From Pristiophorus japonicus (taxonomy: Eukaryota): 64,000 bases of DNA. The number at the start of each line of letters is the position of its first letter. Within the stretch, counting starts at the first letter, position 1. Made by a program: the position numbers and the translations under genes. The DNA lies in contig NC_091989.1 of NCBI RefSeq assembly GCF_044704955.1, positions 85,312,001-85,376,000 on the forward strand, in the 5' to 3' direction. The notes under the pieces are model-generated. The model was not told where the DNA came from. It worked only from the letters and a program-made list of their open reading frames with translations, and did not search any database. This document shows positions 1 through 64,000 of this stretch, piece by piece.

Positions 1-3000
1 ATCTTGTTGGCCCCGCATTTTCAGCCAGAGATCTTGCGGGATGAGGAGCCCGTGCCAGGCCGCTTGCTGCACATCATGGTTTGCCTGGGGGACGTGCCGC
101 TCCATTTCGTGAACGTGTACGCCCCTCAGCCCGGCCCGCAGCAAATGCGTTTTTTCGAAGAGGTGTCCGCTCTTCTTGGCTCCGTCAACGTCGGAGACTG
201 CATTGTCCTCGGGGGGGGATTTTAACTGCACCCTCGAGGCGAGGGACCGCTCCGGTGCCACGCAGAGCATGACGGCGATGGAGAAGTTGAGGGACCTGGT
301 CGTGTCCTTCGACTTGGTGGACGTCTGCCGAAATCTCCATCCCGACTCCAGCGCCTTTACTTGGGTGAGGCCTGGAGTAGGATGGTCCAGAATCGACCGC
401 CTTTACGTGTCTCAGTCATATGTTTCCCACGTCCAGGCGGCCTCCATTCGACCGGTGCCGTGTTTGGACCACCACCTGGTGTGGGCGGATCTCGCTTCGC
501 TCCATGCGAGGACGGGGTCTGCGTATTGGCATTTTAACAACCAGCTGCTGGAGGACTTGTGGTTCCAGGACTCGTTCCGTCGTTTCTGGGCAGACTGGAG
601 AAGGAAGCAGGGTGGCTTCCCCTCCTTGAGGCTATGATGTGGGCAAGGCTCACGTCCGCATCTTCTGTCAAGAGTATGCGAGGGGGTCGACCAAGAGGCG
701 GCCGGCCAGGGTCGGGCACCTAGAAAAAGAGGTGCTCGACCTGGAGTCTCGTCTCGGTCAAGTCTTCGAGGATCCAGCCCTGCGGATGGTGTACGAAGCG
801 AAGAAGGCCGAGCTGAAGGACCTGCAGCTCGTCGGTGCCGGGGCGCGTTCGTGAGGTCGCGGATCAGGTTCCTGCGGGATCTGGACCACGGCTCCCCTTT
901 CTTCTCCTCGCTGGAAAAAAGACAGAGTGTCCGTAAGCAGCTCTTGACGCTGCTGGCCGACGATGGCTCTCTCGTCTCGGATCCGGAGGGCGTCAACAAC
1001 AGGGCCAGTGAATATTATGGGGCTCTGTTCTCTCCGGAGCCATGCAGCGAGGAAGCGCATAGAGTTTTATGGGAGGATCTGCCGAAGGTCGGCCCGGAGA
1101 GCGCTGAAAATCTGGAAGCTTCGCTAAGCCTGGCGGAGCTGACCGGCGCCCTCGACTGGCTCTCGAGGGGAAAAGCCCCGAGGCTGGACGGGCTGACCAT
1201 GGAGTTCCACAGGGCATTCTGGTATGTCCTGGGGGGCGACTACGCGTGGATCCTGGGGGAAAGTCTGGCGACCGGGGAGATGCCCCTCTCTTGGCGCAGG
1301 GCAGTCATCGTCCTGCTGCCTAAGAAGCGCGATCTCCGCCTCCTTAAGAACTGGCGCCCGGTCTCACTCCTCAGCACGGACTACAAAATCTTCGCCAGGG
1401 CTATGTCTGCTCACCTTGGCGCCGTGCTGGACCACATGATCCACCCCGACCAGTACTTCACGGTCCCGGGCCGGACAATCCACGATAACATCCATCTGGT
1501 CCGGGACCTCACCCATCATTCCCAGGAGGCTGGTCTGTCGGTCGCCTTCCTATCTCTCGACCAAGAGAAGGGGTTCGACAGGGTGGATTACGACTATCTG
1601 TTCGGAACTCTGCGCGCTTTCGGGTTCGGGATGCATTTCGTCGCCCATATCCGACTTTTGTATGCCGCCGCGGAGTGTCTGATAAAGGTTAACGGATCCT
1701 TGACGGCGCCCCTTCGCTTTGGGAGAGGGGTGCGCCAGGGATGCCCCATGTCCGGCCAGTTACATGCTATCTGTGTGGAACCTTTCCTGCGCCTCCTGCG
1801 GACGAGGTTGACGGGACTGTCTCTGCAAGGGCCGGGCGTGGAGGACGTGCTCCTCGCGGTAGAGAATCCCGCTGACATGCGGAGGATGCATGAGTGCCAG
1901 GAGATTTACTCGGACGCATCCTCTGCCAGGATCAACTGGGAGAAATGTTCCGGACTCCTGGTGGGTCAGTGGCGGGTGGACTCCGTGCCGGAGGAGCTCA
2001 GGCCTTTTGCCTGGAGCACGACCCATCTCCTCTATCTGGGAGTCTACCTTAGCCCCGACGAGGAAGCCTGGCCGGCGAACTGGCAAGAGCTGGAGGCTAA
2101 GGTCGCCGCTCGCCTAGGGCGCTGGACAGGACTGCTCCGAGTGCTGTCCTACAGGGGTCGAGTGCAAGTCATAAACCAGCTGGTGGCCGCCATGTTGTGG
2201 TACCGGCTGGTCACTTTGACCCCTCCCCCTCCGTTTGTCACCAAGATACAGAAGAAGCTGGTGGACTTCTTCTGGAACAACAGGAAGCACTGGGTCTCTG
2301 CCACGGTCTTGAGACTCCCGCTTGGGGAGGGCGGTCAGTCGTTGGTGTGCGTCAGCACCACGCTCGTGACATTCCGTCTTCAGACCCTGCAGAGATACCT
2401 TTACGTCGAGCCCCCTCCTAGGTGGCGTGCTCTGGCGACGCATTTCTTCCGCCAGCAGCACGGCCTCAACTATGACACGCAGCTCCTGTTTGTGAGCTTG
2501 GGGGGCGTCAGGACCGCCTTCCAGGAGCTGCTTGTCTTTTACAAGGAACTCACCAGGGTCTTGAACAATGTCTCCACCAAGTGCATCTCTCCACCGGCTG
2601 CTCGGGAATCTGTACCTCCACGATCGAGGTTTTAGGTGGCGGTCGGACGAGAGGGCTGTGGCTGGTGAGGTGACCAGGGTCAGGGACACGCTCGATTGCG
2701 GAAGAGCGGGCTGGATGGCGCCAGACACGCTGGCGTGGCGCCTAAATTCCGCCAATGTCCGCCGCGCGGCCGATGCCATCGAGTCGCTAAAAACAGCTCT
2801 GGGCCCTCACGGCCAAGGGTGCCATCAGCCGATCCAGGCAGCGGGCGGTCGAGGGAGTCGTTCAACCTGACTGCCTGCCTCTCTTCCGTGCGTACATCCA
2901 CGCCAGGGTGCCCTTGATGATGGAGCACGCGGTGTCCACTGGTACGCTCGCGGCCTTCCGTGAGAGGTGGGTACCGGAGGGACTAGAGTGCATCATCACG

Positions 3001-3259
3001 CCCGGCAACCAAATTTTAATTTGATTTTATGTTTTAAAGTTTAATTTATTTTAATTGCCGGTGTTTTTACTGTCCCCTTCCCCTTTTAAAGGGGGCACTT
3101 GGAGAAAAAATGTGAGTTTAGTGCCCAAAAAAAAACTTGAAAAAAAACACAAATAAAACATAAAATACAAAAAAAAAGTGCCTTGTAAATGTTTGGTGCG
3201 TTCCCCAGTTTGCGGGGCCACGATTTAATGTTTTAGTTTCCTCCCAAAAGAGTTCTGTG
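1..3259 (+). mobile_element. Tx1-clade non-LTR retrotransposon, copy A (ORF2 plus 3' UTR; 5' part lies outside the window; disrupted)
   Basis: APE endonuclease motifs (NVYAP, GGDFNC, SRIDRLY, DHH, WHFN) and RT motifs (KNWRPVSLL, SLDQEKGFDRV, GVRQGCPMSG); C-terminus IITPGNQILI* ends at 3024; A-rich 3' UTR nearly identical to 11270-11502; stops, frameshifts and deletions relative to copy B. Confidence 0.93.
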
Positions 3260-4220
3260 GATCAATGGTGGAGCTTTGCAGGCGTGGCCTATTCAGTTGG
3301 AGCTGTGCTGCTGTGAGAGAAGGAACTCCCTGATTTGCTCCTGCCTGGGAGGCCAAGAGTGAACCCTGAGACCAGCCCAGGAAGAGGAAGAGGGGGCTGG
3401 CTTACTACAATTCAACGTCCAGAGGGAGAGGAGGACAGCAGAAAATTTATCAACTTATTACTACTACAGAGAGTTGGAGAGAGGGGGAGAACAACAACCT
3501 GAGAAAACACCATCCAGTGTGGAAGGAGGGAGAGCAATTTCTACAATCTTCGACAGGTGGGTGTGTTTTGGTGCATTCCCCGAAAGACTTTGTTGTATCG
3601 GTGGGGGGAGGAAAGAAGATAACTCGAGTGCCGGAACATTGCGGGTGTGTGTGTGTGTGGAAGTGTGTGTGGGGGTCTTGCTTACAGCTAGGCCCCACAC
3701 ACCACTGAAGCACCCCTCCCCCATTGCCTAGCCTGGGATAGCTGGAGCTACCTGGCTGAAGAATCATTAATTACCCTATTAAACATCGTTGGGAGAGTGT
3801 GCCTGGGTGGCTCCAGCTACCCCATGTGAAGACTTCTTCTCCCCCCACCCGAAGACCATCTACAAGGACTGTGTCTTGTTTCATTTTTTCCATCATCTGG
3901 GGAGTACACCCCAGAAAAACGCCCACCCATCGCTGTAAGGGGAGACGTGCCCTCGCAGCTTCCCTCTTTCCCACCCCACACTCTCTCTCTCTCTGCCACT
4001 CTCTCTGTCTCTCCCCTCTCTCTCTGAAAGTCCCTTTCCTCCTTAAATTAAAGTTAATTAAGACAACTGAGCAGAGGGAGCAAGGCCCCTCCCCATTCGT
4101 TAACTCGGGGAGAGGTGTGCCCCATTAAGAGCTCCCTCTGCTCAAAACACCAACGAGACCAATTAAAGATCATTAAGGCCTGTGACTTTAGGGTGGGTGT
4201 AGCCCTTAAAGGGACCCGTG

Positions 4221-7200
4221 ATGGCGACCCCATCCACGCCGGTGGCAGGGCCAGCTAAGACGTACGTGCAGGCGGCGTCCACATCCACGGCGCCTCCTGC
4301 TGCCCTGCCAGCATTCAGACTCATAACTAAAAAACACGGGGTCAAGAGCTACACTCACCCCACAATGAGCATCGAGGAGAGCGTGCGGGTGATGGCTGGG
4401 GTAGTCGGCCCCTCGGCCATTGTCGCGGCCTCCAAGATGTCTGGGAAGGCTGTATTCTTCCTGGGATCGGAGCGGGCGGTGTCCCTCGCCCTCGAAAAGG
4501 GGCTCACGGTGGGCGGGACATTCCTGCCGGTGGACACTCTCAAGGCCACTGCGCAGAGGGTCATCATTTCTAACGTTCCGCCCTTTGTTCCCGCTGGGCT
4601 CCTCCTCCCTCACCTACACCAACTGGGGGAGGTGAGGTCGGGGTTCAACCCCATACCCCTCAGCCTCTGGGAGAGCAGCCTGCGCCATGTCTTCTCCTTC
4701 CGCCGCCAGTTCTTTGTCCGGCTGGCGCGGGAGGAGACGACGGAGGGAAGTTTTAATGTGGTGCACGAGGGGACTGCCTACTGTGTCTTTTGGACGTCGG
4801 ACGGCGTGCGGTGCCTTGCCTGCAGGGAGGTGGGGCACGTTCGCAAGAACTGCCCAACCTCCAAGGCTGCCAAACCACCGAAGGTGGCCAAGGCTGGCAC
4901 CGCCACCAGCCCTCCCCCGATTTGTGTCCACGTGCCGGGAGCTGTAGGTGCGCGGGCATCGACGGGGGCCTTTGTTTTCACGGCCTCCGGCGGCGTGGGG
5001 GGAAAACGTCCGATCGGAAAGAAGGCGCGGAGGAAGGAGAAACATCTTGAGGTGGGTTCCCTCAGTGCGCCAGACAGTTTGATCACCGCGCTCAGCCCAA
5101 CCCTGTCACCGGCGAGCGCGGGGTGCCCTGAGCCCGTGCCCGATCCCTTGACCAATATCACAGTGCGGCTCGGGCATGGGCAAGAAAAGAAAAAGGGGGG
5201 GTGGAGCGGGAGGCCTCGGCAGACATGGAGGTCTCCCTGCCTCCGCGCACCCCCAGGAACAAAAGGAGGCGCCGCTCCAATGAGGCGGAGGAGGAATAAC
5301 ATCCCTCCGCGGAGGAGTCGGTGCCCGCCGCGTGTCCCGCGTCCCCTACCAGCGCCCCCAAACTGCGCTGTAGGGGAGGAGTCTGTCCCCGGGGAGGGTG
5401 AGACAGTCGAGGCTGCCCAGCCTCTGCTCCCGGGGATGGCGTGGAAGATCTGCCTGTCGTGGGGGGCGTGGGGCCAGCGGAGGAATGCGTAGCCACCGGG
5501 TCGAGCGTCCTGGGGACTGAGGCAAGCGGGGTCAAAAAGGCCGTACCTGAGCCCGCCCAGCCTTTATCCAACTTCCACCGTGATTTACTCGACTCGGCAG
5601 AAACTGAAAATGTTAATAATTTTACAGAACACGCTGGGCCGGGGGGTGGCGGCGGGGACGGGGAAGAACAACAACCCTCGCCCCCTACTTTGGAGCTGGG
5701 GATCCGACTTTTGTACGCCACCACGGAGTGTCTGATAAAGGTTAACGGCGCCCCTTCGCTTGGGGAGAGGGGTGCGCCAGGGATGCCCCATGTCCGGCCA
5801 GTTATATGCCATCTGCGTGGAGCCTTTCCTGCGGACGAGGTTGATGGGACTGGCTCTGCAAGGGCCGGGCGTGGAGGTTGTCCTCTCGGTTTACGCCGAT
5901 GATGTGCTCCTCACGGTGGAGGATCTTGCTGACCTGCGGACGATGCGTGAGTGCCAGGAGATTTACTCGGCCGCATCCTCTGCCAGGATCAACTGGGAGA
6001 AATGTTCTGGACTACTCGTGGGTCAGTGGCGGGTGGACTCCCTGCCGGAGGAGCTCAGGCCTTTTGCCTGGAGCATGACCCATCTCCTCTATCTGGGAGT
6101 CTACCTTAGCCCCGACAAGGAAGCCTGGCTGGCGAACTGGCAAGATTTGGAGGCCAAGGTCGCCGCTCGCCTAGGGCGCTGGACAGGACTGCTCCGAGTG
6201 CTGTCCTACAGGGGTCGAGCACTAGTCATAAAGCAGCTGGTGGCCGCCATGTTGTGGTACCGGCTGGTCACTTTGACCCCTCCCCCTGCGTTTGTCACCA
6301 AGATACAGAAGAAGCTGGTGGACTTCTTCTGGAACAACAGGAAGCACTGGGTCTCTGCCACAGTCTTGAGTCTCCCGATTGGGGAGGGCGCTCAGTCGTT
6401 GGTGTGCGTTAGCACCCAGCTCACGACCTTCCGTCTTCAGACCCTGCAGAGATACCTTTACCTCGAGCCCCCTCCTAGGTGGCGTGCCCTGGCGACGTAA
6501 TTCTTCCGCCAGCAGCACGGCCTCAAGTACGACATGCAGCTCCTGTTTGTGCGCTTGGGGGGCGTCAGGACCGCCTTCCAGGAGCTGCCTGTCTTTTACA
6601 AGGAACTCACCAGGGTCTGGAACAAAGTCTCCACCAAGCATAGCTCTCCACCGGCTGGAGTGGCGGCTGTCCTGCAGGAGCCGCTGCTCAGGAATCTGAA
6701 CCTCCACGACCGAGGTTTTAGGTGGTGGTCGGACGAGAGGGCTGTGGCTGGTGAGGTGACCAGGGTCAGGGACCTGATCGATGGTGGAGGAGTAGGCTGG
6801 ATGGCGCCAGACACGCTGTCGCAGCGCCTAAATTCCGCCAACGTCTGCCGCGCGGCCAATGCCATCCAAAGAGGAATCCCTTCCGCTGTCGTTTCCTGAC
6901 CCAGCACCGCTTTTAAAAGAGCCCAGTGGGGACTCCTCTGCCGACGATCCTGGGGGTGGGATCGGGGCAGAGTCAGGGTCGGATGGAGCGGCCGGGCCAT
7001 TTGCCGTACCTCGTGCGGTCGACGGGCCGGCTGCTGGTGGCGACCTCCCGGAGGGGGACGGGGACTCGGTGGGGGATGAGGGAGAAGATCTCGATTCCAT
7101 CGCCAGTGAGGCGGTGGATCTCCTCGTGCCCGCCGCTGAGTCCCCCCTCATTCCTTCAAAGGAACTCCGGGACTTTTTGGTCCAGAGCCAGGGTCGCCGC

Positions 7201-7407
7201 AACCGAGCCCATCTGGCCCTGGAAAGATGGTCCGAGCCTGGGCTGCTCGTCGCCTCCGTCCGCACCGCCGCTAAAACCATGGCCGCGGGCGGGCCCTTAT
7301 CAAAGGCGCAAGGCCTTGATCTGCGCCGGCTCAAAAGGTTCCTCGCTGGGCTGCTGAAGGAGTGGAGGTCAACAAACGACTCCACTCCCCCCGCCACAAT
7401 AAGTTAG
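4221..7407 (+). pseudogene. Tx1 ORF1 (gag-like zinc-knuckle protein), frameshifted and interrupted by an RT-derived insert at about 5701-6866
   Basis: IVAASKMSGKAVFFL, IISNVPPF, HVFSFRRQ; CCHC knuckle CLACREVGHVRKNC; C-terminal part resumes in ORF 6859..7407 (ELRDFL...ALERW). Confidence 0.85.
5701..6866 (+). repeat. Extra copy of the ORF2 RT segment inserted inside ORF1
   Basis: Aligns by eye to about 9235-10417 and 1649-2780 (IRLLY...GVRQGCPMSG...YADD...NSANV). Confidence 0.9.
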
Positions 7408-7432
7408 GTAGAGGTTGCACTATGCTTTTGTC

Positions 7433-10400
7433 ATGAAGATAACCAAAGCCAGCCTCAACATCAACGGCGGCAGAGAGGCACACCGTAGATTTAACAATTT
7501 TTCGCTCCAGCAGGAGGGGAAATATGTGGTGTGCTTCCTGCAAGAAACCCACACCGTTCCGGGAGATTAAGCCACGTGGCTCCTGGAATGGCAAGGAGAG
7601 GTCCGCATGAGCCACCTCACTACCACTTCTTCTGGGGTGGCCATCTTGTTGGCCCCGCATTATCAGCCGGAGATCATGGGGGTCGAGGAGCCCGTGCCAG
7701 GCCGCTTGCTGCACGTCACGTACGCCCCTCAGCCTGGCCCACAGCAAACGCGCTTCTTCGAAGAGGTGTCCGCTCTTCTTGGCTCCGTCGATGTCGGCGA
7801 CTGCATTGTCCTCGGGGGTGGATTTTAACTGCACCCTCGAGGGGAGGGACCGCTCCGGTGCCCCGCAGAGCATGACGGCGATGGAGAAGTTGAGGGACCT
7901 GGTCGGGTCCTTCGACTTGGTGGACGTCTGGCGAAATCTTCATCCCGACTCCAGCGCCTTTACTTGGGTGAGGCCTGGAGTAGGATGGTCCAGAACCGAC
8001 CGCCTTTACGTGTCTCGGGCGTACGTTTCCTGCGTCCCGGCGGCCTCCATGCGGCCGGTGCCGTGTTCGGACCACCACCTGGTGTGAGTGGAGCTCGCTT
8101 CGCTCTGCGCGAGGACGGGGTCCGCGTACTGGCATTTTTACAACCAGCTGCTGGAGGACGTGCGGTTCCAGGACTCGTTCCGTCGTTTCTAGGCCGACTG
8201 GAGAAGGAAGCAGGGGGGCTTCCCCGCCTTGAGGCTATGGTGGGACGGGGGCAAGGCTCACGTCCGCGTCTTCTGTCAAGAGTATGCGATGTGGTCGACC
8301 AAGAGGCGGGCGGCCATGGTCGGCCGCCTAGAAAAAGAGGTGCTCAACCTGGAGTCCCATCTCGGTCAAGTCGTCGAGGACCCGACCCTGCGAATGGTGT
8401 ACGAAGCGAAGAAGGCCGCGCTGAAGGACCTGCAGCTCGTTGGGTCCTGAGACGCGTTCGTGAGGTCACGGATACGGTTCCTGCGGGATCTGGACCGCGG
8501 CTGCCCTTTCTTCTACTCGCTGGAAAAACACAGTGTCCGTAAGCAGCTCTTGACGCTGCTGGCCCACGAAGGCTCTCCCGTCTCGGATCCGGAGGGCTTC
8601 AACAACAGGGCCCGTGAATATTACGGGGCTCTGTTCTCTCTGGAGCCATCCAGCGAGGAAGTGCATAGAGTTTTGTGGGAGGACCTGCCGAAGATTGGCT
8701 CAGAGGGCGCCGAAAATCTGGAAGCTCCGCGAAGCATGGCGGAGCTGACCGGCGCCCTCGACCGGCTCTCGAGGGGAAAGGCCCCGGGGCTGGACGGGCT
8801 GAACGTGGAGTTCCACAGGGCGTTCTGAGACGTCCTGGGGGATGACTATGCGTGGGTCCTGGGGGAAAGTCTGCCAACCGGGGAGATGGCCCTCTCTTGG
8901 CGCAGGGCATTCATCGTCCTGCTGCCTAAGAAGGGCGATCTCCGCCTCCTTAAGAACTGGCGCCCGGTCTCCCTCCTCAGCACGGACTACAAAATCTTCG
9001 CCAGGGCGATGTCTGCTCGACTTGGCGCCGTGCTGGACCACATGATCCACCCCGACCTGTCCTACACGGTCCCGGGCTGGACAATCCATGATAACATCCA
9101 TCTGGTCCGGGACCTCATCTATCATTCCCAGGAGGCTGTTCTATCGGTCGCCTTCCTATCTCTCGACCAAGAGAAGGCGTTCGACAGGGTGGATCACGAC
9201 TACCTGTTCAGAACTCTGTGCATTTCGTCGCCCGGATCCGACTTTTGTACGCCGCCGCGGAGTGTCTGATAAAGGTTAACGGGTCCTTGACGGTGCCCCT
9301 TTGCTTTAGGAGAGGGGTGCGCCAGGGATGCCCCATGTCCGGCCAGTTATATGCCATCTGCATGGAGCCTTTCCTGCGCCTCCTGCAGATGAGGTTGACG
9401 GGACTGGCTCTGCAAGGGCCGGGCGTGGAGGTCGTCCTCTCGGCTTACGCCGATGACGTGTTCCTCGTGGTAGAGGATCCCGCTGACCTGCGGAGGATGC
9501 GTGAATGCCAGTAGATTTACTCGGCCGCATCCTCCACCAGGATCAACTGGGAGAAATGTTCCGGACTCCTGGTGGGTCAGTGGCGGGTGGACGCCCTGCC
9601 GGAGGAGCTCAGGCCTTTTGCCTGGAGCACGACCCATCTCCTCTATCTGGGAGTCTACCTTAGCCCCGACGAGGAAGTCTGGCCGGCGAACTGGCAAGAG
9701 CTGGAGGCCAAGGTCGCCGCTCGTCTAGGGCGCTGGACAGGACTGCTCCGAGTGCTGTCCTACAGTGGTCGAGCGCTAGTCATAAACCAGCTGGTGGCCG
9801 CCATGTTGTGGTACCGGCTGGTCACTTTGACCCCTCCCCCTGCGTTTGTCACCAAGATACAGAAGAAGCTGGTGGACTTCTTGAACAACAGGAAGCACTG
9901 GGTCTCTGCCGTAGTCTTGAGTCTCCCGCTTGGGGAGGGCGGTCAGTCATTGGTGTGTGTCTGCACCCAGCTCGCGACTTTCCGTCTTCAGACCATGCAG
10001 AGATACCTTTACATCAAGCCCCCTCCTAGGTGGCATGCTCTGGCGACGTAATTGTTCCACCAGCAGCACGGGCTCAACTATGACACGCAGTTCCTGTTTG
10101 TGAGCTTGGTGGGCGTCAGAACCGCCTTCCAGGAGCTGCCTGTCTTTTACAAGGAACTGAACAGGGTCTGGAACAAAGTCTCCACCAAGCGCAGCTCTCC
10201 ACCGGCTGGAGTGGCGGCTGTCCTGCAGGAGCCGCTGCTCGGGAATCTGTACCTCCACGACCGAGGTTTTAGGTGGTGATCGGACGAGAGGGCTGTGGCT
10301 GGTGAGGTGACCAGGGTCAGGGACCTGCTCGATGGCTGAGGAGCGAGCTGGATGGCGCCAGACACGCTGGCGCGGTGCCTAAATTCCGCCAACGTCCGCC

Positions 10401-11269
10401 GCACGGCCGATGCCATCGAGTCGCTAAAAACAGCTCTGGGCCCTGACTCCGTTCGGTGCATCAAGGAGGCTCAAGCACGTGGGGAGATTCCGTCCGAACT
10501 TACCTCCGTCCGGACGGAATTCCTCATCGGCGCCAAACCCCGGAACCACCCTTGGGAGCTGGCGCCTCACAACTTGAGCCCCCTCGAGGAAATCCCCTCC
10601 GTGCCTTTTAGTTCCACGCAGAGGGGTTTCCTGTACGGGCTGCTCCTGCACACTCTCAACTTTGCCATCCTCGCCTGCCGTGCGGACACGCCATGGCGTA
10701 CCATCTTGCCATCCGGAGGAGGCGGGGGTCCCCGATGGAGGGCACTCTACACGGGAGTCCTCCCAGTATTTATCGGAGACTTGGCCTGGAGGGTGGTGCA
10801 CGGAGCAGTCCCATGCAATACATTTTTATGCCGGTTCACGGGCTCCCAGGCCGCCTGCAATTTCTGCGGTCTGGAAGAGTCTGTGTTCCATGTTTTTACC
10901 GAATGCACGAGGTTGCAGCCCCTGTTTTATTATTTAAAGGGGCTGCTCCTGAAATTCTGGCTGCACTTCAGTCCTACACTCCTGATCTTTGGGCACCCTG
11001 TGCGGAGGGGAGCGGGTAGGTCCGAGGGCCTCCTCGTAGGACTGCTCCTGGGCATGACTAAGGGTGCCATCAGCCGGTCCAGGCAGCGGGCGGTCGAGGG
11101 GGTCGTTCAGCCTGACTGCCTGCCTCTCTTCCGTGCATACATCTGCGCCAGGGTATCCTTGGAGATGGAGCATGCGGTGTTCACCGGTACGCTCGTGGCC
11201 TTCCGCGAGAGGTGGGCGCCGGAGGGACTGGAGTGCATCGTCACCCCCAGCAACCAAATTTTAATTTGA
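7433..11269 (+). pseudogene. Tx1 ORF2 (APE endonuclease - reverse transcriptase - CCHC zinc finger) with several stops and frameshifts
   Basis: MKITKASLNING...FLQETH; SDHH; SAYADD; CNFCGLEESVFHVFTEC; premature stops e.g. at 7568, 8085, 8448, 8826. Confidence 0.9.
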
Positions 11270-11496
11270 TTTCATGTTTTAAAGTTTATTTGTTTTATTT
11301 GCCGGTGTTTTTAGTGTCCCCCTCCCCTTTTATAGGGGTCACTTGGAGGAAAAAATAGGATTTAGTGCCCAAAAAAAAATTTAAAAAAAAAAAACCCAAA
11401 AAAACTCAAAAAAGGGCCTTGTAAATGTTTGATGCATCCCCCAGATCGGCGGTGGGGGGAGCACGATTTAATATTTTAGTTTCCTCCCAAAAGAGT

Positions 11497-12570
11497 TCTG
11501 TGCACAAGCACTCCCAGGTCCCTTTGTTCATCTGCACTTTTAAGTGGCTACAGCTTAATGTGTATACCTTTTCATTATTGTACATCCCAAAGTGCATTAT
11601 ATCGCACTTCTCTGAATTAAATTCGATTCACACTGCTCTACCCGCATGCACATTAGATTGATATTCTTCTGCACACCAGGACTTCCATCTTCATTATCAA
11701 CCGCAAAGCTAATTTTAGTATAATCTGCAAACTTCTTAATCATACTCCCTATATTAACATCCAAATCAATGAAGTATCCCACAAAAAGCAAGGGACCCAG
11801 TACTGAGCCCTGCGGAACTCCACTGGAAGCATACATCCAGTCACAAAACCCTCCGTCAATCATTAACCTTTGCTTCCTGCCACTCAGCCAATTTTTGATC
11901 CAACTTGCCACTTTGCCCTGGATCCCATGGGCTCTAAACTTCGTCACCAGTCTACAATATGGGACATTATGAAAAGCTTTGCTGAAGTCAATATCCATCG
12001 TATGCATCACCCTCATCGACCCTCCTGGTTACCTCCTCAAAAAATTAATTCAGTTTCGCCAAAGATGATCTTCTCTTAACAAATTCATGCTGACTGTCCC
12101 TGGTTAATCCTTGTCTTTCTAAATGTTGATTTATCCTGTCTTTCAGAATATTTTCCAATGATTTTGCCACCACTGAGCTTAGGCTGACAGGCCTGTAATT
12201 ACTCAGCCTATCACTTTCTACATTCTAAAACAAAGTTCCACATTAGCAGTCCTCCAGCACTATGTCCAAATCGACAGAGGACTGGAAAATGATGGTCAAG
12301 GTGTCTGCTATTTCCTCTTTTACTTCGTTCAACAGCTTGGGATGCTTTTCACCTGGGCCTGGGGAATTAACTACCAAAACTGCTAATCCCCTTAACACCT
12401 CCTTTCTCGCTATGTTTATTTTATCCCGCATTTCACACTTCTCCGATAGCAGCATTTACATTGCCCATTTCCTTTTTGAAAACAGACGCAAAGTGTTCAT
12501 TAAGAACCATTCCAACATCTTCACCCTCCACACAATGTTTACCAGCATGGTCTCTAATCGGTCCTGCCAT
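11497..12570 (-). mobile_element. CR1 LINE ORF2 (RT) fragment, the apparent insertion host of the Tx1 array
   Basis: [32 protein letters not shown]; RDLGVLVHR read on the minus strand up to the Tx1 junction. Confidence 0.88.
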
Positions 12571-13733
12571 TTCTTTAGACAAAGCTGGCATGGAGTAGTT
12601 GGGCCGAATGGTCTGCTTCTGTGGTCTACATCCTAGGTTGCTACATGCAGGGTTTCTAAAAATGTAACAAACATAAAATCTGTTCTATCATGTCAACAGG
12701 TTTAAGTAATAAATGAAAGATTATGAAATGTTAACACTTTTTTGAAATATTTAATTTGGGATTCGATAATATTCAAAGCAATTATAAACTTCATATTCAA
12801 AGGTGATTGTAGGCATATGCACCAAATAATCAGTATGATTTTGGGATCGACTTGCGAGGTACAGGTTGAAAGTGACAATCTTTAAAAATATAAACGGGCA
12901 TTTTGGTGAATAACTGTGTACAACAATTATTAACGGAATTGGCCACTGTCACTGCACTTTAGGTGGCTGTATATTTTGAATAATGTCGCCAATGTTTTAA
13001 TTTGTATGTGTTTAGTTAGAGGAAAGTTAATGCCTTCATTCAGTGACTGAATGCAGAACATAGATTACATGAGATAGAACTGCCTTATTTTCTAACAGTC
13101 ATGTTACCAGTAGTCACTTCCGCTGGTGTCTATAACAATTGATCCTTAACAATTGGTGATGCAATAATTGATATCGGTAGTTATTTAACTTCAAGTGTGG
13201 TGCTTTATATACCTGACAGCATGGCCAAAACATTATGAATCCCGCTATAAAATCGCAGTTTTGTACATCTTTTAATTGAAAACTGGAGTTAACTCAGTTT
13301 GAGACCATGGAATATGCGACAGTAAAATGTAATAAACATAATCAAGGCGATAATTGAAAAGAATAAGAGGTGAGAATCGACTGGATTATTCAAGGAAAAT
13401 GTGGTAAGTATGGCAGTTTGTGACTGATGTAACATTACTTTGTTAAACAACATATTTGAACAGCATTTTCTTTCTGAAGTGTTACAGTTGACATTTGCGT
13501 TCCACAGAATTGAACAATGTTATCCTTTACTTATGAATTTATATTTCTAAAAAGCATCACGGTACCCATAACGATAACGTTCAAAACCACAGATCTGTGT
13601 TGCTCCTTGAAGTGCCAAATACAAATAGAATAGCTATGGGTAACAGGTATGCAAATAAGTATACGCCTCGGATGTCATAGAAACATGCCATCGATGTATA
13701 GCAGTAAATTATCTGCTGCATTGATAACTAACA

Positions 13734-13910
13734 TTAGCGGAACCTGATTTTTGTACAGATACCCTCTACTGCTGCACCTCTTTGGGTTGTTGTCCGAAGT
13801 TGAGCATACTCTGTGTTCTTGTCCTTAAGTTTGAGCTTTCCCGCGTTCTTGGAGCCACTGATTTCGAGAACGGCATACGTTAGCTTGTTATCAGCTCTCG
13901 CTTGCTTGCT
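13734..13910 (-). CDS. Gene A exon 7 (last coding exon): cytoplasmic tail with ITIM LTYAVL and ITSM-like TEYAQL
   Basis: Acceptor ttgactccacag|AGC, phase 0; SKQARADNKLTYAVLEISGSKNAGKLKLKDKNTEYAQLRTTTQRGAAVEGICTKIRFR*. Confidence 0.8.
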   Translation of the reverse strand, partial: SKQARADNKLTYAVLEISGSKNAGKLKLKDKNTEYAQLRTTTQRGAAVEGICTKIRFR

Positions 13911-14097
13911 CTGTGGAGTCAACGTTTGGAAATATCGTCAGCTCGTTGTTTTTATCTGTGTGCACTAACAAGGCCCATTAGAAAATAACATTTCTTTTTA
14001 AATGACACATGTGAGTGCGACCACATTTATTGCAGTGCACCTTGAACCTTAATTCTACAGGGGTCATATATGTCTCTGCTGAGTTTTTCAGCCGTAC

Positions 14098-14199
14098 CTG
14101 CGCGTAAACTGTCCGTTCCTCTGTGCGTATAACTATTGCAGTGAAGTTGGAACTGGTAAAATCTAAGGCGGCTTAAGGCGCTTGGGCATCCGTTGCTCC
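14098..14199 (-). CDS. Gene A exon 6: cytoplasmic phase 0-0 exon with an in-frame TAA at the expected Tyr (AP*AAL) and TVYAQ
   Basis: Acceptor ttttgcatttcatgaag|GGA; donor CAG|gtacgg; 102 nt; GATDAQAP*AALDFTSSNFTAIVIRTEERTVYAQ. Confidence 0.65.
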
Positions 14200-14867
14200 C
14201 TTCATGAAATGCAAAACATCAGATTATGGTTGTTCTATTCTAAGTAGAATACGAAATTGAATGAAGAAAGAACATAATATTGATGTCTTTTTCCCAGGTT
14301 CAGGAAAATTATCTCATAACTAGGTCTCAAATAAAACTGCTTCACACTCCTCAATTGTGTTTGTGTAGATCACACTTATTGAACTCATTGTCTCACTATT
14401 TTTGTTCAAGGCGTTGAAACTTGCTGTGAACTGACTGTTGGCCGCCTCTCATACTTCACGAAGCGGCCATTCTTTACATGTGAGCTCAGATAGTGATTGA
14501 ATAGGAGATTCCACCAGGGAAGACAACCCAGCTCACTCCTTACATGTGCTCACGGTAAGTGCATTCACACTCACAGAATTTACTGCTGTCAGGAACTGAT
14601 CTCTTCCTTACTGGCCCTAGACTGTCGATTGAACTGCAAAGTGCATGTATTTTGAAGAACATTTGCGATGTTTCCACTAGTCTCCATTACAACTGCCATC
14701 TTCATTACAAGGGTTTAACATTTGTGTGATAACATGCGGTAAATTATATTGAAACATGAAAGATATGGGTACGAAATGGAGTTAGAGTGTAATTACATGA
14801 TTATAGAGCGACGAAGTACTTTCTTCCTTATTTGAAATGTTTCCGGGAGTGATGGTTTTAAACTTAC

Positions 14868-14911
14868 CCGCTCTTCATGATGGTCTGAACTCTCCGCAGA
14901 GCTCCCTGCTC
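14868..14911 (-). CDS. Gene A exon 5: short juxtamembrane cytoplasmic exon
   Basis: Acceptor tttattcctag|GA; donor CGG|gtaagt; 44 nt, phase 1 to phase 0; (G)AGSSAESSDHHEER. Confidence 0.7.
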
Positions 14912-15452
14912 CTAGGAATAAATGAAATTAGTAATCCTCCGTGAAAATATGCATTCCATTTTTTTTCAATTTTTAAAGGCATTCCGGTAGATTTTGTTAA
15001 AAGTTGAGATTGTAATTTGGAAAATCAAACTCCTGCAGTATACAGAATCTGAAAGTGAATTGAGTAGTCCAGCAGTAATCTTAATCTACCGGGGAAATTC
15101 CATTAAAAAAAAAAGGTGGTGAAAATCGGAAGGTGTCATATAGGGCAGCCAGTTTTACACACAGTTGAGAATCTACTCCTTCGTGTTTGAAGCTCGGCCG
15201 CCCACAGACTTACATTTCACAAAATGCAGCTCCAACCAAAGCGATTGGGCTGCAATTATGGCACCACGATGCAAAATGTAAAGGTAAATCCATTAATTAT
15301 ATGAAGAACTAGATTTATCGTAGTAAATTCATTAACATGCTCAGGATCCTAACAATATATAGCTGTTAGCTGATGATCGATTTATTAACCTGTTACTTGG
15401 TCGTGCCCACTCTCTATCTAAAATGAAGTGAACACACTGGCATATTTCTTAC

Positions 15453-15566
15453 CTCTCCTTGCCTTAAGGTATAGCCGAATTCCAATGATGATAACCAGCA
15501 ACAGAAATATAAATCCACCCACCATACATCCATAAATGAGTATGTGGTTGAAAGTATTGTTATCTC
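15453..15566 (-). CDS. Gene A exon 4: transmembrane exon
   Basis: Acceptor ttacctggcag|GA; donor G|gtaaga; 114 nt; (G)DNNTFNHILIYGCMVGGFIFLLLVIIIGIRLYLKARR, a hydrophobic helix followed by a basic stop-transfer stretch. Confidence 0.85.
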
Positions 15567-16309
15567 CTGCCAGGTAATATAAAAACGCAAGAATAACTTT
15601 TACATATGGATATTGTTCTTCAATCAGATGATTTTATGACTAAAGCAATACGTTTCATCAGTGCTGTAATGACATGGTGTGCATCTGCAATATTGTGCAT
15701 TTCTGTCTGCAGCTTTCTATATGATCAAATGTTCACCTCCAAACTCGTTCCACAGAAAGTCCCAAAGATCAGTGGCTTGGGATTAGAAAGTAAGATTACA
15801 TCCCGGGGATAATGAGGTTGATGCAAATACATTAAATAATATTAGAAAGTAAAATCGCATAAGGCGGAGACAAGCACTAAAAAAATTGAATATTAAAATG
15901 TGACAATCATCCTTCTGCAACCATCAGGCTGAATTTCACAATGCATGCCATCAAAAGATTGATAAACGCGGATATTGTAACAGTTTTTGGAAATAAATTG
16001 CTTTATTTGTACAGTTTCTACTTTGTAAGTATAGTAGACTTATGCCATATTTTAATGACATAATACAGTATTATCAAATTACACATCACAGTCGATTTAT
16101 GCTCCGTGTGAATTCAAAATAAACCAGTGAGTGAATACACGCACCTTGGCGCTCACTCCCATTCGCTGGGAGTTCGGTCATGACTGCGTGTCTACACGAG
16201 AGGTTTACCTCTGGTGCGAATTGAATTGGCTTCCTACTGATGCTAAACTGGCGTAAATGAACTTATTTGTCTACAGTTCATTGTGTTCGTGAGAATGCCG
16301 GAACATTAC

Positions 16310-16618
16310 CTATGTTCGATATCGGATCAATGAATGCCTCACTGGCTGGAGCCGGGAGTGTCAGGTGAGAAACTTGACAAGTATAAACAGCCCCGATTCG
16401 GTCTTGCTGTGTTTCCTTCAACAGGCTGGAAACTTGATACAGTCCGTTCATGTTCAACGTTGTGCTTGTCTCTATGCCGATCGAAATCTCAATTCCATCT
16501 TTAAACCAAGTGAGGTTGAGAGTCTCCGGGTAAAATTCAACCGTTTTGCACACGAGATACAGAGCAGTGGAGTTTAATTCATATACTTCCGAGAAAATCA
16601 TCAGTGGAGTTGGCGGAA
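16310..16618 (-). CDS. Gene A exon 3: Ig C1-set domain
   Basis: Acceptor tttttctacag|TT; donor G|gtaatg; 309 nt, phase 1-1; LVCKTVEFYPETLNLTWFKDG...GLYQVSSLL...YTCQVSHLTL (C1 signatures FYP, W-x-K-D-G, Y-x-C-x-V-x-H). Confidence 0.92.
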
Positions 16619-18031
16619 CTGTAGAAAAAAAAACCTAGGTAAGAAATACAACTTGGAACATTATACTCTTTAGTTTACGAAGTATCTTCTCATCATCTGG
16701 TGCCCTTAAACACGATGTAATTAATATATCTTCGTGTTGAATGACTGCCGCGAAATTTAATGCAATACATCAAAATTAATTAACCAAAATATTTCGTAAA
16801 TAGTACAATGTTTTACTCCTATGTGTGTTTCTAGCAATATACTCTAGGGCTATGGAGAAAGAGCAGGTGATTGGTACTAATCTGATAGCTCTTTCAAAAA
16901 GTAGGTGCAAGCAGGATAGGCAAAATGTATGCAGTATAACTTTGAGTAGGATTTTCTTCAATAAACCATCAATTCAAATGTTATAATACGTCAGCAACAT
17001 AGGTCAGTATTTAATAGAACGAAACACCTTGCGCAGCAAACCTCACATTCTAATCCTGCCTAAAAGTTATCCTGTCCCTCTCCAAAAAATCGATTTATAT
17101 TTCCTACTAAACAACCCCAGTTTTGTATTATTTACAAAGTTTTGGTGAAAGGTCCAAATTCTTATTCGGCAATATTGTTTTTTTTTAAAAGTGTAGAGTT
17201 TGCTTTTGTAGAATTTGTAACACGTCATCATCTAAGACTTGCGATTTGTAGAATGCTAAAATAAGTATGCTAAAACAAAACATTCTAGACCATATGCTAT
17301 TGTTTAATATGTTTCAACTTGAGCAAGTGCGGGTCACCTGGATATTGCTGTGTTCATCCCGAGACATAACACGTGAATATCGAACTCATATTATGGATGC
17401 TGCATTGGAAGTCACATTAAGAAATCATAATTTGAGCGCTAGGTGTGTTTTTGAAATCAGTTTAAATGCAGACATCATATTTGATTTATAGATTTAAAGA
17501 AACGAGGCAATGCAGCACTATCGTTACAGAATTTGTCACCGGTGTTTTTCATCAAAATCTCAGTAATTCAGCATATATTACTGCAGGACAGAGGCACAAT
17601 TGTCCAATTTTTTACAATATTTTTACATCAATTTGGAAAGAGCTATGGAAACTATTGGTGTTCAAATCAATTATGAGCAGATGTCAGTACTGTTTAGGGT
17701 GCATTAAATAAATCAGGGCGCACCAATGTAAAAGCTGGAGAAACGTTTTAAAATGAATATAGCAATGCTATTAACCTGAGTTTGGAGCAAACTTCTTTCA
17801 CAATTTGTCAGCAGTCAAGTTAGCCAATCAAACCATGATAGCGGTGAGTATATAACATAAAATAAATACTACTATACATAGATCAAGGGGACACTTCAGT
17901 GAAACTATGCGTTACCATTACGTAGCATGGATTGAATTAGCAGTTTGGTGAACAATTTTTAGTTTAATATTCTCACAAGAACAACACACATCACTCTGTT
18001 GCAAGTCATCTGGATCCACAGTGTAACTTAC

Positions 18032-18352
18032 CGGAGACAGAGATCGTTGAGCCTGTTCCATTTACAATACTGCCTCCCAGGATTCTCACTCCACAGTAAT
18101 AGACTCCAGAGTCCCACGCACTGATATTTAGGATATGAAAGGCGGCTCCTCCTTGTTTATAAAGGAGAAATATTTTCCTGCTGTCGGAGGCTGTTTGCAG
18201 AAAGTTAGTTTCGCCAAGTTTCCACCAACAAACACTCACATCTGAGTTATCTTGAAAAATAGGGAATGTGCAATAGAAGGTGATGTTTGAAAGAATGAGC
18301 ACGATCGTGCTTTCAGGAGCTTGGGAGACTTGGAACTGAGCCTCAATAGCAA
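18032..18352 (-). CDS. Gene A exon 2: Ig V-set domain with a J-like G strand
   Basis: Acceptor cctgacag|TT; donor G|gtaagt; 321 nt, phase 1-1; VSQAP...ITFYC...CWWK...DSGVYYCGV...NGTGSTISVS. Confidence 0.92.
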
Positions 18353-18476
18353 CTGTCAGGAAACATAACCGTAATTTTAAGTAAAACTTAAAGTAGGAAT
18401 GAGGGATATACAAGTAACAGGATATAAAATGAGGGAGAGGAAAAGAAGAGAAACCCAGAAAAATAGCAGAAAATAC

Positions 18477-18531
18477 CTGTGCAAATAATCCCGAGGACGC
18501 ATATGACCAGAAATGCAGAGTGCACAGCCAT
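18477..18531 (-). CDS. Gene A exon 1: signal peptide of a SIRP-like VJ-C1 receptor
   Basis: ATG at 18531; MAVHSAFLVICVLGIICT; phase-1 donor ACAG|gtattt; 124-nt intron to the V exon. Confidence 0.82.
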
Positions 18532-18964
18532 ATTGAACAGGCAATCGTCCCCTTTGCTGCGAATAACCACGGTTCTTTGGAAAAAAAATTGTTTGCACAT
18601 AATGTCAGAAAATAACACCCAATATGAAAAGACAGAATTGGAGCTGGAAAATGATGCACTGATTGAAGTGCGGAGGGTTACTTTCCCCGAAGCTCCATTC
18701 GGTCGGAAGTGCACCAGCTATTCAATTCCAACTACACAGTAACTCCGCAGCAAATCCACGTGACTTACCAGGTCAGAATTATATATTTAATGAGTAGTGT
18801 GCATCCGCTGGAAATAGTTCAGCTCTTGGGTGCAATTGAATACGAGGGCGAAAACTGGATGGTGTTGCAGGAATTAATATGCTGTCAAAATCAAAGATGA
18901 AGTCGCATCAGAAGAAGCATCGGCGACTAAATGTAAAGTGATATCATTAGCAACAAGTTAGCTT

Positions 18965-19250
18965 TAAAAGGAAAAATACTGCAGATTCTGGAAATCTGAA
19001 AAAAACAGGACATTTTGGAAATGCTCCGCAGGTCAGGCAGCATTTGATGAGAGAGAAACTGATTTATGGTTCCAGGTCGATGATCTTTAATCAGAACTCG
19101 ACAAGTTAGAAATGTAATAGCTTTTAAACAATTGCAGGGGCAGGGAAAAGGTGGCGGGAAGGAACTAACAAAAGTGAAGTGTTGTAATAGGTTGGAAGAC
19201 AAAAAGGATTAAATAACAAGGGATGATGGTACAAGGCAAAGGTGCGTGGT
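18965..19250 (-). mobile_element. Penelope-like terminal-repeat fragment
   Basis: Matches the reverse complement of 34148-34255 (gcaggtcaggcagcat...gagaaactga). Confidence 0.55.
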
Positions 19251-19499
19251 AATTGACAAATAGAGAAATAAAACTTGGGCAACTTTATTTGCAAAATCAA
19301 AATGCTCTGTTTGGATCAACTTGATAAAATGGGTTGATTGCTGATTGGTTCCTTTGGGGAATTCGATACACCCAGCAGCAAAGTGTAATTCGAGGCATTA
19401 TGACTGCCGACTCCAAACAGACAGTGCTCACTTGAACCACAGCTTATATTCGTGGTTTAAGACCTTCTCTCAACCCAAAAAAATATTCCTGCCCCCACA

Positions 19500-19695
19500 G
19501 CCCAATTGCTTGACCTGCCCAGCTGCACCCCGCAAGTTTCTGACCTCAACCCAAAATTTCTATCATTCCCCTCAAATAATTCCGACCAGCCCGCTACTCT
19601 AGTTTCTGACCTCCTCCCAAGTTTCTGACCTCTCGCACCATACCCCCACCGCCCGCCCAAGTGCCTGACCTTCGCCCCGCCACGTTTCTCACCTT
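19500..19695. repeat. Degenerate short tandem repeat, core caagtttctgacct
   Basis: About 6 irregularly spaced copies in a C-rich context. Confidence 0.55.
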
Positions 19696-19779
19696 CTCGC
19701 CCTGCCATAGTTCAACCCACATGGATTTATAACCTTCTCCTCCTAAAATGTTCCTGATCTTACACTTGCAAGAACCGAA

Positions 19780-20170
19780 TCCCTCTTCCCAGAATTCCCT
19801 CCCTCTCTCCCTTCCGAACCCATCTCCCCAGTCACTCTCTCTGCCAACACTCTCTTTCCCCCAAATTTTTCCCTCGCCCAGTTTCTCTCTTTCCCCCAGA
19901 GCCTTTTTCCCCCGTCTCTCTCTCCACCATTCTCGCTCCCCTCCTCCTTATCTGTCTCCCCATTCTCCCTTGCTGCCTCAGTCTCTCTCTCTCTATCTAT
20001 CGCCAGTGTATTTCTCTCCCCCAGTGTCTTTCTCTGCCCCGTCTCTCTGTCTGTCTCCCCCAGTATCTTTCTCTCCCTCAGTCTATTTCTTCCTTACTTC
20101 CCCCATTCTTTATCTCTCTCTCTGCCACCTCCCCAGTCAAACTTACTCCCACAGTCTCTCTCGCTCGCAA
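19780..20170. repeat. CT-rich low-complexity polypyrimidine tract
   Basis: tctctctc and ttctctcccc runs. Confidence 0.8.
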
Positions 20171-21384
20171 CTTCGAATTTTTCTCTTTCAGAAGGCCACA
20201 GAAATATTTGCGTAAATAATCACAGAAATATTCTAGGCAAAAGTTCTAGAGATAATGCAAAAGCCTTATAAGCAGCTCCAGTTCCAGGCTCGAGTCATGA
20301 TGAGTGAATCGACTGCGCATGCACAAACAAAAAAAGGGGGGGGGGGTTGGTCCAAGGTGCACATGCGCACAATGACAAAACATGTTGCAAATAATAGATT
20401 CGATCAAAGATGCGTCTAGAGCTGCAGAAAATTACAAAAACAGAATGATTGGCAGTAGCTGCTGTCGGACAAAATGACAGCGGTACTTCTGATCTCAAAT
20501 TGTTGAAATATTTCGCCTTGATTGTGTGGTTATAATGACGGCTAAACTGTCATCCATCGCAGTTATTATCCTCTGAGACTTACAGTGACTTCTGGAGTCC
20601 ACAAATGTGCAGCTAAATGTGAAAATCCAGCAGTTGCTGGCAGTGATTCAAGGCATTTTACCGGGGTACTCTGTTGAAGTCCCCGCAGATGGCAACCATT
20701 GCAAAACAACTGAACTGATGAGAATTTGCCCTTTTAGGATAAAATACTGCAAATAAAAAATCCGAATTAGTTAGCTTGTTCAATAATGTGTAACTAAGTT
20801 TTTAATGGTATACTGAATCAAAGTAGCAAGGTCACATTTCAGAACAGATGCAACGGAGACGGAGAAACTGTGATGATTGAAAAGAGTGCTTGAAAACTCA
20901 ATGTCAATGACGCAGGTTTGCTGTTCCTCCTCCAATGCACTCAAGGCAAACTAAGATATATTATTTGCCGCACAAGGCACGAGACAATCTTGTGCCATTG
21001 TCCCCATCACTATGCAGGGACCCCGCTTCTGTCCCGACCACTGTAATGGCACATTGAAAGAAGTTAACATTAGCAGCTAATGTCAGCTCCACAAACCCCA
21101 GATAAGATGATGAATGACGGAAAACAATTAAGTTGAGCAGCATGGAAACGTAATTGTGTTACTCAGCGCCATGAACGTCTTCTAAGCAACAACCATGCAT
21201 TTTAACTCAATCAATATGTTTAATTTTTATACGTGATCCTTGTAAACGTAGTAAACCCCAACGCTCTTTGCACACAGTTATCACTCCATTCAGATACCAA
21301 TAAACAATGTAAGACCAATCGCATCCAGCTTGCTTCTAATTTAGACGATTATTGCAGACTATGAGTATCACATTTATGATTCTT

Positions 21385-21870
21385 GAATCATAGAATCATA
21401 GAATCATAGAAGTTTACTGCCTGGAAGGAGCCCATTTATGTCCAACGAGAGGCTATCCAGCCTAATCCGACTTTCCAGCTCTAGTTTGTAACCCTGCATG
21501 TTACAGCACTTCAGCTGCACATCCAAGTTCTTTTTAAATGGGGTGAGGGTTTTTGTCTCTAAAACCCGTTTAAGCAGTGAGATGGAGACACCCACAACCC
21601 TCTGCGTGTAAAAATGTCATCGCAAGTCCCCTCTAAATCTTCTACAAATTACTTTAAATTTATGCCGCCTGTTTGTTGACCACTTTGCTAAGGGAAATAG
21701 ACCCTTACGATCCATTATATTTTGGTCCATCTTAATTTTATAAACCTCCATGTGGACTTATCTCAGCCTCCTCTGTTCCAATGAAAACAAGTCCAGCCTA
21801 TCTAACCATAGCTTCGATTCTCAATTCCAGGTCACATCTTCCTAAATCTCCACTGTATTCTTTCCAGTAC
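21385..21870 (-). mobile_element. CR1 LINE 3' end fragment
   Basis: (gaatcata)n tail; similar to 39300-39800 and 35016-35300. Confidence 0.8.
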
Positions 21871-21949
21871 ATTCAATCAGTTTCTTAATGAGTTGAATGA
21901 GACTTTCAAGTCATTATCTGGCATTTAATTGCAAGAAGAAATGGTACTT

Positions 21950-22590
21950 AATGCAGAGGAAGGAAATTTATATCAGCACCTTTTATTTATATAATCACTT
22001 TAACGTATTAGTACATCTCAAGACACTTTACGGGAGTATTATAAAACACAAATGTGACAGCGATCCACATAAGGAGTACTTAGGGCAGTTTGCACAAAGT
22101 AATAGGTTTAAGATTCGTCTTCAAGGGAAAGGGAGGGAGATAGGTGGAGAGGTTTTGCGAGGGAATTGTAGAGCTTAGGGCCGAGACAGGCATAGACCTA
22201 GACACCAATGTTTGCGTGATTATAATCAGGGATGCTCACGAGGGCAGAATTGAAGGAGCACAGTTATCTCGGGGGCAGGGAGTGGGCGTGAGAGGTTGGG
22301 GCTTGAGGATATTGCAGAGAAAAAGGAGAGGTGAGTCCCGGAACGGATTTGAAAACAAGCATGAAACTGAAGCTTACCCGGGAGCCAGGGTAGGCCAGCA
22401 AGCACATGGCTGATGGGTGACCGGACTTGGTGCGAGTTTGTGCAGCAGTGTTTTGGATGACCAAAGTTTGCATATTTTAGAAAGTGGGAGGCCAGCCAGG
22501 ATTACATTGGAATAGTCAAGCGTAAATGTAACAATGGTATGGACGACGGTTTCAGCAGTGGATGAGCAGAGGTAGGGGCGGAGGCGGGGA
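21950..22590 (-). mobile_element. L2-type LINE 3' fragment
   Basis: Minus-strand LVIQNTAAQTRTKSGHPS...LVFKSVPGLTSP resembles the L2 ORF2 C-terminus; homologous to 30950-31450. Confidence 0.7.
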
Positions 22591-25500
22591 AGAGTGTCAA
22601 CTGCATGACAGTTAAATCTTAAGATAAGAAAAATAACATCAAAGAACGAGTGATAGCATAAAGTGTTGGAAATGAACAGAATTGTAACAAAAAGTTAGAA
22701 ATAGATATTCTAGCAGAAAAGCCTTTCTAGCCTCTGAGGCTTCAGCCGCCAATATGTGCCATCAACTATATGGCTGCACTGAGTTTGCATTACAGTTAAA
22801 TCCCAGGTAGGATTTGTGGTCACTCGCAAAGTGACGCTGATCTCCACTGACCTTGAAGAAAGCTTCACACGAAGACTTAGCGATGTCGATATCAGCAATG
22901 TCAGCTCACTCGGCCTGTTTCAATCTGGCGCTAGATCAAGCGAACCACCAGCGTCCACCAAGGGCGACATCGTCAAGCAGGCTACGCAACCAATAACATT
23001 CAAGAATTCTCACAGACAGCGAAGCAGGAAGTAAAATGCACATTTTAAAAATTACTGTCTATTCATTTGCAAAGAGTGAAATAGGGATTCGAACATACAC
23101 ATAGGACTAAGGGTGAATGCTGAAATATCATTAAAAAACTTTGAAACACATTAAAACCTTGTAATTCTTAATGATATTAATTGAATTATTAGACATTCCA
23201 CAAATAAAAAATTAGTTTTTCAGGCATAGAACACTTGTTCAGCAGTCAGTTCGCCTTTACAAATACCTGACTTAAGTGTTTAGGGGCATTTGAAGAGCGA
23301 AGTTCCAACGTAAAAGTTGACATTTTCGTCAGTTGATGTGAATTGAACTGATCGTTGGCTCTGTCATGTTCGACAGTGCAACCTTTAGTGGAGCAGGGGT
23401 GGCTCACTGCATTGTTCGAAACTAGCTGCACATAAAATCAAATCCTGAAGTTGCTGTTATTTTCAAAGGGTTCGCTGCCATTACCACTGCAAAATGTGGA
23501 CCTATGTCCTCCATATGGAAGAAATGTCTCCAAATGTGGGTTATAGCATGCCTGACGCAATCCACTCCCTTTCAGCTGCCATCCTGATAGAACACCATCA
23601 TCCGGATGTTATTAATTCCATTGCTTCATATTGCCAACCCAAAGGCAAGCACTCGTGGTCGTTAGTCCATTGACAGGAAAGGAGAAACACTGTATGAAAC
23701 AGAATTCAGAAGTTATCAGGCGGCAGAGAGAATGGAGCACGTAAACGGGAACTGGATCAAAGGCTTCAAAGATTTAAGGCCATAACTGAAACATATGATG
23801 TCACCGATCTCACAGGTCAGCTTTCAAAGAAACCTGTTCCACCTGTAATGTATTTTACAGCAGAATGGCGCCAGCGTGTGAAGTGTCATTGGGCAGGGTT
23901 TCTGCTCAATGTATCTTTCTAGTCGTGGATGGAAACTCAAAATGGAATTCCAAGGATCTCCCCATTTAATGAAAGCTTTGGATTAATGTCTGCATCTTGA
24001 AAGGCATATCATAGCTTAGCCATGGATCCTTGGAAAGTGGAAAGTAGATATGGTTTTGCAGATCTGAACGCTTGGGTTGTCCATGTAGAAATAACTTTTC
24101 TGTCAAAGAATCTTTCTAGAATCTGTGGCCTGAGAATCAAGTCTTCATGTGGCCTATAAATTTGACATGAAAGCAGAATCATGTAACCTTATCTGTCAGT
24201 TGCCATATCACAGGAACAGGTCAAGATTTTCCATGGTGTGATTTGGGCATACCACCTGCAATGATCCACCTCAACAAACTGACCGTCAGATCATTGCCAT
24301 CTCAGTGCACTCGAGTTCATTTACAGGAAGAGCAATGGGACATCTTCTTCAATTTGGTTACTCAGGTGTTACATTAAATTTCATGCCTAGTAAATGGGTT
24401 TAAGGTGAATGGTATTGAGAATAATAAATATTCTGGAAAAGGATAGGACGGAGATTGGGCTGAGCCTTCAATGTGGATGTGTTGTCAAATATAGCTTAAG
24501 GATTCGGGTGAGTCCATGATACATGCAACCGAATTACTGATATTAATGAACACGTGTTTCTCGGCAGAACATTGCTCGTATTTCCTTGTCCACGTGGATT
24601 GACCGCATTTTGCTGCAAAACAATGTCTATTTGACATTCGTTCTCCCTTTTGCGTGGTGTTTTCTCTTTTTTCTGCGGCTGGGTGAATAATTAAGTAGGC
24701 TTCAGTTGGTAAAATTTAACCTCGAAACCAGAGCTGGGACATGTACAGCATTATCACACTTGTCCAACCAGTAGAATCTTGATTTCAGAATTCCAAATTT
24801 ATGCTCTATGTGTTGGACGAGCAATATTTTACCCACATTGAGCTTTATTTTGAGGAATGCTGACGAGGTTCAGTAACTGAGTTTGCAAAGTATAACCATA
24901 AACTAGGTCTCCGCCAATTGCACATCTTCAGTTCTATGTGATTGGACATCAACCAGTTTGTTGGCTCCATTAGTGGTCGTGCTTTTTATTTTCAGGGGTT
25001 TGCACTAGTTCCCAACGTATTTAAGACAGTCGATCAAGAGCAAATACGTGAAATATGAGGAACACTAGTTTCCTTTTTCCGAGTTGATACTACTCGTTCG
25101 AAATCCCATACTTCCTAACCAGCTAAAATAAGCTATCCACTGAATAGTATTCATTCCATCTTGCTTGAAAATAACCTATGAATGTGATACGACGTAGCCT
25201 TCTTTAGCATGTTAATGCTAACCCTTTAGAAAATGAATTTTTTATCATTTTGGAAATTTTGGGATGTAAGGCAGTAGCGTCCAGCACCTGCCTGTTTAAA
25301 AAATATATATGCCTGAAAGCACTTCTTCTACCTTGTATTTTCCATTCGCCATCTGAGCTCCAAAATAGTTCAAGGTGGGCTGTAAGGAGAATCCACTCAC
25401 ATTAGCGGTCGGATACTTTCCGAATGGATAAGGTAGAGTTAAAATATTAAGTTGATCCGTTGGCTAGTGCGAGCACTTAAGTTATTTTTATAAACTGACG

Positions 25501-28082
25501 CTTTTGAAGTCCAGCAGGCGAATAGCTCTGTATAGTACATTTGTAACACTTTTTTGCAGCTATGCCAAGTGCTGGCATGCTCTTCAGCACTACCCATCGA
25601 AGCACACTGCTTCCCTTGGCGTTTTGATAATAGAGGTGTGACAGAATTGTTGGGTTATCGGGTTACAGATTTGCTGTTGCTGCTGGCTCCCATAATCTCA
25701 AGGCTGCTACACTTTGGGATGTTAAATCCGTCCAAATTATATTCCACACAACACGGCAGCAGAGCAACAGTAGCCAGTAGCGGGTGTTGGAATGCGACTC
25801 TGAAAATAAATTATATGTGTATAGCTGAGGTCTACCAGCATCACTCTGCTTGAGGACGGGAGAAACCACCGTAAAAATGGTGGAAACTGATATTTATAGT
25901 CATTCTTCCTATTTCTCGAGGTTTCGCACTGGTCTCTCGCAGAAACTGTGGTGGGAGAGCAGAAGTTGTTCCATTCATTTAAGAATTTATTCTTTCAATC
26001 GTAGGTAGATGTGTCTGTGAAAGGCAGGTTGTTGAGTACCAGTGCAGTAATTTATCCATCGTGCCTCGACTTTTGCTATCTCACTGAAGTCTCGTTCGGA
26101 AGCAGTATCATTCAAAAGTGTGCCAGTTAATTCAATGATGGAAATTGCAGCCCCTCACTGAACGTGCACTCTACGTAGTTGCTTCCCTCTGTTTTCTTCT
26201 ACTTGATATTCAGCATAGACACATGTTAAATCCTCAGCTGCATGTTATCAACAGTTGGTTTGCTTAGCTTGTTGCTATTAAGGACTTCCATGGCAAGTTC
26301 CATTCCATGCCATCCCCAACCGACTGTGTTCTCAACTCGTTTGGCCTATCCTGCTAGTAACATAGAGAATACACATTGATGCTGATGGAGAAGTTTGGAA
26401 ATTTGGCTTAACATTATGAATTGGTGAGAACGATTATGAAAGGCTGTTGGAAACATTAATTAGTCTGACAACTATCTAACAATGGGCACCAGCCCAAACA
26501 TGTTATGGGGAAGAGTTTTTTTGATCCAATGCTCTCACATCGCCTTTTGTTCCAATCTAATGTTGGGGTCTTTGCCAATAGGTCCTCCTGATTTTTTTAC
26601 ACGTTTTGTAGTGGTTTTTGTTATCTGACTGGTTTGCTGCTCCCATGATTTCTTCTCATTACCTTCTGTAAGGTCTTAATCTACTTTTATTTAAACATCA
26701 CTTTCAGATACAATCTATAATTTGTATTTGACAGCATATTTCCCAAGCAACAGTAAGGCTCAGGTACGAAATTATTCCTGGACAATTTTGAAATGAAACA
26801 TATTTATGCTTTTCTTATTGTTCTTTTCTGTCTTTTTCCTCTCTTGATCCAATGTTTATTTCCCTTTCCTTAATTGTCTTTATGCCTCTAATTAGATTCT
26901 AATTCATCCTATTTTCTTTGCCATCATTCCTTCTGTTTCATTCTTTATCATTAAATCTTCATTAGTTAAGGATTTAGACTATTGTTCCCTTCGTTCACCA
27001 CGGTCGCCAATTAAAATTGGCCTGCCGTTATCAGTTCGCACTTCCATGAATTTGCCATGCAAATAATATTTAGTGCTGAGGAGTGAGTGAAAAAAGCAAC
27101 TAATGGCGCTCACCACGTGATCTCCGCCCCAGCAAACCCGTCGTAAAATAATTAGTCATTTTGTAAATTTCACTGAATATTCAAGTACATTCAAATAAGC
27201 AGTACAAAAGTAATTTTATTGAACTTTACATTTTTGATATGAGGAATCAAGAATATTATTTATTGAGACAGGCACGGTTCTCAGGAATCATTTGAATCTC
27301 TCTAAGCAGAATGGATTGCATAGTGTCTTTAATTTATTTTTTATTCGTTCATTCCTAGTGGACTTGCGGATAATACATTAGTCCAGTTTCTTCTGATTGT
27401 GATACACTTTTGCAAAACTAACAAAGCACCAAAATCTTCAGGTGCAGTTCCATCGTTAGATATTCTATGTTATTCTTCAGGATAAGGTTGTCACGAACAA
27501 GGCCAGGAATTCTTCCCCATCGATAGTTGGATTTGAGTTGGTGCTGATAGAACTTATTCCTGAAACATTGTAGTCCAGAATTGTTGAGAATGTATTCAAA
27601 CAATCATTAAAAGCCAAGCTTATTGCAGACACATCTGTCTCTACTGTTACAGCACCATATAAAAGCATTAAAACAGGTTATCACCTGTTGCTGAAATTTT
27701 AATTGCTAAAGATAAATTGATATGAGTTGCTATGTTGTGCATTTGAGAAGGAAAGTTTAGCTGAAGTTTAAGGGGATCGTCAAATTTTCATTTTTAAAGA
27801 AAGGATTGCAGACTAAGTTATCACTGAACGAATCTTTTGGGGAAATAAAATTGCACCTTGAAAACACTTGCCAGTCCAACATTACTGTTAGCATTTACTA
27901 TCATTATCAGCTCACAAAATTAATTCAGAAACAATATACCAGTTATTTTTGGGAAACGAATGATTCTCCAATATAAATAATAGACACACAAAATGTGTTA
28001 ATAACTAGAACCAAGTGGGAACGATTGATCAATTTCTAAGAGATATTACCATAATATAGCATGGGGCACTAAATTTCATACA

Positions 28083-28570
28083 GGGCTGACGACTGGGACC
28101 AGCGGAAGTCCGAGCAACCAGCATCGTGAGAGGAGCGGTGCGGGAGGATAAAGGGCAGTGACAGCGACTGGGAGTGGTGACAGTCTGAGCAGCCAGCATC
28201 GCAAGATGAGCAGCGTGGGAGGATAAAGGTTGGCGTCAGCGGCTGTGAGCGGCGGCATCCAAACAGCCAGCATTGCAAGAGGAGCGGTGCTGGAGGATAA
28301 AGGGCAGTGGCAGTGACAAGGAGTGATAACAGTCCGAGCAGCATCACGAGATGAGCAGTGCGGGAGCATGAAGGGCGGTGGCAGCGAGTGAGGGCGGCAG
28401 TAGTTGGAGCTGCCAGCATCAGGAGAGGAGCGGCACAGGAGGATACAGGGCAGCAGAAGCGACTGGGAGTGGCAGCAGTCCGAGCAGCCAAAATCGCGAG
28501 TGGAGGATAAAAGGCGACGGCAGCGAATGGGACCGACAGAAGGCCGAGCAGCCAGCTGGTGCAGAGGTGG
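28083..28570 (+). repeat. Tandem array of about 6.5 units of 64-75 bp at the 5' end of a CR1 element
   Basis: Recurrent gagcagccagcatc...gaggagcggtg...gaggataaagggc; the gaggataaagg core recurs near 28144, 28220, 28293, 28364, 28439 and 28503. Confidence 0.85.
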
Positions 28571-30787
28571 AAGGTAAAACAAAGGATTAAAAAGAATTCA
28601 AAGTGTGACGTCACAGCCAAGCGGGTAAGTGATTAGCTGGTGGATTGGTGAGTATTTAATATTTTTATTTTTATTTTTGTTTCCTTATCAGTAGGTAACA
28701 TTTGGCATTGTTGCCAAATTAAGCTTATTTACTGGTTAAGTCATGGCAGGAGAGCCCAGACCCGTGTCATGCACCTCCTGTGCAATGTGGTAAGTCAGAG
28801 GCGCTTCCAGTGTACCTGACTACTATGTCTGGAGGAAGTGTGTCCAGTTGCAGCTCCTGACAGACCACATTGCGGCACTGGAGCTGCGCATGGACTGACT
28901 CTGGAGCATCCACGATGCTGAGGACGTCTTGAATAGCAAGTTTAGTTAGTTGGTCACACCACAAGTAAAGATTTCTCAGGCAGATAGGGAATCGGTGACC
29001 ATCAGCCAGAGCTGTGGAAGGAAGGAAGTGCAGTGGTTCCCTGCGGTCATCTCCCTCCAAAACAGCACCCTGGGTGACTCTGCTGCAGAGGATGGCAGGA
29101 GACAGCGTGGGAGAGCTATAGTGGTAAGGAAGTCTATTGTAAGGGGAATAGATAGGCATTACTGCGGCCGCAATTGAGACACCAGAATGGTATGTTGCCT
29201 CCCTGGTGCAAGGGTCAAGTATGTATCGTAGCAACTGCAGGGCATTTTGAAGGGGAGTGTGAACAGCCATTTGTCATAGTGCATATACATACCAACGATA
29301 TAGGTACAAAACGGGATGAAGCCCTACAAGCTGAATTTAGGGTCCTTGGAGTTAAATTAAAAAACTGGCCTCAAAGTTAGTAATCACAGGATTGCTACCA
29401 ATGCCACATGCGAGTCAGAGTAGAACAAGCAGAATAGTTACGATGAATACGTGGCTTGAGGAATGGTGCAAGAGGGAGGGATTCAAATTCCTGGGATTTT
29501 CGATCCGGTAATTATGAAAGATAAATCTTGCTTGATGAATATTGTGGAATATTTTTGAGGATGTACCTAGCAGAGTGAACAAGGGAGAAGCAATGGATGT
29601 GGTGTATTTGGAATTTCGAAAGGCTTTTGATAAGGTCCCGCACAAGAGATTGGTGCACAAAATAAAGCACATGGTATTGTGGGTAATGTACTGACGTGGA
29701 TAGAGAACTGGTTAGCAGACAGGAAGCAAGCAGTAGGATTAAACGGGTCCTTTTCAGATTAGCAGGCAGTGACTAGTGGAGTGCCGCAGGGCTCAGTGCT
29801 GGGACCCCAGCTCTTTACAATATACATTAACGATTTAGATGAACGAATTGAGTGTAATTTCTCCAAGTTTGCAGATGACAGTAAACTGGGTGGCGGTGTG
29901 AGCTATAAGGAGGACGCTAAGAGGCTGCAGAGTGATTTGGACAGGCTAGGTGTTTGTGCAGATGCAGTATAATGTGGATAAGTGTGAGGTTATCCATTGT
30001 GGGGGCAAAAACATGAAGGCAGAATATTATCTGAATTGCGGAAGATTAGGGAAAGGGGAGGTGCAGCGAGACCTGGGTGTCATGGTTCATCAGCCATTCA
30101 AAGTTGGCATGCAGGTACAGCATGCAGTGAAGAAGGCAAATGGTATGTTGGCCTTCATAGCGAGAGAATTGTGAATAGGGGCAAGAAAGCCTCACTGCTG
30201 TTGTACAAAGCCTTGATGAGGCCACAGCTTGAATATTGTGTACATTTTTGATCCCCTAATATGAGGATGGACATTCTTGCTATTGAGGGAGTGCAGCGAA
30301 CGTTCACCAGACTGAATCCCAGGATGGCAGGACTGTCATCTGAAGAAACATTTGTATCGACTAGGTTCATATTCACTGGCATTTAGAAGAATGAGAGGGG
30401 ATATCATAGAAACATATAAAATTCTGACCGGATTGTACAGGCTAGATGCAGGAAGAATCTTCCCGATGATGGCGAAGTCCAGAACCAGGTGTCACTGTCT
30501 AAGGATAAGGGGTGAGCCATTTAGGACCAAGATGAGGAGAAACATCTTCACTCAGAGAATTCTGAACCTGTGGAATTCTCTACCACAGAAAGTTGTTGAG
30601 GCCATTTCGTTCGATATATTCAAAAGGGAGTTAGATGTGACTCTTACGTCTAAAGGAATCAAGGGATTTGGAGAGAAAGCAGGAATGGGATACTGAATTT
30701 GCATGATCATCCATGAACATGTTGAAATGTGGTGCTGCTCGAAGGGCCGAAGGGCCTACTCCTGCATCTATTTTCTATGTTTCTATG
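28083..30787 (+). mobile_element. CR1 LINE with 5' repeats and ORF1 (zinc finger plus esterase), internally deleted, then RT 3' half and (tttctatg)n tail
   Basis: ATG 28743 MAGEPRPVSCTSCAMW*; SIVRGIDR and VHIHTNDIG esterase motifs; jump at about 29500 to RT ([19 protein letters not shown]); tail at 30770-30787. Confidence 0.88.
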
Positions 30788-30949
30788 AATATTTATTAAT
30801 TGGGCTAACTCATTTACGATGTAAGATAGAAACAGCAAAATGTATCATTACCCAAAGCAATTAGATTTTCTTACTAAAATATTTATAAGGTAAATTTGAA
30901 TAAATCATCTGGGCATAATTAATTGAAATATATCAACAAAAACATCAAT

Positions 30950-31450
30950 TTTTATTCATATAGCGCCTTGAACGTACTGAGACGTTCCAATGCACTTCAC
31001 AGGAGTAAAATTAAACCAAAACTTTGACAGCAAACCATGTAAGGTGACCAAAAGCTTGATCAAAGAGCTAGGTTTAAATGAGCGTCTTAAAGGAGAGAAG
31101 AATGGGAGTGACTCGTTTCGGATTTGGCAGGGAATTCCAGTGCTTGGAGCTGAGCAAGAGAAGACACAGAGTTCAATGTTTGAGTTCTTATAAACGGAAT
31201 GCTCAAGAGGGCATAATTAGAAGAGTGCACATACCTCGGGAAGTTGTGGGTTTGAAGGAGATGAAAGTGGGAAGGCGTGACAAAGTCAAGAAGGGATTTG
31301 AAAACAAGAATAAGAATTTTTAAATCGAGGCCTTCCTTAACCGGGGGCCAAAATAGTTGAGCAAGCACATGGCTGGTGGGTGAGCGCAACTTGGTGCGAG
31401 ATAGGACACGAGGAGCCGATTTTCGTAGATTAGATTGTTGGAGGCCAGCC
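30950..31450 (-). mobile_element. L2-type LINE 3' fragment
   Basis: RSPTSHVLAQLFWPPVKEGLDLKILILVFKSL resembles the L2 SPITPVLADLHWLPV...FKILLLVFKSL segment. Confidence 0.72.
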
Positions 31451-31639
31451 AGGTATTAAGCAATCACGCTTTAATCTACATTCTATTGGCAGTTAGTAAA
31501 ATGGAGATGAAAATATTATGTTGATAATCTTCTCGTAGAGGCGTTTGGGTCCTTGCCTATGAACTTCTTAAGAAAACAGCGTTTGATATCCTGGCCATTA
31601 TCCAATAAATGGACATCATGCAGGGGGAAAGAAGCAAAG

Positions 31640-32469
31640 AACTTTAGGCAACCCCACGATATTTTGATGAAATCACTTGAACGCCCAAGAGTGACTTGTA
31701 TCTGATGGCATGTGTTGTATGATACTGTTATATCATGTGCACAAATATGATTTGTTGCATATGAGGCAGCTACCATGCACAAACACATGTTAAATTTGAA
31801 GTGTCTCAGACATGCCCAGTTATTTGTCAACAGCGTAGTGTAAATAATTAAAGTTGCTTAGGAAAGTGGGACAATTTTGAACTCATTAAGGCACTGACAC
31901 ACATTCCATTGAGGAAACGACTTTGAAACAATTGGGATAGAGTAAAACACGCTGGAACCTATCAGACGAATTGGAATTGAAATTAAAGTAAACAGCGACA
32001 TAAAATTTGGATGTGTACAATTGAGGTATAGGGAGAAATCATACTTGGTAAGATTTATCCATGAGATGGATATGAGTAAATGGAGAGCTATGGAATCTAT
32101 TAAGTCCATTATGTTTTGTTGATATGGTGTACTGTAGCTTTCTGTACAATGCATTATGGTTTTCTTTGGATGATGATGAGTTCCTTGACACTTATGCTTA
32201 GAAGATTTGATGGACGTGTTAATTACTTAAAATTAGTGTAGCAAAATATTACCAATGTGCTTGATGGCTATTCGCTCCACTCCACATTCCACAACAGCAG
32301 CGACTCCGTATCAGGCTATGACAGGTTACTTTCAACCAAATTGGAAAGGGGCTTTCTAGTTTTGGAGAGGGCCAGTCCAGCTTTATATGTAGACGAGTTG
32401 TATGATAAAAATGGCAAAAGAGCAGGCAGAAGATTTTATATTAATCAATTAAAACCTATGACAAAATAA
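31640..32469 (+). mobile_element. Decayed LTR-retroelement pol remnant (integrase C-terminus; possible RNase H remnant upstream)
   Basis: From 32243, KILPMCLMAIRSTPHSTTAATPYQAMTG; after a frameshift, QPNWKG/FLVLERASPALY...RRFYINQLKP* (GPY/F module). The upstream part is only weakly recognisable. Confidence 0.7.
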
Positions 32470-33088
32470 CATCAGTTAAATTTAGACTGATAATCACGTA
32501 CTCTGATTGATTTCAACAGGCGATTGAACGCTAACAACACACTGAGTGAGATACTGTGGCGTGCTGCCGCCATTAATTCTTTGTTGGAAGTCTTTGTCAG
32601 GAAGACATCAGCATTGAGTTGAATGTTGACGGGCCGAATGGACGAAGGCTTACAAGAGAACGATGTATTTGAAATAAAATAAGTATATGAAGTGTAGCTA
32701 AAACGAGGTTGCACCAATATAAACTGAAATAAGCCCAATCATCCAATAGAATTTTTCACCATGCCAAATAAGAATCCAGCTGGAGAAATGGGAATGCCCG
32801 ATGTGGGGAGTAAAAGGGTGAAACAGTGTTTAGGACGGATTAGCTCTGACTCAAACACTCAATTTGCCACGATTTTGTCAATGGAACCACGCCCGCACTG
32901 ATAAAGGAATTGGATGTAGAATAACTGCCATAGAACAGCCATCAGGGGGCAATATCATAACGGTAATGGTGAAAATGTGAAAGCAATTTTTTGGGACCCT
33001 GGAAAACAAGGGTGAAATTAGTCGGCCCTATCGAAATAACACAAATGTTAAAAGTAATTTATTCAGAAAATGTTCTGTATAATAACTG

Positions 33089-34255
33089 AAAATCTCAGCG
33101 CTTCAGGCAGCATCTGTGCAGTGAAAATCAGAGTTAATATTTCGGGTTGCTCTGTTTCTATTTCCGGCATCTCTACTGTCACCTTGTGCCCTCCTTCTGA
33201 GAACCACGACAGGGTTCCTCTTGTCCTCACCTTTTACACCACCTGCCTCCACTTTCGACGGATCATACTCCGCCATTTCCGCCACCTCCAGTGTGATCCC
33301 ACCAGCAATCACATCTGCCACTCCCCTCCTCCCTCAGCATTCTGAAGAAACTGCTCCCTCCGCGACACACTGGTCCATTCCACAGTCATTCCCAGCATAC
33401 CCACCCTTGCCACGGCAGCTTCCCGTGCAAGCACAGGAGTTGCAACACTTACCCTTTTACCTCCTCCCTCCCCACTAACTACGCCCCAAATACTCCTTCC
33501 AGGTGAACGGCGATTTACTTGTACTTCTTCCAACTTTGTACACAGTATTCGCTGTTCACGATGTGGTCTTCTCTACATTGGGGAGACCAAGCACGATCGG
33601 GTGTCTGCTCCGCTGAACATCTCCATTCAGTATGTAAGTGTGAAGCTGGGCTTCCGGTCACCTGTCACTTTAAGTCTCTATGCCATTCCCACTCTGATAT
33701 CTGATTCCTCTGACCCTTCCACTGTTCTAATTAATCACAACTCAAGCACTTCACCTTTCATTTAGGCAATTTACAGACTTCTGGACTCAACATCAAGTTC
33801 AAAAATTTCAGAGCAGGATCTCTGACCACCTTTGGCTCCGTTTCCCTCCACCCACCCCCAACATATTATGTTTTTATTCTTCCATTCTCTCTCGCCTTTT
33901 TTTTCCTCTTTGTCTATAATGGCTAGTCATTACAACGCCATTCACAACCTAGCAAGATTAACCTTTTCATCTCACTTCTGTCATTACCATTTCAATTTTG
34001 CCATCCTCCCTTTTGTCTCTCTAATCTTCCTGCCTTCCACCATATCACATACCTTTGTTCTGGTTCTTTCTTCCCCTCCCCGTTTTAGTGCTTACGAATA
34101 TTCTCTTTTCGAACATTCAGCAATTCTGATAAAGGATCGTCAATCAGAAACGTAAACTCTGCTTTTCTCTGCACAGATGCTACCTGACCCGCTGATATTT
34201 CCAATATTCACTGTTTTTATTTTTGATTCCAGTATCCGCAATATTTTGCTTTTGA
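33089..34255 (+). mobile_element. Penelope-like element fragment (GIY-YIG endonuclease end) flanked by inverted terminal repeats
   Basis: DRVPLVLTFY...IILRHFRHLQ; SIRCSRCGLLYIGETK; 33089-33145 is the reverse complement of about 34148-34202. Confidence 0.8.
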
Positions 34256-34467
34256 CTGAAAATATTGTCTGCTTCGAAATTTTACCGGTTGTTTTCAACT
34301 TAACACTTTTATAGTTAAGCAACAGATTGTGCCATGGTAATTATCTGCCATGGTAATTATCCTGTCTCATTTTAAAGTTGTTGGTAGAGGAATCAAAGAC
34401 AAAAAACCAAAGCAAGGACTGATGAAGCCATGACTTGGATAAAAAAGAGGGACTAAAGGTTTACAAT

Positions 34468-34731
34468 TGCAGGGGCTTATCGGACTGGTTATGGATAGGA
34501 GCTACAGCTGGCATGGCATGAATGAACTGGATAGACAAAAAGAACATGTGGGCACGTGGTGAAGTCATGCAAAAGCAATTTAAGGATCAACTAATTAGAT
34601 AAAATGGCCGAAGCAGTGACCTGATCGATCAACTGGAGAAGACCATACTGTCTGCTAAAGAGATGGTGGTGCCAGTACAATCCATCTCAGCTAAGATTAG
34701 TGAAATTATTGGGACTAATAACCAGGGTTAA
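34468..34731 (+). pseudogene. Possible envelope/fusion-protein remnant of the LTR element
   Basis: One frame reads CRGLSDWLWIGATAGMA*MNWIDKKNMWARGEVMQKQFKDQLIR*NGRSSDLIDQLEKTILSAKEMVVPVQSISAKISEIIG: a fusion-peptide-like stretch followed by an amphipathic helix, downstream of the integrase on the same strand. Confidence 0.4.
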
Positions 34732-35015
34732 GAGAACTCGTTTTTGTTTTTGCCTCAGGAAAAATATTGATCGGAGTACTTGTGCAGTAATCTGTTCTTC
34801 TTCGAATACTATTACCGGATTTTATACATCTACTTGTACAATTTAACGCTTTTTGTTACCTGACAATTTTTCTTTTTGAAGTCCACATATTCATTCTGTT
34901 CTGGTCAGCAAGGATTGCTTCTTCTTGTGAACGCTCTATTTGATTTCCTATTCAAAAATGGTGAGCCTGTGGTTTTCAAGAAGCAAAAGCAAGGAGGTTG
35001 CGAGTGGGCTGTCTT

Positions 35016-35300
35016 AGAAACAGAGAAATCAGAGAAATTTGCAGTACAGAATGAGTCCATTCAGTATCATCGTGTCTTCCCCAGCTGACGAAGAGCTATC
35101 CAGCCTAGTCCCACTTTCCAGCTATTGGTCCCTAGCCCTGTTGGTTATGGCACTTCAAGTGCACATCCAAGTACTTACTCAATGTGGTGAGGGTTTCTGC
35201 CTCTACCACCCTTTCAGGTAGTGAGTTCTAGGCGCCCACCATCCTCTGGGTGAACACATTTCTCCTTAACTCGCCTCTAAGCCTCCTCTTGAATTCTTGG
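35016..35300 (-). mobile_element. CR1 3' end fragment
   Basis: Similar to 39300-39560. Confidence 0.7.
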
Positions 35301-36510
35301 CTGTAACTTCTATACCGTGCAGAAAAAGCTGAGAGGTTTTTATGCTATTTCATTCCTGCAGGACGAGCCTTTTCTTATTCGTCAACAATTATACTTGATT
35401 GAATGTGAAAAAATATGTTTATGCACTGCTGTTCGGGTGATAGAATCATAGAATTATAAAATAGCATAGCACAGAGCGAGGTCATTTGGCCCAACGAGTC
35501 TGGTCTGGCTATTTCGACGAGATATGCAGTTATGCCCATTTCCTGCTCTTTCCCCATCTCAATGCGTTTTTTTCTCCCTCTGGTATTTATCGAATTACAT
35601 TATAAATGCTGATATTTAATCTGTATCCACTGCCCTATCAGGCAGTGTCATCTAAATTGTTATTACTCCTTGCATAAGAAAGCGTTTCTTTTGCTAATCC
35701 CGTTAAATCGGTGCCCTCCCACTATCGATCTTTTAGCCATTGAAATGAGTTTCCCTTTATTTAATCAGTCGAATAAGTTCATGATTTTAAACACCTCTAT
35801 CAAATCAGCTGTTAGCCTTCTCTGCTCCAAGGAGAACAACGCCAGCGTTTCTATCTAGCCATGCAAGTTATTGCTAATGTCATGAACCTTTCTAGTAAAT
35901 CTCTTCTATACTCTATCCCAAGTCTCCAAGTTATTCCTTAGGTGTTGTGCACAGAATTATACATAATACTCCAGCTGGGGCCGCACTAGTGATTTATATA
36001 GGTTTAGCTGAATTTACTAGCTTTTGTACTCTATGCCTTTAATTATAACACCTAGGACCCGTACGCATTAGTAATTGCTTTGGTTACCCGTCCTGCTACC
36101 TTCAGAGATTGCTGCACAATCAGCCCCTTTTCCCTCTCTTCTTTCATCCACTTTAAAATGTTACCATTGCACATGTATTGTCTCTCCTCATTTTTCCTCT
36201 CAAAATGTATCACCTCACAAATGTCTTTTAATGTTCATCAGCCTTGTGTCCATCCATTCCACTAGCTCGTCTATATCTTCTTGATGGCAATTACTACCTT
36301 TCTTACTCTTGAATATACTCCATAGTTTCGTGTCATCTCAAAATTTCGAAATTGTGCCCTCTACCCCAAAGTCCAATTCATTACTGTATATCAAAAACAG
36401 TAGTGCTATATGTACTAAACATTGGTGAACTCTATTGTATACGTCCCTCTCGTCTGAATAACAAAAGACATTCGTCACAATTCTCTGTTTTCTATCCCTC
36501 AGCCAATTCT

Positions 36511-37909
36511 GTATCGGTAGTGGGTAAAATGATGGAATCAATTATTAAGGATGTCATAGCAGTGCATTTGGAAAGAGGTGACATGATAGGTCCAAGTCAG
36601 CATGGATTTGTGAAAGGGAAATCATGCTTGACAAATCTTCTGGAATTTTTTGAGGATGTTTCCAGTAGAGTGGACAAGGGAGAACCATTTACTGTGGTAT
36701 ATTTGGACTTTCAGAAGGCTTTCGACAAGCTCCCACACAAGAGATTAACGTGCAAAGTTAAAGCACATGGGATTGGGGGTAGTGTGCTGACTTGGATTGA
36801 GAACTGGTTGTCAGACAGGAAGCAAAGAGTAGGAGTAAATGGGGACTTTTCAGAATGGCAGGCAGTGACTAGTGGGGTACCACAAGGTTCTGTGCTGGGG
36901 CCCCAGCTGTTTACACTGTACATTAATGATTTAGACGAGGGGATTAAATGTAGTATCTCCAAATTTGCGGATGACACTAAGTTGGGTGGCAGTGTGAGCT
37001 GCGAGGAGGATTCTATGAGGCTGCAGGCGACTTGGATAGGTTAGGTGAGTGGGCAAATGCATGGCAGATGAAGTATAATGTGGATAAATGTGAGGTTATC
37101 CACTTTGTTGGTAAAAACAGAGAGTCAGACTATTATCTGAATGGTGACAGATTAGGAAAAGGGGAGGTGCAAAGAGACCTGGGTGTCATGGTACATCAGT
37201 CATTGAAGGTTGGCATGCAGGTACAGCAGGTGGTTAAGAAAGCAAATGGCATGTTGACCTTCATAGCGAGGGGATTTGAGTACAGGGGCAGGGAGGTGTT
37301 GCTACAGTTGTACAGGGCCTTGGTGAGGCCACACCTGGAGTATTGTGTACAGTTTTGGTCTCCTAACCTGAGGAAGGACATTCTTGCTATTGAGGGGGTG
37401 CAGCGAAGGTTCACCAGACTGACTCCCGGGATGTCGGGATTGACCTATCAAGAAAGATTGGATCAACTGGGCTTGTATTCACTGGAGTTCAGAAGAATGA
37501 GAGGGGACCTCATAGAAACGTTTAAAATTCTGACGGGGTTAGACAGGTTAGATGCAGGAAGAATGTTCCCAATGTTGGGAAAGTCCTGAACCAGGGGACA
37601 CAGTCTAAGGATAAGGGGTAAGCCATTTAGGACCGAGATGAGGAGAAACTTCTTCACCCAGAGAGTGGTGAACCTGTGGAATTCTCTACCACAGAAAGTT
37701 GTTGAGGCCAATTCACTAAATATATTCAAAAAGAAGTTAGATGAAGTCCTTACTAGTAGGGGGATCAAGGGGTATGGCGAGAAAGCAGGAATGGGGTACT
37801 GAAGTTGCATGTTCAGCCATGAACGCATTGAATGGTGGTGCAGGCTAGAAGGGCCGAATGGCCTACTCCTGCACCCATTTTCAATGTTTCTATGTTTCTA
37901 TGTTTCTAT
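36511..37909 (+). mobile_element. Young 5'-truncated CR1 (RT to 3' end) inserted in the older antisense CR1
   Basis: Near-intact ORFs 36352..37044 and 37032..37589 ([30 protein letters not shown]) with one frameshift and one stop; (tttctatg)n tail. Confidence 0.93.
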
Positions 37910-39299
37910 TGCTGCTACTGCTCATTTTATCCAATGGTTTTAACTTAACTAAGAAACCTTAATATGTGGGACATAAGCAAAGGCCTTTTGAAAGTACGTA
38001 GATATCACATCAAAGTCACTGCCTTCATCCAACATTTATCTTCCCTCATCAAGCAAATCAATTTAATCAAACACGGTTTGCCCTGAACAAAACTAAGCTC
38101 GCTCTTCTTTACTAATCCATGTTCGTCCAAGTGGTTGTTAATTTTCACTGGGATTATTGTGTCTAAAAGCATTCCCACTCCCGACATTAAAGTGATTATC
38201 CTGCATTTGCCAGGTTTATCCCTCTCCCTTTTATGAATAAGCGTATAATATTTGCAATCCTCCACTGATTTGGCACCACCACTGTATTTAAGGAGGGGTG
38301 GAGGACTGTGGCCGCAATCACCTCGAGAATATATAACCTTACATCCATCTGCAGGCTAAGCTGCATTCCATCCAGACTAACTGCGTTATCTACTTCAAGT
38401 GCTTGCACTGTTCCCTGTACCGCCTCTTTATCTAGTATTTTGTCTTATCCCTTATCCCGCCAAGTGCCTCGTGTACCATCACTTTGGCAAATTATTCTGA
38501 CTCCAGCAATGGATTTCTGTTCCAGTTTCTAATCTGACTCATGGCTCCACTGACACGCATTTTACAGTTAATTTCCAGTTGTATGAAATAACTTTCGATT
38601 CCCTTTTATGTAAGCCTTCAAGCTCTGACGCGGTCTGCCTCTTTGCACCTCTTATTTCCTTTTTTTTTTACTTCTCCTCTATTCTTTTTATTCACCACGA
38701 TTCTCCCTTGTATTATCAAGCTGACAACTGTCATACATCCACTGTTTCTGCTTCATTCTATTCGCCAATTCATTCATCATGCTTCTAGCTGTCATCACCC
38801 TCCATTTCCCCGTCATAGGAATGAATCTAGACAGTACGTGAATTATGTATAACTTAAAAGTCTACCATTGCTCCATTACCATTCTATCTGACTGTCTTTC
38901 ACTCCAATTTAACTGGTCTCCCACCAGTTAAGGATTTTTATTCTCCCTATCCTTGTCCTTAATGATAACTAACCTACAACTTACGATAGGATGATTAAAA
39001 CTCCCGAGATGATTCACGGCTGCGACATCCTCCACTTGAACAATTTCATTCCCCATAACCAGGAAAAGCAATGCCTCCTTCTTCATTATGCTGGAAACAT
39101 ACGAATCTGGAAAAGCTACTCCATACAGTTCTGAAATATCTCTCCAAAAGAACTACTGCTCCATGCAATATATTGTTAGTTAAATACTCCCATTATCACT
39201 ACCCTATAGGTCTTGCATCTCTCATTAATTTCTCTGCAAATCTGCTCAGCTGAATCATTTGAATATTTGGTGGCCTATAAAATCCACCAGGTAGCGCAA

Positions 39300-41350
39300 T
39301 ATCATAGAATCATAAAAGTTTACAGCGAGGATGAAGGCCATTTCGGCCCATCGTGTCCGCGCCAGCCAACCAAGAGCTATCCAGCCTAATCCCACATTCA
39401 GCTCTTGGTCTGTAGCCCTGTACGTTATGGCACTTTAAGTGCACTTCCAAGTAAATGAGGTGAGGGTTTCTTTCTCTACCACCCTTTCAGACAAAGAGCT
39501 ACAGAGCCCCATCACCAATGGGTGAAGAAATTTCCACTCACATCTTCTCTAAACCTAACCCCAATTAATTTAAATCTATGCCACCTGGTTGTTGACCAGC
39601 CTGACAATGGGGAAGAGGTCCATTATATCCACACTATCCAGGCTCCTCATCATTTGATACACATCTATCTGGTCACCCCTCAGCCTCCTCTATTCCAAAG
39701 AAAAGAGAAGCATCATCTGCAATCTTCCCGCATAGCCAAAATTATGCAGCACAGGCAACATTTTTCTAATTCTCCTCTTCACCCTTTCAGGTACAATGAC
39801 ACCTTTCCTGTAATGTGCTCACCAGAACTTCACGCAGTACTCCATCAGCGGCCTAACCTGTGTTCTATACAGATCAAGTATAACCTCCTTACTCTTGTGT
39901 CCGATACCTCGAATAATAATGGCATGTAATCCATATGCCTTCTTACCCACCTTATTCACCTGGCCTGCTAACTTCAGGCATCTATGGACCTGTACCTCAA
40001 GGTCCCTTTGATTCTCTACACTTTTCAGTGTAGTACCATTTAATGCGTATTCCCTTGCCTTGTTAGACCTCTGCAAATGCATTACTCCACACTCACCCAG
40101 ATTAAATTCAATTTTCCCTGTTCTGCCAAGCTGACCAGTAGATTGATAACTTCCTGCAGGCCGCAGTTTTCTACTTCATTAAAAATCACACAGACTACAC
40201 TAGTTTTATCTGCAAACTTCTTCATAATACCTGCAACATTCAACTGCAGGTCATTGATATATACCACAAAAGGCAAGGGACCCAGCACTGAGCCCAGCGG
40301 AATGGATAGTGCCCTCCGTTCAAAAAATACTCTTCAAACATTAGATGTTGTGTCCTGCCTCTGAGCCAATTTTGGATACAACTTGCCACTTTCCCATGGA
40401 TCCCATGGGATTTTACTTTCAGGATCAGTCTGCCATGTTGGATATTATCAAAAGCTGTGTTATCATTTATATACACGACATCGTATGCGTTGCATTCATC
40501 GAGCCATGTATCAAGTTAGTCAGACACGAGCTTCCTTTAAAAAATCCATGCAGACTGTCCTTGATTAATCCATGTCTTCCTAAATGAAGATTCATCCTGT
40601 CCCTTTGGATTTTTTTCCAATAATGTTCCCATCACTGCGGTTAGACTGTCTGGCCTGTAATTAATCACTCGATCGCTTTCTCCCTTTTTAAACAAAGATA
40701 CAATATTAGCAGTCCTCCAATCCTCTGGTATCACACCTGTAGCCAGAGAGGTCTGGAAAAGAGGTTAGAGGCCATGCTATTTCCTCTTTTCTTCTCCTAA
40801 CAGCCTGGGATACATTTAATCAGGCATGGGGGTTTATCCCATTTCAAATCTGCTGAGCCCCTTAATACTTCCTCTCTCACTATGGTAATCTCATCTCATA
40901 TTTCACACCACTCCTCGTTCATTGCAAATTCTGCATCGCTGCTCTCTTTTGTGAACACAGATGGAAGGTTTTGATTAAGAACGGAATTGGGGTTATGGAG
41001 AGCAGGCAGAGAAGTGGACCTGAGTCCATGATTGGATCAGCCATGATCGTATTAAATGGTGAAGCAGGCAAAGGGGCCGTATGGCCTACTTCTGCACCCC
41101 TTTCTCGTGTTCTTATGTAATCATGGCCGTGTCTTCTGCCTCCACAAACAGATTTCCTTTATGGACTCTAATACGCCTCCATCTTTCTTTGTTATCCTTT
41201 TACTCTTAATGTATTTGCAAAACATCTTTGGGTTTTCACTGATTTTACTCGACAACATTCTTTCATGCTCTCTCTTTGCTTTCCTGATATCTTTTATAAT
41301 TGGAAGCCCGCACTTCATATACTCTACCAGAATAACTGATTTATTGTTTT
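39300..41350 (-). mobile_element. Second CR1 subfamily copy nested in the host; itself carries a plus-strand CR1 3' tail at about 40985-41120
   Basis: atcatagaatcata tail; LGPLPFVVYINDL, KFADKT, IPEDWRTANIVSLFKKG, IRKAKREHE. Confidence 0.85.
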
Positions 41351-42947
41351 CTAAACTCGAACCACGTAGATTCTGGCTTTGATTCCTTAAGGAATGATAC
41401 CCTCTCTTTCTAGCTCTGCCATACTTTTGTTAATCAAAATTTCTACCGATCCTAATTTATTCCTTCGATATCTTTTCCCAATACCTAGTATCAACTGGTG
41501 TTACGCATCCAAAGCTTTGTTTTTTGACCTAAAACTCAAGTCAATATACCATATTCCCACGTGGCTATTTGCATCTGCAATTCACTAGCTTTATCCCGTG
41601 CATTTCCACACATGCACTCAGAAAGCAACCTATAACTAATTGAATATTCTAATGATACCACCACCTATTTCTGTATCATTTATATTTCTAACTCTGACAA
41701 CCTCTCCCAGTCCCCTGTGCACCTTGTCCCTATTTTTAATAACACATACTTGTGCACAACCCCATGCCAAATTATTTTAAAACATCTCCCACAGCGCCAG
41801 CTAAATTCTCCTCACGGATATTGGTCCCAGTTCTGTTCATGTGGAGCCTGTCCATCTTGAACAAGTCCCTAGTACCACACGACTGATCCCAGTACGTCCA
41901 AAATCTCAAATCCTCCCTCCTACAAAATGCCCCTAGCCATGCATTAACTTGTCACTTCCTCAAATTTCTACTCTCACTAAAGCATGGCACTGGGAGTAAT
42001 CCAGATATTACTACCGCTTAGTTACTGATTTGTAACTTGCTATCAGCTCCGTAATCTCTGACTGTAGGACCTCAACTTCCCCCACAGAATGTTCTGCACC
42101 CTCTCAATAATGCGCCAGCACCAGGGAGGCACACCCAATATGGGACTCACATCAACGTTAGTAGTTCTGCCTGTTTATAGCCAGCACTATCGAATCCATA
42201 ATTAGCATTTGTACAATTTGATGTACACACATGTGCAGTAAACCTCTTCACTACTCAATGCTGAATATCGGTTTGAGAGTGCGACATACCCGCAAGGATT
42301 CCTGCACCACCTGGCAGTTTCTAAGAACTCTGGATGCCACCCACATGGCTACTCTGCCTTTGCGGAATCTGTGACCAAGTAAACAATCAGTCACACAAAT
42401 ACTTGCAATTAACTGGGAGTTGGAGCAGGTGGAGCCACTTATTTGAAAACTGAGCATCCACGATGCATTCAGCGTCCTGAAGTTCCAAAATGCTGCAGGA
42501 ATTTCAGGCTGCGGTTCATAATTGCTCTTCCATTCTAATTGGAACGTTAAAATAAACTCCTTGGATATAAGGTGATTATTTATATAATTACTCCTCAATG
42601 CGAACTAAACAGTGATTAAATTATATATGCAAGCTGATAAAGAACGACTGAGATACTAAAAACAGACAACCTACCTGTTAGATATCTAGAGACTTAAACC
42701 AGATTCTTATTTTAGAACCCTCGGATTCTGCAGTTCCACTGATTCTAAGTTAGGCATGAGGAACTTCCTTTTTTCTATCCACTGAATTACTGCTATCACG
42801 AAATTCTCAGCTACCACTCTTTTTGCAATCCATTTTGATTGCAATTCTCCAAGCTCTGTCTCAAATGTTTGTGCCATGGATTCGTCACCATTGAATGCAA
42901 TCACGAAAGTTAATGGCAAAGAAGTGAATCGGCTTATCAGCATCATC

Positions 42948-43560
42948 ACTGTCATCATCATAAGTAGTCCCTCGTATCAAAGCTGACTTGCTTCCAAAAA
43001 GGGATGAGTTCACAGGTGTTTCAATGAAGGACCTAATATTCCACGTCCCGAACTACATCCTAAAGGATGGAAGATGCCTGCGCGTGGATTATTTTAATGT
43101 GTGGTGGTCGTTGCACACCAGACACCACACGGGCTTCATAGAACTACGTCTTTGTCCAATGGCAAGCATTAATCAAGATGACTGAAGAGCAGATCTGCCG
43201 CGTGGCCCTAGTGTGCACATATATCGCAGCGTGAGCTGGCCTGTGTTTCCCCTGGGACAACGTGTCTTCTGGCCCCAAAATAAATCCTCACTGCATGATC
43301 AATAGGCGCTCCTGCACCGCAACCTCGCTGCTCCTGCTGTACTGGCCGAAGCTCAAATCAGCAAACTGGACTATGGTGACGTCCAATCCACTCGCACTCT
43401 TCACTGTCTTTGACATCCTGCATTGGCTCACGCTGTACCTGGCAGTGGTATGCCGCCACTCTGCTCCCAGGGCGAGTCGCTGCTCCTTTTATGTTCCTGA
43501 CCTGCCGCAGATGTTCCCTCACAGGTCACAGCCACCATGCTGCTGCACACCGCCACTCAT
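42948..43560 (-). mobile_element. Non-autonomous RTE-tailed element (SINE-like)
   Basis: catcatcataagtagtccctcg...gacttgcttcc matches the reverse complement of the RTE 3' end at about 50521-50569; the body has no RT similarity. Confidence 0.6.
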
Positions 43561-45719
43561 GGTGGAATAAATATCGGCGTGTCGCAAATTGCTAATAACA
43601 GCCAGCGCGATGCATTTACAGTTAGGTGTTGTTTGTGGGGTAATTTTGAACAAGGACAGCGGGAGAACTCAGTGCTATTCTTCCAATAGAGAATATTCTC
43701 ATCCACATGAAAAGACAGACTGTAATTAAGTTGATGGCCTCATCGAAAAAATACTACTGCAACTTCGGTTTTCATGTCGTTCCCTAACTTATTTCCGGTT
43801 TTCAGTTCCCCAGTTACTAAGGGTGTTAAAACCAACGCAACTGAATATAAGTCCTTCAACAATCTGAAAACAGAGACAGCTAGAAACATCACATTTATCG
43901 ACAAATATACAACACATGAATAACCAGCTAGCATGAACATTTTTATGTATTCGGCCATAAAGCTTGAGAGGAGTGGACCTGAAATGTCACAGAATAATGG
44001 ATGAGAGGAAACCAGACGTAATATCATACTAGAGGAGCGAAGCCCAGAGTCCATGAACGGCTAGAGGAGTGGAGAGCAATTAAAGATGAAAACATTACGT
44101 CAGAAGATTGATGGAGTTCGAGGAACTCCATCAGAGAGATTAATTTTATTTATGACTAAGTCAGGTGTCTAATTTGGTATATAATTAAGTTTAGTGTTTA
44201 TGTAAATAATCAGACCTAGATAGCTAAAAATAAAATTGACCAACTACAGATTTCTTCATTAAAGTGTTTTCATTCAATTAAAATATGACATATATAGATA
44301 ATAATTAACAGTTAAGTAAAAAATAAATTAATTGACATTATCCACGAATAAGCAAGAGGTGAACGAGAGCAATTAAAAATTTAGCCCCTAATTGTAATAT
44401 AAAATTAATTAAATAATGAAATAAATAAAACAAGGTCATATAGAAATGGCAATACAATTGCTGAGCCTCAACTGCGACATATGGGAGTATATGGAAGCAT
44501 TCTGCAGTAAATGCATTTACCGCAAGGAACTGCAGCTCAAAGTTTTCACTTCAGTAGGCATTGGCACCAGAACTGGGAAAAGAGGGAGCTGTTCCATTGA
44601 AATGGGATCCACTTCAACTCGGTTGTGAACATTGTCTTGGCGAATCGTATAGCTAGGGGTTTAAATCAATGGAGAGGTTGGGTGGGACGCTTTAGGAAAG
44701 GGTAAATTCAAAAGTAGTAGCAGGAATGGCACTGTTGCAGATCAGAGGAGCGACGTTGGTAAACACAAACAGAATGAATCAGGAAGGGAAAAAGAGCAAA
44801 GCAAATAGGGCATTAGAAACTCCGGTGACATAAGGGACAAATAGAAAAATGTTAATCCTCAAGGCAATGCATCTGATTAGATGAAGCATTGCCAGCAAAA
44901 CAGAAGAATTAACAGCGCAGGTAGAAAAAATAGGTCTGTTCTTGTAGCAATTATGGAAACATATTTGCAAAGTGGCCAAGGTTGGGTAGTAAATATTCCA
45001 GGATACTTGAATCGATAGGCAAAATGGAAATGTCCTGAAGATAAAGCATGCGTTAGAGTAGAGAGAAAAGATGTTAGCTCGGAAAATCAAGATGTAGAAT
45101 TGTTTTAGTTTGAACTAAGATACAAAACTGTGCATAGAACACTGGTGGCCATAGTTTATAGGCAGCCTAACAGTAGTTGTAGTGTCGGGCAAAATAGAAA
45201 TCATGAAATTTTAGGTACATGTATCAATGGTAATACAGTAATCACATCGGACTGTAATCTTGCTATAGGGTGTGCAAATCAAATTATCAGTAATAGGGTG
45301 TAGAATGAGTTCATGCAACGTATTCAAGAGAGTTTTATGGATTATTATGCCTCGGAACAACTTGGGAAGCAGCTATTTTAAATCTAGTATTGTGCAATAA
45401 GAAAAGGGTAATTGATTACCTTTTAGTGAAGGAGCCTTTCGGGAAGATTGGTCATAATGTGATTGAATACTATTTTGAGTGTAAGCGTGATATAGTTAAA
45501 TAAAAAAACTGGGGTCTGTATTCTCAACAAAGCATATACATACATAGGGGAAGCGAGTTGTTTTGCGGTATATTTGGAAACTGGATAACAATACATGATA
45601 TTAAATCAGCAATGCCGAACATTTAAATAATATATTTATACGTTGCAATGAATATATATTCCTCTTCTGAATATAAACCAGTTGGCATTAGTGGTCCAAC
45701 TGTGGTAAGGAGGGAAATA

Positions 45720-47480
45720 TATACATTGGAGACAGTTCAGAAAAGGTTCACTCTGTGCAGTTTTCGGCTCATTAACTGAGGAATGATTCATGAGAAGAAG
45801 GGGTTGAATTATGAAGAAAGGTTCAGCAGGTTCGGCCTATATTCATTGGAGTTCAGAAGAATGAGAGGTGATCTTATTTAAACATATAAGATACTTAGCA
45901 CGTTCGACAAGCTAGATGCAGAGAGGATGTTTCCATTAATGGGAGAAACTATGACTACGCGGCACAATTTAAGAATTAACCACTGAGATGAGCAGGAATT
46001 TCTTCTCTCAAAGGGTCATAAATCTGTGGAATTCTCTGCCCCCGCGAGATTTGGAGGCGGGGTCATTGATTATATTTAAGGTGGAGATAGACAGATTTTT
46101 AAACGATCATGTTTGACAAATCTTCTAGAATTTTTTGAGGATGTAACTATTAGAGTGGATAAGGGAGAACCGGTGGATGTGTGTATTTGGAATTGTAAAA
46201 TACTTTTGACAAGCTCCCACACAAGAGATTAGTGTGCAAAATTAAAGCATATTGTATTGGGGGTAATATATTGACGTGAATAGAGAACTGGTTGGCAGAC
46301 AGGAAGCAAAGAGTAAGAATAAAGGGGTCCTTATCAGAATAGCAGGCAGTGACTAGTGGGGTACCGCAGGGTTCAGTACTGGAATCCCAGCTAATTACAA
46401 TATACATTAATTATTTGGACAAACGAATTGAATGTAATATCTCCAGATTTTCAGATGACACGAGGTGGATGCTACGAGGCTGCAGAGTGACGTGAACAGG
46501 TTAGCTGATTGGGCAAATGCATGGCAGATGCAGTATAATGTACATAATTAAGAGATTCTCCAATTTGGTGAAAAAAACACGGAGGCAGATTATTATCTGA
46601 ATGCTGGCAGATTATTAAAAGGGAAGGTACAACGAGACCTGGGAGTCATGGTACATCAGTCATTGAAAGTTGGCATGCAGGTACAGCAGGCGGTGAATTA
46701 GACAAATGGCATGTTGGCCTTCATAGCGAGCGGATTTGAGTATTGGACCAGGGAGGCCTTACTGCAGTTGTACAGAGCCTTGGAGAGGCCACACCTGGAA
46801 TATTGTGACCAGTTGTGGTGTCCTAACCTGAGGAAGGACATTCTTGCTATTGAGGGAGTGCAGCGAAGGTTTACCACACTGAATCCCGGGATGGCAGGAC
46901 TGACATATGAAGGAAGACTGGATCGACCAGGCGTATATTCACTGGAATTTAGAAGAATGAGAGGGCATCTCATAGAAACACGTCAAATTCTACGGGATTG
47001 GACAGGTTAGATGCAGGAAGAGTTTTCCTGATGTTGTCAAAGTCCAGAACAAGGTCTCACAGTAAAAGGGTAAGGGTTAAGACAAATAAGACCTAGATGA
47101 GGAGAAACTTCTTCACGCAGAGAATTTTGAACCTGTGGAATTCTCTACCACAGAAAGTTATTGAGGACAGTTCGTTCAATATATTTAAATGAGAGTCAAA
47201 AGGAATCTAGTGGTATGGTGAGAAAGCAGGAATTGGCTCCTAAATTTGCAAAAATGATCTGCTATTTAGTGGTGCAGACTCGAAGGGCCGAATGGCCTAT
47301 TCCTGCACCTATTTTCTATGTTTCTATGTTTCTATGTTTCAAGAGTTATGGGGGCGTGCAGGGAAGTGGAGCTGAGCCCAAAGTCAGATCAGCCATGAAC
47401 TTATTAAGTGGTGGAGCTGGCTCAAGAAGCCGAATGGCCTACTCCTGCTTCTATTTCCTATATTCTTCCATTCCTATGTA
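45720..47480 (+). mobile_element. CR1 3' fragment split by a further nested CR1 (46108-47340)
   Basis: 3' end sequence stops at acagatttttaaacgat and resumes at 47341; the nested copy has an RT 3' half (MLAFIASGFEY...RMRGHLIET) and a (tttctatg)n tail. Confidence 0.8.
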
Positions 47481-48349
47481 ACAAGTTAAAGATCTTATCA
47501 GATTATACGAAGAGGTTTATATTGTTGCGAAAAAGAGTACAAATCCTGAAGACTGGGAGCATATCAGAATTAAACAAAGGATCACCATGAAATTGATAAA
47601 TAAAGTGTGGAAAATGATATGAGATTAAATCCGGAAGAGAAACAAGAATCGATTGTATAAGATTCTATATATAGGCCAACATGTACAGAGGAGTCACATA
47701 GAGCCAGAGACAAGATTAATCATGATGGGTAATCAGGAAATGGCAGTCATTAGAAACATACTTTGTAACAGTCTTCACAATAGACAACACCAATTTATTA
47801 GCACAATTAGTGGGGAACCAAGTATTTGGTGCAAATAAGGACTGAAATACATTAGTAAATATATTGTACTGGATCAAGTCATTGGATTAAACAAATCCCG
47901 TGGACTTCGCCGACATCCCAGGGTTTAATAGTGGTAGCTATAGAGATATGGCATGCATTGGTTTTGATCTACTGGATATCCCTCCATTCTGAAATGCTAC
48001 TTGCGGATTGGAAGGTAATAATACAACCGGGCTACTTTAGAAATGAAGGAAAGAGACAACAGGGACTATAGGTCACAGACTGACATTAGCTCTGGGGAAA
48101 ATGCTGTAATGATTAGGGACGGGGTAACGGAGCACTTAGACAATAATAATATGATTTGTCATAGTCAACGCAAATTTATGGAAGGGAATCGTGTTTAACA
48201 AATCTGATGATTTTCTTTTAGGTTGTAACTAGCAGGGATGCTTCGGACAACCTATGCATTTAGTGTATTTGGATTTTAAAAAGTATTCGGTATTGTACCA
48301 CACAAGAGTTTAGTTCACGCAATTAGTGCTCATGGGATTGGAGTAACTT

Positions 48350-50569
48350 CTTTGACTGTATGGCGGAATGAATACCAGGAAACACCAGGGCTGGTTTGGA
48401 GATAATGACCAGGAGCGCCAAGAGCTAATAGATAGCAAGCGCAGGTCAATTCTAAGCCTTAAATAACAACCCAACTCAAGAGCAGCAAGGCAGCATTACA
48501 GATGGCTTAAGGCTGAGCTCCAACAATAAAACTCAGGTCCTAAAGAACTGAGGTGGATTTAGAAAGCACAGGAGATATAGCTGACAGCCATGATGTGCAA
48601 GGATTCTTCACCGCAGTCAAGGCCACCTACGGCCCAAATACACAAGGCCCCACCCCACTGCCGGCCAACAACGGGGAATCACTCATCAAGGACACCGAGG
48701 AAATCAGGGCCCGCTGGAAGGAGCACGTCGAAGATCTCCTCAATGAAGACTCTGTCTTTGACTCGAGTTTCTTCGACCACATCCTGCAGCATATTACCCG
48801 CCACCACAACTTTAAAACCTAGCAGCGCACGAGATAGAAAATGCCAAAAGTCAGGTTAAGAACAACAACGTTGCGGGAACGGATGGAATCCATGCTCAGG
48901 CACTGAAGCATGGCGGAAACTCACTTTTGCTGCAAATGCGTGACCTCATCTCTCTCATATGGAGCTAGGAAAGCATGCCGGGAGATCTTAGAGATGCAGT
49001 GATCGTGACAATCTTTAAAAAATGGAACAGATCGGACTTGGCAACTACAAAGGAATCTCCCTGTTATCAGAAACTGGAAAGTCGTCAATAGAGTCCACCT
49101 CAATCGTCTTCTCCTAGTGGTTGAGTAACTCCTCCCGCAGCCACAGTGCAGATCTCGTCCGCTAAGGGGCAAAGCAGACATGATTTTTATAGAGTGAAAG
49201 ATGCAAAAAAAATGCACGGAACAGCACCAGCCTTTATACATGGCCTTCTTCGACCATACAAAGGCCTTTGTCACTGTCAACCACGAGGGTCCATGGAGCG
49301 TCCTCCTCCATTTAGGATGGCCCCAAATGTTTTTCACAATCCTTCTGCTCCACAATGACATGCAGGCCCTGATCCTTACCAACGGATCCATTACTGACCC
49401 CATCCATGTACGGAGCAGTGTCAAGCCTGGCTGCATCATGGCCCCAATCCTTTCTCAATCTTACTCGCTGGCATGCTCTGCCTCACAGTCAACATGCTCC
49501 CCGCTGCAGTGGAACTAAACTACAGAACCAGTGGGAATCTGTCCAAATTTCGTCGTGTCCAGGCCGGTCCAAGACCATCCCAGCCTCTGTCGTAGAGCTA
49601 CAGTACGCGGACGGCACTTCCATCTGCACACATACAGAGTCTAAACTCCAAGTCATATTCAACATATTCACTGAGGCATACGAAAGCACGGGTCTGATGC
49701 TAAATATCCGGAAGACAAAGGTCCTCCACCAACCTGTCCCCGCCGCAAAGCACTACCGCCCAGTGAGTAAGATCCATGGCGTGGCCCTGGACAACGTGGA
49801 TCATTTGCCGTACCTCGGGAGTCTCTTATCAACAAGAACAGACATTGACGACGAGATTCAACACGGCCTCCAGTTCGCCAATCTGAGGGAAGGAGTGTTT
49901 GAAGATCAGACCCTCAAGTCTGCCACCAACCTCATGGTCTACAGGGCTATAATAATACCCATCCTCCTGTAAGGCTCAGAGATATGGATCATGTACAGCA
50001 GATCATTAAAGTCGCTGGAGAAATACCACCAATGATGTGATCACACGATCGTGAAAATGCCCTTGGAGGACTGATGCACCAACGTTAGCGTCCTCGACTA
50101 GGCCAATATCCCCAACATTGATCAACTCTGCTGGGCAGGCAACGTTGTTCGCATGCCAGGCACGAGACTCCCAAAGCAAGCACTCTACTCGAAATTTCTT
50201 CATGACATTCTAGCCAAAGGTGGGCAGAGGAAATGTTACAAGGACACCCTCAAAGCTTCCCTGATAAAGTGCAACATCCACACTGACACCTGGGAGTCAC
50301 TGGCCAAAAAACGCCCTAGGTGGAGGAAGTGCATCAGGGAGGGCACTGAGCAACTCGAGTCTCATCGTCGAGAGCAGGCAGAACTCAATCGCAGGCAGCT
50401 GAAAGATGATATGGAAAACCAGTCCCACCAATCCTTTCTCTCAACGACTATCTGTCTCACCTGTGACAGTGACTGTGGTTCTCCTATTGGACTGTTCAGC
50501 CACCTCAGGACTCATTCTTGGAGTGGGAGGAAGTCTTCCTCGATCCCACGGGACTGCCTACGATGATGA
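48350..50569 (+). mobile_element. RTE-clade LINE, 5'-truncated, disrupted
   Basis: FFTAVKATYGP, IRARWKEH, LYMAFFDHTKAF, LQYADG, YLGSLLS, RLPKQALY, CTCDSDC..IGLFSH finger; (gat)n tail. Confidence 0.92.
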
Positions 50570-53500
50570 GTCATTGAATGATGGACAGAAAACAGAGTAA
50601 TTTACAAATGGGACATGTTTGTGTTGACTGGTGGTAACTATTGATGTTTATAATCTATATCGATGAATTAGATGAAGGAACGGAGTGTAATGTTTCCAAG
50701 GGTTGTGACTTTACAAATTTAAGTCAGAACATAACCATTGAGGAGAGTGCAAAGAGGGTGGAAGTGTATATAGACATGTTAACAATGACATGGCAAATGG
50801 AATAAACATTGCGAAGTGTGATATTATCTAATTTAAAAGAAAGAATTGAGATCCATAATATTTTTAAATGATGAGAGACTGGGAAAAGTTAGTATTCCTC
50901 CGGACCCGTATGTCCTTTTAAACGAACCACAGAAAGTTGACATACAGTTACAGCAAGTAAATGGTTTGTTATCCATTATTACAAAATGGCTTGACAATAA
51001 AAGTAAATAAGTCTTTCTACAATTAGATACAGACTGGGTGATACCACATAGGGAGCACTCACTGTAGTTTTTGGATCATTAGCTGAGGAATGTTATATTT
51101 GACTAAGAGGGCGTGCAATGAAGGTTCAATAGACTGATTCCTGGGATGAGGGGGATGCTTTTTTTTAGAAGAAATTGAGTAGACTATGCATATGTTTCCT
51201 AGATATTAGAAAAAAGGTGATCTCAATGAACCAGATACAAATTATGGTATGGCTTGACAGGATAGTTGATGGGTGTTTTTTTTGCCCTGGCTGTAAAATC
51301 TACAACTGGGGGTCACATTCGCAAAATAAATATTCGGCCACTTTGGCCTGATATATGAGGCCAAATTTATTTAATAAAAGGGCACCGACTCCTTGTAATT
51401 CTCTACCCCAGAGGGCTGTGGACGATCAGTCGTTGAGCCTATTCAAGACAGAGATTATAATAGAACCAAGACATGTGGGGCAAGTGCGAGAAGGTGAAGT
51501 CGAGGTAGAATATCAGCCATGATCTTATTGAATGGAGGAGCAGGTTCGACAGACCGGATGGCCTGCTCATGTTCCTATTGCTTAATTTCTTAGGTGTGAT
51601 AACTGCATACTCCATGGGCCAGTAGATATTGAGGAGAGGAAATGGAAAAAAAAATATCGAAGCGAAAATAAGAATTAAGGAGGAACAGTGAAAAAAACAA
51701 AGCACTTTGCGATTTAAGAATATGTTTAATTTATTCCACTGCAACTAGATATAAAATATCCACATTTTCCTCCTCGTCCCCTATTAACACATGGACATAA
51801 TTAATGTTGTGCAATTTAGGTCTAACGTCGATAGTTTGGCATTAAAGGTGAAGGCGGGGCCCCTGAAAGTGTAAGGTGGGGATTTAAAATATACTGACTT
51901 TTTCAGAAATGGAACAATTTAAATATTTAAAAATCCATCCAATCATATGTCTATTACATTTATTATCGCAAAAATATTGAGGAATATTTAAACAAAACAC
52001 TAGGTTACTAAGTTGCTTGGCATCGGATATTTGTTGTGTCTGTAATTATTGCTATCAGGAGATTCTATGTGGTATTATTCTGTTCGAATTGAACGCATAA
52101 CTTGCATTTTATATGGCGTTTAAAATTATCCCAGTGTACTATTGATTGATTTTTGAAATCAGAGAGTGGTTCTAATCGAGTGAACGCGGTAGGGAAGTTG
52201 CACACAGCGAGAACACACAAACAGGAAATGGCACGAATGATAAATATATCTGTTTCACAAAGAAGTAATGTTGAATAGGCCCATGGGACAACTCTATGTT
52301 TTACTTCCAATAGTGTCATGCGTTCTTTATATTTGCCAAAATTACGTCAAAAGACAGGTGGACGTCATTGGTTAATCTTGCTTTTTCCCATACACATTTT
52401 ATGGGCTTTTGCGCTGTAACTTCCAGCCAGCCAACTATTTGAAATGTGCAGCGCCCTCCACAGTGTATCTGGGACCTGTATGAACAGGGAAAGCGATTGT
52501 ATATCCTCAAACCAATCATATTGACGAATCATTAGTGAGCAGTGCAGAGTGCGAACTAGAAAGCGTCACTCAGTATATGAAATTCCATGGGACAGCAATG
52601 GTACGAGGCTGCTTGCTGTCGGAAGCTTCCGACATATTTTTTTTATTACAAAAGTACATGGAGGATCAAACAATTGTGCTCCGAGGCTGAGATAGTCAGC
52701 CCAGTGCAGAGGACCACACATCGCAGGAACATATGGGCATTGTGTGATAACTTGGGCTTGGACCACCAATGAACATGGAGTATTCGTATTGAAAGTAACG
52801 GTGAGTTCTGTGTGTATGGAGCTCCCATTACTATGAATGGCAATACCTCCGAAAAACAGAAACGCAATAAATAAATTTTTAAATATCAGATATTTAAAAT
52901 TACTTGAATTTTAATTAAATTAAATGCTTTCGAAAAATTGTTATTGTTTATTAAAATATGTTTTAATAGTGTTAAATATAAACTTACCTTAATGGACAGG
53001 GATTTTATCAAAACGACAGAAATAACGTTTAATTTTTCTATCTTTAAAAACTCTTATTCTGTTGAAAACAGGCCTTATATCTGCTTTTGTCAGGCATAAG
53101 AGTTTTGCGGACAGTCGCTGGGCAGGAATTATGCAAATAGCCCAAACCTCCATCCGCAAAGGCCCTTCTCCCAGGGATGCCTGTGATCTGTCTCTACCCA
53201 CAGCTCACTGGGTAGAGAATTTCCAATGATTCACAACCCTCTGAGAGAAGAGATTCCTCCTCATCTCCGTTTAACTGATGCTATGTCCATAAAATTAAGG
53301 CACTTTACACAAGTCGGCACAATTGCAACAAGTTAACAAACAATGGTATAATCCTCTTCGACAATTCATGGTTGGCTAGTTATTTCATCGCCTGCAGGTT
53401 TGAAGTCAATTGTGACTGTTTCTACTCAACAAGCTGGGCCATTACTGCAACAGCTTATGTGAACAGCTCTCTTCCCAAATCGAGAAACATGTTGGGAGGT

Positions 53501-53698
53501 AGCGCAAAGTGGGCGATAGACAAACTACAGCCCATTGTACAATCCCGGCGATTTATTTGCCTTTGACTCCAACTAATTCATACCCCACGTTTCCTTAAAC
53601 TGCAAGATAATATGCTACGTCATCGTAACGCATCTATCTGAATAGCTGAATTTCGAAACATCAGTCTCATTGTTCCATGCAGCATTGAGCAGTTTTTG

Positions 53699-53750
53699 AT
53701 GTTGCTGAGAATGTTGGCAATTGCTGTGCTGCTGCGGATTATCTGCATTG
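53699..53750 (+). CDS. Gene B leader exon
   Basis: MLLRMLAIAVLLRIICI, then G|gtatgt; the IIC ending is shared with the gene A leader. Confidence 0.75.
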
Positions 53751-53892
53751 GTATGTATGATTTATGTACTCGAATCACTCCCATAAAAAGTATGTGTAAA
53801 GCAGCATTCATTTCTACAATGTATTTTCTTTCATATTGCTCCATCCTCTGAAGTTGGTAATACGATTAATACAAATCTAATTTTTTTATCAG

Positions 53893-54213
53893 CAACCATT
53901 GATAGTTCGTTCAGTGTGTCCCAGGTCCCCGAAAGGATGATTTCGATCAGAGGTTCGAACGCCAGCTTCATGTGGAACTTTCCCTTATCCCAGGACAACA
54001 CCCCTGCAAACGTACATTGATGGAAAGGGGGTGAGAATCAATACCTTCATATAAAGTCAGATGACAGAAAGCGATTCTCTCTCCAAAGTAAAGGAGCTGG
54101 ATTCTTCCAACTGCTGAATGTGAGATTTCAGGATTCGGGGGTTTATTACTGCACAGTCATCCGTCAGGGAAGAAGAAGTGATAATGGAAGTGGATCATAT
54201 TTAACTGTCAGTG
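53893..54213 (+). pseudogene. Gene B V exon: B-strand Cys codon is TGG (53973) and C-strand Trp codon is TGA (54018)
   Basis: 321 nt, the same length as the gene A V exon; FSVSQVP...NASFMWNFP...NVH*WK...DSGVYYCTV...NGSGSYLTVS. Confidence 0.88.
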
Positions 54214-54929
54214 GTAGGTGTGAACACGGAGAAAAATAGACCATTACTATTGTATATGTATATAAATGCATCGCATATTTGTCACGGTTTATGTATCTGT
54301 CATATACAACCATGTTTAAAGGCGACTAAAGCTGTATGGAACATATTTTCAGGCTTTAACATGTTTCCGCTTGAGCTATTTGACATTCGATGGATGTGGA
54401 TTTTAGTCAACGATTATGGACACACGTAATATAAGCGAGCAGAAGGTTACTTCAAGGGGTTTGTGAAGATTAGGAGTGGAATGAAAAGGTACATTTTGAG
54501 TGAGAAAGCATCTGCTGTCTCTTAAAATCGAGAGTGCTCAGGAATATCCATGCATTCATTTTGATAGAAGGTTTTTTTTTCCAGAAGCATCTATCTGTTC
54601 TTTTGCTTCAGCGAGACCCTCAGCAAATCACGCACATTTCTGCTGCCTCTGAAGAAAAACTAATATCGCAGTGTAATTATTTAATGGTTTCTCATTCGCA
54701 GCAGTTATTCACAACTATTCCATTCGATTGTGTTAAATCTGTAGAGCATGCAATGCACAGCGACCCATTATAAAACGAGAGGGTCCAATCAGTTTTTGAC
54801 ATGGCAACATGAAAAAAAATTCCGATTTTCAATATAGTCCAAGTAAGTCAATTAACACAAAGCAAAATCGTGTTTAAATCGACTAACCTAGTCCGGTAAT
54901 ATTATTTTACTACATTTTCTGCTCTGCAG

Positions 54930-55244
54930 CCTCGCCTACTCCATTAAAAATTTTCTCAATGGATAGTGGAAAAGATTATTCTGCGCTGCGGACACTCGTG
55001 TGTCGAACAGCAGGATTTTATCCAGAGAATCTCACCATCACTTGGTATAAAAATGGTATCGAAACTTCAACTGGAATAAACACCACCAAACGGTGGAATA
55101 GACAGGAGGGGGTGTATGAAGCTTCGAGCTATTTGCAAGAGTTACAACTAGTCCGAAATTTGAGTGTTTATACTTGTCTCGTGTCGCACGTCTCTCTCCG
55201 GACTCCAGCCAAAGCGATCCATAAGGTTATTGCATATTACAGAG
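54930..55244 (+). CDS. Gene B C1-set exon (open frame)
   Basis: ctctgcag|CC...AGAG|gtaaat; LVCRTAGFYPENLTITWYKNG...YTCLVSHVSL. Confidence 0.88.
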
Positions 55245-56068
55245 GTAAATCTGTTAATTTACTTGAAATCTCTGTCTAAAATGATGAGCATATTTTTGAA
55301 GGTCATGAGAAAGATGTCTTTTTGACTAACAGTAAAAATTTCTTGGACATTGCCGAAACTTAATACAACAACACGCATTCGGCTTCTGTGCCTGCAGCTA
55401 GATTCACACTTGGTGCGCCGCATCTTTCCATCTATTTGATATACTAGATCATCAGTTGCTCTCTCGTGACATATACATAGTTTTATTTATATTTCAAACT
55501 GCAGTATCTATGAGGGATATAATTATTGAATCCAAAACCCTACCTGTTAATTTTACAACTCAATTACGTGAAATCACACTTGTCACTGAGAACCATGGAG
55601 AGGATATAATAGTTCAGCATTTGTTAACTTGAGCCATCGATTTCAGATTTAAGCTCTCCGATAGAAAACGAAGCTGAAGAAAAGCATATGCATTGCCAGC
55701 GGATAGTATATTTTATTATTTATTAAGTGACCGCAACATATCTGTCCCAATATTGAAGGAATTTCAATTTTTGCCATAATTTAACTTATCTGCTGAACAC
55801 ACAGTGATACGTTGTCGCATGGCAAAGCATGTTCGAAGAAGGTCACAAACGATTCAATTTAATTTGAACCGCGATGCAATTTTTATCTACTGCATTCTGC
55901 TATTAAAATAAGCGCTTTAATTAACAACATCTATAAAACGCGGTCTTTTGGCTTTTTACTCTGGATAATCAAAAATGAATAAACTTGATCTAATAACTGT
56001 GATTAAGATGTGATTTGAAAGCAGTTTCTGAGCCGTACATTCTCGAATGTAAATGTTTTGTTTTGCAG

Positions 56069-56181
56069 GCACTAATCATATAGCCAACTATTTATTGATT
56101 TCTGGATGCACAGGGACTGCATTGCTATTCCTTTCGGTGATAATCATTGTGTTATGCTGTACAACTCAAAGGATAGCTTAA
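56069..56181 (+). CDS. Gene B transmembrane exon ending in a stop
   Basis: ttttgcag|GC; (G)TNHIANYLLISGCTGTALLFLSVIIIVLCCTTQRIA*; no charged residue in the helix. Confidence 0.75.
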
Positions 56182-56214
56182 AAGATAAAATAAAATGTAA
56201 CGGATTTCGATTGT

Positions 56215-56450
56215 GAAAAAGAAAGACTTACATTTATATTGCGCTTTTCACGGCCACCGGATTTCTCAAAGCATTTCCGGTCGATGAAGTAATTTTGGAG
56301 TATAGTTAATGTTGTAATGTGGGAAACGCGGCAGCCAATTTGTGCACAGTAATCCCGCAAACTGCAATGGGATAATAACCAAGAAATCTTTTTGTTACTT
56401 TGATTGAGGGATAAATATTTGCAAGGACACCGGGGGTAACACCTCGGTTT
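56215..56450 (-). mobile_element. SINE fragment resembling shark Deu-domain SINEs (SacSINE1-type); a related remnant lies at about 43630-43760
   Basis: gacttacatttatattgcgcttttcac...gcagccaatttgtgcacag...gagggataaatatt...caaggacaccggg; family recognised from memory, not by search. Confidence 0.6.
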
Positions 56451-57139
56451 TTGATTCTGTAATATTAAAATGTTCAATTTGGATATCAAAAGGTGAGAAA
56501 AATGTAGAGCATCTTTCGGGCAAAGATGTCTGACTTAGTTCAAACTTAAGAATTTGGCATTGATACTGTTTCCTGCCAACTGTACAGAACATAGCAGAAT
56601 GCTACTGATCACTTTCGATCCCAAACCTGAATTTAATACATATCATTTCCATTTTTTATCTTTTTAATTTATCATAATTAAGTTTTAAATCTTTTCAAAA
56701 CTTTGATTCAGAAATTTTAATCAAAAGTTTAATTTCTGTGGTCTTTCATTCGCCGTGAGATTCAAAAGAACTCCTCCTACTTTGCATCCCTCGAGGCCGA
56801 GAGAAGAATGGATGATATATATGGTTTTAAAAAATTCACCTCTCCACTCTAACCATTGGTTCTGTTTAACTCCGCCGAGTAACTGAACTCTAGATCTGCA
56901 TTTTAATTAGGACTTAATAATAGACAAGGTAGTATATTAAAACATGCTTTTTATGCTAAAAATGTTCCATATGTTTAATTTTCGCATCGAACATCTACAC
57001 TATATGCAAACGTAGAAGTGTAGTTACTTGTCCTATCAAATATTGCTGCCAATAAGATTTATTGTACCTTTTAATACCGAACAAGCCCTATGAGTAAACT
57101 GGAATATCTCAGAATTATAGAATAATATAATAAAGCAGG

Positions 57140-57445
57140 GGATCTTCTCCGAAGCTCTTTTCCAAAAGTGCTGCAAAATTGTCCTTTTCTCGTATATATC
57201 CAATTCTTAATTGAAATTTACTGTTTAATCTGTTCCCACCCCACTTTCAGTTAGTGCATTACAGATCATAATACATTGCTGCTCATTGTCGCGCCACTGG
57301 TTCTTTTGCTGATCATCTTTGATCAGTATTCTCTGGTTATGGATCCTACTACAAGTAGAAAAGGTTTCTCATTATTTACCCTATCAAAATCCTTCATAAA
57401 TTTGGACACCTCTATTAAATAACCCCTTATACTTCTCTGTTCCAA
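57140..57445 (-). mobile_element. Degenerate CR1 3' fragment
   Basis: Similar to 35560-35830. Confidence 0.55.
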
Positions 57446-59959
57446 GTATAGTAATCCTGGCTGTTATTTTTTGGATAACACGACGTTTCTGGTAACAAGC
57501 ATGGATACATTTCATCCATCAAATAGAACAAAAGGCAATATATTAACATTTCCTGTCCTCGCAGCCCCAGTTGCAATCGCAGAACCTTGAGAAGCAATAT
57601 TACAACAATAGAAGTTAGTGCGGCCTTGTGAAAAGTTTGATTATATATATCACGTGAATTCGCCAAGACTGTAGACATTCTATTCATTACGCTTCATGCC
57701 TAACATCACAGATGTTAACCACCGTTTTCTCACTATCCATATTTGATTTTCGATTATAAAAATCATACTCAACAGGAACATAATCAGATCGCTTCCTCTC
57801 TATATAGAAATGCAATTTCGCACAACTTTACAGATTCAAGAAGCAGCGCTCTTTTTGTATCAATCAGGACATGTCTATGTGGTTTGTAAACCAAGAAAGT
57901 GGACTCAGAAAAATGCTTATTCTTTATCACCTGAAAGTAATAGATTCACTTTAAATGCTCAGATTGCACACAGTACAATATATTTCGTTATCTGGCTATT
58001 AAGACCATGGCGTTTGATTCAAAACTTCCAGACATTTATAACGAAAAATAATTCATATAACGTGCAAACGAGAATGTGATACTGAAGACACTATGGTCGA
58101 ATGGTGGAACATAACTTTATACATTTAGAGTGTAAGACCGCTGTGCTGTAGAATCGATTGCATCTTATTATGAAGCTGCATTGTATAATCACAGAGAACA
58201 TTTGTAATAGGCATAAAATTAACTGTAATGCATGCCGTAATTTCTAACACAAATTGAAGCTCGTTAATTGCTTCAGTTGCAATTTACATTTCCCAATTCT
58301 GTTCATTGTGGAAGAAATTGTTTCCAGCCTGACAACATTGGTGTTTATCAGTCTGGTACTATTTTCATTCACAGACAATGCGAGGCTTCGGAGGAGTGGA
58401 ATAGCTGCTGGAATTGTAACACCCACATGGATATGAATAGATAATCGGAAGGTCGTTGAAAATCCGAAGAGCAGCAAGATAAAATAAACGCTACACAATC
58501 AATTAATATTAGAATTGTCGATGGAAAAATACGATTTCACTGGTATAAATATTCCATTTTGTTTATCATAGCGATTTTACGTGTGTGCCGCTCATGTAAT
58601 TTGCTAATTTCCGCTCCTCGTCTGGGTGTCAATGCACTTCAATAATACAAATTGCTAAATCATTAGTTTTTTTTTATTATTTATGTTGATTTACTTCACA
58701 ATAAAAATACGCCTGTCTCTTTAATAGAAAGGTGGTTGCTATTTATTTCTGTCTTGAAACAGTTTAATTGGAATTTGCTAGCAACTATTGTTCTATGTTT
58801 CAAAAATAAAGAGCAGATTAACAATTCAAATTCCACGCACTAAATCGTGTGCCGCTTTGTTAAAGGTAAAATGACATCGTTTAATATCTTATATTATGTG
58901 ACAGAATGAATACCGCAAAATAAAATGAGTATGTATTTCTAAATGTTTTTGCAGTCATCTATGAAGATGATCGTTGGTGATAAATAAATGCATATTTCAT
59001 TTGATCGTGCCCTGTAATATTTTGTTTCAACATGGGACAACTTAACTTGAAATTTCTGTTAACAAATATCAAATCATACAATAAAGTGCAAGTATATATC
59101 ACTATGGAAAGACTCTCCTTTCATAAAGTGTTATCAAAGTGCTTAATTCACAGTAACTCCTTGATTGCAAGCATTATTGTGACACTTTTGATTCCTAAAC
59201 ATAAATCGGCAAATTACAGTTTTACTGCATTTTAAGTATAATTTGGTCTCATAACATTAGGCGATCTGACTTTACTACAATATAAGACAGGTAAATTCCA
59301 TCTCTTTGTAAGCTCAATACGAAATTAAATTTGTATTCCAGCAATAATCAAACTAGTTGCTTTAGATTGATATATTTGGCTGATACACAAATAAACATTT
59401 TCGGTGCAATTGATTAAAGAAGAAGTTTACAGTTGTCCTAAATATAACCGGAAATGTAGGAACCCTCATTAATGCAAGCTCAACAATTTTCTACATAGCC
59501 CTTTTAATTTCCTAGGAAAAATGTCTTGAGACAGAAGTCCAGTAAGATTCAAGAAAATCTGTCGAAACCACACACTAGCATTTTACATTTTGGAATACCT
59601 AACAGATTAATATAACGTTATAACAAGCTAGTACGTTGTGCAGAAGGATTGGTATAGTGTCAATGATTATAAATAACACCGGGTCACTTACATATATTCA
59701 ATGAGATGTAACCCTCATCCAATTTCTGTACAGACACTGAAAAGTACCATTAGGGGAACCATTCATTTTCTGTGAAAGCCGGTTATCTATCTGTCTTTTT
59801 ATTCCAGGAATTCATTTGCCAAACGATTTCCCCATTGAAACCATAATAATAATACATTAACTATTGCCGGTAAGTTATGCAAAGTTTCAAAAATTACACG
59901 TTTCCGGAAATGGATAATGAAAATTATCCTAATATAAACTGTGAATGTAACACTGTAAA

Positions 59960-61740
59960 TTTAAAGAAGAGATACAATTCCTGAAAAATGCATGAGATAA
60001 CTTTCTTGTTCAGTGTATTTCTGATCCAACTGAAGCATCCAGTGCTCTATCTAGTTCTGGGGAATGAAATATGGCAAGTGGAGCATGTTCCACTTGGTGA
60101 CCATTTGGGGAACTGTGATCATTATATCTTCAGGTTTAGAACATATATGGAAAAGGGAAAGGTACAATCAAGTGCAGCAAGTCTGAACATGAGGAGAGCC
60201 AATTTCTGTGATTTGTAAATGGCTGGTCATTGGGATGGCGATGGCCACAAACTTTCATTCCTCCTTGAATTTGGGAAGCGATACAGAAACTTGGAGGATT
60301 GCAATTGTTACACCTCTGTTGAATAAAGGGGAGAGGGATACATTAGTAAACTCGAGGCCAGTCAGCACAACGGCAGTTTTGGGAAAATATTTAGAGACAA
60401 TAATACAGGAAAAAGTTAATTGGCATTTGGAAAATAATGGGGGGAAAAAGTCAGCACGGATTTCTTAAAGGCAAATCAGGTTTGATTTAATTGATCAAAT
60501 TATTTGATCAATAAACGGCGGGGGTCATTATGGTAGTGTGGTTCCTGTTGTGTCCATCGATTTTCAAAGAGCTTTTGATTAATTACCACATAATATATTT
60601 GTTAGGGAAATTACAGCCAAGTAATTAAATGCACATTGGCATCATGGATACAAATTAGGCCAAAGGACAAAGAGCAGACAGTAGAATAGTTGGTTTCCAG
60701 ACTGGAGGAAAGGACACAGTGATGTTCTCCAGGGGTACTTTTAGGACCATTGCTCCACTGATGATTATTAATGACCTACACTTGGGTATTCAACGATGAA
60801 TTTCAATGTTGACAGATGAAACGAAACATACAAACGTGGTAATTAATTAGGGAGATAGTGACATAATACACTGGTGAAATGGGCAGACAATTACAGCAGT
60901 TAAAATTTAAGGCAGAGCAGTGTGAAGTGATGTACTTTGTGAGGAAGAAGTTGAAGACAGAGACTTGAACTAAATGGTACATTTGTAAAGGGTGTGCAGG
61001 AATAGAGAGACCCGGGTTGTATGTTCACGAATCGGTGAATGTGGCAGCACAAGATGAATTTCAAAGGGCGTTTGATAAGGTACCACATAATACATTTGTT
61101 AGCAAAATTATAGCGAGGTAATTAAAGGCACGTGCAACTGTTAAAAAAACATATAGGATCGTTGTCTATGTTACTCGAGTAATAACATTCAAAAGCAAGG
61201 AATTTATGCTAAACCTTTAAAAAACACTGATTAGACCTCAGCTGGAGTATTGTGTTCAGTTCTGCGCACCAAGAATATCAACGCCTTAGAGAGAGTGCAG
61301 GTGAGATTGTCTAACAATTGTCACAAGGATGAGTTGCTTCAATTATTTGTATTGTTTTCCTTGGAACAGCGAGAGTTAACAAGAGTTTTAATGGACGTGC
61401 TCAAAATTATGAACTGCTTCGAATAAGTAAATAAGGATAAATTCTTTGCAGTGGCAGAAGGGTTGGTAACCAACAGATTCGGATTCAAAGCCATTGGCAT
61501 ACGAACCAGAGGTGACATAGGAAGCTTTATGTTAGACAGCGAGTGTTGTGATGCAAATGTACTTTCACAAAGGATGGTGGAAGGAGATTCAATGGACAAT
61601 TAGTAAAATACTGGAAGGTTAAAAAAATAGTCTATGGGAAAAGAGTAGGGGATTGGGACTGACTGGATAGCTCTATCAAAGAACTGGCACAGGTACAATG
61701 TGATGAATGGCCTCCTTCTGTGCAGTATCAATCTATTATT
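59960..61740 (+). mobile_element. Old degenerate CR1 (endonuclease remnant to 3' end, internally deleted)
   Basis: HLGNCDH, WRIAIVTPLLNKG, RPQLEYCVQF-like segment, CR1 3' UTR. Confidence 0.75.
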
Positions 61741-63526
61741 CAAAGATTCTATATTATATTATATATAGTTATGAGCAATATCACATTGCATGTAATCGGC
61801 TCGAAAATAAGTGCTGTCTTTATTATTACACGCACTCATTCCCCATTAATATTGAATGGAAACTCAGACATCTGCATGCAAGGAGATCATGAGGATTGCA
61901 TCACCTCTTGGGGTATTTGTTTTAGAATGTTTTCAAAATAACTGATTAAAGATATCGCCACAATGAGGAGTTTAATTCGTGATCAGAATGTGAAACTACT
62001 ATCTCTGCAAGGAATAGCCATTCACCTCTACAATATTATTTCCCAATCGACTACAATATGAAGAAATCGATACATTTTTAACATTCAGTATATCACATGC
62101 AGTTTCCATCGGATTTTTAAATAGGTCAAATTCAACCAGCACTAGACAAGTTAGGATTCTGGGTCCATTTTAAAGATTAATTAATTCATTTCAAATGAGA
62201 ATATTCTGTTTAAATATATTCTAATGATTCGATTTTCTTTTCCCGTAATTCTAGTGTTAATGGGACATTACACGCCAGATCTCTGTCAAATTCACAATAC
62301 GACTGCATCGGTAATAAAGATCGAGAATCATTCGCTCTTCTTGGAGAATGCATTCGGAACATTCCACGTAGAACCAGGGCCCAAATTTCAATGTCCCTCG
62401 GATAATCGTCACAAACTTTATTTTTAACAGTTGCTGCATACTAACTGTTTGCTTGAAGCTTTTTGACACGTTTGATGCAAAATAACGCGCGACATTTCAA
62501 AATCACACTGATGTAAAAGGAATGCCCGTTGACAAGCTCGTTGCTATTGTTTCACTTCAATATTGAAGACTGGAGATACTTTGACGAGAGGTTGCTGGCA
62601 TTATAAATATTCTTGTACTTTTTCTTATGGTTTCGTGAGCAGTGCAATCTTATTTTATGACAGATTTAGGGCCTGTGACATGACCACAGTATATTTTGTC
62701 GCAGCCAGAGAAATAGGTTCAAATTGCCAGTATTCCCAATAGAGATGAGTAGTGCACCACTGTATCCCGGTAAGGATCAACCACAGTTTACTTGAGCCGA
62801 AGTTCGCTGAAAACAAAAAAGGTACGCCTGGAAGTTGTTCCTTTCTCTACCTCGTTTTTCCACAATTCGAACTAAAGCAATCTCTAGCATTCACTGAAGT
62901 TTGCACTCTGATCGTTACACATTAGAAAACCTGGGGAAATTTGATTTCCAGTGCTAACTAGAGGAAACATAAAGAAAAATAGGGTTATATCAGTAATTTA
63001 GAGCAGAAAGCTTCATTGTTACAGTGATGACATATACCAATCTTGGTTACTAAATTATCCTTTGGTTTGCATGAAACTTTTTAAATGCATTACTCTAAAA
63101 GCAAAATACTGTGGTTTCTGGAAATGTTCGGTTTTCATTTTTAACTACATTCCCTGCTTTTGTCTAGGAGATCAATATAAGATGTTGCACCAGAGAAATA
63201 ATTGAAAGTGAAATCTATTGCATTAAAGAGTCTAGTCTCTTTTCTTCATTTAGTCCAACTTCAAGTACCATGTAATGTGGTCACCCTTTTTCTCCAGGGA
63301 ATCGTTCAGATAAAAATCAGATGTTTTTTTAATTTTGTTCTCTTGGAAAGGACAATTATACGGCGCAATTAACAAATGTGCCTCCTTATTACTGCTATTA
63401 AAACACGGAGTTGACATTCAACGGGGTTCTGTCAGTCACCCGTCGTACGTTTGTTGGGAGAGCAGTGGAAAACCAAAAAAGTGCAATAAAGGACAAACCG
63501 GAAAAAATAAGCATGCTCGGTTGCTG

Positions 63527-64000
63527 ATCAAGCCCGGTTCAATGAGTGTAGAAGACAAGGCCATGAAACGCATCAGCTGTAATTGAAAATGATGTGGTAA
63601 GCTGGTGAAGTTTCAACGGAGAATTGCATGCAAGCAGAGTTATATTGACAGAGCTAATTGATCCCACAACCAACAATTCAGGTCTAAGATCTGCAGTCCT
63701 GCCATATCCATTTGTGAATGGTGGTGGAAAGTTAAGCAGGAAGTTCCATTAATATCCCCATCCTCATCAATGACGGAGTCCAGCAGTTGAGTCCAAATGA
63801 CAAGTCTGAAAGATTCGCAACATTCCACAACCCGAAGTGTCAAGTGGATGATCTATCGCGACATCTTCCTGAAGTCACCACCTTCACACATTCCAGTCTT
63901 CAGTCAATTTTATTCACTCCACGTGATATCACGAAACTGCTCAGCGCATTGCATTAAGCAAGACTATCGGCCCTGAGAAAATCTAAGCTGTAGATGCTAT
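63527..64000 (+). mobile_element. Degenerate LINE ORF2 fragment (endonuclease-RT linker), running off the window
   Basis: IKP..FNECRR, RSKICSPAISICEWWW, KCQVDD, FTPRDITKLLSAL...GPE. Confidence 0.65.

What the first reader, a model, noticed from the sequence alone, without database searches (positions are those of the whole stretch)
13734..18531. Gene A has the four-tyrosine tail plan of SIRP-alpha on a two-domain ectodomain
Seen: exons 6 and 7 look like duplicates, each with a YAxL-type position followed about 23 residues later by TxYAQ (AP*AAL...TVYAQ; LTYAVL...TEYAQL). All splice phases are compatible: 373 aa if the stop were Tyr, 339 aa without exon 6. Known: human SIRP-alpha has ITYADL...TEYASI...LTYADL...SEYASV, which recruit SHP-1/2. 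Inference: an inhibitory receptor whose tail arose by exon duplication.
Basis: partly seen in the sequence, partly recalled or inferred. Interest (0 to 1): 0.7.

Follow-up and report, generated by a model that had tools for sequence, protein, structure and literature searches.

The report
Shark inhibitory receptor, dead tail exon
This shark gene encodes an antibody-like surface receptor that likely acts as an immune-cell brake through two tail tyrosines, not four: the extra tail exon is a real family module but carries a stop codon here and is missing from the gene models of the same gene in three other sharks, so the gene is an ordinary member of a little-studied shark receptor family that resembles SIRP-alpha without being shown to be one.

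Summary
The exons, splice phases and lengths (373/339 aa) are right, but gene A does not have a four-tyrosine tail. Exon 6 carries TAA at the first tyrosine. Including it gives 289 aa with no tail tyrosine, with the stop 75 nt before the last junction. The orthologue clade is 100/100, and 5 of 5 tail-bearing orthologue models from three sharks join exon 5 straight to exon 7. The likely product is a 339-aa V-C1-TM receptor with LTYAVL and TEYAQL 23 residues apart. Exon 6 is still a genuine decayed copy of the family's inner tail module: 27 of 113 family proteins carry two or more modules, and the module is broken in 5 of 8 genes examined here. The gene belongs to a clustered cartilaginous-fish family that also has Arg-transmembrane, tailless members. 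SIRP membership is not shown: there is one C1 domain, the V domains form their own clade (though a joint clade is not rejected, p=0.275), and SIRP-locus markers lie on other contigs. No RNA was available. This scan has reported the family before on other DNA.

The parts
18477..18531 (-). Exon 1, signal peptide (ATG at 18531), phase 1
   Evidence: aligns with orthologue leaders
18032..18352 (-). Exon 2, V-type Ig domain with germline J-like end (NGTGSTISV); one extra Cys just before the C-strand WW where orthologues have Tyr
   Evidence: (67-79% identity to four orthologues)
16310..16618 (-). Exon 3, single C1-set domain (FYP, 13 residues between Cys and Trp, CxVxH)
   Evidence: hallmarks from PMC2785349 passages
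15453..15566 (-). Exon 4, stalk and uncharged transmembrane segment
   Evidence: orthologue model has one helix at residues 231-265
14868..14911 (-). Exon 5, short cytoplasmic linker, phase 1 to 0
   Evidence: matches the linker in orthologue P0002
14098..14199 (-). 'Exon 6': decayed inner two-tyrosine tail module (likely pseudo-exon); TAA at 14175-14173 in place of the first Tyr, AAG acceptor, GT donor kept
   Evidence: absent from orthologue models
13734..13910 (-). Last coding exon: LTYAVL (ITIM consensus) and TEYAQL (ITSM-like) 23 residues apart, then stop
   Evidence: conserved in orthologues P0002-P0004

Best explanation
Gene A is a six-exon member of the cartilaginous-fish V-C1 receptor family whose likely product is the 339-aa form that skips the stop-broken exon 6 and likely inhibits immune-cell activation through two tail tyrosines. 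Shown from sequence and calls: leader, one V domain with a germline J-like end, one C1 domain, an uncharged transmembrane segment, a linker exon, and a last exon with LTYAVL and TEYAQL; exon 6 is homologous to the family's inner tail exon and carries a stop at its first tyrosine. Inferred from orthologue models: exon 5 is spliced to exon 7. Inferred from general ITIM biology (recalled; for SIRP-alpha stated in PMC2785349): when the V domain meets an unknown ligand, a Src-family kinase would phosphorylate both tyrosines, and the pair would engage the tandem SH2 domains of SHP-1/SHP-2 to damp signals, including those from Arg-transmembrane siblings. Any transcript that includes exon 6 would end after 289 aa without tail tyrosines and is predicted to be removed by nonsense-mediated decay.
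For: Gene A groups with P0001-P0004 at 100/100. 5 of 5 tail-bearing models in that clade (Heptranchias 2, Scyliorhinus torazame 2, Mustelus 1; the full-length ones are 336-339 aa) lack the exon 6 module. Exon 6 scores 16-21 bits against the module profile, versus 24-47 for the other inner modules detected in this genome, including ones in broken genes. Its DNA identity to paralogue inner exons (0.55-0.63) is no higher than that of the neighbouring intron (0.58-0.64; shuffled baseline about 0.55), and pN/pS is 0.51-0.90 versus 0.37-0.52 for exon 7. It has the only AAG acceptor of the six. The stop lies 75 nt before the last junction (the 50-55 nt decay rule is recalled). Family context: 39 V-exon matches, all on contig C13. 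10 of 113 family proteins have an Arg transmembrane segment and no module, and one such gene lies in the same cluster (L072).
Against: No transcript of this gene was seen. The orthologue proteins are machine models whose RNA support I could not view. Exon 6 keeps its length, frame, donor and TVYAQ, which is more than long neutral decay might leave, and paralogue-to-paralogue inner exons also show high pN/pS (0.55-0.83), so that test separates poorly on about 33 codons. Motif conservation is imperfect: Mustelus has His at the second tyrosine and Heptranchias has Phe at Y+3 of the first. The fourth orthologue model (Heterodontus P0001) has an Arg transmembrane segment and no tail, and its N-terminus looks spurious. 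Ligand and phosphatase binding are untested.
Confidence: 0.72

Rival explanations
1. The stop is an assembly error or a minor null allele, and the usual product is the 373-aa four-tyrosine form proposed by the first reader.
For: Exon 6 has intact frame, length and AG/GT ends. Two-module tails are common in the family (20 of 113 proteins have two modules, 7 have more). TAA is one base from a Tyr codon.
Against: 0 of 5 tail-bearing orthologue models include the module. The exon is decayed apart from the stop: basic spacer lost, AAG acceptor, lowest profile score. The spliced motif would read TVYAQS.
Confidence: 0.08
2. Exon 6 is kept as a regulated poison exon, or as a way to make a tailless 289-aa decoy, which would tune how much inhibitory receptor reaches the surface.
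For: Splice sites and frame are retained, and the stop sits 75 nt upstream of the last junction. An AATAAA lies at 14031, just past the exon 6 donor.
Against: There is no conservation signal above the flanking intron. About one AATAAA is expected by chance in 1 kb of this AT-rich DNA (my estimate). Paralogues lose the same exon by splice-site loss as well as by stops, which looks like ordinary decay.
Confidence: 0.07
3. The whole of gene A is a young pseudogene or under relaxed selection in this species, like several of its neighbours.
For: Neighbours are broken: gene B, the L014/L015 gene (C1 frameshift), L045/L046 and L048 (stops). Gene A's end branch (0.24) is longer than those of Heptranchias (0.11) and Heterodontus (0.087), and it has an extra Cys in V.
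Against: All six used exons are open, with canonical splice sites, both Ig disulfide pairs and both last-exon motifs. The Mustelus and Scyliorhinus branches are as long (0.22, 0.31).
Confidence: 0.1
4. The family is the cartilaginous-fish branch of SIRP, so gene A would be a CD47-type self sensor that lacks one C1 domain. This concerns ancestry and can hold together with the best explanation.
For: V(J-like) plus true C1-set plus ITIM tail is the SIRP plan (PMC2785349 passages). The shark module profile scores SIRP tails higher (lungfish 20.5 bits, bird 12-14, bat 11-12) than turtle multi-V tails (2-4) or CD22-like tails (below 0). A clade of shark family plus SIRP V domains is not rejected (p-AU 0.275). 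SIRP-alpha is third among PDB sequence hits. Gene A's C1 exon is the fourth-best hit to a coelacanth SIRP-like protein in this genome.
Against: In the free V tree the 15 shark rows form their own clade (95/86), away from the SIRP rows. V identity to SIRPs is 24-27%. SEP-domain and syntaphilin genes, recalled as neighbours of tetrapod SIRP, map to C12 and C1, not C13. There is one C1 domain rather than two.
Confidence: 0.25

Closest known systems
Machine-annotated shark orthologues: XP_067853500.1/XP_067853499.1 (Heptranchias), XP_072322906.1 (Scyliorhinus torazame), XP_078066431.1 (Mustelus), XP_067905015.1 (Heterodontus)
   Same: Same gene by tree (100/100); V 67-79% identical; same leader-V-C1-TM-linker-last exon layout and length in the first three species.
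   Different: They bear borrowed names (Ig lambda-like, class II-like, tapasin-related). None of the models shows the exon 6 module, and the Heterodontus model ends in an Arg transmembrane segment.
SIRP-alpha (SHPS-1) and the SIRP paired-receptor family
   Same: V domain with J-like end, C1-set domain, neutral transmembrane segment, ITIM-type tail with tyrosine pairs 23-26 apart; clustered family with inhibitory and activating members (PMC3716694 passage).
   Different: SIRP has V-C1-C1 and four tyrosines, all with hydrophobic Y+3; gene A has V-C1 and two. The shark four-tyrosine relatives build the tail from separate phase-0 exons, and the inner module usually ends in TVYAQT. CD47 binding is unknown.
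Non-rearranging VJ-C1 genes: PRARP, UrIg, NKp30
   Same: Germline-joined VJ-like exon, with C1 in PRARP and UrIg (PMC10751288 passages). PRARP has an inhibitory or switch motif (recalled; paper not seen).
   Different: UrIg and NKp30 are MHC-linked. Exons I read as NKp30-like, class I-like and UrIg-like lie on C19 (labels are my reading, not database names), while this family is on C13. No PRARP sequence was in hand to compare.
Chicken CHIR genes with ITIM pseudo-exons
   Same: Clustered paired receptors in which tail exons survive as pseudo-exons (PMC1458963 passages).
   Different: In CHIR the loss accompanies a switch to activating receptors. Here only the inner module is lost, and the receptor keeps a neutral transmembrane segment and one motif pair.

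Membership tests
SIRP-alpha / SIRP family | Ectodomain V-C1-C1 | tested here: not met
   One V and one C1 exon only; profile scan of the window found no further Ig exon within the gene; orthologues also V-C1.
SIRP-alpha / SIRP family | True C1-set domain (FYP, 13 residues Cys to Trp, CxVxH) | tested here: met
   criteria from PMC2785349.
SIRP-alpha / SIRP family | Four tail tyrosine motifs, each with hydrophobic Y+3 | tested here: not met
   Two in the 339-aa form; first position of exon 6 is a stop, second would read TVYAQS; compared with SIRP tails.
SIRP-alpha / SIRP family | V domain groups with SIRP V domains | tested here: inconclusive
   Separate clade in the free tree; joint clade not rejected, p-AU 0.275; 42 rows, 133 columns, no PRARP, TCR or light-chain V among the outgroups.
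SIRP-alpha / SIRP family | Synteny with NSFL1C and SNPH (marker choice recalled) | tested here: not met
   SEP-domain and syntaphilin matches on C12 and C1 only; gene on C13. Only two markers rang, the opioid-precursor search was blank, and genes can move.
SIRP-alpha / SIRP family | Binds CD47 | not testable with these tools
   CD47 was not located in the genome, so no partner was available.
SIRP-alpha / SIRP family | Recruits SHP-1/SHP-2 | not testable with these tools
   Motif consensus only.
Cartilaginous-fish V-C1 paired receptor family | Homologous V and C1 domains | tested here: met
   64 of 65 hits with E 2e-28 or better, all with source names from sharks, rays or chimaera; the 65th is a teleost protein at 2e-5; nested in the family tree.
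Cartilaginous-fish V-C1 paired receptor family | Tail of phase-0 two-tyrosine modules with neutral transmembrane segment | tested here: met
   Exon 7 49-54 bits, exon 6 16-21 bits; no charged residue in the segment.
Cartilaginous-fish V-C1 paired receptor family | Clustered with Arg-transmembrane, short-tail siblings | tested here: met
   39 V matches on C13; Arg-type exon at L072:4953-5060, about 0.76 Mb away.
Rearranging antigen receptors (Ig/TCR) | Separate V and J segments with recombination signals | tested here: not met
   V exon ends in a J-like stretch and a splice donor; no match to one recombination-signal pattern in 13001-20000.
PRARP | Orthology by sequence and synteny | not tested

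The most novel reading that the evidence does not exclude
Shark V-C1 receptors are the cartilaginous-fish sister group of SIRP and tune their inhibitory strength by gaining and killing a whole two-tyrosine exon. In this genome 5 of 8 examined inner modules were lost through different lesions (stop at the tyrosine, other stops, donor loss, acceptor loss), and gene A's copy could survive as a poison exon.
Probability: 0.15. Interest if true: 0.62.

Novelty: new member of a known kind. Interest (0 to 1): 0.3.

Why it matters
It corrects the claim: the four-tyrosine plan belongs to some siblings (for example P0007, and probably the gene at L019/L020 in this genome), not to gene A. The gene is a conserved one-to-one orthologue across sharks in a large paired-receptor family that databases label only with borrowed names and that my eight literature searches did not find described. 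Paired one-module and two-module receptors give a direct test of whether module number sets inhibitory strength, and of whether SIRP-type self sensing predates bony vertebrates.

Tried and rejected
RNA: no RNA holder was listed for window 13500-18700, so no reads could be laid; this is not evidence either way. DNA search for a second copy of the exon 6 region found only the window itself. DNA-level duplication of inner versus last exon was not detectable in any of 8 genes (best: 33 of 300 shuffles as high), so the duplication is old or saturated. An Arg-type transmembrane exon inside gene A (suggested by Heterodontus P0001) was sought by tblastn and profile and not found. CD47: the transmembrane family search was blank; the V-set_CD47 search gave two weak hits (E about 0.03), of which I read one, and it looked like a B7/butyrophilin-type V exon (label recalled). 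No complex was folded because no partner was found. Local synteny: in 400 kb of flank, the top 150 of 461 candidate frames gave only retroelement families in Pfam. Opioid-precursor search blank. First structure prediction failed on a 3-row alignment (pLDDT 35). The second, for orthologue P0002 with 78 rows, gave pLDDT 79.5 with a disordered tail; its fold search returned a tie of Ig folds (top Z 15.7, B7-H6 complex entry) with no SIRP among the 50 rows, which does not exclude SIRP. Literature searches found no description of the family. The elephant shark genome supplement has 0 hits for SIRP, ITIM or CD47. Ohta 2019 and Flajnik 2023 were not held and could describe these genes; subscription papers were not searched. 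Exon 6 as an alternative last exon was considered: reading through its donor would restore TVYAQV, but only behind the stop, so it cannot be expressed from this sequence.
Full report
Observation. Pfam finds an Ig/V-type domain and a C1-set domain. The C1 domain has FYP, 13 residues between Cys and Trp, and CxVxH, the hallmarks given in PMC2785349 (abstract and passages read). The point that decides the title is that the first tyrosine position of exon 6 is TAA (14175-14173). With exon 6 the protein ends at 289 aa, with the stop 75 nt before the last junction. Without it there are two motifs, LTYAVL and TEYAQL, 23 residues apart.

Source. The window is G000:C13:85312001-85376000 in a 5.9-Gb genome. 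All close relatives are from sharks. A UniRef protein labelled Pristiophorus japonicus (P0044) has the same last exon as paralogue L007, so the genome is probably of that species.

Orthologues. The V exon retrieved four proteins at 67-79% identity, with two more models in their clusters. In a 58-row V+C1 tree, gene A and P0001-P0004 form a clade at 100/100 (one short row, P0064, was dropped, and P0005/P0006 were not included). Five of the six models have an inhibitory-type tail, and all five run from the exon 5 linker directly into the exon 7 homologue. The sixth (Heterodontus P0001) ends in an Arg-bearing transmembrane segment and has an N-terminus that looks retroelement-derived (my reading). 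These are machine models; I could not see their RNA support. Against perfect conservation, Mustelus has His at the second tyrosine and Heptranchias has Phe at Y+3 of the first.

What exon 6 is. The alignment search returned 65 proteins, 64 of them with source names from sharks, rays or chimaera. Their tails are built of a repeated unit, YxxL followed about 23 residues later by TxYxx. Among 113 family proteins (isoforms and fragments included; 47 unnamed ones picked by eye), 51 have no module, 35 one, 20 two and 7 three or more. P0048 and P0113 carry near-exact repeats, direct evidence of exon duplication in the family. A profile of 31 modules finds exon 6 at 16-21 bits and exon 7 at 49-54 bits, and nothing at 12 bits or more in 400 kb of flank. 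Paralogues in this genome carry the same segment 148-215 nt before their last exon. It has the gene's only AAG acceptor, has lost the basic spacer, and is no more similar to paralogue exons than the next intron is. The pN/pS contrast with exon 7 (0.51-0.90 versus 0.37-0.52) points the same way but is weak, because paralogue pairs give 0.55-0.83. Of 8 genes examined here the inner module is open with both splice sites in 3 (L004, L005, L010; the L004 and L010 genes have lesions elsewhere) and broken in 5: gene A (stop), L003 (donor), L006 (stop and donor), L008 (no AG at the homologous place), L011 (stop). A ninth, L009, looks frameshifted and was not counted. Exons 6 and 7 are not detectably alike as DNA, so the duplication is old.

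Family and pairing. There are 39 V-exon matches, all on C13, in blocks near 85-86 and 98-111 Mb (a lower bound), and one tail match on C6. Ten of the 113 proteins have an Arg transmembrane segment and no module, and such an exon lies in the same cluster (L072). This is the layout of paired receptors as described for CHIR and SIRP (PMC1458963 and PMC3716694, passages read). The model of orthologue P0002 shows two Ig domains, one membrane helix and a disordered tail.

Mechanism. Shown: anatomy, motifs, the lesion, orthology. Inferred: skipping of exon 6; surface expression on leukocytes; tyrosine phosphorylation and SHP-1/SHP-2 recruitment (general knowledge; stated for SIRP-alpha in PMC2785349); decay of exon 6-containing transcripts (rule recalled). 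No RNA run was listed.

SIRP or not. It likely works like an ITIM-bearing paired receptor such as SIRP-alpha, but membership is not shown. Not met: two C1 domains, four hydrophobic-ended motifs, and linkage to two recalled SIRP neighbours. In the family, splicing usually leaves the inner second tyrosine without a hydrophobic Y+3 (11 of 34 have I/V/L versus 41 of 52 last modules; pattern count), unlike the bat, bird and lungfish SIRP tails. Open: the V tree separates the shark rows (95/86) from SIRP, but the joint clade is not rejected, and SIRP tails score better on the shark module profile than other ITIM tails do. A coelacanth SIRP-like query found no better V-C1-C1 candidate among 122 scored of 925 candidates; its top hits read as B7-H6-like and antibody-type constant exons (labels mine). 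CD47 was not located.

Literature and prior notes. Eight searches found no paper describing the family. PMC10751288 and PMC11599192 (passages) discuss non-rearranging VJ and VJ-C1 genes but not this cluster in the passages seen. PMC3964593 was searched only in its supplement. Ohta 2019 and Flajnik 2023 were not held, and Fu 2019 is recalled. This scan has already reported the family in this genome and in other sharks, including the modular tail; those notes agree but are not independent support.

Verdict. A real, ordinary member of an under-described shark receptor family. The four-tyrosine claim fails for this gene; the repeated loss of the inner tail exon is the one detail worth keeping. Interest 0.3.

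Noticed in passing
window 53699-56160 (+): Gene B, a paralogue that looks dead: leader at 53699, V exon with the first Cys replaced by Trp and an in-frame TGA, intact C1 (54935-55231), transmembrane exon with no GT donor at the expected place, and no tail module found downstream.
   Followed up: partly
window 1-11330 (+): GC-rich block of nested, broken non-LTR retrotransposon copies (reverse-transcriptase frames and an ORF1-like frame at 4203-5492; Tx1/L1-like by my recollection), ending in an A-rich tail.
   Followed up: no
L019/L020 (G000:C13:104352001-104364000): Best candidate in this genome for a true four-tyrosine member: open V, C1, transmembrane exon and both modules; its linker exon and leader were not pinned down.
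   Followed up: partly
L072:331-5060 (G000:C13:86.09 Mb): Family gene with an Arg in the transmembrane segment and an immediate stop, a likely activating sibling in the same cluster.
   Followed up: partly
L006 / L031 (G000:C6:29.505 Mb): A lone tail of the family on another chromosome, inner module broken; no V or C1 exon found in the next 28 kb upstream.
   Followed up: partly
P0001 (Heterodontus orthologue model): The orthologue model ends in an Arg-type transmembrane segment instead of the inhibitory tail; either a switch of sign within one orthologue group or a chimeric model.
   Followed up: partly
P0055, P0087, P0090, P0143: A subfamily with a Cys-rich juxtamembrane region and a basic tail with a CxxC pair and no tyrosine module.
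   Followed up: no
L052-L091 (flanks of the 85-86 Mb cluster): Flanks are rich in LTR/retroviral-type fragments (integrase, reverse transcriptase, one env-family match at L059) and long fully repetitive stretches (L064-L066, L083-L091); no host gene was found in the frames scanned.
   Followed up: no
L092 (G000:C13:21.83 Mb): V exon that weakly matches the CD47 V-set profile but reads like a B7/butyrophilin-type domain (label recalled).
   Followed up: partly

Follow-up and report, generated by a model that had tools for sequence, protein, structure and literature searches.

A germline-joined VJ-C1 receptor gene and a diverged relative with a broken V exon in a shark genome

Two genes of the shark Pristiophorus japonicus, each built like one chain of an antigen receptor, raise the question of whether they form a pair of receptors, one inhibitory and one short-tailed. 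The window analysed here (64,000 nucleotides of contig NC_091989.1) contains one intact shark VJ-C1 receptor gene (gene 1) and, at a distance of 35 kb, a diverged relative with a broken V exon (gene 2). We put at roughly 70% the probability that these are two divergent members of a cartilaginous-fish VJ-C1-TM family, gene 1 being intact, of inhibitory type and conserved, and gene 2 a likely pseudogene.

The start codons lie 35,168 bp apart (gene 1 at 18531 on the minus strand, gene 2 at 53699 on the plus strand), so that the divergent, head-to-head arrangement over about 35 kb given in the preliminary description stands. So does its gene layout: both genes have a split leader (phase 1) followed by exons for V (321 nt), C1 and TM, with AG/GT at every splice junction, consistent phases and phase 1 kept. 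Searches of the spacer by tblastn and HMM scans found no extra V, C1, TM or tail exon. The spacer and gene 1 (13734-18531, minus strand, intact) consist of the following features:

18532..53698, no strand: 35-kb spacer between the start codons, with LINE reverse-transcriptase fragments (RVT_1 matches) and a 75-bp tandem repeat
18477..18531, minus strand: leader, MAVHSAFLVICVLGIICT plus the first base of the next codon; phase 0 to 1; ATG at 18531, GT donor, hydrophobic signal peptide
18032..18352, minus strand: V exon of germline-joined VJ type, 321 nt; AG/GT, phase 1 to 1
16310..16618, minus strand: C1-set exon, 13 residues from Cys to Trp, FYP, CQVSH; AG/GT, phase 1 to 1
15453..15566, minus strand: stalk/TM exon, DNNTFNHILIYGCMVGGFIFLLLVIIIGIRLYLKARR; membrane-edge Cys; hydropathy 2.8; AG/GT, phase 1 to 1
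14868..14911, minus strand: cytoplasmic exon 1, AGSSAESSDHHEER; phase 1 to 0; AG/GT; matches AGRSVESSGRHEER of Heptranchias P0001
14098..14199, minus strand: degenerate tail-module exon, GATDAQAP*AALDF...EERTVYAQ; 102 nt, phase 0 to 0; AG/GT; tail-module HMM E=5e-5
13734..13910, minus strand: last exon, SKQARADNKLTYAVLEISGSKNAGKLKLKDKNTEYAQL...FR and then a stop; AG acceptor, phase 0; tail-module HMM 1e-19

Both V exons contain DxGxYxC and a GxG G strand, and the J-like G strand noted earlier was read within the V exon of each gene (NGTGSTISV in gene 1, NGSGSYLTV in gene 2); in the gene 1 V exon this strand aligns with the TCR-alpha J region. An exact search of the 64-kb window found no RSS, as had been claimed, and a relaxed scan gave only background-level matches, with none at the V/J junction. 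The C1 identity of the other ectodomain exons is confirmed by Pfam C1-set matches above the curated cut-off (E = 3.5e-13 for gene 1 and 7.1e-14 for gene 2), and both exons have the hallmarks of C1 domains listed in PMC2785349, namely a 13-residue Cys-Trp gap, FYP and xVxH. Genes 1 and 2 do not rearrange: they are VJ-C1-TM genes joined in the germline, and they belong to a multigene, SIRP-like family of cartilaginous fishes.

In the V domain of gene 1, Cys23, Trp41, DSGVYYC and the G strand NGTGSTISV are all present, and 17 of 18 family-invariant residues are kept, the single departure being Leu at Gly39. This domain passes the curated cut-off of Pfam Ig_2 (29.3 bits), and its V-set score of 21.8 bits is under the cut-off of 26. 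In the V tree gene 1 belongs to a clade of five rows (SH-aLRT 99), the other four being one each from Heptranchias, Heterodontus, Mustelus and Scyliorhinus, and the C1 tree recovers the same clade (SH-aLRT 97). Identity to these four orthologues is 67-79% for V (78-79% to P0001 and P0004) and 57-69% for C1, the V value being the higher in all four, and Heptranchias P0001 matches the gene 1 model exon for exon (59% identity in the TM, 70% between the last exon and the P0001 tail). Judged from these sequences, gene 1 is this genome's copy of a gene that sharks conserve as one orthologue per species and that is already predicted in other species, rather than a product of local expansion. Some relaxation of constraint may have occurred, as its terminal branches are 2-3 times longer than those of the Heptranchias and Heterodontus orthologues in both trees, and Leu is found at Gly39. 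The AlphaFold model of P0001 has a confident V and C1 ectodomain, which matches Ig light chains and PD-L1 with Z of about 15.

Gene 1 is an intact six-exon gene if the 102-nt tail exon at 14098..14199 is skipped, as we infer. This exon, which is without counterpart in P0001, carries a TAA at the position of the tail module's ITIM Tyr, and must therefore be skipped for a full-length tail to be made. The long Tyr-motif tail described before thus holds in part: the tail does have tyrosine motifs, two of them frame-compatible; the TVYAQ stretch falls in the TAA-bearing exon. These two are an ITIM, LTYAVL, and an ITSM-like motif, TEYAQL, with a Tyr-Tyr spacing of 23 residues. The motifs are not strictly conserved in the orthologues, as P0001 has LTYAAF and Mustelus TEHAQL.

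SIRP-alpha signals by Src-family phosphorylation of its tail, followed by docking of SHP-1 or SHP-2. We read gene 1 as encoding an inhibitory receptor predicted to recruit SHP, and by analogy with SIRP-alpha the following mechanism is the most likely. The conserved V domain would bind a conserved and probably endogenous ligand, Src-family kinases would phosphorylate both tail tyrosines, and SHP-1 or SHP-2 would dock on the phosphotyrosines through their tandem SH2 domains, by which activation would be dampened.

The exons of gene 2, in which the preliminary description did not notice the disabled V exon, are as follows:

53699..53750, plus strand: leader, MLLRMLAIAVLLRIICI plus the first base of the next codon; phase 0 to 1; GT donor at 53751-53752
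53893..54213, plus strand: V exon, 321 nt, disabled; G strand NGSGSYLTV kept
54930..55244, plus strand: C1-set exon, intact; 13-residue Cys-Trp gap, FYP, CLVSH; AG/GT, phase 1 to 1
56069..56181, plus strand: stalk/TM exon, ending in ...LLISGCTGTALLFLSVIIIVLCCTTQRIA and then a TAA stop; AG acceptor

Two lesions disable the V exon in the single assembly: an in-frame TGA (54018-54020) at the invariant Trp41, and TGG, encoding Trp, at the invariant Cys23 (53973-53975), which leaves only one Cys in the domain. Cys and Trp at these two positions (alignment columns C46 and W61) occur in all 20 of the family sequences aligned, and both are core residues of the Ig fold. As previously described, the gene stops right after the TM (a tail of six residues before TAA); the TM has no charged residue, and the tail-module HMM found no tail exon between the TM exon and position 64000. 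Its identity to gene 1 is just 44% in V and 53% in C1, and gene 2 forms long, unresolved branches in both trees. Among 224 retrieved proteins no close orthologue of it was found, the best being about 60% identical. Gene 2 is an old, diverged paralogue and most likely a pseudogene.

It is quite unlikely that gene 2 still functions, with its lesions representing assembly errors or one defective allele, or being bypassed by readthrough of the stop or skipping of the V exon. The leader, splice sites, C1 exon and TM exon are all intact, and skipping would preserve the reading frame because the leader and the C1 exon are both in phase 1; the V-less C1-TM protein so made would be comparable to pre-T-alpha. 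Against this, two independent lesions have struck the two most invariant residues of the V domain, and the long branches, the lack of a close orthologue among the retrieved proteins and the absence of a tail exon and of an adaptor-type TM all point to loss of function.

As the V domain of gene 2 is broken, genes 1 and 2 are not a working receptor pair, and the matched inhibitory and short-tailed pair of the preliminary description is not borne out. That gene 2 is an activating or decoy partner of gene 1, binding the same ligand, is highly improbable, even though the two share a layout, are divergently oriented and differ in having an ITIM tail and a six-residue tail, respectively. Their ectodomains are too far apart and fall in different parts of the V and C1 trees, and 35 kb of repeats separate the start codons. 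The short-tailed members of the family share a conserved type of TM, in which Arg lies towards the outer end and Asp/Glu towards the inner one; the TM of gene 2 is not of this type, and no Arg/Asp-type TM exon was found in the window. The divergence of the ectodomains and the V lesions contradict a functional pair, and gene 2 is most likely not an activating partner. In Heptranchias, however, inhibitory/short-tail pairs are present in the family: P0056, which has an ITIM tail, and P0061, which has a short tail and a TM with Arg/Asp, are 85.5% identical over 228 ectodomain residues.

The family extends across sharks, rays and chimaeras, with 248 cluster representatives at E<=1e-30 in an exhaustive search. 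All 65 matches of a word search were from cartilaginous fishes, and their automatic names include 'tyrosine-protein phosphatase non-receptor type substrate 1-like'. More generally, members are publicly annotated as SIRP-alpha-like, Ig-lambda-like or tapasin-like, and these names are misleading. The papers searched contain no description of the family, which agrees with the suggestion that it is uncharacterised, but automatically named members are already in the databases. The proposed birth-and-death cluster of SIRP-like VJ-C1 receptors likewise survives in part: the family is multigene and the dead copy, gene 2, fits such evolution, but gene 1 did not arise by local expansion. Names were looked up for 20 of the top 150 exhaustive-search matches. 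Among these 20, the matches of two-domain size (about 200-375 residues) were from cartilaginous fishes, except for one lungfish SIRP-like protein. The remaining outsiders were a scallop hemicentin, a pIgR-like protein from a turtle, a lizard protein with no name and, from lungfish, frog, bird and bat, proteins named as SIRPs. Lungfish and tetrapod SIRPs are the nearest named outsiders among the matches checked.

In the SIRPs (SHPS-1, PTPNS1) of bony vertebrates, as in the family, a V domain whose G strand is J-like stands at the N terminus and is followed by one or more C1-set domains, a TM and a tail, and both groups include paired inhibitory and short-tailed members, here at the family level. 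The tails of SIRP-alpha and the family share a (L/I)TYAxL ... (T/S)EYAxx pair with a spacing of 23-24 residues (24 in bat and bird SIRP-alpha), and that of gene 1 can be aligned colinearly with the first of the two pairs in SIRP-alpha, at 31% identity across 42 residues. SIRP-alpha, however, has two C1 domains and two motif pairs, whereas gene 1 has one of each, and the TM of short-tailed SIRPs carries a single central Lys instead of the outer Arg and inner Asp/Glu. Could gene 1 then be directly orthologous to SIRP-alpha and bind a CD47-like ligand, bony-vertebrate SIRPs differing only by one duplicated C1? The colinear tail, the prevalence of SIRPs among the named non-chondrichthyan matches (20 of the top 150 named), the PTPNS1-like names given to many members by the NCBI pipeline, and the score of bat SIRP-alpha D3-TM-tail on the family profile (88.5 bits, versus about 40-45 for a C1 domain alone) all favour this. 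Still, we consider it rather unlikely: gene 1 lacks a second C1, its V domain is not specifically SIRP-like, being similar to SIRP-alpha D1 in framework 3 only, and in the C1 tree the family domains group in a clade separate from SIRP D2 and D3 (SH-aLRT 85). SIRP V-C1 regions score 72-74 bits on the family profile, no better than antigen-receptor chains (IgNAR 76, Ig light chain 66), and UrIg2 scores 58. By these scores, SIRP is not nearer to the family ectodomain than antigen-receptor chains are.

Non-rearranging VJ-C1-TM-ITIM genes, named PRARP, are reportedly present in bony fish, amphibians, reptiles and birds. We know of none reported in cartilaginous fish. Going by such descriptions of PRARP and not by its sequence, gene 1 has the same layout (non-rearranging VJ exon, single C1, TM and ITIM-type tail), which would suit a cartilaginous-fish counterpart of these genes. 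Yet no ray-finned-fish protein was among the 20 of the top 150 matches that were named, and we think the equivalence improbable; the copy number also differs, the family having many paralogues per species and far more copies than PRARP. PMC10751288 refers to PRARP as a VJ gene that does not rearrange. The elasmobranch UrIg is a secreted protein with three C domains, and UrIg2 is single-copy with nine or more C domains (PMC12227049). Both resemble the family in having a non-rearranging single-exon VJ, a split leader and C1-type domains, but members of the family carry a single C1 and an ITIM/ITSM tail and occur as many paralogues. In the PDB, the family profile reaches its highest total score on UrIg2 (125 bits, the sum over three C1 domains), whereas the contiguous V-C1 score of UrIg2 is below that of Ig light chains.

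Ig light chains, IgNAR and TCR share with the family the V and C1 topology and the GxG J-type G strand. Light chains are among the best fold matches of the P0001 model, and the best single-sequence V-C1 scores are those of lambda (47 bits) and kappa (45 bits). However, Ig, IgNAR and TCR genes rearrange, whereas the V exon of the family is complete in the germline and without RSS, and the Phe/Trp of the antigen-receptor FGXG motif is replaced by the Asn of an N-G-T/S sequon. Unlike antigen receptors, the family protein is predicted to have its own signalling tail and not to depend on CD3 or CD79.

A tblastn comparison of every candidate exon with the whole window found exactly two V, two C1 and two related transmembrane (TM) exons, and the window therefore contains two genes, amid repeats: gene 1 on the minus strand (13734-18531) and its relative gene 2 on the plus strand (53699-56181). 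Gene 1 is made up of the following exons, listed together with an additional exon of the tail module, the repeated cytoplasmic exon unit with an ITIM tyrosine.

18531-18477, minus strand: leader, MAVHSAFLVICVLGIICT, phase 1
18352-18032, minus strand: V exon, 321 nt
16618-16310, minus strand: C1 exon, 309 nt
15566-15453, minus strand: stalk/TM exon
14911-14868, minus strand: cytoplasmic exon 1, AGSSAESSDHHEER, phase 1 to 0
14199-14098, minus strand: degenerate tail-module exon, 102 nt, AG/GT-flanked, phase 0-0 (tail-module HMM E=5e-5)
13910-13734, minus strand: last exon, SKQARADNKLTYAVLE...NTEYAQL...FR, then stop

Gene 2 is shorter.

53699-53750, plus strand: leader
53893-54213, plus strand: V exon, 321 nt, disabled
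54930-55244, plus strand: C1 exon, intact
56069-56181, plus strand: TM exon, with TAA six codons past the uncharged TM helix

In both V exons DSGVYYC is present, and the G strand, which has the GxG bulge, follows the pattern N-G-(T/S)-G-S-x-(I/L)-x-V and can be aligned with FGTGTTVSVS, the J region in a TCR alpha chain; the two exons end in NGTGSTISV-S and NGSGSYLTV-S, with a GT donor next. No exact RSS was found in the window, and a relaxed RSS scan of the window gave matches at the background level, none of them at the V/J junction (CDR3 position). Because the V exon is complete through the G strand and no RSS accompanies it, both genes are germline-joined, non-rearranging VJ-C1-TM genes, and the gene type proposed in the preliminary description is borne out. 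A perfect heptamer (CACAGTG/CACTGTG) is located at 18017-18023, a few bases inside the intron 3' of the gene 1 V exon; it has a nonamer of only 6/9 and a 13-bp spacer, is not placed at a coding end, and fits a chance match, relaxed hits occurring at about 0.5 per kb in the window.

The C1 set was defined by the Pfam curated cut-off (21 bits) and by the hallmarks of Hatherley et al. (PMC2785349): 13 residues from the B-strand Cys to the C-strand Trp, (F/Y)(F/Y/H)P, and xVxH after the F-strand Cys. Both C1 exons score above the cut-off (50.2 and 52.4 bits), and both genes have the 13-residue gap and FYP, with CQVSH in gene 1 and CLVSH in gene 2. In both V exons (18048-18062 and 54183-54197), Asn replaces the Phe/Trp of the antigen-receptor FGXG motif. 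A glycan at this Asn would block VH/VL-type pairing via that face, which suggests that the V domain of the family (the germline-joined V-C1-TM receptors of sharks, rays and chimaeras, including genes 1 and 2) does not pair in the antibody style. The same Asn is nearly invariant across the family and lies within an N-G-T/S glycosylation sequon.

Gene 1 has AG/GT at every junction and agrees exon for exon with P0001, the predicted orthologue in Heptranchias perlo. It keeps 17 of the 18 family-invariant residues, the exception being Leu at Gly39. This Gly of the A'-B turn is present in 20 of 20 aligned family members, but is Leu in gene 1 (V exon, window 18230-18295, minus strand), and in the same stretch the Tyr of the other family members gives way to an additional Cys (VCWWK).

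The degenerate exon at 14098-14199 carries TAA at the position of the module's ITIM tyrosine (AQAP*AALDF versus NKLTYAALDL) and is absent from isoform X2 of Heptranchias (P0001). Its inclusion would truncate the gene 1 protein ahead of both signalling tyrosines, and the predicted full tail must require that it be skipped; the exon may be either dead or a splice-controlled off switch. Since the TAA-bearing exon must be skipped, the frame-compatible tail has two tyrosine motifs, LTYAVL and TEYAQL: the long tyrosine-motif tail attributed to gene 1 is present, but with two such motifs, not four. TVYAQV was considered as a third signalling tyrosine and rejected, because it sits in the TAA-carrying phase 0-0 exon that the orthologue lacks. 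No alternative charged-TM exon for either gene was found in the window.

The V exon of gene 2 has lost two residues, with TGG (Trp) at 53973-53975 in place of the B-strand Cys and TGA at 54018-54020 in place of the C-strand Trp. Both sites (C46 and W61) are invariant across the 20-sequence family alignment, and the V domain is left with one Cys. Its TM, LLISGCTGTALLFLSVIIIVLCC, has no charged residue, and the tail-module HMM found no relic tail-module exons 3' of the gene (56181-64000). The best matches of gene 2 are about 60% identical, and its terminal branches are long (0.46 and 0.48 in the V and C1 trees) with no supported partner. Gene 2 is most likely a pseudogene. The preliminary description was correct in recognizing two genes, but it missed the disabled V exon of gene 2.

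It had also proposed the two divergent genes as a candidate inhibitory/short-tailed pair of the SIRP type. As a working pair they do not hold up: the ectodomains are dissimilar, the V domain of gene 2 is dead and its TM is uncharged. In Heptranchias, P0056 (with an ITIM tail) and P0061 (short-tailed, with an Arg/Asp TM) are 85.5% identical over 228 ectodomain residues, whereas genes 1 and 2 are only 44% identical in V and 53% in C1; they are old paralogues. The paired-receptor layout holds elsewhere in the family, for example in Heptranchias. A conserved short-tailed TM, (P/H/C)RF(V/I)LGFLVILILT..II(V/M)(D/E)H, in which Arg lies towards the outer side and Asp/Glu towards the inner side, with very little tail after it, ends at least 10 predicted proteins from six shark species (the Arg/Asp-TM proteins P0003, P0004, P0028-P0030, P0034, P0052, P0061, P0062 and P0067). 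This TM type was not found in the window. Judging from their sequences, the Arg/Asp-TM proteins are better candidates than gene 2 for activating partners, possibly coupled to an adaptor. Read-through of the C1 donor in gene 1 (16284-16309, minus strand) gives GNVPAFSRTQ and then a stop; it resembles NVPNFSQT, which leads into the Arg/Asp TM of P0004, the model of the Heterodontus orthologue. The stretch may be what is left of another 3' end, or it may give a secreted form.

The extent of the family was surveyed with single exons or database proteins as queries, the first word-search query being the ORF at 18009-18659 (the V exon plus leader-intron read-through), scored over residues 103-210. 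The gene 1 V exon has 78% identity to its predicted-protein match in Heptranchias and 67% and 53% identity to those in Mustelus. The word search found 52 proteins with P0001 and 65 with a 20-sequence profile (weakest profile match, E=1e-54), all from sharks, rays and the chimaera Callorhinchus, and in each species one chromosome-sized contig carries several of these matches. The proposal of a SIRP-like multigene family in a cartilaginous fish is upheld. An exhaustive profile search gave 248 cluster representatives at E<=1e-30, and names were looked up for 20 of the top 150 matches. Among these 20, the two-domain-sized matches (about 200-375 residues) come from cartilaginous fishes except for one lungfish SIRP-like protein, and the outsiders with names are mostly SIRP-named proteins, from lungfish, frog, bird and bat; the others are a pIgR-like protein of a turtle, a hemicentin of a scallop and a lizard protein that has no name. 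Shark IgNAR was likewise among the matches of the exhaustive search. The automatic names of family members are inconsistent, including PTPNS1 (SIRP-alpha)-like, tapasin-related-like, Ig lambda-1 light chain-like, NCR3LG1-like, CD276 homolog and MHC-like. The family is already predicted in public annotation, under misleading names; a published description of a single-C1, ITIM-tailed family was not found in the literature searched.

The V and C1 domains were placed in separate trees, for which SIRPs and IgNAR were usable as relatives from outside the family; profile scores on PDB sequences took the place of trees with TCR, Ig light chain, NKp30, tapasin, UrIg and PRARP. Gene 1 falls in a clade of five rows (SH-aLRT 99 in the V tree and 97 in the C1 tree), the others being one each from Heptranchias, Heterodontus, Mustelus and Scyliorhinus torazame. 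The V/C1 identities of gene 1 to these four orthologues are 79/69, 78/67, 67/60 and 67/57%. The V domain is thus more conserved than C1 in all four, which would point to a fixed ligand rather than to diversification driven by pathogens. The terminal branches of gene 1 are 2-3 times longer than those of the Heptranchias and Heterodontus orthologues.

SIRPs have a V domain and two C1-set domains, whereas genes 1 and 2 have a single C1 exon between V and TM. Over the contiguous V-C1 region, the family profile gives 72-74 bits with SIRPs, 76 with IgNAR, 66 with Ig light chains and 58 with UrIg2. SIRPs, IgNAR and light chains score alike, and the family ectodomain therefore stands about as far from SIRPs as from antigen-receptor chains. 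When P0001 alone serves as query, light chains (47 bits) score above SIRP-alpha D1-D2 (30 bits), and the similarity shared by the gene 1 V domain and SIRP-alpha D1 is confined to the F-strand region. In the C1 tree, the C1 domains of the family group together as a separate clade (SH-aLRT 85). AlphaFold models the V and C1 domains of the P0001 ectodomain with confidence and adds a TM helix; the fold search does not discriminate, since its matches to PD-L1 and to Ig light chains are level (Z about 14.6-15.1).

The tail, in turn, looks like the specifically SIRP-like part of the family. The family profile gives 88.5 bits on the D3-TM-tail of bat SIRP-alpha versus about 40-45 for a C1 domain alone. 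The last exon of gene 1 is colinear with the first SIRP-alpha motif pair (31% identity over 42 residues; DNKLTYAVL...NTEYAQL in gene 1 and DNNDITYADL...HTEYASI in SIRP-alpha), and the Tyr-Tyr spacing is 23 in gene 1 versus 24 in SIRP-alpha; the gene 1 tail has one such pair, SIRP-alpha two, with ITIM-like tyrosines to which SHP-1/2 bind. The most likely role predicted for gene 1, whose V domain is conserved, is inhibitory signalling as a receptor of the SIRP-alpha kind.

PRARP is said, in work ascribed to Fu et al. in 2019, to have a VJ-C1-TM layout with a cytoplasmic ITIM. The gene 1 exon model shares this layout. PMC10751288 and PMC12227049 treat the non-rearranging VJ-C1 genes NKp30, PRARP, UrIg and UrIg2 as remnants of the precursor of antigen receptors. 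UrIg is secreted and combines VJ with three C1 domains, UrIg2 has at least nine C1 domains, and these genes are single-copy (PMC12227049), whereas family members have one C1 and many paralogues per species. Neither PMC10751288 nor PMC12227049 mentions a single-C1, ITIM-tailed family. It seems unlikely, at a probability of roughly 0.2, that the family including gene 1 survives as a representative of the layout proposed for the receptor that preceded the RAG invasion, and that the SIRPs of bony vertebrates were derived from this stock by duplication of the C1 exon, so that the family would link SIRPs, PRARPs and the rearranging receptors. If this were true, conserved orthogroups with V conserved above C1 would mark ancient self-ligand systems, findable by experiment.

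SIRPs are the main molecules known to have C1-set domains besides Ig, TCR, MHC, beta-2-microglobulin and tapasin (PMC2785349). The family is an old, multi-copy V-C1-TM set in the earliest-branching living jawed vertebrates, and with its SIRP-alpha-like tails and inhibitory/charged-TM pairs, it therefore bears on the receptor-precursor debate and on how paired innate receptors arose. Within the family, this locus is nothing out of the ordinary. What it adds is a conserved orthologue in which the V domain, more conserved than C1, may reflect a fixed ligand, a probable instance of gene death (gene 2), and a tail-module exon in which the stop falls precisely on the tyrosine position.

The window contains no N runs. 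Bases 1-12000 are about 60% G+C, versus 33-49% for the remaining window, and carry long ORFs with reverse-transcriptase and zf-RVT domains; these ORFs identify the region as LINE-type, made up of at least one young, GC-rich LINE copy. A 75-bp tandem repeat (28107-28505; 5.4 copies, 68% match) lies in a G-skewed part of the intergenic spacer.
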